Origin: Cyanidioschyzon merolae
Taxonomy: Eukaryota
DNA length: 64,000 nt
NCBI GenBank assembly: GCA_000091205.1
Contig: AP006500.2
Reading direction: 5' to 3' (one strand)
Shown: positions 1 through 64,000 of the stretch, one piece after another
How positions within the stretch are numbered: position 1 is the first letter of the stretch
Layout: every line of letters starts with the position of its first letter
Position numbers and translations under genes: made by a program
The notes under the pieces: model-generated
The model's input: only the letters and a program-made list of their open reading frames with translations
Told to the model about the DNA's origin: nothing
Database searches by the model: none

Positions 1-789
1 GATGGAGAACGCGCTGACATTCCGCTTCGACTTGGGTATCGTTCAAAAACTGGAGAGCTCGAAGCCTCCACGCATGCTTCTCATCCTCAACTGATTCAGC
101 GATGAAACTCCATGGAAAACTGCTCAGCACTTTCCGACGCTGGTACCAGCCGGACGGTCGTGCAAACAGCTGCTTCCGGCGAGCACGAGCATCCATAGCC
201 GCTGCAAAAGACTCGTTGAATGCCTTTTCACTTTTTGCGACACGTATGGACGATCGTATTCGCAACGGATTTTCTGCCCGTTTCCACCAAAGAACGCAAG
301 GCGTTACCGGGCGTTGTCGTCAATAGATAGAAAAGTGTTCTGCAGCAGCTGATGCCCAATAAAGAGCAGGCATCGCGTAGGCAGCAAAGTCGAGAAATGC
401 CCTGCTTCTGCTAGGTTCTCGTAGGGTACCCTTAGAACTGGGTAGCTCGTTTCCGCGTTTTTTCGATGCTTGTCTACGTCGAGCGGGGCGTCCACGATGC
501 GGCGCTCGACGCGTTTGTGTTCAATTCAACTAGAGTCCTGAATGACTTGCTCTGTTCCTGCCTTTGTATATTTACAAGGACTTTTTTTAGAGGAAGATTG
601 TCGACATTCGACGTTCAGCACTGCGGCCTTGCGCATTTATTCGTCGTTTCCGGATTCCTGGTCGTCTCTGTGGGGTACTTGTTCGACGCTTTGTGGCTGG
701 ATTTGATGACATCATTGAAATCGAGATGTTTCGCGAATCTCTCTAAAAAGTTTCGTAATAGCCAACATTATGCTCGAGTTTATGCGTGC

Positions 790-1500
790 AAGCCTCGACT
801 CCTTTCCTGTGGTATGTTGCATGTTCAAATCTCGCAAACTTTACGTTTTCGATCTTTCTGTTTCAAGGCAACTCATGGTTCGGCAATTACCGGGCTGCAT
901 CGGCGCGGAAACCTTCTCGACGTCATCCTTTGACGACTTTTGCACAAGCTCACGCCGAAATCTCGACGAGACTGTCACGTGAACGAATGGATTCCATCCG
1001 AAGGACGAATGCGTCCCTCTGTGTGGCCATCAAACAGGAGGCGTTCCACAGCAGCATGATACCTCTCAGTGAAAACGTGCTCCAAGATGATCCAGTCTCT
1101 TTTGTTTGCACTGAAAGAGGTTTCGGACTCGGACCTAATGTGTAGCAGCGAACGCTTCCGGTACAACATGCGTTACCGCTTTTCGAGCACGCAGCGTCTA
1201 TGGTCTGGAATTTCTCTACTTGGTCTGCAACTTGAATTGGCCTCCCGGTACGCGTTTCCTCATGGAAGACACAACAGTCCACAAATCCGTTGTCCAGTGC
1301 AAGAGCGTGCGCTTGGGCATGCAGCATTCAGAGTACTCGCCGAGCGGATCGCCATGGAGAAGCCCTTGATCCTTGTGCATTGTGCTGGGAGCGGAAACAG
1401 CGACGAGCATGGAAAGTCGCATGCTGTGCCAGACAAGGGCATGTACGGAGCACTGAACCAAGCGTTCACTTGCCACATAGCGGTGCCCGATGGATGAAGA
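790..1500 (+). repeat. Dispersed repeat, copy A (matches 7600-8320, same orientation, about 70-75% identity by eye)
   Basis: Matching blocks by manual alignment, e.g. 'gattccatccgaaggacgaatgcgtccctctgtgtggcc' against 'gattccttacgaaagacgaatccagttctctgtgtggca', and 'agcgtgcgcttg' in both. The small ORFs translated from each copy give similar peptides (RTNASLCVAIKQEAFHSSMI vs RKTNPVLCVARDHAAFRRSMI). Confidence 0.6.
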
Positions 1501-2843
1501 TGTTCAGCAGACATACGGGAACGCCGGAACACGTGACAAGCGCTCCGCACCGAAGCCGTGCACATAACTATGAAATCTTAATCGAAGCTCAGCTCACAAC
1601 TTCCAGCTGTGCGTGGAATGCGTCAACAATTACCGAAAGCTGCGAAATCGGGATGTGAACACCACCGTCATCATCTTTCGATTACTGGTACCGGAGCTGG
1701 GCGAACATGACAGAACACCGTATTTAGAGCCGGAGATAAACGGGTGAACAAGGAAGTAGTCACAGAAAAAAGACCCGCAAAGACTGCTTCATATGGCTAC
1801 GAGAAGCCAATACCTTTACGACATACGCCCCATTTAGCTAGCCGGAATCGTTCCATTCTATGCTGACATGCTTGAATTCCTTGAGGTTCTACGAGGAACC
1901 GCAGGCGCCCGGGCGATCATGGCGAGGAAACGTCCGCGGATACGCGAGTGCATCAAGTCGCTCTCGAGGCGACCTCAACTGCACTGCACACACACTTCAA
2001 CGTTCTTCCGCCCGCTTGAGACCAGATTTTGCGTTGGGTGTGAAGGCTCGATCCACTCGTATACTTCGTGGATACGAATCCAACCATAAACGACGCACGA
2101 GCACAGAACAGCTTGGCGTTAAACTCGCGGGCCGCGGCTCGAAGCAGCGCAGCTTTGCACCCGCTCCCCAACGCGCTCAGAGGTGGTACTGGTGGTGCTG
2201 GTTGCCAACGTCGTCGTCGTCGTTGTCGTTTGCGGAAGTGTGGAGGCACCTAAATCCCTGGAGCAAACTGATCCAACACGAGGACTTGTCATAATCAAAC
2301 AAAAAATCGGTTTGTGACGGCTTGCAAGCAGGGAGGCTTCCTAGTTTGCGCCCCGTCTTCAGCACTCCCAGTGAGGTCTCGGAAGAAGCGCACGCACCAG
2401 GGCAAGGCTCGCGGGCAGCACAAAGCGCTCATGCTTCGGGTGGTGGACGTCCTTACACCGGAACGAGTCCGGGCTAATCGGCAGCTATATACGGCCTATC
2501 TGCGCTGGGTCGCACGTTATCCGGTAGCAAAGCTGCGGTGCCAGCTGCGTCTCAATATCCAGGAGGCGTTTCGTTTACGACAGGCATATTTTCGAGCGCT
2601 CCTACGTGATGCGCTTCGTAGCCGTCATGCGAACGAGACGCGCATCCGCCAAGTACTCCATAATTTAGACGAACAGCTCCATGGAGAAGCGCGGCAGGCG
2701 CTAGATGCCTTGGAACGCTTTCGTCTCGAGCTGAAGCAGCTACCTGCATGGTCTGCAGACAAACAAGTTGCCGACGACGACCGCGTGCGGTAAACCGCGG
2801 CAAGACATTGCCAGTTTCGGCGCTAGTCCGGATGTTGCTCCAT

Positions 2844-3800
2844 CTAGGGGTCCTTGGGAGTTCCCGTCAACGTCATACGCGGTCGATCCATTAGAAGACT
2901 CTTGGTGGCCTCGTAGCCGCCGAAAAAAAGCGCTCCGCCCAGCGAAATCCAGAGAATGCGTGGCGTCGTCCCGCTGAACAGTGTTCCGATGCCCTCTTCA
3001 CGTGCTATCTGTTGCATGGTTCCCCAGATTCCTTGCTGTGTGGCTGCACTAGCTGATCTCGTCATTAACCGAGTCTTGACAACGTCCAGTGGTGTGGTGC
3101 AAGCCGCAGCGATACCGCCTGCTGCGCTACCACACAAAGCGGACTCCCAGGTTTCTAGCGCACGACCTTTGCGTCGGGACCATATCTTTTTAAACGCTTC
3201 GTAGAGGGGAAATTCAAGGATATCGAAAGGCACCTCACGAGCGATCAGTGAGCCCCATCCGCGATACAGGCCGCGAATACCCTCCTTCGAAACGATGGCG
3301 CTTACAGCGTCCACAGAACTTCGATAATAGCCCGCTTGAAGATTCTGCTTCACCACCTCGAAGGGCACCCGCATGAAGGAGCCCGCCAGGTCACCACCAA
3401 CGGCAGCCACCATATGGACCAGCGGCGGTGCACTCTGCGGAAAATTTATCGTGAGGGTTTTCTTCAGCCAATCGTAAGTACCGAAAAATGCCGCAGCTGC
3501 GGGTGCCGATGCAACAATAGCCGGAAGTATACCGTTGTATATGCCCCGAAAGGTCTGAGCACCAAGGCGCGAGCCCGGAACCTGAAGTCTTGTTTTCAGT
3601 GTGTCAAGCGGGAACAAGACCAGGTCAGCGATGGTGCCAGCAGCGGCCCCCGAGATCAGACCAACTCTAAAAGACTCACTCGGCGGTAAACTCCGCTCTG
3701 TTGTACGATGCTTTTTTGGATCATTAGTGCGTGTCTCGTTCATGACAACAGTGATGCTGTAACGACGCCGACAACAACTCGCTAAGCAACGTCGACGCAT
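2844..3800 (-). CDS. Mitochondrial carrier family protein, S-adenosylmethionine carrier-like (SLC25A26/SAMC type)
   Basis: About 300 aa with three carrier repeats: 'LFPLDTLKTRLQ' (cf. human SLC25A26 LFPLDTIKTRLQ), 'VPFEVVKQNLQ', 'TTPLDVVKTRLM'. The internal Met (MNETR..., aa 20) is a plausible alternative start. Confidence 0.75.
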   Translation of the reverse strand: MRRRCLASCCRRRYSITVVMNETRTNDPKKHRTTERSLPPSESFRVGLISGAAAGTIADLVLFPLDTLKTRLQVPGSRLGAQTFRGIYNGILPAIVASAPAAAAFFGTYDWLKKTLTINFPQSAPPLVHMVAAVGGDLAGSFMRVPFEVVKQNLQAGYYRSSVDAVSAIVSKEGIRGLYRGWGSLIAREVPFDILEFPLYEAFKKIWSRRKGRALETWESALCGSAAGGIAAACTTPLDVVKTRLMTRSASAATQQGIWGTMQQIAREEGIGTLFSGTTPRILWISLGGALFFGGYEATKSLLMDRPRMTLTGTPKDP

Positions 3801-6035
3801 TGGAGAAGCAGGTGTGGGCGCAGACCTAGCGGTACCAGTGAACGCTTCTCGGTTTGTCCGTATACCTTCAGTTAGTTAGATTGCAGTTGTTGCACGCGAC
3901 AGCGCAGAACAGGTCGCAGTCAACGACTCCGGGTCGCCGGGCGAGACTCGACACCAGCTGCTAAGCGATACGCCCACCTGTACACGCCTTCCAAAAGTGA
4001 GCCCACAAGCGCTGCCGAATAGAACGCGCCGTTCAACCTCAAACTGCAAGATCGCGTCGCAACCCTAAACACTAGGCCTGTTAGAGGTCAAATGCAAGTT
4101 GCAACGTCACCGAGGTCAACGCTGTCGAAGAGGCTCCGAGCTCCGAGTCATTGGCCAAGCACGTCGTCGCCGTCGACGGCCGCTTCTGGGTATCTCCGAA
4201 TGGGAGAAGCGATCGCTGCTGAGGTTATTGCTTCCCCATTATTGCCATCTAGGGGCGTCTGTGAGGGGCTCTTCGGGCTTCCTCTTCCCAGGTCACGTGC
4301 GGCGATGACGTCTCTGGAAGCGTCTGGTTAGATTTTGGGATACTATAGGACTCGTTGGAACCTGGAAGTATTTGCGAATGAACTGACGACTTGACAGTCG
4401 ACGAGAGGTTATCACGCCGACGCCCTAATGTGCGCAAGGTATGTCCCTGGGGGGTTCATTCGCTTACTTCCGTGAAGTGTGGATATTCATCGTGCATCTA
4501 CGAAGCATTGGGTTTTGTGGTTTGTGGACGGGGCTTGATAAGGCCAGTGCCCGTCAAACAAGGTTTCCTGAAAGGCCATAAACCTACATGGTGTCATCGC
4601 TGGGGTTGCACGGGTGTGTGAGCCGCAGAACGCCGCGGCCACGGGTGTCGACGAGCAACCAGCTTGGGCAGGGCTTGTTCAGCGGCTCTGCAGCTGCGTT
4701 TGTTCGGGAATAGCGGTGCATCAGCACCAGTCCTTTGTCTGCGTTTGCCAGTGAATGCCGTTGCACGTAGGGCCGTAGCTGCTGCACGAACTCGTGCCTA
4801 GCGGCTAGCCGGCGGGCAACGGGCAGGTAGCCTCACCGGTAGTATCCAGCTTCTATCCGTGGATACGGCTATGGTGGCAATAGACCGGGTAAGTGTCGAT
4901 GAAAACGTGACGTTGACAGGTCAGGCACTGCCAGCGGACGGACGTCCGGGACGGGTACCCGCTTCCCTGTACCGATTCGAGACCGTAAAGAATCCGTCAG
5001 TCAGACTGGAAAAAAGCGTTCGTAGCATTGAATCCAGTATTTCATGCTTGTTGTCGATAAGATGCGCTCTGCGTCATGAGCATCACGCACGTCCGTTTCA
5101 TCGTATCTGAAGGACGGAGGCGACACCTGGGCCTAGTAGAGAACGCTGCTAGAGGAGCAGGCTGGCTGTATAACTGGTTTAATTTACCCGTTTACAGCGC
5201 ATAGCGTAGAAGTAGCCCCATGCTAAAGGACGCCTCGACATGACTACTGAAAGGATACCACTTCAAGCCAAGCGTATTGGATTGTTCAGTTGTAGAGGTC
5301 TTGGTGAATCCAGACAGATTGATCAAGAGTCTCGTGTGCGACTGAACAGTGTAACATTTATAGAGAGATCCTTTCACAACCCGCGGCTGCGGTATGGCAG
5401 GCATGCAAATAAGCTGGAACCCAAACGAAGGCACAGCAGTGCGCTGATTGGCTCTCATTCGTCCCAATGAGTGATCTGTGACTTTTCACCACGCAGCCTT
5501 GATCCGGTACCGGTAATAAAGCGCGGAGTTCCAGGCGTTTCTGGTCGAGTGTTGCGCTGCGGTACAGGAGGGCGATCTGCGCTCCAGTTACCGCTCGCTT
5601 TACAGAGCAGGATCGCTGAATCCAATCAGATTCTCCTGGAGGCTCCATTGCTGCCGCCAAAGATGCAATAGACCCATTTACTATGCAAGCGCTGCTGCCT
5701 TGCATCAACCAGGTGCGACCGATCGATTCTCGAATGAACGATTGTACAACTACATGAATGCATCTATGAAGGACTGCACAAACTGAGTCCACGCGCGCAG
5801 CCAACGCAAGTGTTTTACAGCTGGACGGCGCTTGGTCGTTCTTAAAAGTCGTTCAGGGTGACGTTCCTCGTCGTGCAGCGCTTTAACCGCGGTTCCAAAG
5901 CGGGTACCTACCCATCGAGCCGCAGCTCGGATTTTAGGCGGTTATCGAGCGCACGGTGCCTTGGTACGGGTGTGACAGCGCACTATCAACGAGTGCGCTC
6001 ACGGACGCCAAAGCAAGTTCTCTCAAACTGAAGCT

Positions 6036-7310
6036 GTGGGTGCAGGTTCCCAGACAGAGAGCCAGTCGAGGCTGCGTTCAATTGTGCTGTGTTGCACTCG
6101 CCGTCGACGCTCTACGGCTAGAGACGTAGCGTTCGTGTTCATGCACGATCCTGTGTGCTTCATACAGCATCCCGCGGCACGAACGGTGCGGCATGCTCTG
6201 TACCAGCGACCCGCTTCTGGTGCGCTGCCGAGGGCGACCCGCTGCTACCGGTGCCGCTCAGTCGTGCGTTACGGCTGGCTGAGGGCCTCCAGTGAGCACT
6301 CGTCGGAGCGACACGTCCTCGTTACTGGTGTGGCGGGTTTTCTGGGTTTCCACGCGGCCCTAAAACTTGCCACCCGAGGCGATCGGATCACTGGTATCGA
6401 CAACTTCAATGCGTACTATGACCCGAGCCTCAAACGAGACCGAGTGCGCTACCTGATGCGGCACGCTCCTGCTATACGCATCATCGAGTTAGACTTGGCG
6501 GATCAAAAAGCTGTCGATGAACTGTTCGCATCGCATCGCTTTACCCATGTGCTCCACTTGGCTGCGCAGGCCGGCGTACGACACTCTATCTCGCACCCGC
6601 ATTGTTATATCCAGAGCAACTGCGTTGGCTTTCTTCACATCCTAGAGGGCGTCCGAAATCACCGCCCGCAGCCACCGGTTCTAGTGTATGCATCCTCGTC
6701 GTCGGTGTACGGCCTGGAGACGCAGCTGCCGTTTCGCGAGTCAATGACCGCCGATGCACCAGCGTCTCTCTACGCAGCCACAAAACGCGCCAACGAACTC
6801 ATGGCTTTCACGTATCATCATCTGTACGGTATCAAGACGACGGGTCTCCGATACTTTACAGTCTATGGCCCGTGGGGTCGACCCGATATGGCCTACTACG
6901 CGTTCGCGAATGCGATGCATTCTGGCAAGCCGATTACCCTCTACCGATCGGGGTCAGCGGAGCCCTCTCGGGATTTCACGTACGTTGATGACGCGATCGA
7001 TGCAACTGTAGCTGCACTTGATCGCGCATATCCGTGGGAAGTTTTCAACGTGGGGAATCATCGCATGGAGCCGCTCAGTGCCCTGGTTACCAGTCTGGAA
7101 GAAGCGTTCGGCATTGAGGCGCTAAAGCAACATACCGGGCTGCAGTCAGGAGATGTACCTGCGACCTATGCTGATATTGGCAAGGCGAAAGAGTTGCTCG
7201 ACTATGATCCGAAAACGAGTCTTCGCGAGGGGATCAAGAAGTTTGCCGCCTGGTATCAGTGGTACCATGTGGAGAACCGGCATGCCGTGGAGGCAGGTCT
7301 GGGAATCTGA
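6036..7310 (+). CDS. UDP-glucuronate 4-epimerase (GAE-type NAD-dependent epimerase/dehydratase)
   Basis: Rossmann motif 'VLVTGVAGFLGFHAALKL'; 'IDNFNAYYDPSLKRDRV'; 'FTHVLHLAAQAGVR'; 'YASSSSVYG'; 'ASLYAATKRANELMAFTYHHLYGI'; 'GLRYFTVYGPWGRPDMAYY'; 'RDFTYVDD'; 'KKFAAWYQWY'. Near-collinear with plant GAE1. The first ~90 aa of the ORF are low complexity, so the true start may be an internal Met. Confidence 0.85.
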   Translation: MGAGSQTESQSRLRSIVLCCTRRRRSTARDVAFVFMHDPVCFIQHPAARTVRHALYQRPASGALPRATRCYRCRSVVRYGWLRASSEHSSERHVLVTGVAGFLGFHAALKLATRGDRITGIDNFNAYYDPSLKRDRVRYLMRHAPAIRIIELDLADQKAVDELFASHRFTHVLHLAAQAGVRHSISHPHCYIQSNCVGFLHILEGVRNHRPQPPVLVYASSSSVYGLETQLPFRESMTADAPASLYAATKRANELMAFTYHHLYGIKTTGLRYFTVYGPWGRPDMAYYAFANAMHSGKPITLYRSGSAEPSRDFTYVDDAIDATVAALDRAYPWEVFNVGNHRMEPLSALVTSLEEAFGIEALKQHTGLQSGDVPATYADIGKAKELLDYDPKTSLREGIKKFAAWYQWYHVENRHAVEAGLGI

Positions 7311-7599
7311 GATGAGTCTCGAGTGCGCTGTCGACAGGGGTTGTGCGATGATGGAACACGGACCTGCTGGCTCTGCTCCTGCATTGCGGTTTTAGTTCCG
7401 AATTTTTATTAGACGAAAAGCGTCGATATTCGAGGGGCAGCAACAGGAACGCACAGATTCACACATCGTTTTAGGATTCTCGGTCGTCTTTCGGGAATGG
7501 GTTACGGTTACGTGAATCGAGATGATTCGGTGCGCTCTAAAACAATTGTCCGTAAAATATCCGATATCATCATCCAGTTTGTATGTGAGAACTTATACG

Positions 7600-8320
7600 C
7601 TTCTGCTTTCCTTAGGCATTGCATGTTCTGTTCATTCATTCTTCAAGTTTTGGATCAGTCTGCTTCAAGGTAACTGGTGCGCGGACTCTTGTATGCCATT
7701 GGATGGACGAGGAAACGAACTCAACATGGCACCGGAACGACTTGTTCGCGAGCTCTGGCCGAAAGTTCACTGAACTCGTCACCCCTCAACTAATCGATTC
7801 CTTACGAAAGACGAATCCAGTTCTCTGTGTGGCACGCGACCATGCGGCATTCCGCAGGAGCATGATAGCGAGCATGCGCTATGGTACCAGAGGCATCCGT
7901 GCCTTCTGTTTTTGCATGGAAAAGGTTCCTGGACCCGGACTCGAGTCATCACAGCGATTGCTTCGACTAGAGCATGCGTTATTGCCGTATACGATTGAGC
8001 TTCATCAAATCAAAAATGTGCAACTTGCTTTTCTGCCTGAATTTTCGTCGGGTGCTCGTTTTACCTAGGACAAGATTGAATTCGGCAAGTCCCGTACCGA
8101 ATGGAACAGCGTGCGCTTGCAAGTGTAGCTGCCAGACCACTCAACGACTGGGTAGCCCAGAGGATGCCTGTGATTCCAGGGGACGGCATCGGGCGCGGAT
8201 TCAGAGGAGGGCATCGAGTGGGGCGCTCGGTACCCATCGGCGGCATGTATCGAGCGATAAAGCGCGCCTTTAAGCATCATCGAGTTGCCCTCAGAGGCGA
8301 AGCAGGTGCAATGGACATAC
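7600..8320 (+). repeat. Dispersed repeat, copy B (partner of 790-1500)
   Basis: See copy A. Collinear similarity by eye includes 'ttgcatgttc', 'ttcaagg(c/t)aact', 'ctctgtgtggc', 'catgcgtta', 'tgcaacttg', 'agcgtgcgcttg'. Confidence 0.6.
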
Positions 8321-9371
8321 CTGGGAACACCTGAACACATAAGGGTGTCACCGCTGTACGGGTCGCACCAACGCTGCATAGAAGCTCGATGAAAGTGACG
8401 AGCGATGCGTCGATCGCATGTTGCATTGGGGCATGGAACATGTCGACAACAGCCAGCAACAGCGGCCCAGGGACTTTACCACTACCATCAACATCCTTCG
8501 ATGACTGACCACGGTGCTGGAGAGGCAACATAGACTAGCAGATGTAAACCCTCAGCTAAGAGCGTGGAAAATGGAACAGCAAAACAACAAGCGTGCAAAG
8601 GCTGGTGTTGGCGTCAATGCGAAGAGACCCAGACTTCAGTGTATACGCCCGAGTTCGAGGGCCTGTCCCATATCGTTGTGTCACGGGTGTAACTGTGTTC
8701 TCGTTTATCGCGAGCCTATCCATGGAAACTGCTTTGCCTTCCAAGTCTAGCTGCAAAAGTCGTTGCTGGATGGAAGAGCCCAGACCGCGGCGCCCTCAAG
8801 ACAAAGCCCCAGTCGTTATCGTGTCCATGGATGGAACGACAGCGAAAGCGTGCGACAACATGAGCAGCGGCTGCGCTGAGTGTTTCGGTATCAGCATTTG
8901 CAGCGCCGCGTTGACGACATTAGCGCATCAGTGGTTTCAGTCAATGGAGAGTGTGCATGCCCGGCAGTGTTTGCTCCCCGTAGCCACTGCTTTCTAACTG
9001 GGCACTGATCATTACTAATGATGTATTGGCTTAGTCGCTCACCAACCTGGATGCGATGCGATGCGATGCGCAGCATGTCGTGACGGGATTCGTACCTGAA
9101 ATGCCGCGAGGTCCCGAGCTCGCTTCGCACTTTGAGCAGGTGAACGCAAGTGTACGCCGAGTGTGTCACGTCCAAAACTGATAAGCGAGTGACCGTCGCG
9201 ACTCGGGCGTACCACAAGCAACCGCCGATGAATGAGCGCTCGTCAGCAGCAGGAACCGAGTCAGAGGTCTCGTAACCGTCTGCATACGGGATGTCATCTC
9301 TAAATCGGGTTATATCCGAATGCGTCGCCCACACATACTTGATCTCCAGTCCGAGGTGCCCCGAGACTCTG

Positions 9372-10325
9372 TCAGGATCCCGCTGGAAGCCGCTCTGTAG
9401 ACGTCCGTGCTGCCGATCGAAAAGGAATCAAGATACCGAACGGAATGTGCTGGATAACGGGGAGCTTCGACCATACCTCCGCTTTGTACATTCGCAACAG
9501 ACCAGCGTTGATCCGTGACCAGTTTTCTAGACCGCTGATGTCGTACAAGGTTGGCGAATGTTCCGCAAATGGACCTCTCTTCGTTTCCAGGATGAAGCGG
9601 ATCGTGTCAAAGTACAAATACTTCGGTGCGAGTTCGAGCACCAGCTCTCGGTCGCGAGCTGCCACTGGTGGTACCTCCGTATCTTTTCCGATCAGCTGCG
9701 AAGAACCAAACAAGAACGGAAGGAAAACGTAGTCGTCAAGTCCCCATACGCCGTGCGATCCTGCGGGCTCCAGGGTAAAGCGCTGCTGAAGGTACCGCGT
9801 CGTGGCTAGATACGCAGGGAATACACTGAGCACCAGTTCGGGAAAGTCCTCAGCTCGGAAGAGATGCAGACGGTGCAGACAGAACATAAACAGCAGAAAA
9901 GAGGCCTCGTGTCCTGTGCCATAATCTATTCGCATCGGGTCCCCGAACGCGCCCAAAAAGTATGCTTGCAGGTCGGGGCCGTATCGTTTGGTTTGATCGC
10001 TTTTGACAAGCAGCTCTTCAGTAAAACGCGGCGTACGCTCCTGCAGCTGTGAAAACCACGTCCGAAAAGCTCGGTTTCCGAAGCGTCCAGTTTCCGCCGG
10101 AAGCAGTTCAACCTCCGCTGCTAACTCTTTCAAAGCAGCGAGCTCCGCGGTAACCAGGCTAGTGGCCGGAACTCGGGGCCCGGCTAGGGCGTCCCCCGAG
10201 AGACCACGAACGCTGCAGTTCAGTCGTTCTACAAAGTCCCAGATGTCTTGGAATGCAGATGACTCCAAAAACTCGGCCAGATCTTTGTGGTCGTAGATCT
10301 GGCGTACTGGCTCAGACTCGTCCAT
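9372..10325 (-). CDS. Serine/threonine-protein phosphatase 2A activator (PTPA / phosphotyrosyl phosphatase activator)
   Basis: PTPA hallmarks: 'GVWGLDDYVFLPFLFGSSQL' (cf. GFWGLDD.QFLPF.FGS.QL); 'HLFRAEDFPELVLSVF'; 'YLYFDTIRFILETKRGPFAEHSPTLYDISG'. Start placed at the second in-frame Met (MDESEPVRQIYD..., verified in frame); the ORF extends to 10403. Confidence 0.8.
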   Translation of the reverse strand: MDESEPVRQIYDHKDLAEFLESSAFQDIWDFVERLNCSVRGLSGDALAGPRVPATSLVTAELAALKELAAEVELLPAETGRFGNRAFRTWFSQLQERTPRFTEELLVKSDQTKRYGPDLQAYFLGAFGDPMRIDYGTGHEASFLLFMFCLHRLHLFRAEDFPELVLSVFPAYLATTRYLQQRFTLEPAGSHGVWGLDDYVFLPFLFGSSQLIGKDTEVPPVAARDRELVLELAPKYLYFDTIRFILETKRGPFAEHSPTLYDISGLENWSRINAGLLRMYKAEVWSKLPVIQHIPFGILIPFRSAARTSTERLPAGS

Positions 10326-11703
10326 GTTTCCGGGAAGAAGACCTCTCGGCAAAGGTAGAAATGCACGCGCCACGCTCAAATGTGCGGTGTTGACGGCGCG
10401 CACCTGCTTCGCATCGCAGAGACATCAAAGAGTACAGTTCACGACACGCCCCATGATCGAGACGTCCAGGAAATCATTTGCAGTGGAGGATCCATGAGTC
10501 GAAGCAGACGATTCCAGAACGCTGAACGCTGCCTCGTGACGATCATATTTCTCGACTTATCTCGCGACTTCTGTGACATCGCATCGCCTCGAGAATGCTG
10601 CTTTTGCGTACAGCAAAAGCGTGGTCGATCTCGCTGCTTCTCAGGCTCCCAGTTGATCCATAATTTTTTTATACAGGCGTTGACGAGCGTAGATTTGTAA
10701 AATGCTCCGGTTTTACCGCGCACTCGGTGGCGTGTACCCTGATCAAGTCCATAAGCCACGCAGATGTTCTGCTCTGCACAGCGCTGTGAACGCAACTCGC
10801 CGGCCGCTCGCGCCACATCGGTAGAGTCAGCATCCGTTTTCTGAGCAATTTTCTGGAGGTATGCAACAACGTTCACATTCTAGTGTATTCCAAGCTGGGT
10901 AGCAAGGCGCCACCGCAATTTCTCTTCCTTTGTGAGCGGAGATATCACGATGCGAACCAGAATTGCTCATGTGTCGTTCCAGATGACATGCTTATTGGAC
11001 AAGGCGCTGGCATGATTTTGGGATAAATGCTATGCATGAACGCCGCACCAAACTCGGGTCGCATGTCGCCAAGTGATGAGGCAGCAGATATCCACTCACG
11101 CACAGACAAAGCAGAAAGAATCTGTACTGTGGTAACATATGCAATTCTTGAACGATTCATATGGGCAACAATGCACATGATCTTCGCCCGCGCGACGTCG
11201 CTTCGAGGAGGCGAACATGCTGCCCGTGCCATCTGCTGCTGACGAACGCCAGCCATGCAGCAGCTCGCCATTGCTCGCCCTATGCGAACTCTTACCCCTC
11301 GGATACACGTAAAAGCTCTGCACCAAATACTTCGCGGACGTGTAGAAGCAACGCAGGTGCGGTACCTCGAGAGACAGACAGACAGAAAGACAGAGAAAGA
11401 GACCCCGTCAGCATGCACGTATCCCAGGAGCCCGCTGCCGACGTGTCCATCGATCCTGCGTGTCCATGGACGCACACAACACGCACACATTCGAGCATCA
11501 AGAAGAGCGCGCTCCGTGCAATCGCACAGGGTTGCGTCTAGTTCTGTACTACAAGTTCTAGTTTCTAGAAGATGCGTGCATGCATGCAGCAATCGAATGC
11601 GTGCGTCACACGCGTCAGACGGATCCAGAGGGAAGCGCTGGTTAGCGCCTTCCCTGCTATCCGCCTGCGTCTACGACTTTGGACCCGTAACTTGCGTTTC
11701 TAG

Positions 11704-14700
11704 GTGGACGCGTGCGGTCGGAACGTTGGTCAAATTTGGTTTTGGGGTTGTTTGGCTCCGGGAACGCTGGTGTTCATGGAGGACGAACATCCTGCGCCTA
11801 ACTCGGATCGCACCTATGCCAGCGACTTGGAGCAGGGGAACGTTTTCGGGAGCAGCCCCTCCGAGCGACACAGTTTCAGCCGCCTTGATGGCAACCGAGC
11901 GGGTTCCATTGGGGATGAGATGGATAGTGATGTAGCTGTTGATGAAGAGGACCGGAATGCGGGTATGGAGGTACTCGGGTTGTTCTCAGTCAGGGCGCGC
12001 TCTCGGGCTCGAGTGCGCAGCGATAACCGCGACGGCAGTGACAGTGGTAGTGCTCTTGACGAGGGCGTCGACGACAACAGCGACGATCATGGCGATGATA
12101 TTGCTGGATTCGGTGAGAGCGACGATCTATCGGGAGACGTGGACAGCAGTGATTGCGGTTTTGAAGACGACCAAAACACCGATGTCGACGCCGCTGGAGA
12201 GAGCGACCTGGAAGAGTTTCCGGACCCAGCTGAAGGAGAGCTGGACTCGTTTCGCCACGACGTGGATGCCACCGATGATGACTTGGGAGAAGAAAACGCC
12301 TCTGATGCGGACGCTTCAACCTTTGGCGATGGCATGGATCACGACGACGACGACGAAGACGAAGACAACGACGACGATGATGATGACGAGGGCGAGGACG
12401 ACGACGACGACAACGATAACGTTGACGAAGAGGAAGACGACGGCGACGACATGCCAAGTGATGATGAGGATGCTGAGTATTCTCAATTTTTCGGCGTTGA
12501 ACAGGAGATGCTTTCCCTCATGGAGCAGCGCGGATCTGCCTGGATGGAGGGTATGCCGGCAGCGCACCTCCAAGCATTGCGCAGAGCCGACATCCAGGCT
12601 CAACGTCTTATGCAGCGCTTTCGGAATGCCGATGATGACATGGAAGTGTTCGTGGTCTGGCGTAATGGACAGGAAGCTGGCGAAATACTCGCAGATCGCG
12701 ATGAGGATGCTTCTCTACCTGGTCTAGGTATACATTTTCTTAACATGACCAACGAACAGCCAGACTGGGCTGAAGGTTTCGGTCTGGGAATCGCCGCAGC
12801 GAATGCGATGTTGCTTAGCGACCCGAGCAGCGAAGCGTTGCGGCCATACGCGCCTGCGCGGCTAGAGCTACCGCAACCGCCGCGCGTTGAGAGCGATTCG
12901 CGATCACCGTCCGAACGTAACTTGTCGGTCGCAGGCAACGTGCTGGACGGCTTGGGCAGTCGCCGACACAGCCCGGGCGCGACTCTGGGCAACATCTTGT
13001 TGTACGGTTCGGGTGCACACTGCCAAAGTTGCCCGAGATCAGCGCGCGAGGCGCTCTCAGCGCTTTGCCGTTCTGACGGCTTGCGCGCCCTGCTGGCGTC
13101 GAGCTCGGCGGTTGCACCGACCGCACTCATGATGCGACGCAATATCAGTTGTGGGGACTGCGGTCTCCGCAATGCGGCGGACGCTCGAATCCATGATTTC
13201 GCGGATCTCGTACTGCGAAGTCCAGCGTTCACAGAGAACCTTGGCCACGGCATCGCAGCTGCATATTTGGTCAGCAAAATGAATCCGCCTCCAAAGGAAT
13301 CCGAGCAGCTGTGGGATCTTGCATCCCTTGGAACCGTGCTCGCTGGAGCGCATTTTCATCCACTCTTTTGGGACGGCGCTCGCGGCAAGAGTTCCGAGTC
13401 GCCACTGCCGGGCTTGTATCGCGCACCACCTGCGCTGTCGATTCGGTTCTCTGAGGATTTGTTGGAAGCGCTGCTGGGGCTGCCTATTGGTCCACTGCTG
13501 GGCATCGATCGTTTCGGAACGCTGGCGGTCACCGGGACGCGCCAAAGGCGGCGAGATGTGCTGCGTCTGTATCGCGCGTTTGGCAGCTGCTCGCTGCGGC
13601 GTGGCGCACCGTACGATGCGCTCAGTGGCCTCGATACCCATGCACGTCATCTGGATACCCAGCAGAAGCGCTTCGCAGCGCTCCACGAGGAAATGCGAAC
13701 ACTCTGGCGCGATGAGCGCGTCCGTAGGGAGCGAGCCCAACTTGACGACGAGTACCGCCGTCTCGTTGACGAAGAGCAAGCGCAGGCCTCGGAATCCTGT
13801 GCGAATGGCAGGCAGGGCGAGCCCGACGTGCCCATGGAACGCTCAGAGCAGCAGGAGCAGGAGCAGGTGCTGCCAGCACCTGGCACGGAGATGGAGGCCG
13901 CTAGCTCATTGACTGGTTCGCTTCTGGAGCATGCGTCTGCTGCGAGTCCGTCACACCCAGCCAGCAGCGGTATGCTTACGGGAGCTGCGGAGACATCAGA
14001 CTCGGCCGTTGTGCTGTCTATGCAAATCGACGATTTGCCGGGCGCTACTCAAGTGCTGGGTCCCGACGCACCTGAACCTGCAGCGAGCGGTGCAGTCGAG
14101 CTCAGTTCGGACGCCGAAGTGCGAGCGCCGCCTGTATCGGACTCTACGACCGATCAAGAGGCAGGGACGCGTTCCATCACCGAGTCCGATATGGAGCACG
14201 TGGCGCGCACTGTCGGCATTGACCCCACGGTGCTCGTCGAGTTACCTCCAGATCTCCGACGAGAAGTCATTCAGCAAAACCTCGCCCAGATTCGGAGCAA
14301 CCCAGCATTTCTGAGCTACCTGCCGGTGAATGTGCGACAGGAAGTTGAGGAGGCAGCTGCCCAGCTTGATCGCCTTCGTGGCTCCGCAGCCGAGATGGAT
14401 AACGCTTCCTTTTTGGCAACGTTGCCCACTGCGCTGCGCGAAGAGATCTATCTAACCTCAGACGAATCGTTTTTGCAGTCATTGCCGCCGCACTTGGCGG
14501 CCGAAGCTCGCGCAGTCCGCGATCGTCGGCGATCATTATCATCAGCATCAGCAGCAGCAGCAGCTGCTGCTGCTTCGGCGTCGTTTCTTGGACCCAATGA
14601 TCTCACTTCTGGTGCGAGCGAAATTTCAGCGCTCATGTCAACGCCGCAAGTCAGCGCGCGAAAAAGCTGTGGCCTTGTCCTGGTCACGCAGTTGGATGTG

Positions 14701-16965
14701 CTGGAGAAGGCGCTGCGCTCGCCCGGAGTCTGCTGCCCGCTGCTCGCGAATACCGTGCGTCTGCTTTGTTACGAGCCAACGACACGGATGCGCATCATTC
14801 GACTAGCCTGGCGGCTCGTGGAATGCCAGCGCCCAGACGATGCGAGCACCGCTGGAAGAAGTGCAGAGCTCGTGGGCAGCTTGCTGCGCTTTAGTCCAAC
14901 GATAGCGCTAGATCTGGTCGCCGCCGATGGCGATCAGCCGTTGATGCACCTGCTCCAGAGCATTCCCAAGGCTGTTCGATTCGGCGGACGCCATTGCCAC
15001 CGTCTGCTGGAGGTGCTGCTTGCGACGACCAGCCTCTTCGTACAACTGTTACGAGGCCAGGTTCCACAGCGTGGTCTGCAATTGGAACCCGCCCAGCCGG
15101 ATGCCTCGATGACGTTGCCAGTCGTTCCGCCGGTGGTCGCTCCGGGGGTGCTCAACGACCTGGCGATTGCCTTGCAGGTTCCGGATCTATCTGCTCGCTC
15201 CTGGGACCGTTTGCTCTCCATCTACGAGTACCTCTATGGCGAAGAGCAGAATCGTGATACTGTCATCCAGTGTCTCGTTCAGATTGCGGGAGCGCTAATC
15301 GAACCGGTGTGTGCTGCCATTCGCGAAGAGCCCGGCTTACGGCCGTGTGAGAGCTTCTTCGTCCAGACAGTGAAGAGTGTTGCGCAGCTGGTGCGTCCGC
15401 ATCTCGAGTGCCTGCAGGTGCTGGAGCCGGTATGGACGTGCCTCGAGGAGCAGTTGGCCGCGGGCGCAGGTGCGGGTCCACCGGTGCGCCTCTCGCGTCT
15501 CATTGAGTGCTACCTTCAGGCGCACAGTATCCGCTTGCCGGACCTGTTAGCGGATCTCAACCAACCGCCAGTGCTGGAGAGCAACCCCTCGCTGCTGGCG
15601 CGTTCGGAGTCTGCGTCAACGTTGCGCTCGTCGACAACGACAACAACAACAACAACGACAAATGGCGTTACGCTGCCCGAGTCGGTCATGGCGATCGACC
15701 GTGAACTCGCAAGCTTCCTGGAGCGGCACACGCTGCAGATCAATCAATTACTGCAATTGAATCCGGCCCTGTTTCGTCAGGGATTTCAATCGACGCTCTT
15801 GCATGCCCGCTTTCTGGAATTCGAAAACAAGAAAGTGTTCTTCCGGCACGTTATCCAGGAACAGCGACGCGCGAGTCGACAATCGCCCGTGCGTCTGCTC
15901 GTGCGCCGCGACTGCGTTTTCGAGGACAGCTATCATCAGTTACGGCCGCGCAGCGCTGCGGAGCTTCGTGGAACCCTCACCGTCCAGTTCGTTGGCGAGG
16001 AAGGCATCGACGCCGGTGGACTTTTGCGCGAATGGTACGTGATCCTGGCTCGCAAGATCTTCGACGAGAATTACGCGCTCTTTCGCCGTTGCGTCGGCAA
16101 AAGCGCTGCATACCATATCAACGAATGTTCGTATATTAACGAGGATCATCTGGGCTTTTTCAAGTTCATCGGACGCTTCATCGGCAAAGCGCTCTGGGAC
16201 GGTCAACTCCTGGATGCCTATTTCGCTCGCTCCGTTTACAAGCACATGATCGGCATAAGGCCTTCGTACCACGATATTGAAGCGATCGACCCGGAATACT
16301 ACGCCAGTCTGGTGTGGATGCTCGAGCATAACATCGCTCACGTGCTGGACTTGACCATGGCGGCGGAGCTGGACCAGTTCGGAGAGCTCAAAGTCGTGGA
16401 TCTGGTACCCGGCGGCCGCCATATTCCCGTAACCGAGGAGAACAAATGGGAATACGTACGACTCATTACCGAACTCAAAATGACCAAAGCCGTGGAGCCC
16501 CAGTTGCAGGCGTTTCTCGAAGGGTTTCACGAAATGGTACCGCGCTCACTCATTGCCATGTTCAGCGATTACGAACTGGAGTTGCTTATCTCCGGTCTGC
16601 CCGAGATCGATACCGCTGATCTCAAGATGCATACCACGTACAGCGGCTACCGACCGTCGAGCCCACAGATCCAGTGGTTCTGGCAAGCGGTTGCCGAGAT
16701 GGATCGTGACGATCGCGCACGTCTCGTGATGTTCGTCACCGGCAGCAGCAAGGTACCGCTGGGCGGCTTTGCGAACCTCCCCGGTATGAATGGCGGTGTT
16801 CAGCGCTTCCAGATCCATCGCGTTGCTGGTGATACCGATCGTCTGCCGAGTGCACATACCTGCTTTAATCAACTTGATCTCCCTGAGTATAGCAGTTATG
16901 AAAAGCTTCGCGAACGCTTATTGACAGCAGTTCGTGAAGGCAACGAGGGTTTCGGGTTTGGTTGA
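11704..16965 (+). CDS. HECT-domain E3 ubiquitin-protein ligase, HUWE1/UPL1/Tom1-like
   Basis: C-terminal HECT domain: 'LTVQFVGEEGIDAGGLLREWYVILARKIFDENYALF', 'HLGFFKFIGRFIGKALWDGQLLDAYF', 'SGLPEIDTADLKMHTTYSGY', 'FVTGSSKVPLGGFANL', and the catalytic-Cys region 'LPSAHTCFNQLDLPEYSSYEKLRERLLTAV' ending ...EGNEGFGFG. A long acidic D/E tract (aa ~200-260) resembles the HUWE1 acidic region. The true start may be an internal Met (MEDEHP...). Confidence 0.85.
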   Translation: MDACGRNVGQIWFWGCLAPGTLVFMEDEHPAPNSDRTYASDLEQGNVFGSSPSERHSFSRLDGNRAGSIGDEMDSDVAVDEEDRNAGMEVLGLFSVRARSRARVRSDNRDGSDSGSALDEGVDDNSDDHGDDIAGFGESDDLSGDVDSSDCGFEDDQNTDVDAAGESDLEEFPDPAEGELDSFRHDVDATDDDLGEENASDADASTFGDGMDHDDDDEDEDNDDDDDDEGEDDDDDNDNVDEEEDDGDDMPSDDEDAEYSQFFGVEQEMLSLMEQRGSAWMEGMPAAHLQALRRADIQAQRLMQRFRNADDDMEVFVVWRNGQEAGEILADRDEDASLPGLGIHFLNMTNEQPDWAEGFGLGIAAANAMLLSDPSSEALRPYAPARLELPQPPRVESDSRSPSERNLSVAGNVLDGLGSRRHSPGATLGNILLYGSGAHCQSCPRSAREALSALCRSDGLRALLASSSAVAPTALMMRRNISCGDCGLRNAADARIHDFADLVLRSPAFTENLGHGIAAAYLVSKMNPPPKESEQLWDLASLGTVLAGAHFHPLFWDGARGKSSESPLPGLYRAPPALSIRFSEDLLEALLGLPIGPLLGIDRFGTLAVTGTRQRRRDVLRLYRAFGSCSLRRGAPYDALSGLDTHARHLDTQQKRFAALHEEMRTLWRDERVRRERAQLDDEYRRLVDEEQAQASESCANGRQGEPDVPMERSEQQEQEQVLPAPGTEMEAASSLTGSLLEHASAASPSHPASSGMLTGAAETSDSAVVLSMQIDDLPGATQVLGPDAPEPAASGAVELSSDAEVRAPPVSDSTTDQEAGTRSITESDMEHVARTVGIDPTVLVELPPDLRREVIQQNLAQIRSNPAFLSYLPVNVRQEVEEAAAQLDRLRGSAAEMDNASFLATLPTALREEIYLTSDESFLQSLPPHLAAEARAVRDRRRSLSSASAAAAAAAASASFLGPNDLTSGASEISALMSTPQVSARKSCGLVLVTQLDVLEKALRSPGVCCPLLANTVRLLCYEPTTRMRIIRLAWRLVECQRPDDASTAGRSAELVGSLLRFSPTIALDLVAADGDQPLMHLLQSIPKAVRFGGRHCHRLLEVLLATTSLFVQLLRGQVPQRGLQLEPAQPDASMTLPVVPPVVAPGVLNDLAIALQVPDLSARSWDRLLSIYEYLYGEEQNRDTVIQCLVQIAGALIEPVCAAIREEPGLRPCESFFVQTVKSVAQLVRPHLECLQVLEPVWTCLEEQLAAGAGAGPPVRLSRLIECYLQAHSIRLPDLLADLNQPPVLESNPSLLARSESASTLRSSTTTTTTTTTNGVTLPESVMAIDRELASFLERHTLQINQLLQLNPALFRQGFQSTLLHARFLEFENKKVFFRHVIQEQRRASRQSPVRLLVRRDCVFEDSYHQLRPRSAAELRGTLTVQFVGEEGIDAGGLLREWYVILARKIFDENYALFRRCVGKSAAYHINECSYINEDHLGFFKFIGRFIGKALWDGQLLDAYFARSVYKHMIGIRPSYHDIEAIDPEYYASLVWMLEHNIAHVLDLTMAAELDQFGELKVVDLVPGGRHIPVTEENKWEYVRLITELKMTKAVEPQLQAFLEGFHEMVPRSLIAMFSDYELELLISGLPEIDTADLKMHTTYSGYRPSSPQIQWFWQAVAEMDRDDRARLVMFVTGSSKVPLGGFANLPGMNGGVQRFQIHRVAGDTDRLPSAHTCFNQLDLPEYSSYEKLRERLLTAVREGNEGFGFG

Positions 16966-17098
16966 GGCGTATCGAAAGCGTATGTGTTCGGTCTTTGGAA
17001 GCACGTCTCGCTTGAAAGCCGTTGCGAACGGTTATGCCTAGCAGTTCGTAAAGGCAACGAGGCTTTCGGGTTTCGTCCGTAGCGCACCAAAAGCGTAC
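16907..17098 (+). repeat. Tandem duplication (~85-bp unit, ~110-bp offset) covering the last ~20 codons of the HECT CDS and its immediate 3' flank
   Basis: 'aaaagcttcgcgaacgcttattgacagcagttcgtgaaggcaacgagggtttcgggtttgg...aaagcgta' (16907-16992) recurs as 'gaaagccgttgcgaacggttatgcctagcagttcgtaaaggcaacgaggctttcgggtttcg...aaagcgta' (17011-17098). The second copy has an in-frame 'tag'. Confidence 0.7.
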
Positions 17099-18258
17099 TC
17101 TGGAGCACGTCGTACCCGGTCATCTTTTCGTCGGTTCAAACGGAACCGTGTCCCGTAAAGAACGCGAGCACTTGTAGTCGTGAACAAAAAGACGCTGTAC
17201 GCAAACACAAACACACACACCTGCACCTGCACCCCGCTTGACCTGGTCTGCCGGCACTCACACTATCACCAGAAGAGTCACGTTTCAGAAAGTGTCCACT
17301 GGGTTCATGGAGTGGTTGCGTAGCGCACCTGCACCAGAGCGCAACGAACGACGACAGGCGTTCTGGGAAGCTCTCCGCGAACGCCGGACCTACAGCGATG
17401 CCTCTCTACAATGCTGACACGTCCACGCGGCATCAGAGTAGCTGAAGCGTATGCTTCAAGTCTGAGTAGACGCGTCGAATGAAGCTGAACGGTACTAGAG
17501 AGGCGTTATCGTACGCGCAACGCGAACATGGTATCCATGGACTAGGGTCTGCATAGACAAGTACAGACGAGGAAGAAGATCGTGATTTACGGTAGGGGAG
17601 GTCGGAAACCGATAATTGTCGTACGGAATCGCAGAACGCAGGTCATGAGAAACGATCCTGCACCTGGATGTGGAGAAACGAAGCGGACTAGCCAGTGAAA
17701 CGCTATGGAAAGGCGCGTATTCCCCGCTAGCCGCCACAGCACACACATAAGACACGGACACGGACGCAGCGCTGAACCTGCACCCGAGTCCACGAACACC
17801 ATATGTTCATGGGATCTGGGCTGTGCACCATGAACGTATTCGGGTCACTGTTTCGACTCTATCCGTATCTCGATGGTGTCCACTTGATGAACGGAGTGTG
17901 TTTACGGGTGCCTGCGTTGCCTGGTCATGTACAGACACCTGGGCTGGTACCTGTTCAAGCGTTTCTGGCGTGTGGTCTAGCGCGATACACGCAGGCACTG
18001 CACTCGGGCGCAAGCGAATCCAGGATAAACGAAATTGTTACGGGAAGAGGTACGGCTGGTTCTGGTTTCGTGGTCGAAAAGCGCAGCACCGTATTACCAG
18101 TCTGGGACAAGGCATCAGGCGGGTCCATGTCCGTCCAAGTACTTGCCGCTGAACTGCAGCCGTGCTCATGGAGCGCTCACGAACGGGATGCAGGCACCGT
18201 TCGACGCACCGGTACTGGCGTGCATTCTCCTCGGCGATGAGCCGTGACATCGGGATCC

Positions 18259-18291
<33 letters not shown>

Positions 18292-18292
18292 C
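18259..18292. repeat. (CAG)n microsatellite in the 3' flank of the 2371-aa gene
   Basis: Direct read: 'gcagcagcagcagcagcagcagcagcagcagc'. Confidence 0.9.
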
Positions 18293-18478
18293 GACTCGCA
18301 CGAATGCCTTGTGCTGTCCACTCGGTGCAGCACGATCAGTCACAGTCATGTGCCGCGATTCCGCGAATGAATAGAACGGATCAAGCCGCGTTCCGTAACG
18401 CTCGCGGCTACACGATGGCACCCTGCACCCATTCGTGACGTCTCGCGTGCTGTGAATGCTGGAGCGTATCTGAACCCG

Positions 18479-21400
18479 CTAAAATGACGGCGAACGCGAT
18501 ATCGTTTCCTCTGCGTCATCGGTATCCGCAGAGCGCTTGCGTTCAAGCGCTGCGCCAGACCAGGACAGCTCCTGGTTTGGCTCCAACATCGACTCCGGGT
18601 CCAGCACCGGCTCCGGGAGCCGAGCGCGCCCCAGTGCACCCAGCAGGGGTGCATAGTCGAATAGGTCGCTCTTCACGCTCGGCAGACTGCGCAGAAGCTC
18701 ACGCAAGCGATGCGCCTCGAGTGCCGCTCCGTTCTTGAGCAATGGATAGCGACCGGTGCGATCGGGGCCGTACTGCAAGAGGCCCGGCCCGTAGAACACC
18801 GCCAGCTGATACAAACACTCGAGCAGCGTGTTCGCTTGTGTTGGTTCCTGGAAACTGCTTCCGTACAGTTCAAGCAGCAGGTTGGATCCCCCGGTCGTAG
18901 CCATCTGTCGATGAGCGTCGTGCACGACCAGTCGCGTCGTCAATGACGCAAGACGGGCGATGGACTGGGGGCGCTCATGCGTCGCCGTCGACGTCAAAAC
19001 GGCTTCGCTGCGCACACTGACGCCCTCGAAAGCCTGCAGGTCGCGCCAGCGCTGAAGCGCTTCCGTCCAGAGCTCCAGCGCCAGTGCTTGCGGCTCACCA
19101 GCATGGGCGCTCAATTGCACCACAAGCGCCCGAGCGCTTAGATAGCGCCAGTCCACCGCACTTAGAGGATCGGCGGCACCCGCCGCAACGGACGCTTGCA
19201 TGTTTGGTGCCTGGGCGGCCAAGCAGCGCACCAACCAGTCCCGATAACTGGCCGCAGAGGGGCGACGAAGCACGCGCGTGAGCGCCGTCGCAAAGGGTGC
19301 GCCAAACGTGCTCATGCAGCTAGCTAGCGCCCAAACCAGACCCGGCTCCTCGTGACTCATTAACAGCGTCAGCAGATTGCCATCAACTCGGACGGTCTCG
19401 ATCGACGGACAATCGCTATTCAGCTGGTAGCGCGGTTCAGCGCGGCGGTCACGCGTCGCATCCACAGGCCGGAGGCAGCGCATGAGCGAAACGCTTAACG
19501 CCATTGGATGCAGGGCCTGGAGCCGCTCCAGCACTGGATTCAGCGATGCCGCAGTCACAGTGTGCTGATGCTGACCGCTTTGACTGAGGGACTCACGGAA
19601 CGCCTCGCGCAGCACGCGATCAAACGCTGAAATCACCAGTCCAATATCGTGCTCGTAAAAGGCGATGCGAACGTATTCGGCAAGCAGGAGCCAGGCGTGC
19701 AGCATCCGCGCCACCAGAGGCGCTACCTGCTGCTGCTGTTGTTCTTGTTGTTGTTGTTGTTGCTGCTGCTGTTGCTGCTGCGCTCGCAGCGCGTCTATAT
19801 GGCGCTGCATGCGCAAAAACGCCTGCAAAACGGCAGCCGGCGTCGGCGCTGCAACCCGCACCTGCGCATGCGCTGCAGCAACAACCGCCTCCAGGGCACT
19901 CAACTCTAAATCCAATAGCGCCAACCGCTGAGAAGGTTCAGCGGAAGCAGCACCCGCAACCTGATGCGCTTCTATCCAATCCCATAGCGGCCGAATGACG
20001 CCCAGCATTTGTTCGAGCACCGTCGGCAAACGTACCCGCTTCCATCGATACTGCCATAGCGTCCCCAGCGCCTGTCGAGCCAGGAACCGCGGTAAATGAG
20101 CGGTCAGTACACCACGCGGTATATACGGTACCGTCGTTACATAGGACGGTCGTTCAGCAATGCGCCCGGTTGGCTGCGTGGCCCCCGCAGCCGGCTCATG
20201 CACCGAGTGCGCCGTGATCACACGCAGCAGCAGCGCGTAGAGCATCAGGTACGCGGGCATGCGTGCATCCTGCGGAGGACACGTGTCCAGCGAAGCTTCC
20301 AGAATCTCGGCAAGGACACGCAGCATCGACACGCTCGTATCATGGAAGCCGAGGCGTGCGATCCAGTGTACTGCCACAGCCGGTGCCCGCACGACCAGGC
20401 TAGCCAAGGGATGCTCATCGAGAGGGCGTGTTCGTGACGTGCCCGTTGCGTCCATTTGACGGGATGAAAGCAGCGACTTGTCTTCGAGCCATGTCGTCGG
20501 TGGTAACAGACTCCAACACTCAGCAACGAGCGCAGTGTCGAGCGTTTCAGGCGGCGCGCTGAATAGGCGATGCAGCGCTTGTTCCCGTACCCATTTCCGG
20601 AGTTGTTGCTGAAAACTGATCCAGTCCAGCTGCGGCATCCGTTGTCGTCGATGACCAACTTGCAAGAGGCGCAACAGTCGACGACTCCAGGGCAGGAGCA
20701 CATCAATGCGCGCCGGGCGTAGCGGGAAACTGCTGCCTTTGCCGTATGTGTCCACGAAGCGTTCCAAAGCTTCATCCGAATCGAGTAGCAAGTCGGGATG
20801 ACGGTGCATGGGTGCCCGCTCCGAAGATCTCCACCTCAGACCGGCTTCGAGGCCAGCCACGGGCGGTGCTGCGCCGCCGCCACTAGCTAGTAGTGATGAT
20901 GGTGCTGGTGCTGGTGGCGATGCATCCACGGCAAGCAGCAGTCGTACCAGGTTCAGTAGACGGAATACGAACAGACGAGGCCATTGCGACCAGTCGTGCT
21001 CAAGAAGTCGACGCACAAGCACGCTTACCAGTGCCAAATAGGATGTCCGCGTTGCCTGCTCCGCATTCCACGCGTCGTTCGGCGACGCTGCCGCTGCCAT
21101 CGTTGTTGTTGTTGTTGGTGGTGGTGTTGTAGCTGCAACTGCAGATGAACCGCCGCTCATGCCAAAAGCCGCTGCAGTCATCCGCGTCGCAGCGTCGCTG
21201 TCACGTCGCGAGCGCGTTTCGACGCCGACCGCATCCCCAGCAGGTGCCAGACGCGCTGCGGTCGCTTCGCGGCGCTCCGAGCTTGGTGTCGCGTCGCCTA
21301 GCGCTAGGTCTTCGGCGAGCAGCGCAACGACCAACAGGTCAAGCAGTGCATCCAGAGCTCGGCAGGTGTCCAGCGAGACCGGCGGTACCAGCTGACGCAC

Positions 21401-24400
21401 CAGACGAAACAACTCCACTGGCCAGCCGCGAGCGTACAACACCGTCAATAGGCGACGCGCTGTGCGTCGCGGCAACGACGACTCTTGGAGCAGCGCTCGC
21501 AGAGACGAAACCAAGCCCACCAGATAGATACACTGTGCTGGCTCCAGATGAGCGGTTGTCGGTCGTTGCACCAGCTCCCATACGTCCCCCGTGAACAGCG
21601 TCTCGCAGGCAGCCCAGTGACCAACAAGCACGTCAGCTAGGGTGATGTCCAGTTCACTCTCCTGGAGCACACACTGGTAGAATGGACGAACATTCACCCC
21701 GAATATAGCCAAAGCGCGTGCAACGCCAAACACCTCGGTAACATTCTGCTCGGCACGTTCACTGCTCCACTGCATCGTATCGGTTGCCGGGGATGAAGCA
21801 GCCTGCGCCGTACCACCGGAACGCCAGGGCGGTGACTGCAGCGGCCTCGAAGGCACCGCTCTGGTAGCGTTCGACAGTCGACTGGTACGATCCGCCGCGG
21901 TGGACGCTTGCTCAATCATTACCACCTCGATTTCCAGGGATCTCTTCGCTGGAAGCGCGACTGGATACACTGTAACTGCTTCGAAGGCACACTGGGCAAG
22001 CGCGAAACGAGCCAGTCGCTCTAAGCACCCGACTGCCTGCAGAAGCGTTCCGTCGCCTACTGCAGTGTCCGTAGCGGCAGACGCAGCTGCAGCTCTGCCG
22101 CCACTCATACCACGGAGACGAAACTTGTGCTTCAGCTGTTGACCCCAGAGCGCGAGCAGCATCAGAAGCGTTCCGAGTTCACTGGCCAGAGAGAGCGTCT
22201 GCGGCCAGTCAGATTCGAGTATTGCTTCGAAAAGCGGCGGTGCTCGCTGGGCATTGCGACTTGCGTGCGTCGATAACGATGACGATGACGCTCGTTGTGA
22301 GCCAATGGATGACGCTCGGATTCGTGTGCAATGCACCGGGGAGACCTGGTTCAGCACCAGCGGTAGCGCTTGGGCAAGACGCTGGCCAAGCATGGCGCGT
22401 ACACGAGCGGCCTCGATCACCATGCCAGCTCGCAACGCCTGACGACGTACCGATTCCGTCACTTGGATTAGTTGACGAACGCTCGGAACCGCTCGATCTT
22501 CATTCGAGCTGAGCAGGTACAACCCCAGCGGAACAAACAGCGAACGCAAAGCCTCCAGCCACAGCGCGGCCTGCAACTCCTCAAGTCGCTCCCGTGTGAG
22601 TGCAGCAACGCGTCGCTCAGCGGACTGGCGCGATGTAGCAAGCAACGCCTTGCGTAGCAACTCGCAGAACATCATCGCGCTATCCAAGGCAAGCAGCTCT
22701 TCCGTCCGCTGCACCACGAGTACCTCGAGTGATGCACCCGCAGAGGCCGCAGCGCTCTCGTCCACATTGTCGTTCGTGGTGCTAGCGCTGAGTGCTTGAT
22801 GCTGGTCGCGCTCGCGGAGCCAGCTTTGTAGTTCACTGAGCACCACTTGTTCAAAAATCGTCTGCACTGTTGGGCCGCGTTTCCACAGGCCCCTAATGAA
22901 ACTCAAGTCGTAGCCCGAGTGGAATCGAGCACGAGATAGCGCAGGTCGATAGAGCATCACTCGCACGAGACAAGACAGCATACGTCCGAGAATTGAGCTG
23001 GGCGTTGGCCCCGGTCGCAACTGCCCCAACGGGGCTGTTGGTACCTCAGCCAGCTCCGTGCACGTCGATTCCACGGGTTGAAGCAAAGCCTCCAGCTGTT
23101 CCCGTCGGATGCAGAGAGCATCTAGCGCATGCCAGGCGGCTATGTATGCTTCTGCTGTCGCCGGGAGGTCCATCGATGTCGACTGCTCCGCCGCCAGCAC
23201 AGCCAGTAATCCGTCGATGGTGTGTTCCTCCCAGAAAACTGCTGCATTGGCGGGATCATCGTTCATTGCCAAGGCCAAGGTCTGCGTTGCGACGCTCCAG
23301 ACAGCACCACCAAACAGTCTCGGATGGCGCAGGACTTGCTCCAGCAAGTGTCGAATCACAGGTTGATGTAGGGTCAAGGGCTCCGCCGGCGTTCCGGCAG
23401 CAGCGGTAGCATTCCCACCAGAGGTTGCCGGGCCCGAGTGCGCACCTGTCGCTTGCGCGCGTTCTGAAGGTAACCACGCCGTTGGACCAGTTGTGCTCGC
23501 AGCTGGCATCGTACCGGAGAGTGTCGGTGATGCATTCCGTATCAAAGAGGCAGCAGCGGGAGTCCCGTTACCGTTCGATTGACTCTCGTAGCGTAACAGC
23601 AAAAAGTGCCAAGCGATGCGCATCCAGGTGCTCTCCAGCAGCGTCAACGTTCCAAACGTTTCCGAAAGTGCCTCGGCTGCGTCATGGTGTGCCCAGGGGT
23701 ACGCCCGGATGCGTTCTAGGTAGCGTTCGTGTTCCCGATGAGCAGCGGACCTCTCAGAAACGTGCCCGATGAGGTATTGCAGCTGTGCGAGTAGCATCTG
23801 CTGGACGTATGCCATTTCGTGGCGAAGCAATCCGAAAAAAGAGTCATCAGAGCGCGTTTGACGAAACACCATCGTCCAGAACTGCAATGCCCATAGCGAC
23901 AGCAGTGAAGCTGGGGCAACCGCCCCCAGTACACCGGTCAGTTTTTGAAACAAACCCACCAGTTGCAGTTGTAAACGCCCATCGAGATGCTGGAGACGTC
24001 GCTCCCGCCGCAGTAGTCGACTCATGGTGCTCAGATAGAGCTCCAGCCGCTCGGCGTGACTAGAGGATGCATCATTGGGCGTTTCCTGTTGCGTCTGGAG
24101 TGCAGTACACACCGCCTGGAACAGCCAACTGGCTCCGCGGCCATGTAGCATCGATGTGAGCAGCGGTTTCTCCCACTTCCACGTCGCTGCAGCAACAGCT
24201 AGCAGACGCAGCGACGCACGCTCGACAAGAGCCCTGACACTGGGGTGGAGCTCGACGCTCACTGCGTTTCGCGCTCCGTTAGCCAGCGCCGGGCGTTGAC
24301 TGGTTTGAAAGAAGGCACCCCGCAGAGTATCGATCACGTCCTCCCAAAAGTGTGGTTCGCTCATCAACAACTGCTCCAGAGATACTCGCGCCGTGCCCGA

Positions 24401-25594
24401 GCTCGACAGCAGCACCGCCATGGCCTCGAAACGGACCGCCAGACGCAAGAGGCCCCACTCGAGCCGGAAACGACACCAGTGACGCAAGTTCGTTCGTTGC
24501 GAGCGTCGCTGACCCCGTGCAGCATTCACAGTGCTCGCTTTTGGGCACGCTTGGACTCGTTGCTCCGGCGCTGTACGCTCATGATGGATGCTTGCTCGCC
24601 AGTGAGGTGCAAAAGCGTCCTGCAGTGACGCCCACTGGAGCACATCCAAGCAAGGACTTGATCCCTCCGTATCAGGGCGTGTTCGTAGCGCATGAAAAGC
24701 GCTTCTGTAAGCACCGGCTTCGGATGCTGAGTCCAGTGGACTGGTGCGGCACCAGGCGCATGACCTTGAGGCCGCACTAATGTTCTCCTCGAGCGCAGCG
24801 GGAACCACACGATCCCCGGCATTCTCCGCAACGCTCTCTATTTCCATGGACGAATCCGGTGAGCTACGACTTTCCCAGCGCGTAAACTCAAGTCCACTAC
24901 CCGAGAGAGACTGCTCGTCGGTGCTGGTATCGGTGCACGAGGCCACTGCAACCGTCTCGGTGACTGGCTCGGCGGCAGCCTGCGTACGAGCACGCAGAGC
25001 CCGGAACAAGTCATCATAAACAGGATCGTGTCTGCAGAGTTCCAGGAGAGAATCCACGAGACGAGGTCCCAACCAGGCTGCGTCGGCACTCAAGGGTGCG
25101 TAAGCAGCCTCGCTCAGGAACGGCACCCGTGCTACCTGCCACCAAACTTCAAGAGCCTGGATCACAAGAACGAGACAGTCGGTTTCCAATATCTCTTGCA
25201 TAAGATCAAAAGGAAGCACCGACTGGCGGCATTCGGGTGCGAGTTGCGCAGCCAGCCAACCGAGCTTCGTGAGGTCTACCGCCAGTTCGCGGAATACACC
25301 GTTTCGTGCACCAGTCTGTCCAGCTTCGGCGACATCAGCGTCTCTAGTCGATAACGCCCTCATTGCGCGCAAGTTCCGTTCAATCGAAGCCCAAACTTGC
25401 TCAATCCAACCCTTCCACGGAGACGCTAGGCGAAGTAGCGGGTACGTGAGCCACGGACTCGGAGCCGCTGCTGTCACCTTCCAGGTTGTTCCCGTAGGGG
25501 CAGTGCCGGCCTGTGTACCCGTCCAAACACGCTCGAGCCAAGAGTCGAGCTGATCAGGATCAAACCCGAACCAATCATTCGTCTCGTACTCCAT
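18479..25594 (-). CDS. Large (2371 aa) uncharacterised protein, Leu/Ala-rich and probably helical-repeat, with a polyQ tract
   Basis: Uninterrupted 7.1-kb ORF with protein-like composition throughout, and with an N-terminus beginning MEYETNDWFGFDPDQLDSWLERVW. It carries a Q18-like tract (QQQQQQQQQQQQEQQQQQ, DNA about 19735-19790) and poly-T/A/S linker tracts. I recognise no catalytic motif. Confidence 0.6.
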   Translation of the reverse strand: MEYETNDWFGFDPDQLDSWLERVWTGTQAGTAPTGTTWKVTAAAPSPWLTYPLLRLASPWKGWIEQVWASIERNLRAMRALSTRDADVAEAGQTGARNGVFRELAVDLTKLGWLAAQLAPECRQSVLPFDLMQEILETDCLVLVIQALEVWWQVARVPFLSEAAYAPLSADAAWLGPRLVDSLLELCRHDPVYDDLFRALRARTQAAAEPVTETVAVASCTDTSTDEQSLSGSGLEFTRWESRSSPDSSMEIESVAENAGDRVVPAALEENISAASRSCAWCRTSPLDSASEAGAYRSAFHALRTRPDTEGSSPCLDVLQWASLQDAFAPHWRASIHHERTAPEQRVQACPKASTVNAARGQRRSQRTNLRHWCRFRLEWGLLRLAVRFEAMAVLLSSSGTARVSLEQLLMSEPHFWEDVIDTLRGAFFQTSQRPALANGARNAVSVELHPSVRALVERASLRLLAVAAATWKWEKPLLTSMLHGRGASWLFQAVCTALQTQQETPNDASSSHAERLELYLSTMSRLLRRERRLQHLDGRLQLQLVGLFQKLTGVLGAVAPASLLSLWALQFWTMVFRQTRSDDSFFGLLRHEMAYVQQMLLAQLQYLIGHVSERSAAHREHERYLERIRAYPWAHHDAAEALSETFGTLTLLESTWMRIAWHFLLLRYESQSNGNGTPAAASLIRNASPTLSGTMPAASTTGPTAWLPSERAQATGAHSGPATSGGNATAAAGTPAEPLTLHQPVIRHLLEQVLRHPRLFGGAVWSVATQTLALAMNDDPANAAVFWEEHTIDGLLAVLAAEQSTSMDLPATAEAYIAAWHALDALCIRREQLEALLQPVESTCTELAEVPTAPLGQLRPGPTPSSILGRMLSCLVRVMLYRPALSRARFHSGYDLSFIRGLWKRGPTVQTIFEQVVLSELQSWLRERDQHQALSASTTNDNVDESAAASAGASLEVLVVQRTEELLALDSAMMFCELLRKALLATSRQSAERRVAALTRERLEELQAALWLEALRSLFVPLGLYLLSSNEDRAVPSVRQLIQVTESVRRQALRAGMVIEAARVRAMLGQRLAQALPLVLNQVSPVHCTRIRASSIGSQRASSSSLSTHASRNAQRAPPLFEAILESDWPQTLSLASELGTLLMLLALWGQQLKHKFRLRGMSGGRAAAASAATDTAVGDGTLLQAVGCLERLARFALAQCAFEAVTVYPVALPAKRSLEIEVVMIEQASTAADRTSRLSNATRAVPSRPLQSPPWRSGGTAQAASSPATDTMQWSSERAEQNVTEVFGVARALAIFGVNVRPFYQCVLQESELDITLADVLVGHWAACETLFTGDVWELVQRPTTAHLEPAQCIYLVGLVSSLRALLQESSLPRRTARRLLTVLYARGWPVELFRLVRQLVPPVSLDTCRALDALLDLLVVALLAEDLALGDATPSSERREATAARLAPAGDAVGVETRSRRDSDAATRMTAAAFGMSGGSSAVAATTPPPTTTTTMAAAASPNDAWNAEQATRTSYLALVSVLVRRLLEHDWSQWPRLFVFRLLNLVRLLLAVDASPPAPAPSSLLASGGGAAPPVAGLEAGLRWRSSERAPMHRHPDLLLDSDEALERFVDTYGKGSSFPLRPARIDVLLPWSRRLLRLLQVGHRRQRMPQLDWISFQQQLRKWVREQALHRLFSAPPETLDTALVAECWSLLPPTTWLEDKSLLSSRQMDATGTSRTRPLDEHPLASLVVRAPAVAVHWIARLGFHDTSVSMLRVLAEILEASLDTCPPQDARMPAYLMLYALLLRVITAHSVHEPAAGATQPTGRIAERPSYVTTVPYIPRGVLTAHLPRFLARQALGTLWQYRWKRVRLPTVLEQMLGVIRPLWDWIEAHQVAGAASAEPSQRLALLDLELSALEAVVAAAHAQVRVAAPTPAAVLQAFLRMQRHIDALRAQQQQQQQQQQQQEQQQQQVAPLVARMLHAWLLLAEYVRIAFYEHDIGLVISAFDRVLREAFRESLSQSGQHQHTVTAASLNPVLERLQALHPMALSVSLMRCLRPVDATRDRRAEPRYQLNSDCPSIETVRVDGNLLTLLMSHEEPGLVWALASCMSTFGAPFATALTRVLRRPSAASYRDWLVRCLAAQAPNMQASVAAGAADPLSAVDWRYLSARALVVQLSAHAGEPQALALELWTEALQRWRDLQAFEGVSVRSEAVLTSTATHERPQSIARLASLTTRLVVHDAHRQMATTGGSNLLLELYGSSFQEPTQANTLLECLYQLAVFYGPGLLQYGPDRTGRYPLLKNGAALEAHRLRELLRSLPSVKSDLFDYAPLLGALGRARLPEPVLDPESMLEPNQELSWSGAALERKRSADTDDAEETISRSPSF

Positions 25595-25914
25595 AATGCA
25601 GACGAAACGGTAGTTGCTCTATCAGCAACGCTGAACAGTGCGCGAAAAGCAACTGTGTTTGCGCGCAGGTCCGCTCGCGAAGCCAGACGCCGCAGGCTAT
25701 ACCTTTCCGCAGAACGCGACTTTCGATAACACCTTCCTAGTGCTGTTTGGTACAGCAAAACTGTCCAAGGAATCCAAGAAGCTTCACAGTCCAGTGCCTG
25801 CAGTTGACGCAAACATAACCCCGCACCGTATCGGTCGTGAACACAATGCCTTACGTCCGCAGCTCAAGCGAGCACGCTTTGGGTTCTAGGTATAGGAAGC
25901 GCTTCGCCCTGCAT

Positions 25915-26345
25915 TGTATTACGCTATGAAGTGTTGGATTGTAGTACACTAGGATTTGTTATATAGTTTTACGCTATGAAGTGTTGGATTGTAGTACACT
26001 AGGATTTGTTACATTATTTTACGCTATGAAGTGTTGGATTGTAGTACACTAGGATTTGTTACATTATTTTACGCTATGAAGTGTTGGATTGTAGTACATT
26101 AGGATTGGTTACATTATTTTTAAGCTATGAAGTGTTGGATTGTAGTACATTAGGATTTGTTACATTATTTTTAAGCTATGAAGTGTTGGATTGTAGTACA
26201 CTAGGATTTGTTACATTATTTTACGCTATGAAGTGTTGGATTGTAGTACATTAGGATTTGTTACATAGTTTTACATAATAAAGTGTTGAATTTTAGTACA
26301 CTAGGATTGGTTATATCGTTTTACATTATAAAGTTTTGGATTGTA
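25915..26345. repeat. Minisatellite, ~9 copies of a 50-51-bp unit ('acgctatgaagtgttggattgtagtacactaggatttgttacattatttt'), followed to ~26445 by two degenerate ~58-bp related units
   Basis: 'gaagtgttgg' recurs at 25928, 25978, 26028, 26078, 26129 and onward with a 50/51-bp period. The block is AT-richer than its flanks. It lies in the divergent intergenic region between the 2371-aa gene (-) and the cyclophilin gene (+). Confidence 0.9.
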
Positions 26346-27498
26346 GTACATTGCACTGCATTGCTTTCATTTGTCACATCGCTTTACACGATGATGTTAT
26401 GGACTGTAGTTCATTGCACTGCATTGCTTTGATGTGCGCGATGTACCGTCGAGCGTAGCACTGGCGTCGACGGCGCCTGCTACGAGTACGGCTCGAGGGC
26501 TGGTTTCGTTGCGCATTCGCCACGTGCTCGGGAAACGGTGCCGGGTCCACAGGTTAGGTCTGAGACGACTGGAAACCTGTCTAGGTTAGAGGGGCGTTCA
26601 TCAAGTACTACTACGTAGGCAACAGGAAGCCGTCGTTCCAGGCGTGAACGGTGTCGCGGGAATAGTCAGCGTGGTGCAGCGCGGGCAAGTTGCTGTACGC
26701 GAGTACGCGCGGCGTTTTTATCCCGGTTTGCAACGCGGCTGCTGCCAGCGTCTGTACCTACACTTTGCCAAAAAAAGCAATTTCCAGATTTTCGGTCACC
26801 TGGAAGGGTTTTATCTGAGCACTACGGACCACACGCCGTTCGGCTATGCTGGCTGCCACCGCATGGAACAGCACACTGCACGGAGAGGCTCCAGCGAGCA
26901 CTTGAGCCGTTCTCGGGGCGTGCGAGCAACAGCACGCAACGCTACGTCCATAAATGGAAACGAGGGTTTTTATGCAGCTACTTGGAACGTCGTCGTGGTG
27001 TGCAAGCGGGTGCCAGTGCCGTGTGCATCAGCTTTGAGCAACTTATGTTGGATTTCACAGCCGCGGCTTTGGATTCAAAGCCACAGCAGCAATCGCGGCT
27101 TTGGCGCGTCCGTTTGCACCCAACCAACGGGCGAGAATCGACATGTGCGCTCGAGTACGCATCCCATGGACTACTGGCTTCGTACTAGGACACATTGCCG
27201 CCAGACTCGGAGGCGTTCCCGCAATCGCGCTCGTTTTCGCGTAGGCGCTGAACCTTTAGCAACCCCAACTCCAAATCGTCAAACTACTCTGTACGGGAGA
27301 TGTGGATGGCAGTGGGCGCATGGGAGCTTCCAGCGCGTTCGAGCTACAAAATTCCAGACCCTGGGCGAGAGCACCTGCCGTTTGGTGCTGGCAACTGACG
27401 GCGATGGACGACCAAAACGATCGCCCTGCCATTGGCAACGAATGCGAATGCTCGGAGAGCCCGCTTCGAAAGGATGCACAGCCGCTGAAACTAGCAGA

Positions 27499-28965
27499 AT
27501 GGGAAGCTTGATGCGGCACTCGCTGACAAACTTGCGGCTCGATGTTCCCAGCCTTGTCGATACTGGTGTGCGCTGGGCATGCGCGCTGGTGATATCCGCC
27601 GGTGTCACCCTCTGTGGTGTCCATCCGGATAGCGTGGCTGTTGGTCGCGCGTCTGCAGCAGAAGGCGCTTCCGACTCCATTGCAGACTTTGCACGAACTG
27701 TTGGTGCTGCCCAGCCACGAACCAGCATCGATCGATTTGGGAACCCGCTGCTCCGTCGATACGTTTCAACGGATGGAGCGGCAGTTTTGCGGTGGTCGCT
27801 CCCGTTGCCAGAAGACTCCCCTTTTTGGGAGATTCAACGCCAGCTAGAACAGGTGGACGTCGAATTGAGCTTACGCGGAAGCTTCCGCCGCGGTCTGCGT
27901 GAGGCGCTGAAGAGTGCTCGCCAGGCGCTCGCTGCTCTGCAACGAGAGCGTCTCGATATTCTGCTCGATGTTGGCCGTGAACAAGTTGTCGTTGACACCC
28001 TCCGAAGAACGGAGCAGGAAATCACCCATCTTGTCGAGTCTCTGGAGCAACTAAACGCGTTGGGCCCGGGCTCAACGCAGCCGACGATACGCAGCGTGGC
28101 GGCAGCCGTGCGAGCGGAAGCATCCGCGTCCCGCTCGGGGGCCTTGGCGGAGCTCGCTCGCCTCGAGGAGGCCAGCATACGCCGTGTGCCTTTTCGCATT
28201 CCTCGTCGATACGATGACGAGGCGCGGCTGCGAGGCCGAGCGCTGGTACGACTCTACCTGGAAGCGCCGAAGACGACCGCCGGCGCTCGCCCAGCCCGCA
28301 GCGATACGGGGCAAACGCGCGGAACACCTGCACCTTGTGTGCTGCAGGTCGTGGTAGACGGCTGGAACGCCCCGCTCACATCCGGCAACTTTGTTCGGCG
28401 AGTGCTTGCCCATGAATACGACGGCATGCCGCTCATCGCGGAAGAGCAGGGCTCCTTCGTTTTCTTCAGCGAAGCCGCGAACGACGGCAAGCCTGCTGAC
28501 ACCGAGCATCTGCTTCCGCTGGAGATCCTGCTCGAGGGCGAGCCCGCTCCCCTGTACGGCGAGTCGATCGATACGGCTATGGTGGCAACCCAGCGGCAGC
28601 CGCCGGTGCTGCCAGTTGGCCCTTTCGGAACCCTGGCAATGGCACATTCCACCGAAGATGTCAACGATGCGCAGCGCGCTTTCTACATCTTTACTTTTGA
28701 TAAGCGATCGCTGGCTGCGAATAATCCCACCGGCAACGCCTTTACTGGCACCGTAGCAGTTTTCGGGTACCTTCCGGATGCATCTTCATTACAGTGCCTC
28801 GCAAATTTGCATCCAGGGTATCGGATTCGAACAGCTGAACTGGTGTACGGCAGGGAACGTTATTTTGGCAATGCTGCCGAGGAAGCGCGAGTGCTTGGCC
28901 CAGCGGGTAGCTTTCCAGATGAAATGCGTTTGGCGCTTCTGGAGCGTCGGCAACCTGAAACCTAA
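27499..28965 (+). CDS. CYP38/TLP40-like cyclophilin-type peptidyl-prolyl isomerase (thylakoid-lumen type: N-terminal helical region plus C-terminal divergent cyclophilin domain)
   Basis: The C-terminal domain is collinear with plant CYP38: 'VVVDGWNAPLTSGNFVRRVLAHEYDGMPLI' (cf. [29 protein letters not shown]), 'PLEILLEGEPAPLYG' (cf. PLEIMVTGEKTPFYG), 'GPFGTLAMAH' (cf. AFGTMAMAR), 'GTVAVFGYLPDAS...ELVYG'. The start is set at the in-frame Met MGSLMRHSLTNL..., which is followed by a hydrophobic presequence-like segment. The ORF runs open upstream to 26644, but that part is Arg/Cys/Trp-rich and not protein-like. Confidence 0.75.
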   Translation: MGSLMRHSLTNLRLDVPSLVDTGVRWACALVISAGVTLCGVHPDSVAVGRASAAEGASDSIADFARTVGAAQPRTSIDRFGNPLLRRYVSTDGAAVLRWSLPLPEDSPFWEIQRQLEQVDVELSLRGSFRRGLREALKSARQALAALQRERLDILLDVGREQVVVDTLRRTEQEITHLVESLEQLNALGPGSTQPTIRSVAAAVRAEASASRSGALAELARLEEASIRRVPFRIPRRYDDEARLRGRALVRLYLEAPKTTAGARPARSDTGQTRGTPAPCVLQVVVDGWNAPLTSGNFVRRVLAHEYDGMPLIAEEQGSFVFFSEAANDGKPADTEHLLPLEILLEGEPAPLYGESIDTAMVATQRQPPVLPVGPFGTLAMAHSTEDVNDAQRAFYIFTFDKRSLAANNPTGNAFTGTVAVFGYLPDASSLQCLANLHPGYRIRTAELVYGRERYFGNAAEEARVLGPAGSFPDEMRLALLERRQPET

Positions 28966-31952
28966 AGTCTGATATTTTGAGCACCCGAGGACAGCGTCGG
29001 TAAACTTGCTTGAACGTATCCCTGGGAGTCATGCAGAGAGGTGTGCGAAGCGGAGAGAGAGCGACAGGTGCATGCAGGCAATTGAGATGCACGACCCGTT
29101 CAGGCTGTTAAGCAGCATTCTCGAATCGTTTTATATGGTGATCGTTCTGGACCCAGGCAGGAAAATCGTTGCTGACGCATCTGCATGTACAAATGGGGTG
29201 CTCCAGGCATGTAGTGTGCTGAATGGACCAAACTTGTGCCTTGATCCGGTCGGGAAACGAAAGCTCCCTCTTTGTCGCTGAGTTTGCTTTCCGAAAGTCT
29301 CGAACGTAGCAGCGAAATGCCTAGACCGAGTTTGGAAGGATATTCTAAACAGCGTTGCTCGACTTGAAACCGCTGGACGCTCCAGAAGCACAAGCGATTC
29401 CCGACTGTTATTCGAGGTGTTCAAGTCTCGATTTCGAGAGTGCTTGAGCAAATGGCGGCCTGTTGAAGAACACCAAAGCGCAAGCGTCTCATTTTCGATT
29501 ACCTCGTCATCTGATGACCGCTTCATTTACAGTACTCCATCTGACGGAAACGAATCTATTTCACGTTCAGATTTTACACTTATTCCAAGGTGTACTCGTG
29601 CTCGCGATACGTCAATGTCGTCTTGACTGCATCGATGAGCATCGTCGCAAGTCAATTTCTGCAATTGTTCTGCTCTCCGGGTGAAGGAGCAGAAGTGCAG
29701 GCCTTGCGCGCTGCAGCACCTCCAGGCCCATGGGGTACTCCATCAAACGATGCGGGTCATCGGTCATTTGGATTTCGAACTCATGGAACAAGATGGACAA
29801 TGCATGCATCCTTCCTTTGAACAAGCGAAACTGTTGGCGTACCTTGCTGAGTCTCATGTATGCTCGGCACAGGTCCTCTTCGAGAGCCATTTGGACGTTC
29901 GCGTACGCTCACTACAGGAGAAATTCGAAGCATTCGCTTCTTTGCCCAGTGTGGTGCTCAGCGCGTCGAGAATGGTACGGATGCGGTCACGCTGCTTGCT
30001 GGCCTCCATCATGCCCTACTCTTGAAATGAGGACGGGAAGGCGCACGGATTCGGGGCGTCCGCTCTGCGCTGTGGGGCGCTGTTCAGGAACACGTGGCAG
30101 CGCAAGATGCAAAAAAAGTGCAGGGATCACGTTGCACCCAGCCTTTGATGAAGACGTTTGCTGGTCCGAGGCCCGATATCAACTCCATGAGCTTGGGCGC
30201 TCTGGAGTGTCACTTGCCCACGGGCCAAGATCGCTTCCGAACTCGCAAGCACCTCGGTACCTTCCGCCACCAACTCGTCATTTGCCTCCATCGGTATGGT
30301 ACACCAAGAACTCCTTCCATCATTCCCACCTTTTATAGGGCAGTAGGCTAAGCCTTCACCAAGTTCAGCGGCAAAAGGGTACACCTCGTGAAGCGCTCAA
30401 CATTGATTCACATTCGGATTTCGCTTTTGAGCTTGGTTTGATACTTTTGGGCACCTGTGCTGTGTTTAGTATCGTTCCAGCGACGAGGCGCCGCTTCATT
30501 TCCTGGTATGCTGGCGGTCGTCCGTGCAAATCTCTTATCCTGCGAACACGCCGTACCAAATGTAGTGTTCTGGGTACCAGTTGTGTTGTTGCACAACTAT
30601 TGGATAGAAATATCCAGAGGAATATAGACAGCTGGTAGCCGTGCCTCCGGAAACTCTGTGCACCCTTGCTCGGCGTCGTGTCTCGGGACAAGTGAAGCGA
30701 TGCGATCCCTAATAGCGTCCTGCGTCTCTCGGTGGCATCGATGCGAACAACTCGTCTATGGATTCGTGAGTTTCGGAACGATGTTTGACACCAGAAACGA
30801 CACCTTCGTCTGCATTGAACCGGGGAACCTCGGCAGGCACAAACCGCAGCTCCATGGAAACCTCAGCTGCGTACGCCTTTTCGCTTTTGTGCGATCGAAT
30901 GCAATAATGTCCAACAGAGCGACACAAGCATCTGGGATGGAGAAGCCACCAGGAGCGCTTTCATGAAGTATGAGGTGCTGAACGAGCCTGTCCCTACGGT
31001 GATTTACGGATGGTCATTCGATGAAATCACCGCTGGCGCTGACGTACACGGAATGCTCACTTGCCACAACCGTAGGGAGAGCGTTATACCCCTGTTCGAG
31101 CACTCGTATATATCTACCATTCAACTGTTCACAAAGTCTCATCGATTGAGACGAACATCCGTCCATTACGTCATAAGCGTTCGCGTTTTAGTATGGAATC
31201 GATGAAGCCGTGTTCAGCGCGCAACGTGCTCCCGTAAAAGCGCGTGCTTTCTGTGCCCGTCCGTGTCGTTGCTCACCATTCCTATCTCTAGTACAGAAAC
31301 AGCACATCTTTCGACTTGCTCAGCGATATTCATGAGAGCGCGTATCGAGTGGGACGGAGTGACGACGAGACAGTCATATGGACAGTATTTGAAAGGTTTT
31401 GGGTGGCTAACCAACAGAACAAGGTCTAGAAAGCGGCCTCGTCATTCACTTGAACATCGTGGAATACGTGAAATATCTGAGTGAAAACGTTTTGTTGCGT
31501 GACTCCAGTGACAGCATCTGGTCTTTCCGCGACATTGCTCTAATTTTCGGGATACACTGCTCTTGCCGACACCTGCGAGAACGACAATCAAGAACAAAAA
31601 GTGTGTGCTGGTTCAGGCGTTCGCAAATTTACTACTCTGAGATGAACACAACGCCCTGGTCATCTCTCGATGCGTCTGTAAAAACGCGATTTCTCGCTCC
31701 GGAAGGAGCACGCCTCGCACAGCCGTGCGACGCCCCCAAGAACGTTGACAGGAAACGGGATCACTTTCATGACAGCATTCAGCATTCCGTTCCTGCGCGG
31801 CAACAACCAGCCAACCTATCAACCTACCTGCTTGCCTGCCTGCCTCGTCGTCACCAATTGGTGCCAGAGCGGTAGACATAGTGCCTGCCGGACATCTGAG
31901 CAGGCGCTGCAGTTGCATCCTGATCATCCCCCAGTCCTGCATGAGCGATTGC

Positions 31953-34900
31953 TTAACGTGTTTCCGGCTCGCTCAGCATTGGCAACCAAGCTACAAGCAG
32001 CGCCCATTCGTTCCAGGACGCATCTGCTGACGCTCGCTCTGCCATGGAACGCATATGCACATCGCTCATCGGCATACTGCGCTGCGAATCAGAGGCACGG
32101 CATGTACGCCGCTGCATCGCGCTTGCGCTGCCGATACTGGAATCGCCACGCGCTGAACCGATACCGCGCAGCGCCTGACACAGCGCCCCGTACTCCGGAA
32201 GCAACGCGCATCGCAACGGGGCCTGCAACCATCGCAAGCATACCGCATGGCCATACAGGACATGCTCCGGAACAAGCGACCAACCCGAACGAACGTATTG
32301 TCGGCAGCGCTTGACAAGCAGGCTCCGGTCCGGGACGCCAGCTGCTCCCGCTTCAACCATGCGAAAGAGTCGTTCCTCCAGAGACGCCCCCAGGGATGCG
32401 ACGCTGGAGCAACACCAACGCTCCAGTCGCTGCAAAGGCGTCTGTCTCTGTGCCCTTGGCATCCTAGACGCAGCTGCACCGACCCAATGCTGGAGAAGCA
32501 CCAGATCACCCACCCAGAGCGTATGTCGATGTCGATGTCGATGACGCTGGCATGCCGTCTGCAGCACGCTACCCCGACGCACGGCATCCAGCGCATCAAC
32601 CAGCAACAGCCACAGCTCCGTGCAATCCGCCTCCAGGCACAGGTCTAGTGCAGCGCGCCAAAAGGCGATCTCCTGATCATCACCAACGACGTTTCCTGCG
32701 GTCGATGCCTGCACGCATGGGACACGTGTCCCGAATGGAGGCCATGCGTGCGCCGACGATGCGTGCATCCCCATGCTCGCAGTTCGTGCGCTGGATACCC
32801 GCCATGCTTCCTCACCAGTACTTGTTGTGAAAGCGTCTTCCGTCGATGGGGAACGGTGTATGCCTTCTGTGGCGAGGTTAGGCGCGACGGTATCATCAGA
32901 CGCAGCGGGTATCGGGTTTGATGCGTTGCTCCAAGGCGAGCCCGGAAACGCAAGGCCGTAACGAAAAAGCGCGGAAAGCACTGGGTCAGTCGCAAACAAC
33001 TGCATCCAGTCGGCGCTGGGGGCCTTAGCAAGGTAGCGCAGCGGTAGCGAACGACATGTGAGGCCCTTCACCCCGTGAGGATCCCGCAGATACGATAAAT
33101 GGCCGGCGTGACGTCGCACGTACACTACGTAGGCCAAATAGGTATTTGCAAGGGGCTCTATTTCTCGCAGAGCTTCCGCGCTCAGCGAAACTGACCAGTA
33201 GCGCGGAGAGCGGATCACGAGCTCGTGCCAGCTATCCAAGGCCGGTAGCAAACACGGCGTCCAGTCTCGATAACGAACCGGGACGGCGTTCGATGTTCCG
33301 GTGCTGGTGCTGGAGACCATCATGACCTCCACCGGCACCGGGCAAGGTGTACGAGTGTCGGCGTCGAGCGTCACAAAGCAGCGCGCTTCTGCTGCCAGCA
33401 CGTACAAGTGACGGAGCGCCTGCAGGTGGTACTGGTTATCGCTAGGCGCGGCTGGATATCGAGGATACAGCGCTGCCAACAGGAGCGCCGTCTGCAGACG
33501 ATGACAACTACTGAGCGCCACTGTTCCACCGCCCAGGAACACAAGACCTAGCGCCAAATGCCGAGCTAGGTGGTTTCCATAGGTTTCACCGCTTGTCGTC
33601 CGAGACAAGGTCGACGGCCGCGTCGCGCCTGCCATTCCACTGGACGTCAACCCAGCGACAATTCCAGTGGCACCTCGTCGACAGAGCAGCCGTCGCAAGC
33701 GCCGATATACAGAGTGCGTTCCGTGACCCGCGCACACCACGGCCATAGCAATGCTCAGGTTATCAATGCAAGCGAGAAGCCACGGCGCTGCGGAACTGTT
33801 GGCACTAGCTGTGTAGCGGAGGTCCACCAGGTCGAGCAGCTTTTCCAGGATGCGTCTCGCTTGCGGATGAGCGGTACCTGCCAGTTTCAGGGCCATCGCC
33901 AATGCCTGTCCCGTCAAGGCCAGAAGCATGTAGAGCCGCACGACAGCAGGGCGCTGAGGCGCTCCGCTGCCCAGCAAATCCGCCGAGCTGCGCGCTGCAG
34001 ACTCGATCTGCTCGGTTTCCGCTGGCACCACAGGATCGTTGGCAACGGCCACATACCACCGGCTGATCCGGCTTGTACCGGCTCCTGTGGCGAGGCCCTG
34101 TGAACGAAGCGTCGAATTCTCCTCCCGAGGCTGATCGCCACGGTGCGCAGCTTCTCGATTTCTGTCCGCTTGCCACTGGGCAGCCAATGGTGCCGGCAAC
34201 TCAGAGAGCATCCAGTCCCAACTGGGACTCATCGCGTCCCAGCGAATGAGTGCTGCTGCAAGCGAGCGCAGCAGCACCAGTTCCGGGCGTAGCAGCCACA
34301 AGGCTCGCTGCCCACTGCGCGGCGGACCCAGTTTTCGGGCCATGGCCTCATCGTTGCTGCGCAGGTACCAGACTGTCAGGGCCATCAGGGCACCCACAGC
34401 AGCAGCAGAAGCATCACTGGGGATACGCTCGGGATCGAGCAGCGCCTGCGGGCCGCTATCCACGGCGGGCATGCTACTCGTTGTGATTCCCGCGCGGAAT
34501 AATGATGATGTGGAAAATGATGATGATATTGATAATGATGGTGATGATGCTCTACCTTGTTCTGTTTCTCCTTCTGCTCCGATGCGCACCGATGACCACG
34601 AGTCGTCCGCTTCAAGACCACTACGGCTTTCTAGACGAGCGCCACGCCCTAGTGTCCCGGTTACCGAATCGTATCCAGCTCGAGTTGGCAACCTCGTGGT
34701 TGCATACGATGCACCATCATCATCACCATTATTATAGTCGTCGTCGTCTTCATTCCCGAGCGCTGTTGGCGCTCCACCTGGAACATTCGCTTGCAACCGC
34801 GTCGTCGTCGCACCCAATGCTCCATCCGTTAGACCACTCGCAAGAACACCAGGAACATCATGTGGAACAGGCGCATTAGCAGTAGCAGCATGCGTACCGG

Positions 34901-37900
34901 GAGCAGCGTTCGTTTCCCCATGAACAGTACCAGCAGTACCACTACGCCTTTCACGACGGGCGACAGGACGACGCTCCTCACGAGCGGGCAATTTAGCCGA
35001 GCTCAAACGCATTGGTGCATCGTCTGCATCACCGGCACCGGTACGCGTCACTAGTGCCACCAGACTGCCAACATAGCGTCGAGCGGCTGTCGCGGGACCT
35101 GTCACCATGTCGCTGACGTTCGCTCCTGTTGCAGCGCTGCGCTGTTCGCTTGCAGCCTCTGGCAAGCCCACCAGTCCGAGTGCCAGTCCAGCGGCCAGCG
35201 CATGCGCCTCACGGTCGCGACGGACACTCCAGGGCCAACCGCTGGTATTGTTGGTGTTGCTGGTGCCGGCTGCCGAGCCTGCGAAACCGCCACTCGCTGC
35301 CATCACTCCGGCACCAAGAGAACCGGTAGCAGGTGCAGCTGCACCTGTCGAAGCCGCAGCAGCAATGGAGGATGCCATCGCCACACCGGCTCCGTCGCAG
35401 AGTTCCACAAACAAACCCTCGAGGATAGCTTTGCGTCCACTGCAGGCAAACACAAGACCCATTGCCAACACTGCAGCGCTCTGAACCGCTGGTGATACAT
35501 CCCAGTCGGGTTGTGCAAATCCGGTAGGATTGAAGGCGCGAATATGCAGACCCGCCAGACGCGCAACCAACGCGTGCGCCGTGCCGCCGTACGAAGCCCC
35601 GAGTCCCAACAACAACGCGATGCTCGTCAGCTCATGTCGAGGTAACAGGTACGCATACCAGTCGGTAACCTGAAGCTGCCGCAAATGCCCGTGCAGACCC
35701 AGAGCCAAAACGAGTCCAGCGTGCGACGCAGTTGGTCGACTCGGCTTCTGTTGACGGATCCAGGCGCGAGTCACAGGGACCTGGGCGGTAAACGCCAGCT
35801 CCTGCTGCGCTGGCACACCACTCCGGGTCGCTGACGAGCCCCCAGATGCCTCGGGCGCGCCAGGGACTAGTCGACCGCGGATCCAGGTCGGAAAGCGAGT
35901 GCTGCTCGGCCGCAACCGCAGACCTGCTGCTACAGCGTTGTGGAACGCGCCCCATTCAAAGTAAGCAGCTGGTAGTACGCTAGCATCCAACTGGATGGGC
36001 GTCGATCGCTGCGGCAGTCGTCCGGAGAGCACCAACGGTGGCACCAGCAGCGTCTTGGTAGAGTCATCCACTGTTCCTGTCCAGGCGGTGAAAGCGCCTC
36101 GACCTATCGGGGCGGCGAGCGTGCGCTGTGCACTGGCAAAGAGCTGTGCTTGCACCTCGGATGGGGACAATAATGGCGACGACGACGACGACCCCAGTGT
36201 TGTTGTTTCGGTTGTTGCTGCAGTCGCTGCTGGATCAGGGTCGGTGAGCAACACGGGCACTGCCGAACGCAGCAGACGCTGGACTTGCCAGAGTCGTCGA
36301 TCAGCGCGAAACCGCAACCAGGGTATGATGCTGGTTAGTTCACAGCCATCGAGGTGATTCGGATGGACGACACCACGACCTCCCTGTTGTCGTCGTCGTC
36401 GTCGTCGACAACGGCGATCGTGATGATGATGGTGATAATCGTAGCGCTGCGGGATGGCATGCGTCGCAGCACTAGTTCCGGCAGCAGACGGGAACGAGCG
36501 TTCACGAGAGGGCCCAGGATCCGCCCTGAACAGCGCTACTGAATTGCCGTCGTCATCGACATCTTCATCATCGATGCCATCGTCATCGTCATCGATGTCG
36601 ATGTCGTCATCGTCGAGGAACAGCGCCCCTTCGACATCATCATCGTCATCATCGTCATCAGTGCCGTGGTGGTGGCGACGGTGGTGGTGTTCCGGATGCT
36701 TCGCTATAGCCAGCGCGGATGCAGAGCTCGACGGCATCCAGGCACGAAGAGGAGCAGCACCATTCGAGCTGCTTTTGGTGAAGGAGGAGGCAGCAACGCG
36801 CCCGGGTCCAGCGCTGGATGCATACAGGTCGCTCGTCACCTGAGCAGCAAAGCGCTCAACGGAAGGATTCAGCCACAGTCGAGAGGTGATGTTTGTTCCG
36901 AGCGCTTCACGGGACGCTGCCCCGCTCGCACGAGTCGCGCTGAACCAGGTAGCTCCCTGGACACTGCCGGAGCCCGCTCCAGTAGGCGAAAGGCCGCTCT
37001 GGAGGCGCAGCATCGCCATCTCTGGTTCGGGGAGCGCTGGGAGCCATCCCGCTACAGCTGCAGCACTAGAAACCACGCCAGCTGCCGCCAGCTCTGAATC
37101 AGCATCCGAATTGCCGGCACCAGGATGCACTTGTGGAGCGGGCTCGGAGCGCAGCCCCGCTAAAGCGTGTTGCAGCGGCAGTGCGATGCCCACTGGTAAG
37201 CGAGCGAGCGTACGCGCGTCAAGACGTATTCCCTCCTGGTGAAGGCTAACCAGTCCAGCGTCACAGGGATGCTGTAGCGGTACGGAAACCTCTGGTATAG
37301 CAGACTGCTCTGCTACAATCGTCTCGGTCGTGGAGTCCAGAGCAGCGGTTCCCACTGGACCAACACCAGCGTGCGCCGGCGACAGCTCAGTTGACGCTCC
37401 TGTGGATTCACCGGATGACGTCGATTGTTGACAGTGCTCTAGACGCTCGAAAAAAGTGACAAGTTGCGCAAGTCGAGCGACTGGATTCGGGAACTCATCT
37501 GGATGCCGGTCGTTCACGAACTCGCGCACCAGCGGTGCATCCAGTGGATGTCGCTCTGCAGAAAGACCAGAGGGAGCAGTGGAAAGCGTAGAAGCAAACG
37601 CGGCGGGAAACTGCGCCAGCATGTCCTTCGCGGGCCTGCAGCACGCTCTATCTGTTTTGTATATGCCCAGTAGTAATGGCAAACGATCCTGCAACCAGTC
37701 AAAGATGTTCAACGGTGCTTCCGAATCATCGGTGAGATATAAAGACGACTCCACGCGCTGCTGATTGCTCTGCTGATCGCTAATGCTGGCTACTTCCGCA
37801 TCCACCGGGAGGTGCAAAGACGTTTCCGCACCTTGTCCATTGTGCTGGTGATCGCATATCCGAGCTTCTTCCGGATCAGCGGTGCTGCTCCTTTCACTAG

Positions 37901-40900
37901 CCTTGTCCAGAGAGCGTGAATGTCGAAGCAAACTGGATGCTTCCAAGGACTCATCGCTTGAAGCAGGGTGCAATGTTCCCGAAGAAACACTCGAACGCTC
38001 ACATGATTCCGGCATATCGCGTTGATAGTACTCCCAGTAACGTAGAGCGTTTGCCGCTAGTGCCACTTTTTTCAGGAAATGATTCACGGACAGCAACGCT
38101 TGCCAATAGATTTGGTCGAGCTTGAATGCTTCGTAGAGGGTATGAAACGCCACCAGCAGCGATTTCCATGGAACTGTTTCAGGGAGCTGCGCACCAGCGT
38201 ACTGTAGCTCACAGCGTAGGCGTAGCAGACACTCGCCCGAAGCAGTACCGCTAGGTTCTGGTCCCGTTTCCCAGCAGAATGGGCAGCCTTTGACGCGCTC
38301 TGCACGTCTTGTCGTAACGACAGATGAGCCTTGCATTGGTGTTCCGCGGTAGCATCGCGAACAAGGTTGTTCCCTTGTCCTTGCATCGCAGGCAGCACGT
38401 CCAGTCGAAGGTGCCTCGGCGGCGGCGGCAGCAGCAGCAGCAGCAGCAGCAGTTGTAGTTGTAGCGGTCTCTGGCGTGCACTTGGCTGCATCGCTTCTAG
38501 TTGCTGTTGATGCTTTTGCTGTTCGTTGTTCTGTACTAACGCGCTCGTCACCGCGGTGACTTGCCGCCGACGAGCACGACCGCTCGCTGCCTCGCGTCCA
38601 GGGCGCCGACTGTGTCGCCAGTCGGAGTGGCGACAATGAAAGTTGACCTTGTGAATCGTGGATCGCTTCAGAGGCGCTCCCCGTGGCTATATGTTCGCGT
38701 TCAGGGACCAGTGACGAGTGCATCTCGTCGAAAGCGCTTGCCGAAATGTCCCAAAGCCAGCCGGGAAGTACGCCAGGCGCTGGTCGCGCGCTTGCCTTTA
38801 AAATACTTGTCTTTGGCGAGGACAAGTCCGGCACGCTTCGCCAGTGACTTGCGTCGGTGGGTGCAGCGCCACCGCTTGCCCGCTGTCCAGCATTACGACA
38901 ACTGCTGCTGCTGCTGCTGCTGCTGCTGCAAAACGTTCCCCGTTCTGGATAGCGCTGATGCATCCACTGGTGTCGATGAGGTTGCTGCAGAGCCCGCCAA
39001 AACGCATCCAATTGTTTTTCAAGTTCGTTTGAAGCGGTGCCTTGCGTCTCGGCAGCTTGGGGCCTCCAGACCTCCTCGATGAACGCCAGATAGATTTGCA
39101 TACTGACTGCCGCAGGCAGCGTTCTTCGACAAGCGCCCCAGAGCTGGTGCATAATCGGAAGCGGCTCACGGAGTAGACGACTCAAACAGACCCGATACTG
39201 TTGGCCATCTGCGAGCGTTAACGTGAAACGACACTTCACTGCATTGGCGAGCCAGACTGGTGCAGCTGTCTTACCGAGCAGCCGCAGATACCCGACGGGT
39301 TCAGCACCGAACTGGAGACGCAGTCGCGGCTTGGGCGTTCCCCCAAGGAGGACGAGCAGATCCAACATGCCGGGTCGCAAAGCCTCGACCGCCGCCATTG
39401 CCTGCACGCCACGTTGAACAAAGACAAGCTCCGCGCTCTTCATCAACCGCGGCTGTGCTGGCGTTGAAAAGAGCTCCAAGCCACGCAGCGTCTCACCAAT
39501 GAGCAGACACAGCAACGGTGAAATGTGCACGCCTCTTCCTCCGGCACCTGACCAGGGATGTGCGAAGCAGGCCGCTCGAAACGTATCGTTGGGGTCCACC
39601 AGACCCTGTTCCCAGACCAAAGCCAGTTGGACCGGCCCGCTATCGAACGTTGTATCGTTCTGCGTATCTCCGGTTGTTCGATCCTGCAGAAGATACACCC
39701 GAATGGTGTGGTGCTCGGTCGGCGACGACCTCGACGTTCCGTGACAGCGTTGCGTTACCAGCACTGGATAGCGAGCGTCCGTGAAAACAATGCGTTCCTG
39801 GATCTCGAGTTCTTCCAGTTCGTACGGCTCATTCAACGGATGCCACAGCACCAGTTTGCGTCCATCGGCGAGGGCAACTACCAGACCTCGCGGTAGCGCA
39901 TGAAGCGCCAGTATGACGGCACGAGCGGTCGGCATTGCTTCCATCATCATGGTCGTCATTGGAGGATACAAGCGACTGGAACTTGAGCCAGTCAACCTTT
40001 GGGTGCTCTCTCGCTGGACCCCGGTGAGCAGCGTTGACGTCTGCTCTGAAACTGCGGACTTGTGCAAGCCGCTCGGCAGACTCGCAACGCCACGTCGTGG
40101 ACCGCCTTGACTGAAGCTGTTCGAACCACCCTTCGCGACAAATGAGACACTATGCATCCTTCCGTCCTGCCAGTTGAATACTTGAAGTAGGCGACCAGCA
40201 TCCTGAACCGAGCACCAGCCGACAAAGGAGCGTGCGCCCTCCGCATCGGCTGCTGGTTGCCAAAGTGACCGCCCCGATCCAGGAGGTAGCTCCTCCGCCG
40301 AGGCGTCGCAAAAGTTCGCAAAAGCAGCCCACGCATGCATAGGTCCGAGCCGATCCCCGGCACTTGTCGGTACGTCGGAGCAGCACACTGCACATGCTGG
40401 GAAGCTTTGGGCTCCTCGCCGTACCGCGAACGCCTCGGCGTCCGTTTCGAACCAGGTATATCGAACGAGATCCGCAGATCGCCACTGTAAAGCCCAGGTC
40501 AAGTCCTTGGAAGCGTCGCCACCTCGGCTACGCTGTTTTGGATGCCAAACAAGCGCCTCTTCCGGTGCGCAGAGGAGGTTCTCCGAGTGGCCGCCTCGCG
40601 AGCTGCAGGAAAAGAACCAGACGCGGTCTGCGATGCCGTGCTGGTCCACCAAACGATAGAGGTAGTCACGATCGCTCCCCTGAGACAGTTCCAGGCAACC
40701 AGAGGCAGTGACGGACACAGGAATAGTCACATTCGCCATAAAGGCCGGCAGTGCAAGTCCAGCGCAGCGGTCCACCACGAAGAGCAGTTCTGTAGCAGAC
40801 TGGCGCCGCGCGTTACCGCCGCCAGTGGTGGTGCACGAGTCGCAACGACTCCAACGCGCGGGAAAACGGCTCGGAAGCGCTCGGTCATCAGCACAAAGCT

Positions 40901-40928
40901 TGTGTTGTGTGCCTGCGGGACTGGTCAC
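31953..40928 (-). CDS. Anaphase-promoting complex subunit 1 (APC1) homolog, expanded to 2991 aa
   Basis: A block of PC (proteasome/cyclosome) repeats typical of APC1/Rpn1/Rpn2: 'AGLVLALGLHGH', 'IALLLGLGASYGGTAH', 'AAVLAMGLVFACSGRKA', 'LAAGLALGLVGL', 'ARHLALGLVFLGGGTVALS'. The N-terminal region is beta-propeller-like. It carries large low-complexity insertions (D/H/A/S/T homopolymers, e.g. HHHRRHHHGTDDDDDDDDVEG...DDDDIDIDDDDDGIDDEDVDDDG). Confidence 0.65.
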   Translation of the reverse strand: MTSPAGTQHKLCADDRALPSRFPARWSRCDSCTTTGGGNARRQSATELLFVVDRCAGLALPAFMANVTIPVSVTASGCLELSQGSDRDYLYRLVDQHGIADRVWFFSCSSRGGHSENLLCAPEEALVWHPKQRSRGGDASKDLTWALQWRSADLVRYTWFETDAEAFAVRRGAQSFPACAVCCSDVPTSAGDRLGPMHAWAAFANFCDASAEELPPGSGRSLWQPAADAEGARSFVGWCSVQDAGRLLQVFNWQDGRMHSVSFVAKGGSNSFSQGGPRRGVASLPSGLHKSAVSEQTSTLLTGVQRESTQRLTGSSSSRLYPPMTTMMMEAMPTARAVILALHALPRGLVVALADGRKLVLWHPLNEPYELEELEIQERIVFTDARYPVLVTQRCHGTSRSSPTEHHTIRVYLLQDRTTGDTQNDTTFDSGPVQLALVWEQGLVDPNDTFRAACFAHPWSGAGGRGVHISPLLCLLIGETLRGLELFSTPAQPRLMKSAELVFVQRGVQAMAAVEALRPGMLDLLVLLGGTPKPRLRLQFGAEPVGYLRLLGKTAAPVWLANAVKCRFTLTLADGQQYRVCLSRLLREPLPIMHQLWGACRRTLPAAVSMQIYLAFIEEVWRPQAAETQGTASNELEKQLDAFWRALQQPHRHQWMHQRYPERGTFCSSSSSSSSSCRNAGQRASGGAAPTDASHWRSVPDLSSPKTSILKASARPAPGVLPGWLWDISASAFDEMHSSLVPEREHIATGSASEAIHDSQGQLSLSPLRLATQSAPWTRGSERSCSSAASHRGDERVSTEQRTAKASTATRSDAAKCTPETATTTTAAAAAAAAAAAEAPSTGRAACDARTREQPCSRCYRGTPMQGSSVVTTRRAERVKGCPFCWETGPEPSGTASGECLLRLRCELQYAGAQLPETVPWKSLLVAFHTLYEAFKLDQIYWQALLSVNHFLKKVALAANALRYWEYYQRDMPESCERSSVSSGTLHPASSDESLEASSLLRHSRSLDKASERSSTADPEEARICDHQHNGQGAETSLHLPVDAEVASISDQQSNQQRVESSLYLTDDSEAPLNIFDWLQDRLPLLLGIYKTDRACCRPAKDMLAQFPAAFASTLSTAPSGLSAERHPLDAPLVREFVNDRHPDEFPNPVARLAQLVTFFERLEHCQQSTSSGESTGASTELSPAHAGVGPVGTAALDSTTETIVAEQSAIPEVSVPLQHPCDAGLVSLHQEGIRLDARTLARLPVGIALPLQHALAGLRSEPAPQVHPGAGNSDADSELAAAGVVSSAAAVAGWLPALPEPEMAMLRLQSGLSPTGAGSGSVQGATWFSATRASGAASREALGTNITSRLWLNPSVERFAAQVTSDLYASSAGPGRVAASSFTKSSSNGAAPLRAWMPSSSASALAIAKHPEHHHRRHHHGTDDDDDDDDVEGALFLDDDDIDIDDDDDGIDDEDVDDDGNSVALFRADPGPSRERSFPSAAGTSAATHAIPQRYDYHHHHHDRRCRRRRRRQQGGRGVVHPNHLDGCELTSIIPWLRFRADRRLWQVQRLLRSAVPVLLTDPDPAATAATTETTTLGSSSSSPLLSPSEVQAQLFASAQRTLAAPIGRGAFTAWTGTVDDSTKTLLVPPLVLSGRLPQRSTPIQLDASVLPAAYFEWGAFHNAVAAGLRLRPSSTRFPTWIRGRLVPGAPEASGGSSATRSGVPAQQELAFTAQVPVTRAWIRQQKPSRPTASHAGLVLALGLHGHLRQLQVTDWYAYLLPRHELTSIALLLGLGASYGGTAHALVARLAGLHIRAFNPTGFAQPDWDVSPAVQSAAVLAMGLVFACSGRKAILEGLFVELCDGAGVAMASSIAAAASTGAAAPATGSLGAGVMAASGGFAGSAAGTSNTNNTSGWPWSVRRDREAHALAAGLALGLVGLPEAASEQRSAATGANVSDMVTGPATAARRYVGSLVALVTRTGAGDADDAPMRLSSAKLPAREERRPVARRERRSGTAGTVHGETNAAPGTHAATANAPVPHDVPGVLASGLTDGALGATTTRLQANVPGGAPTALGNEDDDDYNNGDDDGASYATTRLPTRAGYDSVTGTLGRGARLESRSGLEADDSWSSVRIGAEGETEQGRASSPSLSISSSFSTSSLFRAGITTSSMPAVDSGPQALLDPERIPSDASAAAVGALMALTVWYLRSNDEAMARKLGPPRSGQRALWLLRPELVLLRSLAAALIRWDAMSPSWDWMLSELPAPLAAQWQADRNREAAHRGDQPREENSTLRSQGLATGAGTSRISRWYVAVANDPVVPAETEQIESAARSSADLLGSGAPQRPAVVRLYMLLALTGQALAMALKLAGTAHPQARRILEKLLDLVDLRYTASANSSAAPWLLACIDNLSIAMAVVCAGHGTHSVYRRLRRLLCRRGATGIVAGLTSSGMAGATRPSTLSRTTSGETYGNHLARHLALGLVFLGGGTVALSSCHRLQTALLLAALYPRYPAAPSDNQYHLQALRHLYVLAAEARCFVTLDADTRTPCPVPVEVMMVSSTSTGTSNAVPVRYRDWTPCLLPALDSWHELVIRSPRYWSVSLSAEALREIEPLANTYLAYVVYVRRHAGHLSYLRDPHGVKGLTCRSLPLRYLAKAPSADWMQLFATDPVLSALFRYGLAFPGSPWSNASNPIPAASDDTVAPNLATEGIHRSPSTEDAFTTSTGEEAWRVSSARTASMGMHASSAHAWPPFGTRVPCVQASTAGNVVGDDQEIAFWRAALDLCLEADCTELWLLLVDALDAVRRGSVLQTACQRHRHRHRHTLWVGDLVLLQHWVGAAASRMPRAQRQTPLQRLERWCCSSVASLGASLEERLFRMVEAGAAGVPDRSLLVKRCRQYVRSGWSLVPEHVLYGHAVCLRWLQAPLRCALLPEYGALCQALRGIGSARGDSSIGSASAMQRRTCRASDSQRSMPMSDVHMRSMAERASADASWNEWALLVAWLPMLSEPETR

Positions 40929-41542
40929 CGATGAGCATGGTGCAGAGAACGAGGCTCCGGGAGCGCCTCCTGAGTGTTCTGTGGATGCAGCGGACGAGCG
41001 CGGCTTGGAACGATCCAGCAGGAGCGCACAGGTCCTCAGGGACGCTCGTTGCGTCCAGTTTTCTACGAAGCGAGTTTAGGCGAAATGCTGGGACAAGCGC
41101 CACGACTTGCAGTGCGGGCAGTACAGTGCACACACAGAGGCACCGCTCTACGGACGGAGACAACCTACGCGTGAACTCCAGGAAACCGGTAGAGGTCACT
41201 GGGGAAGCGCTGCGGCTTGGGGCAGGCACACGCGCTTTCCCGGGAGCGGTTCACGCTTCTCTGCAGCAGGATCGTACTTTTTCTGCAGGCACGCAAGCGT
41301 CTTCCGCTGGTGGCTCGCAGACGCCTCGTGCAGTTGCCGGTGCAGCAGCGCCAACTGCTGCGAGCGACTCCGATGGTGGAGCTGCTGCTTCGGAGACAGC
41401 GCAAGGTACCACACGTGCCAAGTTTGAGCAACAACCGCTTCCGTCGTCAGCGCACAGTGTATCGGGACGAACACTCAGCGGCCTAGCGTATTTGAAAGCC
41501 CTTTGGGCTGAATATCCCAAGCGAGGCTTTTGGGGTACCCTG

Positions 41543-41998
41543 ATGGCGATCCGTACCGGACGGGTGGGCATGTATGACACCTGCCTCGTTGGCATCGATG
41601 AGTTCGGAAACCGCTACTATGAAAATCGTGCAGCCAGCTACATGCGTGATCGCTGGTGTGAGTACAGGGACGGCAAAAACGCAGACCCAGTCTGTATACC
41701 GCCTGAGTGGCACGCGTGGCTCCACCATTTTGTGGATGATCCACCGGTGTCTGCAAACGACAAGTGGGTGCGTCCGTTGTTTGTGAAACCTCCGCATCCG
41801 AACTATTCCGGAACATCGCAGGCGTATGCGCCTCGGAATAGTCCCCGGAGCCCCGCGTACATTGGACATCTGGCGACTTCCGTGGTTGAGTCCTGGCAGG
41901 CGCAGACTACGCTACAGAGGCAGCGCAAGCCGCGGGCCTTAACTCCTGCCCGTGAAAAGACATCCCCAGAACCGGATCAGCGATTGGACTTGCCTTGA
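41543..41998 (+). CDS. NADH dehydrogenase [ubiquinone] 1 alpha subcomplex subunit 12 family (NDUFA12/B17.2, or its paralog NDUFAF2)
   Basis: 'CLVGIDEFGNRYYEN', 'RWCEY', and 'IPPEWHAWLHHFVDDPP' (cf. VPPEWHRWLHCMTDDPP). About 151 aa from MAIRTGR... (in frame, verified). The ORF extends upstream to 40907, overlapping the APC1 5' end, but that extension is low-complexity Ala/Ser/Arg and probably non-coding. Confidence 0.7.
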   Translation: MAIRTGRVGMYDTCLVGIDEFGNRYYENRAASYMRDRWCEYRDGKNADPVCIPPEWHAWLHHFVDDPPVSANDKWVRPLFVKPPHPNYSGTSQAYAPRNSPRSPAYIGHLATSVVESWQAQTTLQRQRKPRALTPAREKTSPEPDQRLDLP

Positions 41999-42967
41999 GG
42001 TCCAAGAGATTTGTGTCCGGCTCGAAGAAGACTCGAAGAGGATTCGATTCGGGTACCAGAGCCGGATCAGGGAATGCTCTGGTCGACGCCGATTCGAAGG
42101 CGGATGTTTTTCAGCAGGAAAACGGAATCTACGAGCGAGGATGGATTGCGAAAAGTGCAGGATCTTTGCGAGCATACTACTGTAGGTTAGGTCTGGTTTC
42201 GCTTCGCGAGAATTGGAAGCATGTCTTGTTCGTTGAAAGAGGGAAAAGCGATACGACTCAGTACTGCATGTTGGTTTGTGTAGGCGCGCAAGGCATTTTG
42301 ATTTTTTGTGGAAATCATGAGCAGTCATGTGCATCATCCGCGTTGTATATGTTTGTGTGTCGAGGTGTGCGCTTGTTTTTCATGCGTGGCTGGAGCAGTC
42401 GCGTTGCGCACTCTACCATGGGAGCGTACGCTCATTTACGAGCACCGCTCGAGCAGGAGCAAGCACAAGGCTGCACGCCTCGAAAAATGCTTGCTTGCTC
42501 AGTGCGCTACCGGTTCAGCGGCATAACATACTGTATCTTGAGAGCGCTGGCTCTTTTCCGAGCATCACTCAAGCGGGAGCACCAGGATAGCACATGTTCG
42601 GTGAGGCATTGGAATGCGTCCATACTTGGCAGTATAATGAGTGCTACGCTGGTCTTTGGCCGAGACACCAGCTAGTTCGAATACTGTGCGTCGTTTGTGG
42701 GCGCTGCGCAGGCCGGCCCCCGAGCACGCCTTGTGAAGAGGGGCGTCTGCAAACCTGCGATGCGGATGCAATCGTCAAGCCGCTCGTTATCATGCGTTGT
42801 CTAAACGAACACGAGCTTGGACTAGTTGCTTCTGCGCGTAAAATTCCTCTCTCAGTGGAACGCACTGCCGCATAGCTCGCAGCGGCCGATAACGCTTGGT
42901 GTTCAGCTGCAGGGCACTGGAACCCTGAGCATCTGTGACAGATCCGCACCTACACCGCAAATGACGT

Positions 42968-43855
42968 TCAACGTTGTGACGGGACCAGCGATTCCGATAC
43001 CTGGCGAATCGCGGCAGTGAGCTGATCGGCTGTTAATGGTCTCCCGCGGCACTCCAGGAAATACAGCACCGGTTGTGATTTCGGCTCATGGGTGTAGAAT
43101 ATGGCAGTTACTAGGGTACTGGCTGTGTGCTCCTCCAGGGCACTTGGATCTACAACCAGACGCACGCCTGGGGAATCCAGGTCTTGTGGCGCGTCCGGAT
43201 GCACAACCAGAAACGTACGCGAATGGAGCCTGGCGATCATGGAGCATATTCTCTCGTCGGTATGGACACCTGTCGAATCGGGTCCTTCGCGTGCATCATG
43301 GTGCTCTTGACGCGCTTCGATACAGCGCGGTAGTATCTGCTGAATGCTTTCCAGGAACACATCGTGCAAACTTCCGTCTTCGTCGAGCACGCTAAGTTCC
43401 AGTTCCCAGCACCAAACGTCCACATTATACCCGCGAGGCTCAGAGGCGTAGCACTGCTCGATTATCGGATAAACGAGCTTCTCGAGGTATTCAGTTAGTT
43501 CCATAGCCTTGTGTGTGCAGCTTCGGCCGTAACACAAACCGGGAACTTGCACCGTTACTCGCCATGTAGTTGCAGGTCGAGCGCTAACGAGCACCTTAGA
43601 GTTCCCGTGACTCACTTGGACGACAGGGCACGAGCCCCGCTCACGACTACCGAGAAGCCAGCCACAGCCCCGGGTGGGTCGCGGTTCGTCGACCGTGCGA
43701 CCGTCGGGTCGGCGTTCACACGTCCAGAGCTCTCGGGTTCGGAAGCCAACGGGGTCGTGCAGCCGATCCATTTCAGCTGTATCATTTACAAGGGTGTCAA
43801 AGTCCATAGCGCGCAACTCGCTCTGTTCAAGACTGTCAAGACAAAAACGCCCCAT
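42968..43855 (-). CDS. Hypothetical protein
   Basis: 888-bp ORF. The C-terminal two-thirds (from MELTEYLEKLVYPIIEQ...) have protein-like composition, and I recognise no motif. The start may be this internal Met. Confidence 0.35.
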   Translation of the reverse strand: MGRFCLDSLEQSELRAMDFDTLVNDTAEMDRLHDPVGFRTRELWTCERRPDGRTVDEPRPTRGCGWLLGSRERGSCPVVQVSHGNSKVLVSARPATTWRVTVQVPGLCYGRSCTHKAMELTEYLEKLVYPIIEQCYASEPRGYNVDVWCWELELSVLDEDGSLHDVFLESIQQILPRCIEARQEHHDAREGPDSTGVHTDERICSMIARLHSRTFLVVHPDAPQDLDSPGVRLVVDPSALEEHTASTLVTAIFYTHEPKSQPVLYFLECRGRPLTADQLTAAIRQVSESLVPSQR

Positions 43856-44124
43856 ACGAAATGTACGCTAGCAGCGCTGTGCACTGCGTACAAACGTCGC
43901 ACGTGGATCACTGCAACTTACGGGGTCTTGCATCTCAGTGGTGTTCGATCCACCAAGAGCGTATCGTGAAATGCCTTGTCGGGATTGATAGCAGATGCGT
44001 TTTGATGTGCATTCATATGAAGAAGTAAAAAATCTATGGGAAAGGTATAGATATGCAAGTCGCGGGTCCCAGTAGCTTATCACAGTCATCTACCTGAAAC
44101 GTATGAAATAATTCCCAGTTTGCC

Positions 44125-44530
44125 GACGACACAACGAAGAGGAGCAAGAGGTAAGCGAGAAATGATGTTTGCCAGACGTAAAAATCACGAGATCGTAATG
44201 GCAACGACGATAGAGCGAAGAGGAGCAAGAGATATGCGAGAAATGATGTTTGCCAGACGTAAAACTCACGAGATCGTAATGGCAACGACGATAGAGCGAA
44301 GAGGAGCAAGAGATATGCGAGAAATGATGTTTGCCAGACGTAAAACTCACGAGATCGTAATGGCAACGACGATAGAGCGAAGAGGAGCAAGAGATATGCG
44401 AGAAATGATGTTTGCCAGACGTAAAACTCACGAGATCGTAATGGCAACGACGATAGAGCGAAGAGGAGCAAGAGATATGCGAGAAATGATGTTTGCCAGA
44501 CGTAAAACTCACGAGATCGTAATGGAAAAG
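44125..44530. repeat. Minisatellite, ~5 copies of an 81-bp unit ('gagcgaagaggagcaagagatatgcgagaaatgatgtttgccagacgtaaaactcacgagatcgtaatggcaacgacgata')
   Basis: 'aatgatgtt' recurs at 44161, 44242, 44323, 44404 and 44485 (period 81, which is 27 codons). The block is open in several frames on both strands, giving 27-aa peptide repeats in ORFs 44034-44558(-) and 44120-44602(+). It lies in the divergent intergenic region between the 42968-43855(-) ORF and the Stm1-like gene (+). Confidence 0.9.
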
Positions 44531-45583
44531 AGGACACGAATTCTAGGAGCGCTTGCACTGGTCAGTACAACAGCAGCGGCAGTAAGCGCATGGAGTTCGT
44601 GAACCGAGACTTTAACGCTGCCATCAGTACCAGACGACATGCGGTGCCGGAGACGAGACCCGAAGAGCTGACGCAATCCAACGTTTTGGGGCAGCCTCTG
44701 ATGCCCGAATTCTCCAAACAGAAACTGAAATCGATAACAGGCGGCCGGTCGAATGTTACCGGGAAGCGCCCGTAAGTAGGTAGATATATTTACCCCACAC
44801 GGTCGTGGGGCATTTTTTGGTTACCTGAAGACACCTCAGACATGCCGGCATCATTCCCGGAACAATCTGGTCGACCTGTCCCAGTCTTACGTATAATGGA
44901 GCGCCAACTGCGCGGGACTCGGGGAGCGCACCTCTATCAGGTGCCTGCGCAGCGGCAGCGACGTCGACGTCGTCGACCGCTGAGATTTTTTCTCTCTAGA
45001 CAAAATGTTTCCATGGGCCAGCATTCTCCGATCGTGCGCATTGTTCTTTCTTTTTGTGTTTTTCAGTGCGAGGTGAAGTATCCATCAAACGCCCTACCTC
45101 CACGTTACATGACCCATACTTCTTCTCCGATATTCTAGTCGGTTCATACGTCCTATCGTGTGTGCCTAGTAGCTGCTGCAAGCGACAGCAATGGCGCGTA
45201 TCGTGCCGGTGCTTCGACCGCTGAGATCGGGGGTGCAGCGCGCCGCCGCCGCCGCCGTCGACGCCGCTGCTGCTGACAGCACGTCGCTGGTACAGCGCAC
45301 AAGACCCATATTTGTACTTGTTTTGCAGTGCACGACTCTGGAGCGCGTTTCGAGGATCTTATCAACGAAAATATCCCTTTGAAAGATATTCTTGCTGGGA
45401 AGTACAGAGGGCACGGACTTTGACAAGCTCTTCGCCTTTCCATAGAGACTTCGGGGCTGCTTTATTGGTACAGGACTCACGGAAGGGTGTTGGACGCTTG
45501 AGAGCGGCGCGTGCGGCCTCCTTGCTCCAGAACGGTGGAACTGTAGTTGTCCACTCAGCTGAGGTACCCTCCTTCCGATAGGC

Positions 45584-46666
45584 TTGACGGAGATGGCGTC
45601 TGGGTCGAACCTGTTTGCCGTCCTAAGTGACGAGACCGAAGGATCGCAGACAGAGGCTGCCCGCGCCAGCGAATCCAAGGAGAAGCGGCCTGGGGACCCG
45701 CCGAGCAGTGCCCGTGGCTCTGCCCAGAAGCACTTTGGGTTCGATCGACGATCAGGCACTGGACGTGGCCGTGAGGTTGCGAAAAAAGGTGCTGGAGGCA
45801 AGTATACTTTCGGTTCAGTGGAGGAGGACGTGCGTGACGCTCTGAGCGGTGTCAGGATTGCCTCCGAGTCAGATGCTGCTGCAGCGGACGGCACAGAAAA
45901 AGACGACGTGAACCACGTTGGTGAAAGCAAGAGCAGTGAAGGTGCCCTTCTTAGTCTGGAGGAGTATCAGCAGCGTTTAGAGCGGGAGCGAGCAGAGCTC
46001 TCGAACAAATTGATGGCAAGCAAAGGACCCCGTCGTCCAGCAGAGGAGCAGGGCGATGAAGTCTTTCGCAATGCCAAGCGCCTAGATAAGAACGGCGTTG
46101 AAGTGGATGCGGACTCACAGGACGGACTCCTGGGGAGCATAAGCCTCAAGGAGAAGAAAACGCGTGCTGCCAATCGCAGCAGTGGAAAAGGCAAGCGGGA
46201 TACCGGAAAGGAGAATCTTGCAGCGGAGTTCTTCACGGCTCCGCCGCGCGTGAACCGCGGCCATCGAGCGTCCGGTGACGTCGTCGAAGAGGATAATCCC
46301 TTAAGAGCGAAGAGATCTACTGGCACAGAGGCAGCTGGACCCAGTCGCGGTCGTGGACGTGGTCGCGGCGGTGGAAGTCGAGGGTTCCGCGGGGCGGGCG
46401 CCCGACACCCGACAGCGCCACATGCGTCAGAAAGCGCAGTCAGGGACAAACATAATGCATCTGATAACCATGAAACCCAAGAGCCGAATCGAGGTGTGTC
46501 AAGTCGACAACAACGTACGCGTGGCGGTTCTCGCACTGGCGCTGCGCCCGATAGCGGTCGTTTTCGTGGGCGCGGACGAGGTGGGGCTGCTTCTGTAACC
46601 GCACCACGCCCTCGTGCCGCCATTAACACCACAGATGATGCTGCTTTTCCATCGTTGGGAGCTTGA
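45584..46666 (+). CDS. Stm1 / HABP4-SERBP1-like RGG-box mRNA- and ribosome-associated protein
   Basis: N-terminal Stm1_N-like motif 'SNLFAVLSDE' (cf. NxFxLLxDD). The protein is highly charged and low in complexity, with C-terminal RGG/RGR repeats 'SRGRGRGRGGGSRGFRGAGA' and 'GRFRGRGRGG'. Size (360 aa) and architecture match SERBP1/PAI-RBP1/Stm1. Confidence 0.55.
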   Translation: MTEMASGSNLFAVLSDETEGSQTEAARASESKEKRPGDPPSSARGSAQKHFGFDRRSGTGRGREVAKKGAGGKYTFGSVEEDVRDALSGVRIASESDAAAADGTEKDDVNHVGESKSSEGALLSLEEYQQRLERERAELSNKLMASKGPRRPAEEQGDEVFRNAKRLDKNGVEVDADSQDGLLGSISLKEKKTRAANRSSGKGKRDTGKENLAAEFFTAPPRVNRGHRASGDVVEEDNPLRAKRSTGTEAAGPSRGRGRGRGGGSRGFRGAGARHPTAPHASESAVRDKHNASDNHETQEPNRGVSSRQQRTRGGSRTGAAPDSGRFRGRGRGGAASVTAPRPRAAINTTDDAAFPSLGA

Positions 46667-47706
46667 TCGAACACCTGCATTTGAGGCGAGAGCGGGCTGC
46701 GGGCATCCAGCCGCCTGCTTCGGTCTCACAGCGGGCCTCGCCTGGCGACACAGGCGGTGCTCTGGATGAATCGAAAGCTCTACGGTAGAGCGATGTGAAA
46801 CGCTACGTGCAACCGTGGCTGTTTTATAGGTAAACCGAAGGATATGTGGTGTTGATGCGTTGTGTATGGTGTCCGGTGCGCTGCTGCGGTGCAGGTCTAC
46901 GTCAGCGCAGTCGCCAAAAGGAGCATGCGCAGCGGTTCATAGACGTTGTCTGTGAAGCGCTTCACTAAAGAGCAGGGTTTTTGCGATATAGGCTCTCTTT
47001 ACACGAACCACAAACTAGGCAAGTCGGCCCTGGCTGGCGAGCACTTGCACCGGAGCATGCTCCAATTCAGGCAGTGCCGCAGACAAGGCTTCCAAGCCGA
47101 TCGTGACTTGCTCGCAGCGCTGCATACGACGCGGGATGCACTGCGACCCAGGGCCTCGCGGGAAACCCGATGACCCAGCTCACATCCAGCATCGACGAAA
47201 CGCGCGGAAAACAGAAGCGGTGAACCTGAGGCGCTTTCACACGGGGCGCGTTGCCTCCGCAACGAAATCCTCGATTGGTGCTGTGCTCGTTTCTCCGCTG
47301 ATCTGGTCCGGTGTTTCTCGATAGTCGCCCCAGTCAATACTTTCCCGGAGCATGCAGAGCAGACTAGTGCGGAGATGTCAACTTATTCTGTCATGCGAGC
47401 ATATTCGGGTTGCTGTGAAGCGGCTCGAACGCACATCGCACTGCTCGTGGATTGCGATTTGCTTCGTTTTCTGAAAACACGCGCAAGAGCTAAGCGCTCT
47501 ACACATACGCGTCTGCGATCTAGTAGTTCAAGCGACGGCAATCAGGTACGGTGGATATCTCTATCTCGAGACATCGTTGCAGCTGAGGCCTAGAACAGCT
47601 GACGCAGCTAGGATGCAGATTCCTTCGAGTTGCGCCTCGCTTCAATGTTCTGTATTCGACACAAGCGTTGCAAAGCCATCGGACAACCAGCGCAACGAAC
47701 AAGCAC

Positions 47707-48570
47707 TTATTTCCCAGTGCGACCTCGGGTCTCTGTTGTCTGGTCCGTCTCTGCGGTGGCGGGAGGTGCTTCCTTCGAAGGTTCTCGCTGCTGCTCGCTC
47801 CGCTCAATCAGGTACCGAATCGTGAAAAATGAAACCAGTGGTACCGTAAATACCAAAAAAGCTGTCTCATTATCAGCTTTTAGTAACTTTAATTCATCGA
47901 CTTTCAAAGTGATGGTCGATAACACCGCCGAGATGCCGAGCACAAACAGCAGCGAGCGCGTTAGTGAACGATCCAGGAACAGGAAACCCACGTACCCCAC
48001 GAGAAAGGCAATCGTCGGTGCCGAGTCCAGATAAAACCACTTCGAGTCCGCAAACCCAAGTCCAGTAAGCGGCGGCCCCAGGTACAATGACAAAGGTATT
48101 AACCCCAGGATAAACGTAGTTGAGAAGGACAGGTAGAGTAGAAGCGATCTCACTTTGGAACGCTCTCGACTTTGGTTGCGTTTCGCGGTATCGTGCGGCT
48201 CCGGTGCAACGCCATTGCCCAGGTCGTTTGCTGACTTGAGATGCGCTCTTCGTTCCCGCGATGTCTCGTGTCCTCGTCGCTGATCACCGTGGTCGCTCAT
48301 AGCGCGGAGTTGCGAGCAAGGACGCACGCCGACGCCGTTCTCCCGTTTCCGTGTGCTGTGCGCTCGACTTGCTAGCCAGCGCCGCTTGTGCGCAGGTTGA
48401 CACGCCCTGCACGCACTGGACGACGACCTCGAGACCAAAGCCGCCTGTAAGCGGCCGGAGCAGTTACGTTGCACGAGCGAATTGAGCGTAGGCGCTCCTG
48501 AGCTGCCCTGGAAAAGCACAAGCGGCTTCAAGTGGAGCGCCATGAGCGTGAGAGCGCTTAATTGGTTCAC
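47707..48570 (-). CDS. Hypothetical small membrane protein (about 4 predicted TM helices in the C-terminal 170 aa)
   Basis: Hydrophobic segments 'LLLYLSFSTTFILGLIPLSLYLG', 'APTIAFLVGYVGFLFL', 'LLFVLGISAVLSTITL', 'AFLVFTVPLVSFFTIRYL'. The N-terminal 90 aa of the ORF are Ala/Ser/Arg-rich and may not be coding; an internal Met (MSDHGDQRRG...) is plausible. Confidence 0.4.
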   Translation of the reverse strand: MNQLSALTLMALHLKPLVLFQGSSGAPTLNSLVQRNCSGRLQAALVSRSSSSACRACQPAHKRRWLASRAHSTRKRENGVGVRPCSQLRAMSDHGDQRRGHETSRERRAHLKSANDLGNGVAPEPHDTAKRNQSRERSKVRSLLLYLSFSTTFILGLIPLSLYLGPPLTGLGFADSKWFYLDSAPTIAFLVGYVGFLFLDRSLTRSLLFVLGISAVLSTITLKVDELKLLKADNETAFLVFTVPLVSFFTIRYLIERSEQQREPSKEAPPATAETDQTTETRGRTGK

Positions 48571-48776
48571 AGCAAACCAAACGTTCGTTGATATGGGCTA
48601 GCGATGACGCTGTCCTTAACCAGAAAAATAAAGCAAGCTACGAAAAGACTGACGTTCCAACACCAACAACAGCAACAACAACAACAACAACAACGCAACG
48701 GTAGCGAAGCGCTCGTGGCTCGCCTTCGTGGGCATCCCCCGAGTACGCGATCGCAGAGCGCTGCTTCTCATAACCG

Positions 48777-48832
48777 GTGCGCGTGCCGCAGCAGCCGCCC
48801 TTTTGGTGGCTGCTGGGAGCGCCTGTGCGGAG

Positions 48833-48868
<36 letters not shown>

Positions 48869-50162
48869 CGCTGTTGCTGTGTCTATGGCCTCTCAGGGCA
48901 CTGAAACTGCCAATGAAACGCATTTGACGACGCGCCAGACCTCGACAATGCACTGGCACGTCTGGCGAACTGAGGTGGAGCGACTGCGACGACTGGTCAA
49001 GGAGCCGGCGCTCAAGTGGCCGAAGCTGTTGGTGCTCGACCTCAACGGATTGTTGGTTTGGCGGACGCCGTTGCGACCTCGCCCCGGGCAACGCGATGGT
49101 CCCATCGGGGCTTGCTATCAACGGCAGCCGGATGTGGTGACTAAGCGTTTCTGCATTTGGCGCCGACCTGGAGCGGTATCCTTTATGCGGTACGTTTTGG
49201 CTTGGTTCCACGTCGGGATATGGTCGACCGCCCAGCTGCCGAACGTGGAGGATATTTTGGCAACGCTTCTCACAGCAGAGCAAAGACGTGAGCTGGTATT
49301 CGTTATGGACCAAAAAGACTGCACCAAGGTCAGCCGGGCGTATGCCCCGGGCTCTTCCAGCAAACCGCTGATGTTGAAGGACCTGGAACGCCTGTGGAGT
49401 CGATATCAGGGTTTCTACCATATGGATAACACGTTGCTCATCGACGATGATCCCTACAAAGCGAGCGTCAACCCAGTATATACGAGCGTGCACCCGTCTC
49501 CATGGAAAGATCCCGATGTGCAGGGCACGGACACGTTTCTGTGCGAAGGGGGACGCTTTCGTGCGTTTCTGGAAGCGCTGCTCCACCATGACGGCAGCGT
49601 ACGTACGTTCGTCGCCAACCAGCAGATCATACCCGTAGAGCAAACGAGCAACGATGATGAACGAGGCGCTACCAATGATGCCCAGCTGCTGAGCGATACC
49701 GGTGCAGTGAGCACAAGTCTCGGTTCCAGAGCTGGGTTCGATCAGGAGCTGAGCACTGCCGATCCCAACCGATCGACTGGTGCCCAGTCTGTGACGGCAA
49801 AGTGTTTCGTGGGCGCACCAGCATGCGCACATGATGGTGAATCGAAGACCAGTGAGCCAAGCGCTCGGGATGATATCCTTTCAACGTCAACGGGATTGGA
49901 CGGCCCCGAGAAAGACGCACCCGCCAAAACAGCGTCCATGGATGCACTGGTGCCCTCGTTTTCGAATGAGCTTTCACGATTGCGTATCCATGACAAAAAT
50001 GAGGATGTTGGGGATGATACACGAATTCATGCGCAAGCGAATGGGCTAGCGGCATGCTCGTGCTCGATGCCATCGGTCTCGAGTACACCAGCGGATGCCG
50101 ATAAAACCAGCCGGCGTGACTCTGGGGAGACTTCACCAAACGCTGGAGCAGCGTCGCGCTAG
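48777..50162 (+). CDS. NIF/FCP1-homology (CTD-small-phosphatase-like) HAD-family domain protein with an atypical first motif
   Basis: FCP1-homology core: 'KLLVLDLNGLLVWR' (position of the canonical DxDxT, but reading D-L-N-G), 'FMRYVLAWFHVGIWSTAQLPNVEDIL', 'KDLERLWS', 'HMDNTLLIDDDPYKASVNP'. The long C-terminal tail is Ser/Thr/Asp-rich. The ORF begins with a Ser13 run encoded by (AGC)n; the start is probably MASQGTE at 48885. Confidence 0.65.
48831..48866. repeat. (AGC)n trinucleotide tract at the 5' end of the NIF-like ORF
   Basis: Direct read 'agcagcagcagcagcagcagcagcagcagcagc'. A nearby (CAA)n/(CAG)n tract at ~48655-48700 encodes polyQ in an upstream small ORF. Confidence 0.9.
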
Positions 50163-50450
50163 GCGACGAGCGCGAGTTTGGCGAAACCTGGTGCCGGCAG
50201 GCTTGCACGGAGACCCGCGTCTGCCCAGCGTCCCGGGTCGCAGCACAGCTGGGCAGCGCGGTCCACAAGTTGCGCAACCGAAACGGGTGCGTGTGCCCCA
50301 AGCAGAACGCCGGCATCGGCCGAGGCAAGCGCCGCTTCCCTGACGCGAAGGTCGGCACTTGACGCGCGGCGGAAAAAGGCTTGCGCGGTGACGCCTAGCT
50401 GTCTCTGCATACCCGGTGCCGGGCTCGGAGCATAGCATCCGACTGAGTCT

Positions 50451-50455
50451 GACTC

Positions 50456-50493
<38 letters not shown>
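50451..50493. repeat. (CAG)n microsatellite, ~14 units, intergenic
   Basis: Direct read 'cagcagcagcagcagcagcagcagcagcagcagcagc'. Confidence 0.9.
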
Positions 50494-50494
<1 letters not shown>

Positions 50495-51193
50495 TGTGGA
50501 ATGCGCGCTGCAAACGTGTGTTGTTGATCGCTCGGAATCGATGCTGTGCTCGGGAGCTATGCCATTGTCGGACACGGAGCAGGGCACCAGTTTGCCCAGA
50601 GCAGCACGCACGACCTCGTTGCTCCACAACGAGAACAGCACGCTGCGACGAAGCACTCGGAGCGCCACGCGCTGACATCGCTCATGAGCGCTGCCAGAGG
50701 CCGTGAGCGCCTGGCGCAGTGCCCGCATCACCAACGCTACAGCTTCGCAGCGGACTCGGTACCATTGGTACCCAGGAGACGCGCAGAGAACATTGCGCTC
50801 CCACAAAAAGGCGCTCGCTTTCGGAGCCACGCCCCGCAGGCCGAGTCGAACGGCGACGCCTCGCGGCGTCCATCGGCTTTGAAGGCCGAGCCCGGCACCC
50901 GCCAGAGATCAGCGGGGCGTAGAGCGGGGCACCGCGAATCATATGTAAAGGCGTGTGGCGATGCCGTGCACGAGATCGGAACTGTAAATAATGGTCGTTT
51001 TCTGGAATTTATTAGATATTGCGGACAAATCAGGATGAATAATGCCAAGCACATGCGCGCAACCCATCTCACCACTGCATCGTTTTTGACGTAGTCGCGA
51101 AAACGCGTCTTTGCCACCTGAGGGGCCGGTGACGCGCCCTCGTGGACAGGGCGCCGAAGCAAACCCCGTCTGCCCCTGCGTGGGAACGAGTGC

Positions 51194-52249
51194 TTGTGCA
51201 GCGCACTCGTTCCTCGTACACAGATAAGGCTGTTTGTGAGGCCTACCTCAGACCCAGTGCTGTGCGTTGCTGCCAGTGCGTCACGCGCTGTTCACTGTTC
51301 GAAGCGCGCGGGTGCCGTTGCTCACCATAGAAGCGAGACGAGGGCGGGTGCGTGGACTGCACCCAACCACATGTATATAGTCTGCGTGCACCAACGAAGG
51401 ACGCAACCGAGGCGGTGGTTCGTGCTGCGTGCCAGCACGCCTCAGGTTGCAACGGATAACTTGAAGGTTGATACGCAGCCTCGCCGAACGTCAGCCGCCC
51501 GGGCGGTTGCAACGCAGCCGTGTCTGGTTCTGCCTGGTTTGGGAAACGCTGCCAGCGACTACGCGGAACTGCTTGGTCTGTTACCCGCGGGGTCACTGGT
51601 TGTACCAGTTGCTCGCTATGACTGGTTTCGAAACGCCCGGGGCCTGATGTTGCCAGCGTACTGGCGGGGTACGCTCAAGCCTCGGCAAGTTATGGACTGG
51701 TATTTCGAACGACTAGAACGAACGCTATTGCAGTTGAGCTACGCTTTTGGCGACGAGACCGGTGACTGGGGTGTGAATCTGATCGGACACTCTGCCGGTG
51801 GCTGGTTGGCACGACTCTACGTGAGTGAGTTCGCCAGCGACGACCTTCGGAAGCGCGTACGCACTGTCGTCACGTTGGGCACACCAAACCTGGCACCACC
51901 AGCTGGTGTATTCGACCAAACCAGGGGTATTCTTGCGTATTTGGAGACACAGTATTCGTGGAAGCACCGCCAACATTCCGGTGTTCGCTACACGTGTGTT
52001 GGATCCAAAGCGGTCCGCGGGCGGCTCTGGTCGAGCAACCTTGAGGAAATGATCGCTTATGCCTCTTACTGGCCAGTGTGCGGTCGCGGGCGTGTGGCTG
52101 GTGATGGGATTGTGCCAGCGTGTTCCTCGTTTATGCGCGGGGCTCAGGCTATTCTCCTAGCGGATGCGAGGCACTCGCCGTTGACGGACCCTAAAAACTG
52201 GTACGGGTCACCGCATCACTTCGAATGCTGGGCGAGCGCTTTGGTCTGA
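51194..52249 (+). CDS. Alpha/beta-hydrolase fold protein (serine-hydrolase type, GxSxG)
   Basis: 'PCLVLPGLGNAASDYAELL' (pre-nucleophile region), nucleophile elbow 'NLIGHSAGGWLARLYV', and downstream 'VVTLGTPNLAPPAG'. The N-terminal ~90 aa of the ORF are not protein-like, so the start is probably an internal Met (e.g. MYIVCVHQ...). Confidence 0.6.
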   Translation: MCSALVPRTQIRLFVRPTSDPVLCVAASASRAVHCSKRAGAVAHHRSETRAGAWTAPNHMYIVCVHQRRTQPRRWFVLRASTPQVATDNLKVDTQPRRTSAARAVATQPCLVLPGLGNAASDYAELLGLLPAGSLVVPVARYDWFRNARGLMLPAYWRGTLKPRQVMDWYFERLERTLLQLSYAFGDETGDWGVNLIGHSAGGWLARLYVSEFASDDLRKRVRTVVTLGTPNLAPPAGVFDQTRGILAYLETQYSWKHRQHSGVRYTCVGSKAVRGRLWSSNLEEMIAYASYWPVCGRGRVAGDGIVPACSSFMRGAQAILLADARHSPLTDPKNWYGSPHHFECWASALV

Positions 52250-52665
52250 GATCCCTCGGTACGCGCTGATGCTGAGCGCTGTGGTGCATAGCTCGAGGGT
52301 GCTCGGGTGAGAGAAAGCAAAAGCAACCGCGTCTGGGCCTATGGCAGAGCTTCGAATCCCGGTTAGAGACACCGAACCCGCAACGAGGCAGCGGTTCATT
52401 GCCAGCACATGCCGCACGCTCGCGTGGCATGCCCCAAACGAGCAGTCCAAGGCAGCAGCATGCGCCATATCAGGTGCTCAACATTTGCATAAACGATGGT
52501 CACCAACGATGGTGCGGCAAGTGCCCGCACGCTCCTGCAGTGATCTTCCATGCTTCCAGGAGCTGCCAGTGCGTGACGAGTCCGCTCGAAGGCCTGCACG
52601 GCGAACAGCCACGATACACACCTGCCTCTCTCCCGCTCTCTCTGAGCGGAGCGCATTGCCTATCT

Positions 52666-53673
52666 CTATTGAGTACGGCAGCGATTCGGATGCACTGGAG
52701 GATTCTTTTCAAAAGAAGTGCTACTTTTGGCCGCATCAGGATCACTTAGGGACCCGTCCGGACTAGCCGCGGCAGCTTCACCACAAAGAACGTCAAGGAA
52801 ACTTGCTATTTCTTCCGCGCTGGGGCGCTTTTCTGGATCCAGATCCCAGCAGCGTTCAATCAGTGCCACGACAGAGGCCGGCACCTTGTCACTCGTCTTG
52901 ACGAGACGTGGCCGCAAATTTTTCGACACGACTGCCGTCGCAGTCTGCACTGGCGTGAGATAGGTGTCCTCGTATGGCATTATGCCAGTCAGCAGCTCGT
53001 TGAAAAGAATCCCATAACTGTAAATATCTGCGCGACCGTCGTAGCGCTCACCGCGAATCACCTCCGGTGCCATGAAGCGATACGTCCCCGTCAGCGCCGT
53101 CATGACAGCCTCGCTATCGCCCTGCGTTCGGCTTACCCCAAAGTCGGAAAGTTTCGCAACGCGTGCGGGTCGGTCCACGAGCACATTGCTCGACTTGAGG
53201 TCGCGGTGGATGAGATCGTGTGCGTGAATGTACGCCAAGGCTCGGGCGACGTCGCGCATGATTCGATACACAAGTTGGGGTCGTCGTGAAACCCACTTAC
53301 GACGTCTGGAGATGGGCCCTCCTTCAAACAGTTCCATCACGAGAAACTTGCTCCCATCAGACGGGCGTACACCCCAACCGTAGTAGTTGAGAATATTGGG
53401 GTGCCAGTCCAGTTTACCAAGCACAACCTCCAACTCTGTCCGAAACGTATACTGCGTCTCGCGCCTAGCGTCAGCGTTTAACATTTTCACCGCAACCGGC
53501 CGCTTTTCGTAGGTACCCTCGTACACGATGGTCTCCGTGCCGCGACCCAGCTCGTTCCCAAGCGTGATGGCTTCCCACGGAATCTGCTTCTGTTTAAGCC
53601 GCTCCCTCGGAGATAACTGGACTGCTTCAATATCGTCTGTCATGAAATCAAAAGCACACGTCACACAACACAA
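52666..53673 (-). CDS. Protein kinase (Ser/Thr or dual-specificity; TKL/MLK-like)
   Basis: Gly-loop 'LGRGTETIVYEG', VAIK-type 'VAVKML', 'HPNILNYYG', catalytic loop 'IHRDLKSSNVLVD', 'LSDFGVSR', 'GTYRFMAPEV', 'DIYSYGILFNELLTG', 'RPSAEEI'. Confidence 0.85.
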   Translation of the reverse strand: MCCVTCAFDFMTDDIEAVQLSPRERLKQKQIPWEAITLGNELGRGTETIVYEGTYEKRPVAVKMLNADARRETQYTFRTELEVVLGKLDWHPNILNYYGWGVRPSDGSKFLVMELFEGGPISRRRKWVSRRPQLVYRIMRDVARALAYIHAHDLIHRDLKSSNVLVDRPARVAKLSDFGVSRTQGDSEAVMTALTGTYRFMAPEVIRGERYDGRADIYSYGILFNELLTGIMPYEDTYLTPVQTATAVVSKNLRPRLVKTSDKVPASVVALIERCWDLDPEKRPSAEEIASFLDVLCGEAAAASPDGSLSDPDAAKSSTSFEKNPPVHPNRCRTQ

Positions 53674-55281
53674 GTGATCGATTGCTGGAAACCGCTGGAA
53701 AGAAGCACAACCGCAACCCTAGACATCGACAAACGCTAACGTTGGCGGCTGGCGAAGCGGTGCAGCGCGCAACGGATCGCGCTGCGCTGCATCCAACGTT
53801 GCGCGATAGGCGTGTCGATTGACGGAGAGTTTTTTATTGGACAACATGTGTACAGTCGCGAGCTGCGCCCTCAGACTGCGCGCCTGATCGCAAGCCTCGC
53901 TGGAGCGTCCATCGTTCCACGCCCTACTTCCAAGTTGTATAACCCATGCTTCGTTTCGACTGATGGATGATGACGCGCTACAGCGCTGTCGAGCAGCAGC
54001 TGGGGATAGATTGCAGCAGGCGCAGCACAGCGCCGGACGACGCATAGGCAGGTGCACGTGCGCGACGCGCTTTGGCAAGCCGATCGATGGGCCAGCGGCA
54101 TGATGCGAACCATACCGAGTATGGGTTGTATCAAAAATGAAGGAGCATTGGGGAATCGAACACGAAGTTTGGTGCACCGGTGGGTGCTTTTCCGATCGCT
54201 GATACCCAGCGTGTCTGCATCGTCGCCGTTCAGAAATAAACGTTCTGTGCAAAAAAGGACAGCGCGCGCGTATCTTTCGGCCCGGAGTCGATGGCGCGTT
54301 GAAGCGTTGCTGGATGGACTCGGATATTCTCTCTGCTTGCTGACAGAGATCGCATACCGAGGGGAATCTGTGTAGCGTCACCGATCCCAGAGCAGTGGCG
54401 ATATGGACGATGAACGCTGTTCGGGTATGGGCGAGCCACGTCTATGTCTGCTTTGTCCATATCCAGGCGTGTTGGGCGCATGCACGTGTGGCGACCTGTG
54501 CAACCGAGTCGGGATGAGCGCATCGGAGCTAAGACCGAGGTTTTAGCGAACTGCGTCTTTTGCTCTAACGGGATGAAAATGAAAACTGGGAAAGGTTCAC
54601 GTGTATTTAACTAGAGTTCCTTCGGCACAAACAATCCAGCGGATCGGACGAATCTGCCGTGATTATGCTACGCGCGCATCTGCAGTAGTGCATGCTGCCA
54701 CGATACCTCGTCAGCTCATGCTATCGGAGTATTTCTGGAACTAGGAGTATACAGCCACCGCGTAGACGTCAACCAGGCTATTGTGGTCTGGCAATGGATT
54801 GTTACGCGCCCCGGCCAGCTGCTAGTCTATCTGTGCGGTTCGCTGGATCCCAGAATAACGAAGAGACACGGCCTCGAATCGGATGAACAAGGCCTAGCTT
54901 CCGCGTTCGAAAATGCGGCTCAAAGGTATTCGGGCCTTGTAGGGCAAATGCTGTGCAGGTGCGTCCCGTGTCACGCCGAGCATCAAAAATAAGCGCAGCA
55001 ACCGGCGGGCGGTTCTCCAATCGTTCCAGCTTGTATTCATATCAGGGAAACATCGCTCTGGATACCGAGATATGCAGAAGCTTATGTAGAGTCACTATGT
55101 TTTCTTCTCTGGTCTCTGAGAGCAGTGATGTATTCGGGGAAGGTCTGATTCGAATCGTCGATCTCACTCGCTTAAAACCGGCACGCAGCCCACGTCCGGT
55201 GCTCCGCACAGCGCCCGCCGCCTTGCATCGTGCGCGTTACCCAACAGCGCCCTGCACGACTGCGGGAAAGCGCTGAGCCTC

Positions 55282-56241
55282 GTGCTCGTCGAGTTGTGCT
55301 GCACTGTTCACGCGTCGTCGACTACATCGGTTATATGTGCGCTGATCGTGGTTCCGGTCCACGAAGGCTGGGTTGTTAGCGAAGAACGAACTTGTGATCC
55401 TGGGATGATCCCTGTCCTGCGCGTCGCCACGCTTGCGGCACTCGCCAGGCACCTGCGACCTCGACAACGTCTACTTGGTTTCGACTTTTGTGGGCCCGCT
55501 GTCCTGGTCGCAGCTTCAGATAGAGAACGCACGCAGGCGGCACCGTTTGGTGTGTTTTCACGCTCTACCGATGGAGTCCAGGCGGACGCGACGTTGCTCA
55601 ATCAGGTATTCGAGCAGGCACGCGAGTTTGACGCACACGGGCAAGTGAATATCGGGGCGATTGTCGTGAACGTTGACAGCGCGCCTCAAGACGAAAACGT
55701 TTGCATCGTACCGAGTCCTCCACCGGCGCTTGCTGAATATGTGGAAGCGCTCGCACGGAGCCTGGATAAAGCCGTGGATACCGATGAAGAGCGCGCCCAA
55801 GGACTCGCTATTGTCTACTGGAACCAAGCGCACGTACTGCGAACGGTGCGCGCACAGGTGCAGGACCTCCGAGGTGTCATACACGAGCTCGAATTGTATC
55901 CGGAAAGAGAAAAGATCAGTGCAGCAGAGAATAACATGGAAAAACCGGAACCCTTCCTGCGACTGTCGCTTCTGCGGAGAATGCTGTTTGGGAACGGCGA
56001 AGGCATTCCTTCGAGACGACTGCGCAAAGCGCTTCATCGCAGGGAACGCAGACATCCAGGAAGCTACCATGATCCAAAACGTGAGGAAAAAGAGGCTTTT
56101 GCTCGAACGTTCGGAGAGGAGCATCTCGCCGTCCATGAGATTTTAGTGGATGTAATCGAGGAGCTGCGCCAATTTTCACGTGAAGATTCATCAGAGGGAG
56201 CAAGTGTAGAGAACACAAGGGAGTCGACTATGGTGCCTTAA
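55282..56241 (+). CDS. Hypothetical protein
   Basis: 960-bp ORF. Protein-like composition from aa ~60 onward (e.g. 'LNQVFEQAREFDAHGQVNIGAIVVNVDSAPQDENV'), and I recognise no motif. Confidence 0.35.
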   Translation: MLVELCCTVHASSTTSVICALIVVPVHEGWVVSEERTCDPGMIPVLRVATLAALARHLRPRQRLLGFDFCGPAVLVAASDRERTQAAPFGVFSRSTDGVQADATLLNQVFEQAREFDAHGQVNIGAIVVNVDSAPQDENVCIVPSPPPALAEYVEALARSLDKAVDTDEERAQGLAIVYWNQAHVLRTVRAQVQDLRGVIHELELYPEREKISAAENNMEKPEPFLRLSLLRRMLFGNGEGIPSRRLRKALHRRERRHPGSYHDPKREEKEAFARTFGEEHLAVHEILVDVIEELRQFSREDSSEGASVENTRESTMVP

Positions 56242-58828
56242 GGAGGCGAATTCAGAGCATGAGCAGCGATTACCAGTATTTGCTGTCGTCGAACGCATGT
56301 GAAACGCTGGAAATCGTAGCGCAGTCGGTGTCTGGCACGGGACGGCATTCGGCAATACGGTTTCAGATTCCAGAGCGCACGTCCTCAGGGCCGGTAATGT
56401 ACGCTCGCCCAATATATCAGGCACACGAGCTCGAGTTGAACGCATTCGAGCTCTCGACACGCCTCTCCGTGTCTACGCAAACGTACCCGGAAAGGAGGCA
56501 TACGCAGTACAAGGCATCGTATAGACGAACGCGGCAGTATGGCGTGTACCCATATCAGATGAAAAAGGAGCTCTGGAACTGCACGCCAGCTTCCTACGTC
56601 TCGATTTTATTCCGAAGTTGAGTTTAGATGCACATCCTCGACATTCAACGTGAAGCAATACGCACTTACTAATGCATTCGCAGTCCTAGGATCCTGGGTC
56701 ATCTATTCGGAGCGAATCGTTCGCTTCTGTGCCGTTCCTCATGGTCACGTCACCGGAATCAAGAGGATTCGCAACACCCTCGAAAAAGAACGCCCTATAT
56801 ACCAGATATCGTTGCCCAGTGCACACGTCCAAACCCCGATTCCTATGCTGTCCGTTCGTGTGCAGCATGCTGCAACCGTGCATGCTTCAAGTTTTCTAGC
56901 GTGCGGTTGCAAGGCAACTCGTGGGCCCAGCAAGGCGCCCAGCTGCATGGACGCGGTAAACTGCGCGATGGCGTCCCTCGGGGACTCGTTCACGAGCTCG
57001 TGTCCAAAGTCCACTGAAACTCTCAAGTCAAGTAATCGATGCCTCTCGACAGAGAAACGCTCCTCGCTTTGCGGCCAACGACGAGACCGCGCTCGACAGC
57101 AGCAATCGAGCCATGGCAGGGTATGTTCGTGGCGGCTCCGTTGTGTCCTGTTCGCATGAACAAGTGCCTTGGACTGGGGCTTGCGTCACCGCAGCGATCG
57201 CTTCAGGGGAAGGGCGCGTCACCGCTTTGCTCGAAGCGAGCGTAGACGGATCGAGATGCGTCGACATGATCTCCAGCCTGGCTCTCCCTCGTGTACTTGT
57301 TGCATCATGATCGGCGTAGCGCTGCGAGAATCCTCTACCAAATGGGGCAGCGTGCACCTGCGCATTCACCCGACAGAAGACGCGAGGACGGCATCGCTCA
57401 GAACTCTCCAGGTATCTTGGGGCACGGCAGCGAGCGCGGAAATGGAGCAGGGCATCCAGAGCAGCGCCTCCTGTAACCGGATCATGGGCATCTACCGAGA
57501 TACGAAGCAAACGTTTACGCGCCGCAGGGCGGCGCTCGTCGGAAGACGTATGCTAGGCATCTGGAAACACCTGACCAGAGCCGTTCCACGGCTCTGCGCG
57601 TATCGCACCGAGCCGCCAGAGCGACACGATGGGAGCGGCAAGCGCCATAGAGATCTCAGGTACCAGCTGTGCAAGCGGTACGCGAGTCAGACCACGGAAT
57701 CAGCCTGGTTGGGGCTTGGATGCTATCACCAGCATCCTTCGACTGCTCGTATCGAGATCAGGGGGACAGGAGAGCCTGGCGTATGGAAAGTCAGACACCA
57801 GAGACGGGCAAAGCAAGCGGACTCGGAAAGAGCCCGCCACGACCTATGTCGATTTCAGTGGAAAGAGGCCCAATGCATGGAGTACACGCCCGTGTTCGCT
57901 GACCTATTCCATTGTATTCTTACGCGGGTAAAGTGAGAGCATTGCGTAAGCGCATGCGCACACTTATACACACACAAACGCAAACATACATGCAAAGACT
58001 CCCAGTCGCATGCATACACACAAACCAGCTCATGGCCATTGTTCCGACCTATGCACATGAACTACAGCTGCAACAGCCAACAACTGGAAACCCGGTACAC
58101 AGGTTCACGAGGCGTGCCGCTGGACCAGGTTTTGAAACCGATCGTTAGCGCTTCGTTTTTCGCCGCGCACCTGAACCCGGCTGGTTCGGTGTCCCTGCTT
58201 GATTCTTCGCGGAGGGAACAGTTGCCTGCGCCGTTTTCGCGAGTTTCTGTGCCTTTTGGCCACTTCCGGTTGCAGCTTGCGTGCGCCGCAGTTCCTGCAG
58301 CGCTTTCGCGATCGCACGCAAAACTGCTTTTCGCTTTGCCGTGTGCGTCAAAGCGCCGTCATCGCTAGGCTCCTCTGGAAGCTGAACTTTCACTCTCCCT
58401 GCCACAAAAAAATCACGAGGATGCTTCTTATCAGGCTCCAAGAGAGCTGGGAAACTCAGCTTCTCCTGACACACGCGAAAAACCTCCGCGGCTTCCGGTG
58501 CCGAAACCGCTGAGCGCCTCGACACGCGTCGACCATCGGCCCTGCTCCGTTCTTTCGAGAAATAGATTGGGTACACCAAGATCCACTGACCACTGCCTGG
58601 AGCTGGTGCGGTGTCAACCATGCCGCTGAGGCGTGAACACTTGGCTGTGCAACGCTCTCAAGAACGTGCAGGTGAGCAGGCACCCTCAAGCTGGACATCG
58701 TGCGCTCGGAACGATCAAGAGCGTCGGCCCGCATCCTCCACGCTCATGAACGAGATGCTTTGGGTCAGTTTGAAGCTAGCAACAGCGCATAACGATACGG
58801 TTGAGCTTGTTTTCTTTTAGAACTAGAT

Positions 58829-60046
58829 ATGGCTGCTACGTCAACCTTTCCTGGTACTGGCTGGTGTTTGCAACCAGGTCGCCGTTTGAGCACAGCGTTC
58901 ACGCACGACGGTGGTGTGCTAGTGCAGCTCCGGTCTGTGAGGCGGCAGTGCACGTGCAGCGTTCGTGCGGCTCTCGTGACGCCTCCAGGAGGCACGCCCA
59001 GCTGGAGGCCTGCCATGCTGCGTCTTTCCATGCAAGGCGCACAGGATAGCGGTGCGACAACGTCCGGTTTGTACGGAAACAACGAACAGACGCGTAGTGT
59101 GAGAGCGCCCCTGCGAGACGCTGCGCCCTACAGCGCTGTCTGTGAACTTGCCGCCGAAGCGGGGCAGTTGACGGACGCCGAGCTGCAGAGACGCCTTGAG
59201 AGCATCGCGGGTGTGCCTGCCGTGTTCCCCGAGCCGGAAAAACCGCTCGATATCCCCAATGCGCTGGAGTTTTTCCGGCTGCGCACTGGAGAGTGGCTCT
59301 CCAAACGAGTCACGCAGCACATGGCCTTCCGTCGACAGGAGAGCGGCGAGTCGCGCATTACCGCGCAGTTGCTGGAGGCAAACGACGAACGTGTCAAGCA
59401 ACTGTGCGCCCTACACAACTTTGCGGAAGACGCTGCTATGGGTGGCTGCCTCGTCACCTGGCGAGCGACCCTGCAGTGGGACCAGGAAGGCGACGCCCAT
59501 ACCGGCGAGGCGATATTCGCGCTCGTTGCCCAGCCGGGCTCCAACGGACGGTGCGGTAAGATACTCAGGGACCGTGGTTACGCTGAAGTGGTCCCGATAA
59601 CCGGCGACTTTTACATGGATGAGGAAGATGCGCTGTATTTGGTGACACCGTACGAAGGAGGAGAAGTTTCCGAAAAGTTCGTGTTTGCCGAGCGCGATAT
59701 TTTGTATCGCTTTTCCACAGTCAAACGAATGGGCGGCTTCAGTAACGCCACGTATGCAGTAGAGACACGAATTCCTTACACGGGAAACGGCGAGGTTTTG
59801 GACACGTCATCCATTGAGGACGATGACATTAGTATTTTTGGCCTGTCATCTGTTGATGCGCAGCAATCGCGACAGGAAGAAGACAGTAGACTTCGTCGAT
59901 TTGGCTCGCTGCGAGGTCGAATGGGCGACCGATGGGAGAGTCCTCTCGGTAAGAAAATCGAAATCGATGAGAGCAAGTTACCACCTTCGCTGCGATCGTC
60001 TCCGCAGCCGCCATCGTCCTCATCGCCCAGTACTGACGCGGATTAA
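58829..60046 (+). CDS. Hypothetical protein
   Basis: 1218-bp ORF with protein-like central and C-terminal regions (e.g. 'GKILRDRGYAEVVPITGDFYMDEEDALYLVTPYEGGEVSEKFVF'). It ends in an acidic, Ser/Pro-rich tail, and I recognise no motif. Confidence 0.35.
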   Translation: MAATSTFPGTGWCLQPGRRLSTAFTHDGGVLVQLRSVRRQCTCSVRAALVTPPGGTPSWRPAMLRLSMQGAQDSGATTSGLYGNNEQTRSVRAPLRDAAPYSAVCELAAEAGQLTDAELQRRLESIAGVPAVFPEPEKPLDIPNALEFFRLRTGEWLSKRVTQHMAFRRQESGESRITAQLLEANDERVKQLCALHNFAEDAAMGGCLVTWRATLQWDQEGDAHTGEAIFALVAQPGSNGRCGKILRDRGYAEVVPITGDFYMDEEDALYLVTPYEGGEVSEKFVFAERDILYRFSTVKRMGGFSNATYAVETRIPYTGNGEVLDTSSIEDDDISIFGLSSVDAQQSRQEEDSRLRRFGSLRGRMGDRWESPLGKKIEIDESKLPPSLRSSPQPPSSSSPSTDAD

Positions 60047-63000
60047 GCGCTGCGCCCTAAAAAGACGATTCTTCCCAACAACGCCAGCTGTGACATCGTT
60101 CGAAGTGATACATAGTTGATATGCGCATCGATGGACATGCATCTGTCCTTCTCCGCATGCTGTTGCTTTGTTTTTTTTTTTGATTCTGGAGCAACTTGCA
60201 GCATCACGCGGTACCGCTGATCGAAAAAGAAACCCATGCTCAGATCATCGATTGATCCGTGGACACCCGACGAGTGGTAGCGTGCGGCAGCACAGGTTTC
60301 CGCCGTTCCACACACCTGGACGGTGGCTGATCTGCTCCGCCTTAAAAACACGAACGCTGATTCCGGGCAAGTCTTTAATTCGCTGCGTTTTTGTGGTGCT
60401 TGTGATAAGACTTGTAACCGCAGACGCTCAGGACGCGGAGTGTGAGCGTGATCATTGTTGCGGTGGGTTCTGTGCTGGATTGCGGGTCGCGCCTTGTCGT
60501 GGCAAGCTACCATAACAGAAAAAAAATGCAAGATAGCGAGCTTCCTAGCATGTTTCGTGCATCATGTACACTGCGCCTCGTAAGCAACATGAAGATGGTA
60601 CCATTTATGTTGTTATACAGGGAGCAGTGAATTCTGGAGCATCTGTTCGAGGACACACCATTTCTTTTTTCTCTTTTTTTGAAGGTATACAGCTCAAGGC
60701 ATGGATCCTGTAGTTTAGAGATAGCTCGCGAAAAACTTGGTGCTGTGACTACCAGCATGCGAAGAACGGCCGTGCTCGTACAAGTCAGGTATTCTCTGGA
60801 TAGCTGGTGGATGAAGTGCCCCTCAAAAAGTCCTCATGCTCTACGTCATGCACCCGAAACAGAACATATGAACCTTTGTCTACATAATTGCCTCCTCGTC
60901 CATCCATACCACTCCATACGTCGTCTAAGATGAATTTGCGAAGAATCCGCATCATACCAAATTTCCGTACCTTGGATACGAACGAGGATGAAGAGGTATC
61001 GATGGCGAAAAACGAAAACGTGTTTCTGCAGGAAACCTCAGCCCATGGAGCTACACGCGATCGATTTGGAACTAGATCGCGAAAGCTTATGATAGGCGGA
61101 ACGGATGCTTGTCTCGATCAATGAGACCTCATTCGCGAAAAATACTAGAACTGGATATGAGCCAGGAAGAAGTGGGAAATTGCTGGTCTCAAAGGAGCGA
61201 TACCCGTTGATTCCAACAGAATCAGCCGTAGCGGCGATTCAATCATGCGGGCGCCAACAAATCGACGAACGGAAAGAGTCGTTCAACACCTCATCCCCTA
61301 TCGATGCAGTTTCTGGTTTCACCTCTCCGTATTCTTGTGTCCGGGTTGTAGGTCACGTCGCATTTTATCATGCGAAAAACCGCTCAGTGGCTACACAGCT
61401 GAGACTGGCCTTGAGCTGTTCTTCGCGCACGACTGTTATCCCAGGTTCAAGCAAACTGAACGTCCTCCATATTGTCATGTGCCGATTTTACGCGCACAGA
61501 TGAGTAGACGAGCTGTTTGCATGCGTGACGCGCAAGTTCTTCGATAAACTGTACTTTGAGAAATCGATGCCCGCGCTACGCAGCTGTAAAGTGCCCTGTT
61601 GCGCCTCTGCTCGTGTGCGGGAGGAAGCGGAAGGCGCTCTTTTGTCCGTGGGCGTGCTCACGAGGGAGAAGGGAACGAAAACGTGCCACGCGAATACGAG
61701 ATACTAGCATTCATAGTACAGGTGAGTTTCAGTCTAAGCGTCGACTGAATTCCTCTGAACCCGATTGACAGAGCGGAAATGGAGAATACAGACGAAATCC
61801 ATGCCATCATCATGCGTAGAGGAGAAAATGACACTTTCGAGAAAACGACTACGCAGGCAAGAAGAGAACGTGTCGAAGCGGAAAAATCGGTCAGAGAGCA
61901 TTGCCAAAGCCTCTCGATTATAACACATCCAGAAGAAGGATCTTCCATAACGTAAGATGCAGGGCGCAACGGGGAATGACGTAGCTTCCTGGTCGAACGA
62001 GCATCGCCTGGCTTTCCTCATCCTGACAAACTTCGTCATGCAATTATTCGTACGAGATACGCACGCTAGGATATCAGGTGTCCATATTCCTCGGAGAGTC
62101 ATCGATCAAGTCGCCGTGCGACAACAGAACTTTTGCTCGGGACAGAATACGGTTGGGAGGCATGCGATATGAGCGCTTCTGTATCGACCTCGACACACTG
62201 AGCAAAGTACGGAGCAGAGATGAATGCTTCGTCCACTTTATTCAGAGAACGAGAGTGCGCGAACGTCCCAATGTCTCTCTGAGACGATTTTTAACCAGAG
62301 TGCATGAGACTGAGCAGGGATCGCAAGCGGTTTCGGGTGTATACAGGCAAGACGCGTTCATTCGCCTGCGACTTCAATGAGTAGGAAAAGGAACTAACAG
62401 ATAGCATGCGTCATTTGGTAGTAGCCTATGGTGCTGGACGCGCTGTCGCACGCAACTGCTGCAACCCTGGCCCGTCAGTGGGCGCATACAACGCGAACGC
62501 GAGTCGATGCTGCACGATCCCCATCGATGCATTGGGCACGATGTACACGAATCACGAGCACGGTTGTGCGCTGAACCAGGCAGAGGAGCAGGAAGGAAAA
62601 CATATCCCGATGCACGAAACGGTGTAGCATACGCTAGTTGAAGGTCGCATGACGAGGCAATGGAATGTGAGAGACTCGTTCTGTTGTGACTTTACCAGCA
62701 ACATTGGCAGCAAGCACGCTCTGCACCGAAACCCGAACGCCTTAATACATATCCGGAAATGGCTCGTACTGCCGCAGCTCTCAGCGACTGTGTTTCCAGC
62801 GAATTTGCGCGGATATCGTTTCGCAACCAGTGTGGATATTGTGCTGAAATGCTGCAGGTTTGGTTTGAAAGTCTCAGTGGCTTGCGAAGGTGGCATTGGA
62901 TCCACGCGGAGAGCCTGAACCTCACACGGTACCATTCATGATTCCAGCATGGCTAGAATATCGCATCTGTACACCAGGGACGTTTTCCTGGGCAACTTAT

Positions 63001-63102
63001 AGACAATCGTGGTGTTTCATTGTTGAACATTACAGACTATCATGAGACGGACCATACGTCAATGGTTTCCTCTGTCATCTTGGTGCCAATGCGTTGACTT
63101 GT

Positions 63103-64000
63103 TTACCAGCGTTCGCTGGGGTGCGGGTCACCACACCGAAGATCGCAGCACGATGATATCAGGAAGAGTTTTCCCGGGAATGGTCTTGTTGGGCGCTTGA
63201 TCCCCACCAGACGATACGCGTCCATGGAGGTGAGTGGATCCCCAGCCACTCCCAGCTCTACACGTTCGACGAATTCGAAGAATATTTGTATAAACAAGAC
63301 CAGTTCATGCAATGCATACTCTTGACCTGGGCATCGATACATGCCACCACCGAAAGTATAGAGCTGTCGTGTGCGTCCGCGGAAAAGCGCCTTCTTATCC
63401 TCGATGTGCTGGTATCGGCAGGGGTCAAAGCGTTTGCCACCTCGATGTTCATCTTGATGAGCCAGCCAGGGTGAAATGCAGAGGTAATCTCCAGCCGGAA
63501 TGCGGAAATCATCGACGTAAAGCGGCTCGCATCCAATTCGGACCGCGATTCCGCTGCTCGCCAATCGAAGTGTTTCTGTAACAAGCTCCCATGCCATGGA
63601 TTCGGTTACTGGCCGCGCTCGGTTGCACCATTCAGCGCTGAGAACAATTAGCCAACCTGCACTCAATAGAGTATTCGCAGAAGAAGCCCAGAGTAGCGTC
63701 AGCAGAACGGATGCGCATACTTTTTCATCCGAGTCCAATTTGGCGAGCAATTTCCCCGCTGGAGTCGCCGGCTCGACCAGTCGCACAGCTCGTTGCATGG
63801 CTCGTAGGAGCTGTCGACGCGCGCGGCTGAAAGAGCGCAGCAAAAACTGTGGAATCGGCAGCGCAGCCAGCTCAAACTCCCGATCAAAAGCCACGAACGT
63901 TTCATAGAGACGCCCGTCCTTGTTCAAGGCATTTGCACATTCACGCCCGAATACGGTTTGGAATGAAGCGGTAAAGATTAGACGACCACACAAATCGAAC
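63103..64000 (-). CDS. Cytochrome P450, C-terminal part (gene continues beyond the window end)
   Basis: Heme-binding signature 'FGGGMYRCPGQEYA' (FxxGxxxCxG) about 50 aa before the stop, an upstream PERF-like region 'PCRYQHIEDKKAL', and a K-helix-like region. The ORF is open to the window boundary. Confidence 0.7.
   Translation of the reverse strand, partial: FDLCGRLIFTASFQTVFGRECANALNKDGRLYETFVAFDREFELAALPIPQFLLRSFSRARRQLLRAMQRAVRLVEPATPAGKLLAKLDSDEKVCASVLLTLLWASSANTLLSAGWLIVLSAEWCNRARPVTESMAWELVTETLRLASSGIAVRIGCEPLYVDDFRIPAGDYLCISPWLAHQDEHRGGKRFDPCRYQHIEDKKALFRGRTRQLYTFGGGMYRCPGQEYALHELVLFIQIFFEFVERVELGVAGDPLTSMDAYRLVGIKRPTRPFPGKLFLISSCCDLRCGDPHPSERW

Follow-up and report, generated by a model that had tools for sequence, protein, structure and literature searches.

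The 64,000-bp stretch of DNA analysed here (the window) was found to be, almost certainly, a segment of nuclear chromosome 18 of Cyanidioschyzon merolae strain 10D, near locus tags CMR084C to CMR090C, and one possible piece of new biology was detected in it, the apparent fission of a HUWE1-type E3 ligase. The taxonomic placement itself is already known and brings no new biology, as the genome is that of a published model organism, and the features of the window are best weighed against what is already annotated and published for C. merolae, not as unknowns.

Origin of the Window

The products of 16 ORFs, each read from its first ATG, were shown to be identical residue for residue to C. merolae 10D GenBank proteins with consecutive accession numbers (BAM82345–48 and BAM82350–61). 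Because of these 16 exact matches, the window was assigned to 10D chromosome 18 (Matsuzaki et al., 2004; Nozaki et al., 2007, PMC1955436), from which no difference was detected in the 16 proteins. The exact sequences of the epimerase, HECT, APC1, NDUFA12 and CYP38-like proteins are recorded in the 10D genome only. The window and the 10D genome are also alike in their interspersed repeats and intron-free genes, and the GC content of the window (approximately 56%) is near the genome value. The C. merolae genome has a GC content of about 55%.

Many hot-spring contigs from JGI, ENA and Logan were found to span the same region with 99.1–99.6% DNA identity, as would be seen if the DNA came from a Cyanidioschyzon population in the environment or from a strain other than 10D, e.g., as a contig from an acidic hot-spring metagenome. 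Such a source is very improbable, given the exact 10D entries for 16 window proteins; none of the environmental contigs aligned was identical to the window, and environmental variants of the proteins differed from 10D in sequence or in length, e.g., for the HECT protein (1730–1731 aa compared to 1729 aa) and the kinase (332 aa compared to 325 aa). One environmental contig (L009) departs from the window at position 5099, where it enters an adh_short gene, and several contigs stop at 4900–5064; the divergence at 5099 is possibly an assembly chimera or a strain variant.

Composition and compactness, taken alone, would also fit another GC-rich, intron-poor eukaryote, such as a prasinophyte, a stramenopile or a kinetoplastid, but this origin is excluded by the exact C. 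merolae proteins, the CpeS phycobilin lyase, the cyanidiophycean synteny and the alternating strands. An earlier note, made from the letters of the sequence, had described a eukaryotic nuclear locus of a photosynthetic protist and had listed a Cyanidiales red alga first among the candidate taxa. Both statements agree with the exact 10D matches; the best matches were eukaryotic and red-algal, with neither uniformly bacterial best hits, introns in most genes nor a non-photosynthetic placing of the marker proteins.

Composition and Gene Content

Eighteen protein genes of annotated type were counted in the window, in addition to a small conserved ORF and a gene for tRNA-Sec, and 57% of the window is coding. 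The GC content was 56.4% overall (58.5% in coding and 53.6% in non-coding DNA), lower than the 58–60% given previously, and the strong GC3 bias claimed together with it was not found (pooled GC1, GC2 and GC3 of the window genes 65.3, 51.2 and 59.2%, GC3 thus lying below GC1). The frequent CAG, polyQ and polyD tracts of the same description were recovered, with homopolymer tracts Q12, D6/D8, A8/A11, S9 and T9, and CAG/CTG-type runs of six or more units occur seven times.

All 16 matched annotated proteins (16/16) equal the translation of a single contiguous ORF, and the 16 genes are therefore without introns. Pfam domain coverage was complete and uninterrupted, and no intron was found in any gene of the window, in line with the intron-poor, uninterrupted ORFs proposed earlier. 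In C. merolae, introns are present in 0.5% of the genes. Three long ORFs of 5.26 kb (11704–16965, plus strand), 7.12 kb (18479–25594, minus strand) and 8.98 kb (31953–40928, minus strand) correspond to those of 5.3, 7.1 and 9.0 kb named in the earlier note. Its list of shorter full-length genes has to be amended for the cytochrome P450 (63103–64000, minus strand). This ORF does belong to the p450 family (profile positions 328–428), but it is cut by the window edge, being open on the right without a stop codon, so that approximately 299 codons of the C-terminal part lie inside the window; in related contigs (e.g., L001) the protein is 495 aa long. A PDB search with the P450 gave no match at E ≤ 1e-20. 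The families named in that note, i.e., APC1, HECT E3, PTPA, SLC25, NDUFA12, P450, CYP38-type cyclophilin and epimerase, were confirmed by Pfam and PDB searches taken together, whereas NCBIfam gave no match for 9 of the 10 window proteins submitted.

The functions encoded are mixed, with housekeeping proteins (APC1, HUWE1-type E3, PTPA, SRP19, NDUFA12, SLC25) and plastid-related ones (CYP38-like cyclophilin, CpeS lyase). Accession numbers below denote exact protein matches. The small ORF (2431–2793, plus strand, ATG start) encodes a LYR-motif-like product of 120 aa with 67% identity over 103 aa to an annotated Cyanidiococcus protein of 112 aa in syntenic position (tblastx E = 2.5e-41), and this orthologue showed a weak Complex1_LYR match (18.8 bits) under the cut-off. 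It is followed by an SLC25 mitochondrial carrier (2844–3800, minus strand; 318 aa, BAM82345) with three Mito_carr repeats (E = 2e-59), annotated as Pet8p/S-adenosylmethionine carrier-like. PTPA, the PP2A phosphatase activator (9372–10325, minus strand; 317 aa, BAM82347), matched positions 1–293 of the 293-position profile (E = 2e-98). The product of the longest ORF is subunit 1 of the anaphase-promoting complex, APC1 (31953–40739, minus strand; 2928 aa, BAM82351), which matched human APC1 over four stretches (E = 3.6e-70), yeast APC1 (1e-28) and Pfam APC1_3rd (28.2 bits compared to a cut-off of 27). NDUFA12, the B17.2 subunit of complex I (40931–41998, plus strand; 355 aa, BAM82352; profile positions 3–96 of 98), carries a long N-terminal extension.

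CMR084C (42968–43855, minus strand; 295 aa, BAM82353) is labelled Rrp42-like in IMG and gave no Pfam, NCBIfam or PDB match, and CMR086C (47707–48543, minus strand; 278 aa, BAM82355) gave no family match in Pfam or NCBIfam. Between them lies a HABP4/SERBP1-like RNA-binding protein (45593–46666, plus strand; 357 aa, BAM82354; HABP4_PAI-RBP1). The remaining genes encode a NIF/FCP1-like (HAD) phosphatase (48885–50162, plus strand; 425 aa, BAM82356; NIF E = 3e-12), labelled TIM50 in UniRef, an alpha/beta hydrolase (51371–52249, plus strand; 292 aa, BAM82357; PGAP1, Palm_thioest, Abhydrolase_1), a Raf-like Ser/Thr protein kinase (52666–53643, minus strand; 325 aa, BAM82358; Pkinase E = 4e-50), CMR090C (55405–56241, plus strand; 278 aa, BAM82359) and SRP19 (58145–58621, minus strand; 158 aa, BAM82360; PF01922 on record).

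The tRNA-Sec gene (50830–50918, minus strand; anticodon UCA) was detected by ARAGORN and by Rfam RF01852 (61.1 bits compared to a gathering score of 47) and folds as a cloverleaf with a long extra arm. The Sec machinery, PSTK excepted, has been reported for C. merolae (PMC6627142). A permissive Rfam scan of the window added nothing except a chance isrG match.

Plastid-Related and Marker Genes

The clearest red-algal marker in the window, missed in the earlier reading, is a CpeS-type phycobilin lyase with an N-terminal extension (58829–60046, plus strand; 405 aa, BAM82361), which matched positions 2–170 of the 170-position profile PF09367 (E = 8.7e-49). A second plastid-related protein is a CYP38-like, putative thylakoid-lumen cyclophilin (26863–28965, plus strand; 700 aa, BAM82350) with an N-terminal extension of roughly 300 aa. 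Its Pfam matches were marginal, CYP38_PsbQ-like scoring 25.9 bits, just below the 27-bit cut-off, followed by the cyclophilin domain. The best PDB match was Arabidopsis CYP38 (3rfy_A, E = 2e-24, residues 304–666 against chain positions 34–359), and the next were the cyanobacterial Alr5059 protein and chloroplast CYP37. The protein thus has the domain order that defines the family, a PsbQ-like helical bundle at the N-terminus and then a cyclophilin domain, with CYP38/CYP37 nearest, and its closest solved relatives, two from chloroplasts and one cyanobacterial, bear out the prediction of a CYP38-type cyclophilin from a plastid-bearing clade.

An NAD-dependent nucleotide-sugar epimerase (6141–7310, plus strand; 389 aa, BAM82346) clearly belongs to the SDR epimerase/dehydratase superfamily (Epimerase profile positions 1–240 of 240). 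It had been named a GAE-type UDP-glucuronate 4-epimerase; the nucleotide-sugar epimerase part of this name stands, but the GAE part derives solely from a JGI/IMG cluster label (UDP-glucuronate 4-epimerase). The best PDB match (5u4q, E = 2e-95) is a chain labelled dTDP-glucose 4,6-dehydratase, and no NCBIfam equivalog was matched at cut-off. Such UDP-sugar epimerases are not confined to plastid-bearing lineages, contrary to the suggestion that they are typical of them.

Gene Orientation

The strand changes at 16 of the 17 gene junctions in the window, which agrees with the gene-by-gene alternation noted before and argues, as proposed there, against operons and kinetoplastid-style polycistrons. 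Three head-to-head gene pairs are spaced only 191–341 bp apart. This layout suggests shared bidirectional promoter regions for these pairs, and transcription is presumably monocistronic, with a promoter for every gene.

Genome-wide, 65.8% of neighbouring genes in C. merolae are on opposite strands and approximately 34% of pairs are co-directional (Davila Lopez et al., 2010, Table S1). Under a 50:50 orientation, the probability of at least 16 switches in 17 junctions is 1.4e-4, and at least seven of the genes keep their order and orientation in two other genera; both findings would be compatible with a special local constraint, e.g., a co-regulated array of bidirectional pairs, in place of general genome architecture. 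At the genome-wide opposite-strand rate, however, the same probability rises to 0.008, the inclusion of five flanking genes gives 17 switches in 22 junctions (P = 0.18), and the genes of the array are functionally unrelated. A special constraint is thus unlikely, and alternation as a special local feature was rejected on account of the genome-wide bias and the result with the flanking genes; the alternation in the window is a local extreme of the published genome-wide bias.

Interspersed Repeats and Minisatellites

Most of the long tail-to-tail gene gaps were found to be occupied by non-coding interspersed repeats. Family 1 is represented by copy A (519–1865, plus strand; approximately 1.35 kb; nhmmer against copy C E = 1.9e-80, full-length profile match), copy B (7340–8688, plus strand; nhmmer E = 4.2e-81) and copy C (56554–57929, plus strand; 1376 bp; nhmmer and profile search), and a fourth copy, D, which is 98% identical to copy C, lies 9.78 kb downstream of it, outside the window. 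Family 2 consists of a repeat of approximately 2.5 kb at 29167–31647 and one at 60612–62982 that is inverted relative to it (nhmmer E = 1e-48 to 1e-54), without a dominant reading frame in either.

Family-1 repeats were rejected as protein-coding or selenoprotein genes, notwithstanding a long frame with one TGA in copy C. The three codon positions are equally affected by substitutions, indel lengths are not multiples of three, the translation is junk-like, and stop codons abound in copies A and B. Copies C and D (1.38 kb) were also rejected as part of a high-copy mobile element, the 36-mer that they share being present only twice per environmental contig. Two minisatellites were detected in divergent intergenic regions, one of 50 bp × 8.6 copies (25919–26350; TRF score 650, 91% matches) and one of 81 bp × 5.0 copies (44124–44525; TRF score 762, 98% matches).

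A Candidate Split HUWE1-Type Ligase

The 1729-aa protein (11776–16965, plus strand; BAM82348) was shown to be the C-terminal part only of a HUWE1/Tom1-type E3 ligase, with an acidic region, UBM (DUF4414) repeats and a HECT domain nearest to HUWE1/Tom1 (best PDB matches HUWE1, E = 3.5e-132, and Tom1, E = 1e-119); neither DUF908 nor DUF913 was found in it by Pfam. The neighbouring gene (18479–25594, minus strand) encodes a 2371-aa protein, a candidate for the N-terminal half, and had no exact protein entry with either of two starts tried. A DUF913-like segment at aa 749–836 scored 32.7 bits, and the same profile region was matched by three orthologues; comparison with Tom1, HUWE1 and the HUWE1-like sequence P0224 gave P = 0.005 (hhalign). 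The two genes are convergent (tail-to-tail) in three genomes, those of Cyanidioschyzon, Cyanidiococcus and assembly GCA_026184775.1.

DUF908, UBA and WWE were not detected in either protein, and similarity of the 2371-aa protein to HUWE1/Tom1 was not detectable outside approximately 90 residues. Searches of PDB, full-length HUWE1 and Tom1 included, returned nothing at E ≤ 1 with phmmer or a three-sequence profile, no significant alignment to a full-length HUWE1-like protein was obtained by BLASTP, and the N-terminal 783 aa of P0224, used as a query in order to build an N-terminal HUWE1 profile, gave no match. A word-indexed search with the 2371-aa protein gave only an environmental copy with 99% identity. 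Exhaustive phmmer comparison of residues 1–1200 with 1.84 billion representatives gave only four real relatives, none of which carries HECT: P0247, which is encoded in a syntenic locus (L020), and P0213, P0245 and P0246, which from identity alone were assumed to be cyanidiophycean.

These results are compatible with a split, in Cyanidiophyceae, of an ancestral single-chain HUWE1/Tom1/UPL1 ligase into adjacent, convergent genes for a 2371-aa solenoid N-terminal part and a 1729-aa acidic/UBM/HECT part, a reading whose chances we judge to be about even. A likely route would be an inversion of which one breakpoint fell within the ancestral gene, and the two products would need non-covalent reassembly to rebuild the ring-shaped ligase. 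No report of a split HUWE1-type ligase was found in the literature searched. If real, the split would offer a natural test of whether the giant HUWE1/Tom1 ring can function when it is built from two chains.

Comparison with Known Elements and Loci

Cyanidiococcus yangmingshanensis and assembly GCA_026184775.1 were found to share gene order and strands with the window. The C. yangmingshanensis locus (GCA_026122185.1, JANCYV010000002.1, 130–155 kb) contains SNF2(+), LYR-like(+), carrier(−), epimerase(+), PTPA(−), UBM+HECT(+), a 2317-aa DUF913-like protein(−) and CYP38-like(+), in the order and on the strands of the window. However, its proteins are only approximately 52% identical to those of the window, without similarity at the nucleotide level, and its intergenic gaps are far shorter and do not contain family-1 repeats.

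An interspersed repetitive element of C. merolae with 253 copies, a mean length of 3.2 kb and a share of approximately 5% of the genome has been reported to be transcribed, and is defined by a truncated ORF weakly similar to WSSV wsv486 (Nozaki et al., 2007, PMC1955436). The repeats of the window resemble it in being dispersed, intergenic, kilobase-sized and without an intact ORF, and no reading frame dominates in either family; family 2 measures at least 2.5 kb, whereas family 1 is only 1.35 kb and lacks a coding signature.

HUWE1, Tom1 and UPL1 are class VI HECT ligases, which contain DUF908, DUF913, UBA, UBM and HECT in one polypeptide. The gene pair described here shares with them the UBM repeats and the closest HECT domain (in the 1729-aa protein) and a DUF913-like segment (in the neighbouring 2371-aa protein), but the DUF913-bearing and the UBM+HECT parts are two genes on opposite strands, arranged tail to tail.

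Identity, Composition, and Gene Content

After the ORFs had been cut back to their first ATG, an exact-sequence lookup showed 16 of the products to be identical to C. merolae 10D proteins with consecutive accessions (BAM82345–82348 and BAM82350–82361, including CMR084C, CMR086C, and CMR090C). The locus-tag prefix CMR would agree with an origin from chromosome 18, since R is letter 18 of the alphabet. Because several of these exact protein sequences are recorded solely in the 10D genome, and hot-spring metagenome contigs over the same region showed 99.1–99.6% identity to the window, the window is, judged by sequence, the reference strain 10D or indistinguishable from it. C. merolae is placed by NCBI in the Rhodophyta, order Cyanidiales, and a Cyanidiales red alga was the correct first option in the taxon list of the earlier note. 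Each of the 16 annotated proteins corresponds to one contiguous ORF, and these genes are thus intron-free, in agreement with the reported occurrence of introns in 0.5% of C. merolae genes. The locus is already known, being part of a genome that appeared in 2004 and was finished in 2007.

The earlier interpretation was supported and the underlying observation was largely correct, with errors concerning GC, GC3, and the P450. The GC content of the window was 56.4% overall (58.5% coding, 53.6% non-coding) rather than 58–60%, and the pooled GC1/GC2/GC3 values of 65.3/51.2/59.2% give no strong GC3 bias; homopolymer and CAG-type tracts were present as claimed. The P450, listed as a full-length ORF, leaves the right window edge in an open frame without a stop and is 495 aa long in related contigs, so that only its C-terminal part lies inside the window.

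An ORF scan recovered the three long ORFs described previously, at 11704–16965 (+), 18479–25594 (−), and 31953–40928 (−), together with many ORFs of 150–460 aa; coding sequence made up 57% of the window. All families that had been named by eye were found by Pfam scan: three Mito_carr repeats, Epimerase (profile positions 1–240 of 240), PTPA (1–293 of 293), UBM with HECT (HECT profile positions 3–305 of 306), APC1_3rd, NDUFA12, p450, and CYP38_PsbQ-like with a cyclophilin domain, both of the latter marginal. Further families were HABP4/SERBP1-like, NIF/FCP1-like phosphatase, alpha/beta hydrolase, protein kinase, SRP19, and a CpeS phycobilin lyase (58829–60046; E = 9e-49, full-length profile match). 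The weaker Pfam calls were strengthened by searches against solved structures, in which a 2928-aa protein matched human APC1 in four stretches (E = 3.6e-70) and a 700-aa protein had Arabidopsis chloroplast CYP38 (3RFY) as its top match (E = 2e-24), with an alignment spanning both domains, followed by a cyanobacterial homologue and chloroplast CYP37.

Membership of the Epimerase family was clear for the predicted GAE-type epimerase; the GAE label itself rests on the JGI/IMG name of members of the same cluster, and no NCBIfam equivalog scored above cut-off. UDP-sugar epimerases of this type are not known to be diagnostic for plastid-bearing lineages, and the CpeS lyase is a more telling marker.

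NDUFA12 (40931–41998), the CYP38-like protein (26863–28965), and CpeS carry N-terminal extensions of about 140–300 residues ahead of the conserved domain, which may be targeting sequences or reflect mis-set start codons. An LYR-like motif occurs in a small ORF of 120 aa (2431–2793, +), which is kept at the same syntenic position in two other genomes, as an annotated 112-aa protein in Cyanidiococcus and with 117 aa in GCA_026184775.1.

A tRNA-Sec gene with a UCA anticodon was found at 50830–50918 (−) by ARAGORN and Rfam (61.1 bits vs. a gathering score of 47); its fold is a cloverleaf that includes a long extra arm. Such a gene was expected, since the selenocysteine machinery, PSTK excepted, has been reported for C. 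merolae (Liang et al., 2019, PMC6627142).

Gene Orientation and Intergenic Regions

The gene-by-gene alternation of strands noticed earlier was borne out: the 18 protein genes are ordered -+-+-+-+-+-++-+-+-, with a switch at 16 of 17 junctions (17 of 18 when the small ORF at 2431–2793 is counted), and the tRNA-Sec gene lies on the opposite strand between the members of the sole co-directional pair. At least 16 switches would be expected with P = 1.4e-4 if orientation were random. Davila Lopez et al. (2010, PMC2871058) had already named C. merolae as one of a small number of eukaryotes in which genes are not oriented at random; in their Table S1, 1,670 pairs are co-directional, 1,606 are convergent, and 1,601 are divergent, which makes 65.8% opposite-strand neighbours. 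At this rate, P was 0.008. The pattern is broken in the left flank (UVB_sens and SNF2, both +) and in the right flank (P450, Tam41, and Kish, all −), and counting the flanks gave 17 switches out of 22 (P = 0.18). Although genuine, the alternation is the local extreme of a property already known for the genome as a whole.

Three head-to-head pairs, APC1/NDUFA12, CMR086C/NIF, and SRP19/CpeS, are only 191–341 bp apart, a spacing that suggests shared promoter regions. Two other head-to-head, promoter-side gaps contain minisatellites, at 25919–26350 (50 bp × 8.6 copies, 91% matches) and 44124–44525 (81 bp × 5.0 copies, 98% matches); the Cyanidiococcus gap equivalent to that of the former is shorter, and a search for tandem arrays called none there. 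The carrier–epimerase spacer (window ~4900–5100) is the endpoint of several independent metagenome contigs (L005–L008). One contig, L009 (1–2540), departs from the window at position 5099 and continues into an unrelated adh_short gene and then a repeat fragment, owing either to a rearrangement at strain level or to an assembly chimera.

Two families of interspersed repeats, both diverged and non-coding, occupy the long gaps that are free of genes; a search found a coding signature in neither family. Copies of family 1 (~1.35 kb) are located at 519–1865, 7340–8688, and 56554–57929, all on the + strand, with pairwise nhmmer E-values of 1e-75 to 1e-87 and ~57% identity among the older copies. A fourth copy just beyond the window (contig L001, 17505–18880), 9.78 kb downstream of the third, is 98% identical to it, and the fragment in L009 (1–141), at the end of that unrelated contig, belongs to the same family. 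In Cyanidiococcus and GCA_026184775.1 the orthologous gaps are much shorter, and family 1 is absent from them. Family 2 (~2.5 kb; 29167–31647 and, inverted, 60612–62982) fills both 3-kb tail-to-tail gaps; tail-to-tail gaps hold four of the five repeat copies. Nozaki et al. (2007, PMC1955436) described a transcribed "novel interspersed repetitive element" with 253 copies of mean length 3.2 kb, ~5% of the genome, defined by a truncated ORF resembling wsv486. The window repeats, including family 2, probably belong to this element.

An Apparently Split HUWE1-Type Ligase

Of everything in the window, only the gene pair at 11776–16965 (+) and 18479–25594 (−) may be new. The first gene encodes a 1729-aa protein that combines an acidic region and UBM repeats with a HECT domain of the HUWE1/Tom1 type, which in the solved-structure search was nearest to HUWE1 (E = 3.5e-132) and Tom1. 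This protein lacks the N-terminal region of DUF908 and DUF913, domains that in HECT ligases of this class "typically co-occur" with DUF4414/UBM (PMC3673628); in one relative from the search, P0224, DUF908, DUF913, UBM, and HECT are all present in a single chain.

Tail to tail with the HECT gene, the second gene codes for a protein of 2371 aa, whose sole family match was to DUF913 (32.7 bits; residues 749–836 against profile positions 105–198). In favour of a split, the same part of the profile was matched by three orthologues, namely the Cyanidiococcus protein (19.6 bits), P0245 (21.2 bits), and P0247 (40.8 bits). A profile of the four orthologues compared with a Tom1/HUWE1/P0224 profile was aligned at exactly the DUF913-like place (84 columns, P = 0.005). 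Two results speak against a split: beyond this segment of ~90 residues, no similarity of the 2371-aa protein to HUWE1/Tom1 was detectable, and a search for DUF908 found none.

The convergent arrangement is not an assembly artefact, since it is kept in an independent environmental assembly, in Cyanidiococcus yangmingshanensis, and in GCA_026184775.1 (loci L012, 10001–22644, and L020, 10001–21067); with C. merolae, three cyanidiophycean genomes have the pair. This conservation also favours a split. The tail-to-tail geometry is what one inversion would leave if one of its breakpoints fell within an ancestral gene. We give even chances to the reading that a HUWE1/Tom1-type ligase is truly split here into two adjacent convergent genes, and no report of such a pair was found in the literature searched. 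Also in favour of this reading, the two C. merolae proteins together comprise 4100 aa, comparable to the 4374 aa of HUWE1.

What the first reader, a model, noticed from the sequence alone, without database searches (positions are those of the whole stretch)
18479..25594. 2371-aa orphan-looking giant protein with a polyQ tract
A 7.1-kb uninterrupted ORF with protein-like composition in which I can recognise no catalytic or named domain. It is Leu/Ala-rich (suggesting HEAT/ARM-like helices), carries a Q18 tract and long Thr/Ala/Ser linkers, and begins with MEYETNDWFGFDPDQLDSW. It could be a diverged scaffold such as a nucleoporin, a Mediator or Integrator subunit, or a UTP20/URB1-like protein, or it could be lineage-specific.
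Basis: seen in the sequence. Interest (0 to 1): 0.6.

Follow-up and report, generated by a model that had tools for sequence, protein, structure and literature searches.

The report
Detached scaffold half of split HUWE1 ligase
The 2371-aa "orphan" is very probably the helical scaffold (N-terminal two thirds) of a giant HUWE1/Tom1-type ubiquitin ligase that hot-spring red algae encode as two facing genes, the catalytic part being the gene next door.

Summary
The ORF is real: window 18479-25594, minus strand, 2371 aa, Leu/Ala-rich, with a Q12-E-Q5 tract rather than Q18. The window is Cyanidioschyzon merolae 10D.

The protein is not an orphan. Orthologues at 52, 54 and 33 % identity exist in three other cyanidiophycean lineages.

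The tail-to-tail neighbour (11776-16965, +; XP_005538384.1) aligns collinearly with human HUWE1 2843-4373 (UBM, ARLD4, HECT; E 4e-223). It lacks the N-terminal solenoid.

All four lineages share this convergent pair. I conclude that an ancestral HUWE1-type gene was split by an inversion inside its disordered ARLD3-ARLD4 tether.

That the halves reassemble as a two-chain ligase is inferred, not shown.

Verdict: a new variant of a known kind, of moderate interest.

The parts
18479..25594 (-). N-half gene: 2371-aa alpha-solenoid protein, the proposed ARLD1-3 equivalent of a HUWE1/Tom1-type ligase. By accession arithmetic it is probably XP_005538385.1/BAM82349.1 of C. merolae 10D.
   Evidence: ORF confirmed. 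Orthologues found. Purifying selection. Accession gap.
23087..23350 (-). DUF913 core (aa 749-836), the most conserved block of the protein. It aligns with HUWE1 residues about 531-623.
   Evidence: Pfam PF06025: E 5.3e-8, 32.7 bits against a cut-off of 24.7. The same place scores E 1.8e-10 in P0048 and 5e-4 in Cyanidiococcus. Identity is 77 % across four lineages. In hhalign it is the top match, though weak (E 0.089).
21911..21985 (-). Conserved non-helical insert (aa 1204-1228, FEAVTVYPVALPAKRSLEIEVVMIE), predicted as a beta-hairpin. Its role is unknown.
   Evidence: Invariant residues. Strands at model residues 35-56 (low pLDDT).
19727..19780 (-). Q12-E-Q5 tract (aa 1939-1956). It is lineage-specific and length-polymorphic, and lies in a low-confidence loop.
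18608..18808 (-). Last conserved block (aa 2263-2329, ...GRYPLLKNGAALEAHRLRELLRSLPSVKSDLFDY...). In all four lineages the stop codon follows about 40-60 poorly conserved residues later, so the C-terminus is ancient.
11776..16965 (+). C-half gene: 1729 aa, identical to C. merolae 10D XP_005538384.1 'ubiquitin-protein ligase E3'. It is the catalytic partner (acidic tract, UBM, ARLD4-like region, HECT).
   Evidence: 100 % identity. Pfam UBM and HECT. The family profile aligns in one stretch with human HUWE1 2843-4373 (E 4e-223) and with Tom1 2645-3267.
12058..12480 (+). Asp/Glu-rich low-complexity tract near the N-terminus of the C-half. It resembles the acidic part of the HUWE1 disordered tether.
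14218..14526 (+). UBM ubiquitin-binding repeats of the C-half.
   Evidence: Pfam PF14377, E 1e-15, two stretches. Conserved in L005.
16045..16959 (+). HECT catalytic domain. The catalytic-Cys motif LPSAHTCFNQLDLPEY is present.
   Evidence: Pfam PF00632, E 5e-95. Best PDB matches are HUWE1 and Tom1. Sequence shown.
16966..18478 (.). Spacer between the two stop codons of the convergent pair. It is 1.5 kb here, against 707, 331 and 69 bp in the other three lineages.
10326..11775 (.). Head-to-head spacer between PTPA (9372-10325, minus strand) and the C-half. It is the candidate shared bidirectional promoter that the inverted C-half would have captured. This is inference.
   Evidence: PTPA is adjacent to and divergent from the C-half in all four lineages.

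Best explanation
The ORF encodes the detached N-terminal alpha-solenoid of the cell's HUWE1/Tom1/UPL1-type HECT ubiquitin ligase, the equivalent of armadillo-repeat-like domains ARLD1-3. In the ancestor of Cyanidioschyzon, Cyanidiococcus and their relatives a single giant gene was cut inside the long disordered tether between ARLD3 and ARLD4. The most economical route is one inversion of the 3' segment. That left the N-half and the C-half (UBM, ARLD4, HECT) tail-to-tail on opposite strands, and placed the C-half head-to-head with the PTPA promoter region. Shown here: homology of the C-half to HUWE1 2843-4373, the DUF913 signature and HUWE1-first fold ranking of the N-half, conservation of the split layout in four lineages, and purifying selection on both halves. 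Inferred: the two polypeptides reassemble non-covalently into the ring-shaped ligase. The N-half would supply most of the substrate-binding inner surface. The C-half would supply ARLD4, the ubiquitin-binding UBMs and the catalytic HECT domain. In human HUWE1 the ARLD1-ARLD4 ring closure is already a non-covalent contact, and the ARLD3-ARLD4 connection is a roughly 900-aa disordered loop. I put about 0.8 on the split-HUWE1 identity and about 0.55 on assembly in trans.
For: (1) Pfam DUF913 scores above its gathering cut-off in the target (E 5e-8) and in its 33 %-identical orthologue (E 1.8e-10). The hit falls on the best-conserved block.
(2) DUF908, DUF913, UBM (DUF4414) and HECT co-occur in HUWE1, Tom1-like and UPL1/2 proteins (PMC3673628).
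(3) The neighbour's family profile aligns as one collinear stretch with human HUWE1 2843-4373 (E 4e-223) and with Tom1. It has nothing corresponding to HUWE1 1-2843.
(4) The HUWE1 domain map is ARLD1-3 = aa 1-2259, disordered 2259-3179, ARLD4 and HECT = 3179-4374 (PMC8476073). The sizes 2371 aa and 1729 aa fit a cut in the disordered tether.
(6) The same convergent pair beside PTPA, epimerase and a mitochondrial carrier is present in C. merolae, Cyanidiococcus yangmingshanensis, a third metagenomic lineage and NCBI assembly GCA_026184775.1.
(7) Both ORFs are intact, with pN well below pS. The start of the C-half and the end of the N-half are conserved in position.
(8) A transcript-like contig from another organism carries UBA...UBM...HECT on one strand, which is the unsplit state.
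Against: Detectable sequence similarity to HUWE1 is limited to about 90 of 2371 residues.
DUF908 is not detected.
Profiles of the family find no PDB chain.
hhalign against HUWE1+Tom1 gives only E 0.089 at the DUF913 site.
The AlphaFold models are low-confidence (mean pLDDT 53 and 45), so fold ranks are suggestive only, and generic ARM/HEAT proteins score not far behind.
Physical association of the two halves, their co-expression, and the absence of a second complete HUWE1 gene elsewhere in the genome were not tested.
The N-half evolves twice as fast as the C-half (dN 0.43 against 0.22) and shows relaxed within-population constraint (omega 0.4 against 0.06). That would also fit a partly emancipated protein.
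Confidence: 0.75

Rival explanations
1. The origin is the same (the N-terminal part of a split HUWE1 gene), but the protein has become an autonomous scaffold. It would no longer work with the HECT half, for example acting as an adaptor in another complex.
For: The N-half evolves faster than the C-half and shows relaxed within-population constraint. DUF908 has been lost beyond recognition. There are lineage-specific inserts, namely the polyQ and a beta-hairpin. Isolated HECT-proximal fragments of HUWE1 are catalytically active in vitro (established knowledge; crystal-structure constructs).
Against: The tight tail-to-tail linkage of the two genes is kept in four lineages that have diverged to 33 % identity. 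Human HUWE1 needs the closed ring and the N-terminal region for full activity (PMC8476073). The best-conserved block is exactly the ancestral DUF913 core.
Confidence: 0.15
2. It is a lineage-specific helical repeat protein unrelated to HUWE1. On this view the DUF913 match and the fold ranks are generic ARM-repeat resemblance, and the adjacency to the HECT gene is coincidental.
Confidence: 0.06
3. It is an artefact. Either an assembly inversion breaks one real gene, or this is a decaying pseudogene remnant, or the two halves are rejoined at the RNA level by trans-splicing.
For: The two parts are adjacent and together have the size of one HUWE1.
Against: The layout is reproduced in more than 10 independent metagenome assemblies and in three other genome lineages. 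Both ORFs are intact over 7.1 and 5.2 kb and under purifying selection. The N-half has a conserved C-terminal end with its own stop, and the C-half a conserved N-terminal peptide after its ATG. Trans-splicing is not known in C. merolae, which has very few introns (background knowledge).
Confidence: 0.03

Closest known systems
Human HUWE1 (ARLD1-3 solenoid; PDB 7JQ9, 7MOP, 7MWD) and Nematocida HUWE1 (7BII, 7NH1)
   Different: The ligase is encoded as two polypeptides on opposite strands. No DUF908, UBA, WWE or BH3 module is detectable. Identity is about 10 % outside the DUF913 core. There are lineage-specific inserts (polyQ, beta-hairpin).
Yeast Tom1 (PDB 9DNS, 9EGK) and plant UPL1/UPL2
   Same: They belong to the same class VI HECT family with DUF908-DUF913-(UBA)-UBM-HECT. 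They are quality-control ligases for orphan basic proteins (ribosomal proteins, histones). That is the likeliest role here, by homology only.
   Different: They rank below both HUWE1 structures. No family-specific sequence signature is present and there is no supporting gene context.

Membership tests
HUWE1/Tom1/UPL1 family (class VI HECT ligases) | DUF913 (PF06025) domain in the N-terminal solenoid | tested here: met
   E 5.3e-8, 32.7 bits against a cut-off of 24.7, at aa 749-836. E 1.8e-10 in orthologue P0048 and 5e-4 in Cyanidiococcus at the homologous site. Only profile positions 105-198 of 382 are matched.
HUWE1/Tom1/UPL1 family (class VI HECT ligases) | DUF908 (PF06012) domain upstream of DUF913 | tested here: not met
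   No Pfam hit in aa 1-740 of the target or of the Cyanidiococcus orthologue, even at E <= 10.
HUWE1/Tom1/UPL1 family (class VI HECT ligases) | UBM (DUF4414) repeats and a C-terminal HECT domain on the same polypeptide | tested here: not met
   The target ends without either. Both are on the convergent neighbour 11776-16965. For this reason I call it a split variant, not an ordinary member.
HUWE1/Tom1/UPL1 family (class VI HECT ligases) | ARM-like solenoid fold closest to the HUWE1 ARLDs | tested here: inconclusive
HUWE1/Tom1/UPL1 family (class VI HECT ligases) | Partner carries a HUWE1-type ARLD4-HECT module with the catalytic cysteine | tested here: met
   The profile of the C-half family aligns with HUWE1 2843-4373 at E 4e-223. 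The motif LPSAHTCFNQLDLPEY is present.
HUWE1/Tom1/UPL1 family (class VI HECT ligases) | Closed ring through an ARLD1-ARLD4 contact; ligase activity depends on the N-terminal region | not testable with these tools
   This needs complex prediction or biochemistry. The requirement in human HUWE1 is taken from PMC8476073.

The most novel reading that the evidence does not exclude
A HUWE1-type giant HECT ligase works in these thermoacidophilic red algae as an obligate two-gene, two-chain enzyme. Its substrate-binding ring would be assembled in trans, so ligase activity or substrate range could be set by how much N-half is made or by whether it docks. The conserved, HUWE1-unrelated region of the C-half (about aa 240-650) and the conserved C-terminal block of the N-half would be the new docking elements.
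Probability: 0.45. Interest if true: 0.6.

Novelty: new variant of a known kind. Interest (0 to 1): 0.5.

Why it matters
First, it turns a 2371-aa "hypothetical" protein of the model red alga C. merolae into a testable component of the ubiquitin system.

Second, surveys that start from the HECT domain described the HECT repertoire of unicellular red algae as simplified (PMC3673628). For the HUWE1-type ligase, the N-terminal architecture is not lost but encoded next door.

Third, a naturally split HUWE1 that has been stable over deep divergence would show that the ARLD3-ARLD4 tether need not be covalent. It would also offer two smaller, thermostable pieces for structural and reconstitution work on a ligase family that is difficult to handle and medically important.

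Fourth, it is a clean example of gene fission by a single intragenic inversion in a eukaryote, with a plausible capture of a neighbouring promoter.

Tried and rejected
- Word-indexed protein searches with the whole protein and with a low-complexity-trimmed four-sequence profile found only close cyanidiophycean relatives.
- An exhaustive phmmer search of aa 1-1200 against 1.84 billion representatives gave 5 hits. Four are the family itself and one (P0049, E 3e-5, 9 stretches) looks like low-complexity noise.
- phmmer and hmmsearch against PDB sequences, using the protein and the 2- and 4-sequence profiles, found only polyQ/huntingtin noise or nothing.
- hhalign against a HUWE1+Tom1 alignment picked the DUF913 site, but only at E 0.089. 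A second match, the C-terminal RELLRSLPSVKSD against HUWE1 DELMRHQPTLKTD (E 0.22), I regard as chance. A collinear counterpart, LWKRGPTVQT at about aa 903-912, is a by-eye comparison only.
- tblastn, hmmsearch and hhalign of the family against the upstream part of an unsplit HUWE1-like transcript (L005) found no similarity.
- Relaxed Pfam scans found no DUF908.
- A metagenome scan with the two best motifs returned only C. merolae-like contigs, so no outgroup was found.
- The AFDB Foldseek library was unavailable.
- I tried to fetch the 10D chromosome and the 10D record of the target. The exact sequence, with any of five start codons, is not in the collection. Only accession arithmetic suggests it is XP_005538385.1.
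- The literature searches run here found no report of a split HUWE1 in red algae.
- Misassembly, pseudogene and trans-splicing readings were considered and rejected, as set out under the rival explanations.

Full report
OBSERVATION

The ORF is present exactly as described, on the minus strand: ATG at 25594, stop at 18479-18481, 2371 aa. An in-frame stop lies just upstream of the ATG. Leu and Ala each make up about 14 % of residues. The glutamine tract is Q12-E-Q5 at aa 1939-1956, not a pure Q18. At about 60 % GC an open frame of this length has a chance probability near e^-77.

ORGANISM

The flanking genes are typical of an intron-poor eukaryote: a mitochondrial carrier, an NAD-epimerase, PTPA, a CYP38-like cyclophilin and an APC1-like protein. 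Four neighbours are 100 % identical to Cyanidioschyzon merolae 10D proteins:
- PTPA = XP_005538383.1.
- HECT protein from ATG 11776 = XP_005538384.1.
- Cyclophilin = XP_005538386.1.
- APC1-like = XP_005538387.1.

The window is therefore C. merolae 10D. One accession, XP_005538385.1/BAM82349.1, is left for the gene between the HECT protein and the cyclophilin, which is the target. I could not retrieve that record. The exact protein, with any of five possible starts, is absent from the 15-billion-protein collection.

IS IT AN ORPHAN?

By sequence it nearly is. A word-indexed search found only a 99 % allele. An exhaustive phmmer of aa 1-1200 against 1.84 billion representatives found five proteins: the allele, P0046 (about 51-54 % identical), a fragment P0047 from Cyanidiococcus, P0048 (30-33 %), and one noise hit.

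Genomic look-ups place full-length orthologues in three further lineages:
- Cyanidiococcus yangmingshanensis, 2317 aa, 52 % identical.
- A metagenomic lineage, L017.
- NCBI assembly GCA_026184775.1, L016, 2101 aa.

The gene is under purifying selection. Against Cyanidiococcus pN is 0.33 with pS saturated at 0.75, and between near-identical alleles omega is about 0.4. The polyQ is missing from all orthologues and differs between alleles, so it is a young low-complexity insert without evident significance.

WHAT IT IS

Three independent lines of evidence converge.

(a) Domain signature. Pfam DUF913 matches aa 749-836 above the curated threshold (E 5e-8). The homologous site scores E 1.8e-10 in the most distant orthologue and 5e-4 in Cyanidiococcus. 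This is the best-conserved block of the whole protein, 77 % identical over four lineages. According to a eukaryote-wide HECT survey, DUF908, DUF913 and DUF4414 (now called UBM) co-occur in HUWE1, fungal Tom1-like and plant UPL1/2 ligases (PMC3673628).

(b) Fold. AlphaFold2 models of aa 1-1200 and aa 1172-2371, built on shallow alignments, are nearly all-helical with long disordered linkers. Their confidence is low, with mean pLDDT of 53 and 45. Results of the fold searches:
- Model 1, Foldseek: human HUWE1 first of 350,542 chains (E 4e-3, highest TM).
- Model 2, Foldseek: HUWE1 second (E 3.2e-4) and Nematocida HUWE1 ninth.

Generic ARM/HEAT proteins follow.

(c) Context. The convergent neighbour, 11776-16965 on the plus strand, is annotated 'ubiquitin-protein ligase E3' and carries UBM repeats and a HECT domain. 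A profile of this protein and its relatives aligns as one collinear stretch with human HUWE1 residues 2843-4373 (E 4e-223) and with Tom1 2645-3267. It is therefore the UBM-ARLD4-HECT third of a HUWE1 orthologue and has nothing corresponding to residues 1-2843.

The cryo-EM paper on HUWE1 gives the domain map (PMC8476073):
- ARLD1: aa 1-840.
- ARLD2: aa 841-1610.
- ARLD3: aa 1750-2259.
- A largely disordered region, aa 2259-3179, containing the UBMs.
- ARLD4: aa 3179-3989.
- HECT.

A 2371-aa solenoid plus a 1729-aa protein is what a cut inside that disordered tether would give. The 1729-aa protein starts with an acidic low-complexity tract.

IS THE SPLIT REAL?

Several observations indicate that it is:
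- The same tail-to-tail pair, next to PTPA, epimerase and the mitochondrial carrier, is found in all four lineages. Their C-halves are 1729, 1660, 1673 and 1563 aa, and all carry UBM and HECT.
- It also appears on many independent metagenome contigs.
- The N-half ends 40-60 residues after its last conserved block in every lineage.
- The C-half begins with a conserved peptide directly after its ATG.
- A transcript-like contig from another organism carries UBA...UBM...HECT on one strand, which is the usual unsplit state.

Geometrically, a single inversion of the 3' segment of an N->C gene yields exactly this convergent arrangement. The breakpoints would lie in the tether and just past the stop codon. 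The inversion also puts the new 5' end of the C-half head-to-head with PTPA, as observed in all four lineages. Capture of that promoter region is my inference.

HOW IT MOST LIKELY WORKS (INFERRED)

The two products reassemble into a ring-shaped ligase. The N-half would provide the bulk of the concave armadillo surface that binds extended, often basic or modified, substrate segments. The C-half would provide the UBM ubiquitin-binding repeats, ARLD4 and the flexibly tethered HECT domain, which carries the catalytic Cys motif LPSAHTCFNQ.

This is plausible for two reasons. In human HUWE1 the ARLD1-ARLD4 ring closure is already a non-covalent interface that is needed for full activity. The ARLD3-ARLD4 link is a roughly 900-aa disordered loop.

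By homology to Tom1 and HUWE1, the likely job is quality-control ubiquitylation of unassembled or excess proteins.

No tool here could test binding between the halves. I put about 0.8 on the split-HUWE1 identity and about 0.55 on assembly in trans.

WEAKNESSES

- Sequence similarity to HUWE1 is confined to about 90 residues.
- DUF908 is undetectable.
- Family profiles do not reach any PDB chain.
- hhalign gives only E 0.089 at the DUF913 site.
- The models are poor.
- The N-half evolves twice as fast as the C-half, which leaves room for partial or full functional emancipation.
- I could not search the rest of the genome for a second HUWE1-like gene.
- I could not find an outgroup red alga to date the fission.

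NOVELTY

The gene model presumably exists in the 10D annotation. The HECT half is annotated as a generic E3. I found no report that the two are halves of a HUWE1-type ligase. HECT-anchored surveys describe the red-algal repertoire as simplified. I classify this as a new variant of a known kind, a naturally split giant HECT ligase, of moderate interest.

Noticed in passing
window 17013-17076 (compare 16899-16962): The last 64 nt of the HECT coding sequence are repeated at 81 % identity 114 nt downstream, just past the stop codon, inside the spacer between the two convergent halves. This could be a small tandem duplication or a scar of rearrangement.
   Followed up: partly
window 25919-26350: A tandem array of a 50-nt unit, 8.6 copies at 91 % match, lies in the spacer between the start of the target gene and the CYP38-like gene.
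   Followed up: no
window 44124-44525: A tandem array of an 81-nt unit, 5 copies at 98 % match.
   Followed up: no
window 18258-18290: A pure CAG/CTG run of about 11 units lies in the non-coding spacer 190 bp beyond the stop codon of the target gene.
   Followed up: no
window 31953-40739 (-): This 2928-aa protein is annotated in 10D as 'similar to meiotic check point regulator' (XP_005538387.1). It has an APC1 beta-sandwich match (E 2.7e-6), and its orthologue in L017 hits three APC1 Pfam domains. It is probably the APC/C subunit 1.
   Followed up: partly
window 21911-21985 (-), aa 1204-1228 of the target: A strongly conserved segment, FEAVTVYPVALPAKRSLEIEVVMIE, is predicted as a beta-hairpin inside an otherwise helical protein. 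No counterpart was identified.
   Followed up: no
window 12480-13730 (+), about aa 240-650 of the C-half: A region well conserved among the four cyanidiophycean C-halves lies upstream of the stretch of the family profile that aligns with HUWE1 and Tom1. It is a candidate lineage-specific docking or regulatory module.
   Followed up: no
window 18479-25594; protein collection: All four neighbouring 10D proteins are in the 15-billion-protein collection with NCBI and UniProt accessions. The target is not, under any of five start codons. Only the gap in accession numbering (XP_005538385.1) suggests that it is annotated.
   Followed up: partly
L004/L005 (JGI 3300016801), about 3352-3365: In this transcript-like contig of an unsplit HUWE1-like gene, the upstream ORF and the 1943-aa UBM-HECT ORF overlap by a few bases in different frames. 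This could be a frameshift, a sequencing error or an unspliced intron.
   Followed up: no

What the first reader, a model, noticed from the sequence alone, without database searches (positions are those of the whole stretch)
31953..40928. APC1 homolog inflated to ~3000 aa by homopolymer insertions
The PC-repeat block (LALGL/LGLGA/LALGLV motifs, DNA about 35000-36800 on the minus strand) identifies this as APC1, which is about 1900-2000 aa in animals and plants. Here roughly 1000 extra residues come from runs of D, H, A, S, T, R and E, including a bizarre segment HHHRRHHHGTDDDDDDDD...DDDDIDIDDDDDGIDDEDVDDDG...HHHHHDRRCRRRRRRQQ. Either the cyclosome scaffold tolerates, or uses, very large disordered loops in this organism, or part of the ORF is an unspliced intron that happens to stay in frame.
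Basis: partly seen in the sequence, partly recalled or inferred. Interest (0 to 1): 0.55.

Follow-up and report, generated by a model that had tools for sequence, protein, structure and literature searches.

The report
Red-alga APC1 with expanded disordered loops
This is the already-annotated, intron-free APC1 (cyclosome scaffold) gene of the red alga Cyanidioschyzon merolae; it is about 1000 residues longer than animal APC1 because ten surface loops and linkers have grown into fast-evolving, probably disordered segments, and true single-amino-acid runs are only a small part of that extra length.

Summary
The ORF is real: window 31953-40928 (-), 2991 codons. From its first ATG (40739) it is residue-for-residue C. 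merolae 10D XP_005538387.1, 2928 aa, annotated 'similar to meiotic check point regulator'. That name appears, from my own recollection, to be an old one for mouse APC1.

APC1 identity is firm. phmmer against human APC1 gives E 5e-70. A profile-profile alignment is colinear from the WD40 region to mid-C (probability 100%). An AlphaFold model of the PC/mid-C part hits only APC1 chains first.

Runs of 4 or more identical residues total 69 aa. The ~980-aa excess sits in ten expanded loops and linkers, 1216 aa against 258 in a vertebrate APC1. Their sequence is non-repetitive but compositionally biased.

The unspliced-intron idea is rejected:
- There are no in-frame stops in the inserts, against 20-45 in every other frame.
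- The ORF contains no GUAAGU.
- All strain indels are multiples of 3.

The same ten loops are already expanded in two sister Cyanidiales (2546 and 2496 aa). Other red-algal-like homologs are 1589-1913 aa. The five inserts within the confidently modelled PC domain have pLDDT below 50. The inserts are poorly conserved (10% invariant against 44%) yet still under purifying selection (pN/pS 0.38).

Verdict: ordinary, known gene, low interest.

The parts
31953..40739 (-). APC1 coding sequence, single exon, 2928 aa plus stop (C. merolae 10D XP_005538387.1 / BAM82351.1)
   Evidence: The translation from the ATG equals P0034 exactly. phmmer against human APC1 gives E 5e-70.
40740..40928 (-). In-frame upstream stretch (63 codons from a GTG), probably 5' UTR or divergent promoter rather than coding
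   Evidence: The NCBI model and the ortholog P0002 both start at the ATG. Only prokaryote-style metagenome gene calls use the GTG, giving 2989-2994 aa. The stretch overlaps the start of the divergent NDUFA12-like ORF.
39912..40739 (-). N-terminal 276 aa, conserved among the three Cyanidiales but not confidently aligned to canonical APC1
39066..39911 (-). Region homologous to the APC1 WD40 domain (aa 277-558, matching frog 178-649). The 300s loop is 39 aa against 148, and the 500s loop is 5 aa against 73.
   Evidence: hhalign blocks with confidence 4 or higher. The fold was not confirmed because the AlphaFold model was poor.
38163..39065 (-). Insert 1 (aa 559-859; 301 aa against 113 in frog) in mid-N. 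It holds the (AGC)8 poly-Ser run, the poly-Thr/poly-Ala run and the conserved island SQGQLSLSPLRLAT.
37722..38000 (-). Insert 2 (aa 914-1006; 93 against 24) in mid-N
37467..37682 (-). Insert 3 (aa 1020-1091; 72 against 20) in mid-N
36351..37073 (-). Insert 4 (aa 1223-1463; 241 against 29), the mid-N to PC linker. It holds the conserved island LPALPEPEMAMLRLQ and the H/D/R segment.
36384..36698 (-). The 'bizarre' His/Asp/Arg-rich segment (P0034 aa 1348-1452). It sits just before the conserved DGCEL..PWLRFR motif, where vertebrates have a short acidic patch (EEEDDGM).
   Evidence: It is largely absent from P0002: the window aa 1401-1450 is 100% gap there.
33387..36350 (-). PC (proteasome/cyclosome repeat) toroid domain including five inserts (aa 1464 to about 2451, matching human 1013-1616)
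   Evidence: AlphaFold plus Foldseek returns APC1 chains as the top 17 hits (E 3.7e-28), then Rpn1/Rpn2.
35781..35906 (-). Insert 5 (aa 1612-1653; 42 against 1)
   Evidence: pLDDT below 50.
35217..35384 (-). Insert 6 (aa 1786-1841; 56 against 7), Ala/Gly-rich, with a 12-nt strain indel
   Evidence: pLDDT below 50.
34437..35048 (-). Insert 7 (aa 1898-2101; 204 against 24), at the human loop that carries phosphosites 1347/1349
   Evidence: pLDDT below 50 and no secondary structure over model residues 438-642. Phosphosites are from PMC5717348 Table 1.
33921..34175 (-). Insert 8 (aa 2189-2273; 85 against 26), with the conserved island RWYVAVANDP
   Evidence: Partly low pLDDT.
33591..33674 (-). Insert 9 (aa 2356-2383; 28 against 2)
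   Evidence: pLDDT below 50.
33177..33383 (-). APC1 beta-sandwich domain (Pfam APC1_3rd)
   Evidence: 28.2 bits against a gathering score of 27, E 2.7e-6. Strands are predicted here.
32670..32951 (-). Insert 10 (aa 2597-2690; 94 against 12) in mid-C
31956..33386 (-). Mid-C / C-terminal helical region (aa 2452-2928)
   Evidence: hhalign blocks extend to Cm 2846, matching frog 1904.

Best explanation
The ORF is the single-exon gene for APC1, the largest scaffold subunit of the anaphase-promoting complex/cyclosome, in Cyanidioschyzon merolae 10D. All canonical APC1 regions are present in the usual order: WD40-homologous region, mid-N, PC toroid, beta-sandwich and mid-C.

The ~980 extra residues relative to vertebrate APC1 come almost entirely from ten expanded loops and linkers between conserved blocks. 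They total 1216 aa here against 258 aa in frog.

These segments are enriched in Ser, Gly, Thr and Asp and poor in Leu and aromatics. For the five inside the PC domain, AlphaFold predicts no structure.

They began expanding in the common ancestor of Cyanidioschyzon, Cyanidiococcus and a third Cyanidiales lineage, and kept growing in C. merolae. Part of that growth came from slippage of short trinucleotide repeats, which produced the visible homopolymer runs.

Inferred, not shown: they project from the surface of the complex as disordered loops, so the scaffold fold and its subunit contacts are unaffected. They are translated and kept in frame, and they are under weak-to-moderate purifying selection. 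That is compatible either with tolerated spacers under generic constraints or with short embedded motifs doing something.
For: Identity.
- The CDS matches XP_005538387.1 exactly, and three neighbouring genes match strain 10D exactly.
- Human APC1 scores E 5e-70 in colinear blocks.
- APC1_3rd scores above the Pfam threshold.
- hhalign gives probability 100%, E 7e-164 and E 7e-148, colinear from Cm 277-2846 to frog 178-1904.
- Foldseek returns APC1 chains as the top 17 hits, E 3.7e-28.

Insert map.
- Ten linkers account for +958 of the +980 aa.
- The same ten loops total about 850 and 801 aa in P0002 and Cyanidiococcus, which explains their 2546 and 2496 aa.

Disorder.
- AlphaFold segments with pLDDT below 50 and no secondary structure coincide with inserts 5, 6, 7 and 9 and part of insert 8.
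- Inserts are depleted in Leu (6.7% against 13.3%) and enriched in S, G, T and D.

Coding, not intron.
- There are no stops in frame across 1087 insert codons, against 20-45 in each of the other five frames.
- The ORF has no GTAAGT.
- Six haplotypes all keep the ORF, with lengths of 8970-8985 nt.

Slippage.
- The runs are (AGC)8, (GCT)7(GCC)4, (CGA)6 and (TCG)5.
- All five strain indel sites lie in such runs inside inserts.

Constraint.
- Inserts are 10% invariant against 44% elsewhere, and 42% against 5% of positions are gapped in at least one species.
- pN/pS is 0.38 in inserts (binomial p = 0.003 against neutral) and 0.26 in the core.
Against: - Disorder is predicted only for the PC-domain inserts.
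- The model of the N-terminal 1200 aa was uninformative (mean pLDDT 38.6). Inserts 1-3 are therefore called disordered from composition only.
- Inserts 4 and 10 lie outside both models, so they too rest on composition only.
- pN/pS below 1 and three conserved islands show the inserts are not pure junk.
- No transcript or peptide evidence could be examined with these tools.
- Pfam PC_rep itself gave no hit at E up to 1.
Confidence: 0.85

Rival explanations
1. Part of the ORF is an unspliced intron (or several) that happens to stay in frame, so the mature protein is nearer 2000 aa.
For: The inserts are compositionally odd and poorly conserved. One branch-site-like heptamer, ACTAACC, lies at window 36333-36339, just downstream of the H/D/R segment.
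Against: - There are 0 in-frame stops in 1087 insert codons, against 20-45 in each other frame.
- GTAAGT does not occur anywhere in the ORF, and there is no GTNAGT within 1.2 kb upstream of the ACTAACC.
- That heptamer encodes the conserved E-L-T of the DGCEL motif, and one such 7-mer is about what chance gives in 9 kb.
- An RNA-seq census finds only 39 introns in C. merolae. They have near-invariant GUAAGU and ACUAACC signals, and 85% carry in-frame stops (bioRxiv 10.64898/2026.05.17.725761).
- All indels among six haplotypes are multiples of 3.
- Nonsynonymous polymorphism in the inserts is depleted (pN/pS 0.38).
- Orthologs in two sister species keep the same inserts in frame.
Confidence: 0.02
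2. The expanded loops are functional. They carry short linear motifs that regulate or assemble the red-algal APC/C. They might stand in for the metazoan 300s-loop auto-inhibitory segment, which is nearly absent here, or for subunits not detected in red algae (Apc4, Apc5, Apc12, Apc13).
For: - Three islands are conserved across three Cyanidiales inside otherwise variable inserts: SQGQLSLSPLRLAT, LPALPEPEMAMLRLQ and RWYVAVANDP. The first holds the protein's only S/T-P-x-K/R site in C. merolae and P0002, but the basic residue is not conserved (SPLH in Cyanidiococcus).
- pN/pS in the inserts is 0.38.
- The 300s and 500s loops are reduced to 39 and 5 aa.
- Eme et al. 2011 found no Apc4, Apc5, Apc12 or Apc13 in red algae (PMC3195147).
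- In yeast and human, small disordered subunits glue the large ones together (PMC11473103).
Against: - S/T-P sites are not enriched in the inserts: 8 in 1216 aa against 14 in 1712 aa.
- About 90% of insert positions vary and 42% are gapped among the three species.
- Insert lengths differ up to 3-fold between sister lineages.
- The missing subunits rest on 2011-era sequence searches and may simply be divergent.
- pN/pS below 1 is also expected from generic constraints on disordered linkers.
Confidence: 0.12
3. The long ORF is an assembly or annotation artefact, or two or more adjacent genes read through.
For: An earlier Cyanidiococcus annotation splits its ortholog into at least three separate 'APC1' models of 862, 572 and 384 aa.
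Against: - Five independent metagenome contigs carry the same ORF at 99% identity.
- A newer Cyanidiococcus annotation gives one 2496-aa protein.
- P0002 is one 2546-aa ORF in the same NDUFA12-APC1-CYP38 synteny.
- The conserved APC1 blocks on both sides of every insert are colinear and in one frame.
Confidence: 0.01

Closest known systems
Human/vertebrate APC1 (ANAPC1, Tsg24; PDB 5g04, 9gaw chain A; 1944 aa)
   Same: The order of regions is the same: WD40-homologous region, mid-N, PC toroid, beta-sandwich and mid-C. The longest conserved C-terminal blocks are about 40-50% identical (by eye from the alignment); overall hhalign identity is 24%. The model's best structural matches are these chains. 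Several insert sites coincide with human loops that carry mapped phosphosites (686-731, 1001, 1347/1349; PMC5717348).
   Different: It is +980 aa, through ten expanded loops. The 300s loop, which holds the metazoan auto-inhibitory segment, is 39 aa instead of 148. The 500s loop is 5 aa instead of 73. The short acidic patch before the PC domain is blown up into the H/D/R segment.
APC1 of sister Cyanidiales: Cyanidiococcus yangmingshanensis KAK4529635.1 (2496 aa) and metagenomic P0002 (2546 aa)
   Same: All ten loops are expanded at the same positions. Identity is 44-45% overall and up to 88% within the PC domain. The NDUFA12-APC1-CYP38 synteny is shared (seen for P0002).
   Different: C. merolae is 380-430 aa longer, mostly in inserts 4, 6 and 7. 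The D/H/R runs are largely C. merolae-specific (aa 1401-1450 is 100% gap in P0002).
Other long APC1 homologs (P0182 3652 aa, unnamed; P0172 2495; P0205 2497; P0087 2370; Pseudozyma hubeiensis 2345)
   Same: These are colinear APC1 proteins well above 2000 aa. APC1 inflation is therefore recurrent and C. merolae is not the extreme.
   Different: They are independent lineages. Their insert positions were not compared in detail.
Proteasome Rpn1/Rpn2 (PC-repeat toroids)
   Same: They share the PC-repeat toroid fold and are the second tier of structural hits, E 1e-7 to 1e-3.
   Different: They have no APC1 beta-sandwich, mid-N, mid-C or WD40-homologous region. APC1 chains score about 20 orders of magnitude better.

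Membership tests
APC1 (anaphase-promoting complex subunit 1) | Significant, colinear sequence similarity to experimentally solved APC1 | tested here: met
   Human APC1 E 5e-70 and yeast Apc1 E 1e-28, with blocks in order over query 925-2657. hhalign gives probability 100% with 1493-1691 aligned columns.
APC1 (anaphase-promoting complex subunit 1) | APC1-specific beta-sandwich domain (Pfam APC1_3rd; also APC1_4th) | tested here: met
   PF21282 scores 28.2 bits against a gathering score of 27. PF27562 and PF21282 are precomputed on the 99%-identical P0001.
APC1 (anaphase-promoting complex subunit 1) | PC (proteasome/cyclosome) repeats detected by the Pfam PC_rep HMM | tested here: not met
   PF01851 gives no hit at E up to 1. 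Several bona fide vertebrate APC1s also lack a precomputed PF01851 hit, so this HMM is insensitive.
APC1 (anaphase-promoting complex subunit 1) | PC-repeat toroid fold | tested here: met
   The AlphaFold model of aa 1464-2600 has pTM 0.67, with the helical repeats at pLDDT 80-97. Foldseek returns APC1 chains first, then Rpn1/Rpn2.
APC1 (anaphase-promoting complex subunit 1) | N-terminal WD40 propeller | tested here: inconclusive
   Profile alignment of Cm 277-558 to frog 178-649 is confident. The AlphaFold model of aa 1-1200 was too poor to show a propeller (pLDDT 38.6), and aa 1-276 are not confidently aligned.
APC1 (anaphase-promoting complex subunit 1) | Assembles with Apc2/4/5/8 etc. as the platform scaffold of an active E3 ligase | not testable with these tools
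   This needs IP-MS or a structure. The literature reports no detectable Apc4 or Apc5 in red algae (PMC3195147).
Metazoan-type APC1 regulation | Long phosphorylated 300s loop with an auto-inhibitory segment | tested here: not met
   The loop is 39 aa against 148 in frog. No equivalent segment was identified.
Intron-containing genes of C. merolae | GUAAGU 5' splice site, ACUAACC branch site and AG; usually an in-frame stop | tested here: not met
   There is no GTAAGT in the ORF. The single ACTAACC lies in a conserved coding motif. There are 0 in-frame stops. The consensus is from bioRxiv 10.64898/2026.05.17.725761.

The most novel reading that the evidence does not exclude
In the Cyanidioschyzon/Cyanidiococcus lineage, APC1's expanded loops are not passive. 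Conserved islands inside them would act in cis as the regulatory or 'molecular glue' elements that other eukaryotes supply through the 300s loop and through small disordered subunits or Apc4/Apc5. The islands are LSLSPLRL (a full CDK-consensus site in C. merolae and P0002 only) and LPALPEPEMAMLRLQ. The 300s loop is nearly absent here, and those subunits have not been detected in red algae.
Probability: 0.1. Interest if true: 0.55.

Novelty: already known. Interest (0 to 1): 0.2.

Why it matters
The practical value is mostly housekeeping. The work confirms that the C. merolae gene labelled 'similar to meiotic check point regulator' is a full-length APC1. It gives a residue-level map of where the extra 1000 aa sit. 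It shows that they are translated loop expansions, not introns.

This is mildly interesting because C. merolae is used as a 'minimal' eukaryote with a compact genome, yet it keeps about 1200 weakly conserved residues in one essential scaffold. It also lacks the long 300s loop that gates Cdc20 binding in animals. If the conserved islands proved functional, this genetically tractable alga would be a simple system for asking how APC/C is regulated without the metazoan loop.

Tried and rejected
- The first word-indexed homolog search with the whole protein was swamped by low-complexity words and gave 6 hits.
- A search with the conserved C-terminal piece returned mostly unnamed fragments.
- The third search, with the canonical APC1 alignment, returned essentially only vertebrates. 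No named Galdieria or Porphyra APC1 was obtained.
- The exhaustive representative search gave lengths but no names.
- Pfam found only APC1_3rd. PC_rep, Apc1_MidN, ANAPC1 and APC1_C did not fire on this protein.
- AlphaFold of aa 1-1200 with a 12-sequence alignment was uninformative (pLDDT 38.6), so it was not sent to fold search.
- S/T-P enrichment in the inserts, as a hint of CDK regulation, was tested and not found.
- The ACTAACC next to the H/D/R segment was examined as a possible branch site and dismissed.
- Literature searches for the accession numbers and for 'meiotic check point regulator' found nothing.
- The Gracilariopsis cell-cycle paper has no APC1 data.
- P0106 (3508 aa) was rejected as a long APC1 because it is a chimeric Dicer-like/APC1 gene model.

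Full report
**1. What is in the sequence**

The minus strand of window 31953-40928 is one stop-free ORF of 2991 codons starting at a GTG. The first ATG is codon 64. From there the translation is 2928 aa.

That translation is identical, residue for residue, to NCBI XP_005538387.1 / BAM82351.1. The record is annotated 'similar to meiotic check point regulator' of Cyanidioschyzon merolae 10D and sits on a 1,253,087-bp chromosome record.

Three other proteins of the window also match strain 10D exactly: the Pet8p-like carrier, the CpeS-like protein, and PTPA as a cluster member. The window also shows:
- mostly uninterrupted ORFs on alternating strands;
- about 57% G+C;
- a nuclear phycobilin-lyase gene.

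The window is therefore a piece of the C. merolae nuclear genome. The annotation name appears, from my own recollection (not checked here), to be an old name for mouse APC1 (Tsg24). If so, the gene was already filed as an APC1 relative.

**2. Is it APC1?**

Yes.
- phmmer against all PDB chains gives human APC1 at E 5e-70 and yeast Apc1 at E 1e-28. Matched blocks are in the same order in both proteins, over query 925-2657.
- Pfam gives APC1_3rd, the APC1 beta-sandwich, just above its gathering score (28.2 against 27). It gives nothing else, and PC_rep does not fire.
- I compared a profile of three Cyanidiales orthologs with a profile of 21 canonical APC1s. Probability is 100% (E 7e-164 locally, E 7e-148 with relaxed extension). 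The alignment is colinear from Cm 277 / frog 178 to Cm 2846 / frog 1904.
- An AlphaFold2 model of aa 1464-2600 has pTM 0.67, with helical repeats and the beta-sandwich at pLDDT 80-97. Its best 17 Foldseek matches in the PDB are all APC1 chains (E 3.7e-28 downward). The PC-repeat proteasome subunits Rpn1/Rpn2 come next.

Human domain limits are WD40 1-612, mid-N 613-986, PC 1013-1616 and mid-C 1617-1944 (PMC5717348). By these limits every region has a counterpart here. The N-terminal propeller fold could not be confirmed, because the model of aa 1-1200 was poor (pLDDT 38.6).

**3. Where the extra length is**

High-confidence hhalign columns serve as anchors. Ten linkers between conserved blocks hold 1216 aa in C. 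merolae against 258 aa in the frog protein. That is +958 of the +980 difference.

| Insert | P0034 aa | Length (frog) | Window coordinates |
|---|---|---|---|
| 1 | 559-859 | 301 (113) | 38163-39065 |
| 2 | 914-1006 | 93 (24) | 37722-38000 |
| 3 | 1020-1091 | 72 (20) | 37467-37682 |
| 4 | 1223-1463 | 241 (29) | 36351-37073 |
| 5 | 1612-1653 | 42 (1) | 35781-35906 |
| 6 | 1786-1841 | 56 (7) | 35217-35384 |
| 7 | 1898-2101 | 204 (24) | 34437-35048 |
| 8 | 2189-2273 | 85 (26) | 33921-34175 |
| 9 | 2356-2383 | 28 (2) | 33591-33674 |
| 10 | 2597-2690 | 94 (12) | 32670-32951 |

Several of these positions are loops that carry mapped phosphosites in human APC1: 686-731, 1001 and 1347/1349 (PMC5717348). 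That is consistent with exposed, flexible sites; this link is inference.

Conversely, two long vertebrate WD40 loops are short here. The 300s loop is 39 aa against 148, and the 500s loop is 5 aa against 73.

It lies inside insert 4, the linker between mid-N and the PC domain. It sits directly before the conserved DGCEL..PWLRFR motif. Vertebrates have a short acidic patch (EEEDDGM) at that spot, and P0002 has a D-rich stretch.

**4. Homopolymers are a minor part**

- Runs of 4 or more identical residues: 12 runs, 69 aa (2.4%).
- Runs of 3 or more: 132 aa.
- Low-entropy 20-aa windows: about 422 aa, including some genuine PC repeats.
- Tandem Repeats Finder sees only short arrays, about 320 nt in all. 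Every period is a multiple of 3 except one trivial array of 1.9 copies.

Most runs are pure trinucleotide repeats: (AGC)8, (GCT)7(GCC)4, (CGA)6, (TCG)5 and (GAC)4. This points to replication slippage. The Asp and His runs mix two codons.

The bulk of the inserts is non-repetitive sequence with a composition bias. S, G, T, D and H are raised. Leu is halved (6.7% against 13.3%), and M, Y, K and F are lowered.

Neighbouring large ORFs have similar run densities. The HECT ligase has 1.9%. The DUF913 protein has 1.4%, including Q12. Runs are thus shared by the other two large proteins in this window, not a peculiarity of APC1.

**5. Not an intron, not two genes**

- The 1087 codons in inserts of 15 aa or more contain no in-frame stop. 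The other five frames over the same DNA contain 20-45 each.
- The ORF has no GTAAGT. It has one ACTAACC, with no GTNAGT within 1.2 kb upstream. That heptamer encodes the conserved E-L-T of the DGCEL motif and is about what chance gives.
- An RNA-seq census reports only 39 introns in C. merolae. They have near-invariant GUAAGU and ACUAACC signals, and 85% carry in-frame stops (bioRxiv 10.64898/2026.05.17.725761).
- Five environmental contigs from JGI metagenomes carry the same gene at about 99% identity. All keep the ORF. Lengths are 8970-8985 nt and differ by multiples of 3.
- The five indel sites all lie in repeat runs inside inserts: poly-Ser, Q after poly-Arg, a GAAA repeat and the D runs.

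**6. Evolution**

Two sister Cyanidiales proteins expand the same ten loops, to about 850 and 801 aa in total. They are metagenomic P0002 (2546 aa) and Cyanidiococcus yangmingshanensis KAK4529635.1 (2496 aa). The expansion accounts for their length, and P0002 shares the NDUFA12-APC1-CYP38 gene order.

The red alga Rhodosorus marinus has a 1589-aa APC1. The next-closest hits in an exhaustive search are 1698-1913 aa. The inflation therefore arose within the Cyanidioschyzon/Cyanidiococcus branch and continued in C. merolae.

| Measure | Inserts | Elsewhere |
|---|---|---|
| Positions invariant among the three species | 10% | 44% |
| Positions gapped in at least one species | 42% | 5% |
| Segregating sites per kb (six haplotypes) | 10.4 | 5.1 |
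| pN/pS | 0.38 (p = 0.003 against neutral) | 0.26 |

The two pN/pS values do not differ significantly (Fisher p = 0.45). The inserts thus evolve fast but are not free of constraint.

Three short islands inside inserts are conserved in all three species:
- SQGQLSLSPLRLAT, which holds the protein's only S/T-P-x-K/R site in C. merolae and P0002; in Cyanidiococcus the basic residue is His;
- LPALPEPEMAMLRLQ;
- RWYVAVANDP.

**7. Structure prediction of the inserts**

In the model of aa 1464-2600, the segments with pLDDT below 50 and no secondary structure are model residues 150-189, 324-375, 438-642, 771-783 and 904-919. These correspond to inserts 5, 6 and 7, part of insert 8, and insert 9. The first 123 residues of the model are also low, probably because their mid-N partner is missing from the construct. 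This supports the 'very large disordered loops' reading for the PC domain. For inserts 1-4 and 10 the only evidence is composition.

**8. How unusual is it?**

Among 1339 library representatives with E at or below 1e-10, the best 150 are mostly 1500-2100 aa. Colinear APC1s of 2370, 2495, 2497 and 3652 aa also exist. A 3508-aa hit is a chimeric Dicer-like gene model. APC1 inflation is therefore recurrent, and C. merolae is not the extreme.

Published APC/C surveys already count Apc1 as present in red algae. They report no detectable Apc4, Apc5, Apc12 or Apc13 there (PMC3195147). I found no paper that discusses the size of the C. merolae protein.

**9. Verdict**

This is a known, annotated, single-exon APC1 whose extra length comes from ten lineage-specific loop expansions that are probably disordered. 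Slippage-generated homopolymer runs are only a small visible part of them.

The intron alternative is rejected. A functional role for the conserved islands cannot be excluded, for example replacing the missing long 300s loop or the undetected small subunits. Nothing beyond their conservation and a pN/pS below 1 supports it.

Noticed in passing
window 11704-16965 (+) and 18479-25594 (-): Two convergent large ORFs look like the two halves of a HUWE1/TOM1/UPL-type ligase. The 1729-aa one has UBM repeats and a HECT domain that best matches HUWE1/TOM1 (E 1e-130). The 2371-aa one on the opposite strand has a DUF913 hit, which by my recollection normally lies in the N-terminal part of the same protein, and no PDB sequence match. 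It could be a split gene, an inversion or two paralogs.
   Followed up: partly
window 40740-41998; L001, L002: A 355-aa protein with an NDUFA12 domain only at its C-terminus (aa 227-330 of the ORF) is transcribed divergently from APC1. Only about 190 bp separate the two ATGs. The order NDUFA12-APC1-CYP38-like is conserved in the sister lineage P0002.
   Followed up: partly
Cyanidiococcus yangmingshanensis records KAF6004631.1, KAF6004633.1, KAF6004634.1 against KAK4529635.1: An earlier annotation of the sister species splits its APC1 into at least three separate 'APC1' gene models (572, 862 and 384 aa). A later one gives a single 2496-aa protein. The split probably arose at the low-complexity inserts.
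   Followed up: no
window 36333-36339 (-): An exact match to the Cyanidiales branch-site consensus ACTAACC lies just downstream of the H/D/R segment. It is inside conserved coding sequence (E-L-T of DGCELT). No 5' splice site lies upstream, so it is judged a chance match.
   Followed up: yes
window 31953-40739, six haplotypes (window, L001, L003-L006): Synonymous diversity is also higher in the inserts: 18 sites per 933 synonymous sites, against 15 per 1331 in the core. This hints at a higher local mutation rate or weaker codon constraint in the repeat-rich DNA.
   Followed up: no
L001 12255-12584 (+), corresponding to the window just below 31953 on the minus strand: Metagenome gene callers place a 109-aa ORF 10 nt after the APC1 stop codon in all environmental contigs. 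It has no Pfam hit, and I did not check whether it is a real gene.
   Followed up: no
P0106 (KAF9181463.1, Haplosporangium sp.): A 3508-aa protein named 'Dicer-like protein 1' contains a complete APC1 in residues 21-1934. It is evidently a fused gene model in that fungal assembly.
   Followed up: partly
window 26644-28965 (+), 58829-60046 (+): The CYP38-like cyclophilin (about 700 aa) and the CpeS-like lyase (405 aa, domain at 145-315) extend well beyond their Pfam domain hits. From memory, they also look much longer than their usual homologs. Long extensions may be common in this genome and not specific to APC1.
   Followed up: no

What the first reader, a model, noticed from the sequence alone, without database searches (positions are those of the whole stretch)
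48777..50162. FCP1/NIF-type HAD phosphatase with the catalytic DxDx(T/V) replaced by DLNG, a candidate pseudophosphatase
The FCP1-homology domain aligns (LVLDL-, FMRYVLAWFHVGIWSTAQ, KDLERLW, HMDNTLLIDDDP), but the second Asp of the nucleophile motif, which acts as general acid/base in HAD phosphatases, is Asn and the following Thr/Val is Leu. TIM50 and some CTDSPL-like proteins are known inactive scaffolds of this fold, so this may be another non-catalytic NIF-domain protein. The long S/T/D-rich tail suggests that it is itself a regulated phospho-target.
Basis: partly seen in the sequence, partly recalled or inferred. Interest (0 to 1): 0.5.

Follow-up and report, generated by a model that had tools for sequence, protein, structure and literature searches.

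The report
Conserved DxNG-type NIF phosphatase-like protein
This red-alga gene belongs to an old, widespread and functionally untested family of phosphatase-like proteins that all carry asparagine where ordinary relatives have a catalytic aspartate; the odd motif is therefore a family hallmark, not a defect of this gene.

Summary
The ORF is Cyanidioschyzon merolae 10D XP_005538392.1, a "hypothetical protein". Its real start is ATG 48885 (425 aa), not GTG 48777. It has a clear NIF/FCP1-homology domain (Pfam E 3e-12; AF2 pLDDT 92; Foldseek hits to SCP1/2/3, CTDNEP1, TIM50, UBLCP1). LDLNG aligns to the LDLDE/LDIDY motif of the solved enzymes, so Asn54 sits at the general acid/base position.

It is neither a private mutation nor a sequencing error. 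In 302 non-redundant relatives (red algae, land plants, mosses, stramenopiles, Picozoa, trypanosomatids, a giant virus), the +2 residue is Asn in 291 of 295 and never Asp. The Asp nucleophile, motif II Ser/Thr, motif III Lys and both motif IV Asp are each ≥97% conserved.

The TIM50-like "dead scaffold" analogy therefore fits poorly. The phosphate/Mg2+ site appears to be under strong selection, with Asn itself selected. Whether the protein binds phospho-ligands with little turnover or hydrolyses unusual substrates cannot be decided here.

A 2026 paper already lists fungal DXNXT NIF proteins as candidate pseudophosphatases. This gene is therefore a new member of a known but uncharacterised kind, and the family's range is much wider than "fungal-specific". 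The S/T/D-rich tail is disordered and poorly conserved. Interest is moderate.

The parts
48885..50162 (+). Coding sequence (425 aa plus stop) of the NIF-domain protein, identical to C. merolae 10D XP_005538392.1 / BAM82356.1
Evidence: First in-frame ATG; 425/425 identity to P0013.
48834..48869 (+). (AGC)12 trinucleotide repeat upstream of the ATG. It encodes the poly-Ser of the over-extended ORF and is probably 5' leader.
   Evidence: Tandem Repeats Finder; the annotated protein starts downstream of it.
48927..48995 (+). N-terminal alpha-helix (aa 15-37, ...WRTEVERLRRLVKEP) preceding the core domain; conserved among Cyanidiales orthologs
   Evidence: AF2 full-length model, H15-37 with pLDDT ~57-75; alignment.
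49020..49622 (+). NIF / FCP1-homology HAD core domain (aa ~46-246)
   Evidence: Pfam PF03031 E 3.1e-12. AF2 pLDDT >90 across the core. Foldseek hits to SCP2/SCP1/CTDNEP1/TIM50/UBLCP1/Fcp1 at E 3e-10 to 1e-6.
49035..49049 (+). Motif I variant L51-D52-L53-N54-G55: Asp52 at the nucleophile position and Asn54 (AAC 49044-49046) at the general acid/base position
   Evidence: Profile alignments to UBLCP1 LDIDY and SCP1 DLDE. Asn in 291/295 family members and Asp in none.
49221..49229 (+). Motif II W113-S114-T115 (Ser/Thr that binds the phosphoryl group in HAD enzymes)
   Evidence: Aligns with IWSAT of UBLCP1 and FTAS of SCP1. S/T in 297/298 members.
49377..49379 (+). Motif III Lys165 (KDLERLW)
   Evidence: Aligns with VKDLSRL of SCP1 and VKPLGVIW of UBLCP1. 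Lys in 297/301 members.
49440..49475 (+). Motif IV and family-specific extension I186-D187-D188-D189-P-Y-K192-A-S-V-N196-P197. D187/D188 are the Mg2+-ligand positions; K192 and N196-P197 are subfamily signatures.
   Evidence: Aligns with LILDNSPAS of SCP1 and IMFDDIRRN of UBLCP1. D 301/302, D 295/302, K 299/302; N and P near-invariant.
49635..50159 (+). C-terminal tail (aa 251-425): acidic, Ser/Thr-rich, predicted intrinsically disordered, poorly conserved
   Evidence: pLDDT <50 for nearly all of aa 261-411; composition; unalignable tails in orthologs.
49959..49988 (+). Short hydrophobic motif F-SNE-L-SR-L-R-I (aa 359-368) in the tail. It is the only tail segment shared with Cyanidiococcus-like orthologs and fits a class-1a NES-like spacing.
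   Evidence: Alignment columns 587-600 (V-NDQ-I-AQ-L-Y-I in P0002, L-SDR-M-TH-L-D-I in P0003); regex. Its function is inferred only.

Best explanation
Shown: the gene encodes the C. merolae ortholog of an ancient subfamily of FCP/SCP-type (NIF) HAD domains found in many eukaryotic lineages. The subfamily signature is LD(L/V/I)-N-G-(L/V/I)-L in place of DxDx(T/V), plus W-S/T-S, K, and DD-x-P-Y-K-x3-N-P. The protein has an N-terminal helix, a well-folded NIF core closest in sequence to UBLCP1, and a disordered acidic tail. It has no UBL domain, transmembrane segment or zinc finger.

Inferred mechanism: the domain still assembles a complete Mg2+/phosphoryl-binding pocket (Asp52, Ser114/Thr115, Lys165, Asp187, Asp188). 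It lacks the carboxylate that protonates the leaving group and activates water. It would therefore bind a phosphorylated ligand but turn over ordinary phospho-Ser/Thr esters very slowly, if at all. In effect it would be a naturally occurring 'substrate-trap' or phospho-reader that regulates its partner by binding or shielding, with Asn54 hydrogen-bonding the phosphoryl or leaving group.

The only experimental pointer comes from the probable trypanosome member (NIF + CCCH zinc finger), which behaves as an mRNP-granule-associated post-transcriptional repressor. A role on phosphoproteins of RNA or transcription machinery is therefore plausible, but it is not shown for the alga.
For: Identity and fold.

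Family signature and constraint: all 7 first-round homologs have LDLNG. In 175 domains from the 150 best 50%-identity cluster representatives, and in 302 non-redundant proteins, Asn at +2 is 291/295 with no Asp. The nucleophile Asp is 289/295, motif II S/T 297/298, Lys 297/301, and the motif IV Asp residues 301/302 and 295/302. These are among the lowest-entropy columns of the family.

Internal control: in tandem-NIF plant and moss proteins, the second domain varies at +2 (S/G/D) and also at the second motif IV Asp (N/T/I).

A DxNxT lipin mutant still bound Mg2+ and tungstate in crystals (bioRxiv 10.1101/2025.06.16.660012). From my own knowledge, not tested here: D+2-to-Asn mutants of Scp1, Fcp1 and Dullard are used as phosphatase-dead forms.

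Fungal DXNXT NIF proteins have been listed as candidate pseudophosphatases (PMC13216928).

Trypanosome members combine LDLNGVL with a CCCH finger. Tb927.9.14120, a NIF-like phosphatase with a CCCH motif, is reported as a post-transcriptional repressor in tethering screens and as a component of nuclear-periphery and stress granules (PMC10415143).
Against: No member has been assayed, to my knowledge. Conservation of the whole pocket is equally what one expects of a working enzyme. The invariance of Asn, rather than any non-acidic residue, could reflect a catalytic role. LHPP, a HAD enzyme with Ser at +2, is active on P-N bonds and pyrophosphate (PMC11277029), so loss of Asp+2 does not by itself mean inactivity. 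I could not inspect model coordinates, so a compensating acid near the site (for example Tyr191 or Asp189) is not excluded. Equating the T. brucei sequence P0315 with Tb927.9.14120 is an inference from its description (NIF + CCCH, a chromosome-sized contig), not a verified identity. The alga's protein lacks the zinc finger.
Confidence: 0.42

Rival explanations
1. It is a working Asp-nucleophile phosphohydrolase or phosphotransferase with altered chemistry. Without a general acid it would act on substrates with good or self-protonating leaving groups: phosphohistidine/phospholysine, acyl phosphates, or pyrophosphate/polyphosphate-type anhydrides such as RNA 5' polyphosphate ends. Alternatively it forms a long-lived phospho-Asp52 that serves as a switch, as in P-type ATPases where Thr occupies +2.
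For: The complete catalytic pocket, including the nucleophile, is under near-absolute conservation across distant eukaryotic lineages. Asn itself is invariant, which suggests a positive role. An additional family-specific invariant Lys (DDxPYK, 299/302) follows motif IV. LHPP is a precedent: Ser at +2, yet active on phospholysine, phosphohistidine, PPi and imidodiphosphate (PMC11277029). The CCCH fusion and the mRNA decapping-complex association of the probable trypanosome member fit a nucleic-acid-linked substrate.
Against: There is no biochemical data. D+2-to-Asn changes in canonical NIF enzymes are used as inactivating mutations (my own knowledge). The proximity of the extra Lys to the active site was not verified, because no coordinates were available.
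Confidence: 0.3
2. It is an ordinary phospho-Ser/Thr (CTD-type or UBLCP1-type) protein phosphatase in which another residue, or the substrate itself, replaces Asp+2 as proton donor. The motif change would then have little functional consequence.
For: The fold and all other motifs are canonical. The closest solved relative by sequence is the active enzyme UBLCP1 (E 5.5e-14). Databases annotate some members as 'protein-serine/threonine phosphatase', but those names are automatic.
Against: Among 295 family members none has Asp at +2. If Asp and Asn were interchangeable, some reversion would be expected over this evolutionary depth. Position +4 has also changed, from Thr/Val to Leu/Val/Ile.
Confidence: 0.13
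3. It is an inactive structural scaffold like fungal TIM50. The fold is kept for protein-protein contacts and the former active site has no role.
For: Asp+2 is lost. TIM50 shows that the fold can be reused non-catalytically (PMC13216928). TIM50 structures are among the Foldseek hits.
Against: The pocket residues are among the best conserved columns of the family, unlike Tim50, which lacks the DXDX residues. Sequence similarity to TIM50 is marginal (E 0.008, motif I region not even aligned) compared with UBLCP1 at 5.5e-14. There is no transmembrane segment (maximum 19-residue hydropathy 0.99). The UniRef name 'TIM50' is an automatic label that is also applied to plant and trypanosome members.
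Confidence: 0.12
4. It is a sequencing error, a strain-private mutation or a decaying pseudogene.
For: GAC to AAC is a single transition.
Against: Asn is present in all 13 cluster members from independent assemblies and in the Cyanidiococcus and Cyanidium orthologs. The reading frame is intact and identical to the RefSeq protein. The signature is family-wide.
Confidence: 0.01

Closest known systems
S. pombe 'uncharacterized FCP1 homology domain-containing protein C1271.03c' and the fungal 'HAD-type NIF' DXNXT candidate pseudophosphatase group (ACS Omega 2026, PMC13216928)
   Same: Both are stand-alone NIF domains with Asp-x-Asn-x in motif I, and both are uncharacterised biochemically. NCBI names a plant member of the present family (P0213) 'C1271.03c-like'. 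The paper describes the group by the same substitution.
   Different: The paper gives the fungal motif as DXNXT and calls the group fungal-specific. Here +4 is Leu/Val/Ile in about 99% of members, and the family spans red algae, land plants, stramenopiles, Picozoa, kinetoplastids and a giant virus. I retrieved no fungal sequence, so direct homology to the fungal group rests on the name and the motif.
UBLCP1 (ubiquitin-like domain-containing CTD phosphatase 1; PDB 3SHQ)
   Same: It is the closest solved relative by sequence profile (E 5.5e-14, 55 bits). Both share the I-W-S motif II, the ...W after motif III and NT-x-x-x-DD in motif IV.
   Different: UBLCP1 has a canonical D-I-D-Y-T motif I and an N-terminal ubiquitin-like domain. 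The alga's protein has D-L-N-G-L and no UBL domain (Pfam finds NIF only).
SCP1/CTDSP1, SCP2, SCP3, CTDNEP1 (small CTD phosphatases, Dullard)
   Same: Same fold (Foldseek E 3e-10 to 1e-8, TM-score up to 0.78 normalised to the target). Motifs I-IV align.
   Different: They carry DLDET, with Asp98 assisting catalysis (PMC7281111). Sequence identity is only 16-20%. The alga's protein has a longer insertion after motif I and the DDxPYK extension.
TIM50 / TIMM50
   Same: Same NIF fold and a non-canonical motif I. The UniRef automatic name for this protein is 'TIM50'.
   Different: Tim50 is a membrane-anchored presequence receptor whose fungal forms lack the DXDX residues altogether. This protein has no transmembrane segment, keeps the nucleophile and all other pocket residues, and matches TIM50 only marginally in sequence.
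LHPP (HAD, NagD clade)
   Same: A HAD enzyme that naturally lacks Asp at +2 (it has Ser there) yet keeps the nucleophile (PMC11277029). It is a mechanistic precedent, not a relative.
   Different: It has a different HAD cap type (C2) and no NIF insertion, and it is reported to act on small molecules.
Trypanosoma brucei NLI-interacting-factor-like phosphatase with CCCH motif (Tb927.9.14120)
   Same: The T. brucei family member P0315 (XP_827607.1) has LDLNGVL, the DDSP-x-K motif and a CCCH finger. It probably corresponds to this gene, which is reported as a post-transcriptional repressor and RNA-granule protein.
   Different: It carries a CCCH zinc finger and a different tail. The identity of P0315 with Tb927.9.14120 was not verified. 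The alga's protein shares only ~25-33% identity with trypanosomatid members.

Membership tests
NIF / FCP1-homology domain (Pfam PF03031), HAD superfamily | Significant match to the family profile above the curated threshold | tested here: met
   46.9 bits vs cutoff 21.8, E 3.1e-12, profile positions 1-139 of 160.
NIF / FCP1-homology domain (Pfam PF03031), HAD superfamily | Rossmann-like HAD core with the SCP/FCP-type beta insertion after motif I | tested here: met
   AF2 model pLDDT 92, pTM 0.88. The top 32 Foldseek PDB hits are all SCP1/2/3, CTDNEP1, TIM50, UBLCP1 or Fcp1.
NIF / FCP1-homology domain (Pfam PF03031), HAD superfamily | Motif I nucleophile Asp at the end of beta-strand 1 | tested here: met
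   Asp52 aligns with the first Asp of DLDE (SCP1) and DIDY (UBLCP1).
NIF / FCP1-homology domain (Pfam PF03031), HAD superfamily | Motif I second Asp (general acid/base, nucleophile +2) and Thr/Val at +4: DxDx(T/V) | tested here: not met
   Asn54 and Leu56. No alternative DxDx[TV] lies in the folded domain.
NIF / FCP1-homology domain (Pfam PF03031), HAD superfamily | Motif II Ser/Thr, motif III Lys, motif IV acidic pair | tested here: met
   S114/T115, K165 and D187-D188 align with the corresponding SCP1/UBLCP1 residues.
NIF / FCP1-homology domain (Pfam PF03031), HAD superfamily | Mg2+-dependent phospho-Ser/Thr phosphatase activity | not testable with these tools
   Needs recombinant protein assays.
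DxNG NIF subfamily ('C1271.03c-like'; fungal 'HAD-type NIF' DXNXT group) | Motif I of the form hydrophobic-D-(L/V/I)-N-G | tested here: met
   LDLNG. Asn in 291/295 and Gly in 291/295 of relatives.
DxNG NIF subfamily ('C1271.03c-like'; fungal 'HAD-type NIF' DXNXT group) | Subfamily-specific motif IV extension DD-x-P-Y-K-x3-N-P and W-S/T-S motif II | tested here: met
   IDDDPYKASVNP and IWST; column counts.
DxNG NIF subfamily ('C1271.03c-like'; fungal 'HAD-type NIF' DXNXT group) | Thr at +4 (DXNXT as written for the fungal group) | tested here: not met
   Leu56. Only 1 of 295 best domains has Thr.
DxNG NIF subfamily ('C1271.03c-like'; fungal 'HAD-type NIF' DXNXT group) | Direct sequence homology to the fungal members (S. 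pombe, Aspergillus, Neurospora, Talaromyces EEA18937.1) | not tested
   No fungal sequence was returned among the listed hits. The link is indirect: the NCBI name 'C1271.03c-like' for P0213 and the motif description in PMC13216928.
TIM50 | N-terminal presequence plus a single transmembrane anchor before the NIF-like domain | tested here: not met
   Maximum Kyte-Doolittle 19-residue mean is 0.99; there is no hydrophobic segment.
TIM50 | Closest similarity to TIM50 among NIF proteins | tested here: not met
   TIM50 chains score E 0.008 and cover only part of the domain. They are absent at E <= 0.001 with the larger profile, where UBLCP1 scores 5.5e-14.
UBLCP1 | N-terminal ubiquitin-like domain plus a canonical DxDxT NIF domain | tested here: not met
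   Pfam finds only NIF. Motif I is DLNGL.

The most novel reading that the evidence does not exclude
The DxNG NIF proteins form a catalytically competent, very old (possibly LECA-age) enzyme class that has never been assayed. The Asp nucleophile would work without a general acid, with the invariant Asn and an extra invariant Lys shaping the site for high-energy or P-N phospho-substrates: protein phosphohistidine/phospholysine, acyl phosphates, or pyrophosphate/RNA 5'-polyphosphate ends. Alternatively the site holds a long-lived phospho-Asp as a switch. This would make them a missing class of eukaryotic 'labile-phosphate' phosphatases in algae, plants, fungi and kinetoplastids, with no animal member seen among the named hits here.
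Probability: 0.25. Interest if true: 0.75.

Novelty: new member of a known kind. Interest (0 to 1): 0.38.

Why it matters
This single gene is an ordinary ortholog of a conserved family, already in RefSeq as a hypothetical protein, so it changes little on its own.

The family-level picture is more useful. At least 452 50%-identity cluster representatives score E<1e-30. The 302 relatives examined in detail keep every phosphate- and metal-binding residue of a HAD phosphatase while fixing Asn at the general acid/base position. That is hard to reconcile with a dead scaffold, and it contradicts the recent description of the group as fungal-specific.

The family is a well-defined, experimentally tractable target. 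C. merolae is genetically tractable (my own knowledge), and the domain models with high confidence. It could be used to ask whether 'pseudophosphatase' calls based on one motif residue are right, and whether NIF domains have an unrecognised substrate class.

Tried and rejected
- A single-sequence phmmer search against PDB found nothing relevant (only a spurious TnsE hit, E 0.94). Profiles were needed.
- The afdb50 fold library was unavailable, so no AlphaFold DB annotation transfer was possible.
- Model coordinates are not exposed, so I could not measure whether Tyr191, Asp189 or Lys192 approach the phosphate site.
- Literature searches for plant and fission-yeast gene identifiers, for plant SSP/CPL motif variants and for Scp1 D98 mutant kinetics gave nothing usable. 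The Scp1/Fcp1 D+2 mutant statements therefore rest on my own knowledge.
- Supplements of PMC13216928 are not held. The text of Kramer 2010 (PMC2873481) contains no gene identifiers or NIF mention, so P0315 = Tb927.9.14120 could not be verified.
- DADKT (aa 404-408) was considered as an alternative DxDxT and rejected, because it lies in the disordered, unconserved tail.
- The TIM50 identity implied by UniRef names was rejected.
- Plant fusions of the domain with DUF724, ASF1+BMT5 or PPR repeats were not used as functional evidence, because they may be merged gene models.
- The full-length AF2 run, intended to see whether the tail motif docks on the domain, gave only low confidence for the tail, so there is no evidence for docking.
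- The antisense ORF 48768-49832 (354 aa) has no Pfam match and is treated as a by-product of G+C-rich sequence.
Full report
**1. What is in the sequence**

The window is eukaryotic: about 55-60% G+C, with trinucleotide repeats. Translation from the first in-frame ATG at 48885 gives 425 aa. This is 100% identical to Cyanidioschyzon merolae strain 10D XP_005538392.1 / BAM82356.1, "hypothetical protein, conserved". The GTG start at 48777 is therefore an artefact of a bacterial-code ORF list. The poly-Ser stretch it adds is encoded by the (AGC)12 repeat at 48834-48869, which is probably 5' leader.

Pfam NIF (PF03031) matches at E 3.1e-12, 46.9 bits, against a curated cutoff of 21.8.

**2. Is the Asn really at the catalytic position?**

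Profiles built from the protein and its relatives align L-D52-L-N54-G with three solved enzymes:

- L-D-I-D-Y-T of UBLCP1 (3SHQ; E 6.6e-10 with 7 sequences, 5.5e-14 with 44)
- (I)-D-L-D-E-T of SCP1
- L-D-L-D-E-T of CTDNEP1

The same alignments match the other motifs as follows:

| Window residues | SCP1 | UBLCP1 |
|---|---|---|
| I-W-S114-T115 | F-T-A-S | I-W-S-A-T |
| K165-D-L | V-K-D-L-S-R-L | V-K-P-L |
| I-D187-D188-D-P | L-D-N-S-P | F-D-D-I-R |

An AlphaFold2 model of aa 24-262 built on 44 sequences is confident (pLDDT 92.1, pTM 0.88). Its 32 best Foldseek matches in the PDB are all SCP1/2/3, CTDNEP1, TIM50, UBLCP1 or Fcp1.

Asp52 (GAC, 49038-49040) is at the nucleophile position. Asn54 (AAC, 49044-49046) is at the +2 position, where Asp98 of CTDSP1 assists catalysis (PMC7281111). 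Position +4 is Leu, not Thr/Val. The only other D-x-D-x-[TV] string is DADKT at aa 404-408. It lies in the disordered, unconserved tail and is a chance match.

**3. Private change or family trait?**

The first database search returned close orthologs in Cyanidiococcus (73% identity) and Cyanidium (52%), plus distant relatives including a Leishmania protein. LDLNG is invariant in all of them. Twelve further sequences of the same 90% cluster, from independent assemblies, keep Asn. One has LDLNE. This excludes a sequencing error.

A profile search of 1.84 billion cluster representatives found 8023 relatives at E<=1e-3 and 452 at E<=1e-30. In the domains of the best 150, the motif is LD(L/V/I)NG(L/V/I/F)L almost without exception. 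A second, word-indexed search added named proteins.

Counting the best domain of 302 non-redundant proteins gives the following:

| Position | Residue | Count |
|---|---|---|
| Nucleophile | Asp | 289/295 |
| +2 | Asn | 291/295 (Asp 0) |
| +3 | Gly | 291/295 |
| +4 | Leu/Val/Ile/Phe | 293/295 (Thr 1) |
| Motif II | Ser/Thr | 297/298 |
| Motif III | Lys | 297/301 |
| Motif IV, first | Asp | 301/302 |
| Motif IV, second | Asp | 295/302 |
| Subfamily-specific (DD-x-P-Y-K) | Lys | 299/302 |

These positions are among the lowest-entropy columns of the family.

One caveat applies. The query profiles were built from DLNG proteins, so the ranking favours this clade. However, one residue contributes only a few bits, while family members score 140-350 bits.

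**4. Who has it**

Named members come from these groups:

- red algae
- many land plants, including mosses and Selaginella
- Nannochloropsis
- Picozoa and MMETSP/Tara marine protists
- trypanosomatids: Leishmania, Lotmaria, Trypanosoma brucei, T. vivax, T. theileri
- one giant-virus metagenome-assembled genome

Source names are automatic and contradictory: "TIM50", "UBLCP1", "HAD superfamily protein", "FCP1 homology domain-containing protein C1271.03c-like". The last of these points to the uncharacterised S. pombe Swiss-Prot entry.

A 2026 survey of fungal pseudophosphatases (PMC13216928) describes a "HAD-type NIF" group with a "noncanonical DXNXT motif". It reports the group in S. pombe, Aspergillus, Neurospora and Talaromyces, absent from S. 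cerevisiae and humans, and calls it fungal-specific. The kind of protein is thus already on record as a candidate pseudophosphatase. The present data show a far wider distribution. I did not retrieve a fungal sequence, so the equivalence rests on the motif and on the NCBI name.

**5. What the conservation pattern says**

Fungal Tim50 lacks the DXDX(T/V) residues and has no activity (PMC13216928). It is also membrane-anchored.

This protein differs on each point. It has no hydrophobic segment. It matches TIM50 only marginally in sequence (E 0.008, motif I not aligned). It keeps every residue that binds Mg2+ and the phosphoryl group in HAD phosphatases.

The family also supplies its own picture of a diverged domain. 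In tandem-NIF proteins of mosses and plants, the first domain keeps D-x-N-G and DD. The second often has S, G or D at +2 and N, T or I at the second motif IV Asp.

The single domain of the alga follows the constrained pattern. I conclude that the pocket is functional and that Asn is selected as such. This is an inference from conservation, not a measurement.

**6. Mechanism: what is shown and what is inferred**

Shown:

- the fold
- the residue identities at the motif positions
- the family-wide constraint
- the absence of extra domains in the alga's protein
- a disordered tail (full-length AF2: core pLDDT >90, aa ~261-411 <50)

Inferred: a site with Asp52, Ser114/Thr115, Lys165 and Asp187/188 can still bind Mg2+ and a phosphoryl group. 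A lipin engineered to DxNxT did bind Mg2+ and Mg2+-tungstate in crystals. Without the +2 carboxylate, protonation of an alkoxide leaving group and activation of water should both be poor. From my own knowledge, D+2-to-Asn variants of Scp1, Fcp1 and Dullard are used as inactive forms.

My preferred reading (0.42) is a phospho-ligand binder with little or no turnover on ordinary phospho-Ser/Thr, a natural substrate trap that acts by binding or shielding.

The main rival (0.30) is a working enzyme on substrates that need no general acid, or a phospho-Asp switch. LHPP, a HAD enzyme with Ser at +2, is active on P-N bonds and PPi (PMC11277029). It shows that loss of Asp+2 need not mean inactivity. 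The invariance of Asn, and the extra invariant Lys after motif IV, fit this rival at least as well.

Three further rivals rank lower:

- An ordinary phosphatase with a compensating proton donor (0.13) is disfavoured, because not one of 295 members has reverted to Asp.
- A dead scaffold gets 0.12.
- Error or pseudogene gets 0.01.

**7. Functional hints from relatives**

Trypanosomatid members carry a CCCH zinc finger after the domain. Pfam detects it in P0007, P0030, P0057 and P0127. A CCCH-spacing pattern is present in 12 of the 13 sequences examined, all except the T. vivax P0094, and these include T. brucei XP_827607.1.

A T. brucei "NLI-interacting factor-like phosphatase" with a CCCH motif, Tb927.9.14120, is reported with the following properties (PMC10415143; PMC6326799):

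- a post-transcriptional repressor in tethering screens
- a component of nuclear-periphery and starvation stress granules
- a protein whose association with the decapping enzyme ALPH1 depends on the ALPH1 N-terminal region

XP_827607.1 is probably that gene, but I could not verify the identifier. This links one branch of the family to mRNA metabolism. It cannot be transferred to the alga, whose protein lacks the finger. Fission-yeast deletion phenotypes cited in PMC13216928 are mild stress sensitivities.

**8. The tail and the surroundings**

The C-terminal 175 aa are 23% Ser+Thr and 16% Asp+Glu. They are predicted disordered and essentially unalignable with the orthologs. The exception is a short hydrophobic motif at aa 359-368, F-x3-L-x2-L-x-I, which has counterparts in the two Cyanidiococcus-like sequences. 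Nothing beyond composition supports "regulated phospho-target".

The neighbouring ORFs encode unrelated functions:

| Window coordinates | Strand | Best Pfam match |
|---|---|---|
| 51194-52249 | + | alpha/beta hydrolase |
| 52666-53673 | - | protein kinase |
| 45584-46666 | + | HABP4/PAI-RBP1-like protein |
| 40907-41998 | + | NDUFA12 |
| 31953-40928 | - | ~3000-aa APC1-like protein |

In a eukaryote these give no functional linkage.

**9. Verdict**

The motif change is real and conserved, but it defines an old, constrained subfamily rather than marking a decayed enzyme, and the TIM50 analogy is weak.

The kind is already known: an uncharacterised Swiss-Prot family, with fungal DXNXT NIF "pseudophosphatases" described in 2026. 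I therefore rate this gene as a new member of a known kind.

Interest is moderate (0.38). The gene itself is ordinary. The family, however, is a clean and untested case in which the "pseudophosphatase" label may be wrong, and the alga offers a simple system to test it.

Noticed in passing
L001:3001-3444 (IMGVR_UViG_GVMAG-M-3300018416-26_000001, 125 kb contig): A giant-virus metagenome-assembled genome encodes a DLNG-type NIF domain (LIVLDLNGLL ... VRPY..F ... IGIWSC ... LLIDNS), 31% identical to the alga's domain. The subfamily therefore also occurs in Nucleocytoviricota-like genomes.
   Followed up: partly
Related proteins P0020-P0027 (mosses and plants): These are tandem duplications of the DxNG NIF domain. 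The first copy keeps D-x-N-G and DD. The second copy often has S/G/D at +2 and N/T/I at the second motif IV Asp, so it looks like a genuinely degenerated partner domain.
   Followed up: partly
Related proteins P0007, P0030, P0050, P0057, P0063, P0111, P0127, P0315 (trypanosomatids): A CCCH zinc finger lies 200-290 residues downstream of the LDLNGVL motif. The T. brucei member probably corresponds to the RNA-granule repressor Tb927.9.14120 described in PMC10415143.
   Followed up: partly
window 49959-49988 (aa 359-368): F-SNE-L-SR-L-R-I in the disordered tail is the only tail segment shared with the Cyanidiococcus-like orthologs (V-NDQ-I-AQ-L-Y-I and L-SDR-M-TH-L-D-I). Its spacing fits a class-1a nuclear export signal.
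   Followed up: partly
window 48658-48694, 48834-48869, 50456-50493: Three trinucleotide repeats of about 12 units each, (CAA)12, (AGC)12 and (GCA)12.7, flank the gene. The second lies just upstream of the ATG and creates the poly-Ser of the over-extended ORF.
   Followed up: partly
window 31953-40928 (-): A very long ORF (2991 aa) has only a weak APC1 beta-sandwich domain match (E 2.7e-6). It is probably the anaphase-promoting complex subunit 1 homolog.
   Followed up: no
window 51194-52249 (+) and 52666-53673 (-): The downstream neighbours are an alpha/beta hydrolase with weak PGAP1 / palmitoyl-thioesterase-like matches and a protein kinase (Pkinase E 4e-50). The kinase is adjacent but on the opposite strand. 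I found no evidence of functional linkage.
   Followed up: no
Cluster member P0012 (metagenome contig, 2609 bp): One environmental variant of the same protein has LDLNE instead of LDLNG (Gly55 to Glu) and is otherwise identical to P0009. It could be a polymorphism or an assembly error.
   Followed up: no
Database names of family members: UniRef automatically names many members of this subfamily 'Mitochondrial import inner membrane translocase subunit TIM50', and NCBI names some 'ubiquitin-like domain-containing CTD phosphatase 1'. For the window protein both names fail the membership tests run here; other members were not checked individually. This looks like a systematic annotation error.
   Followed up: yes
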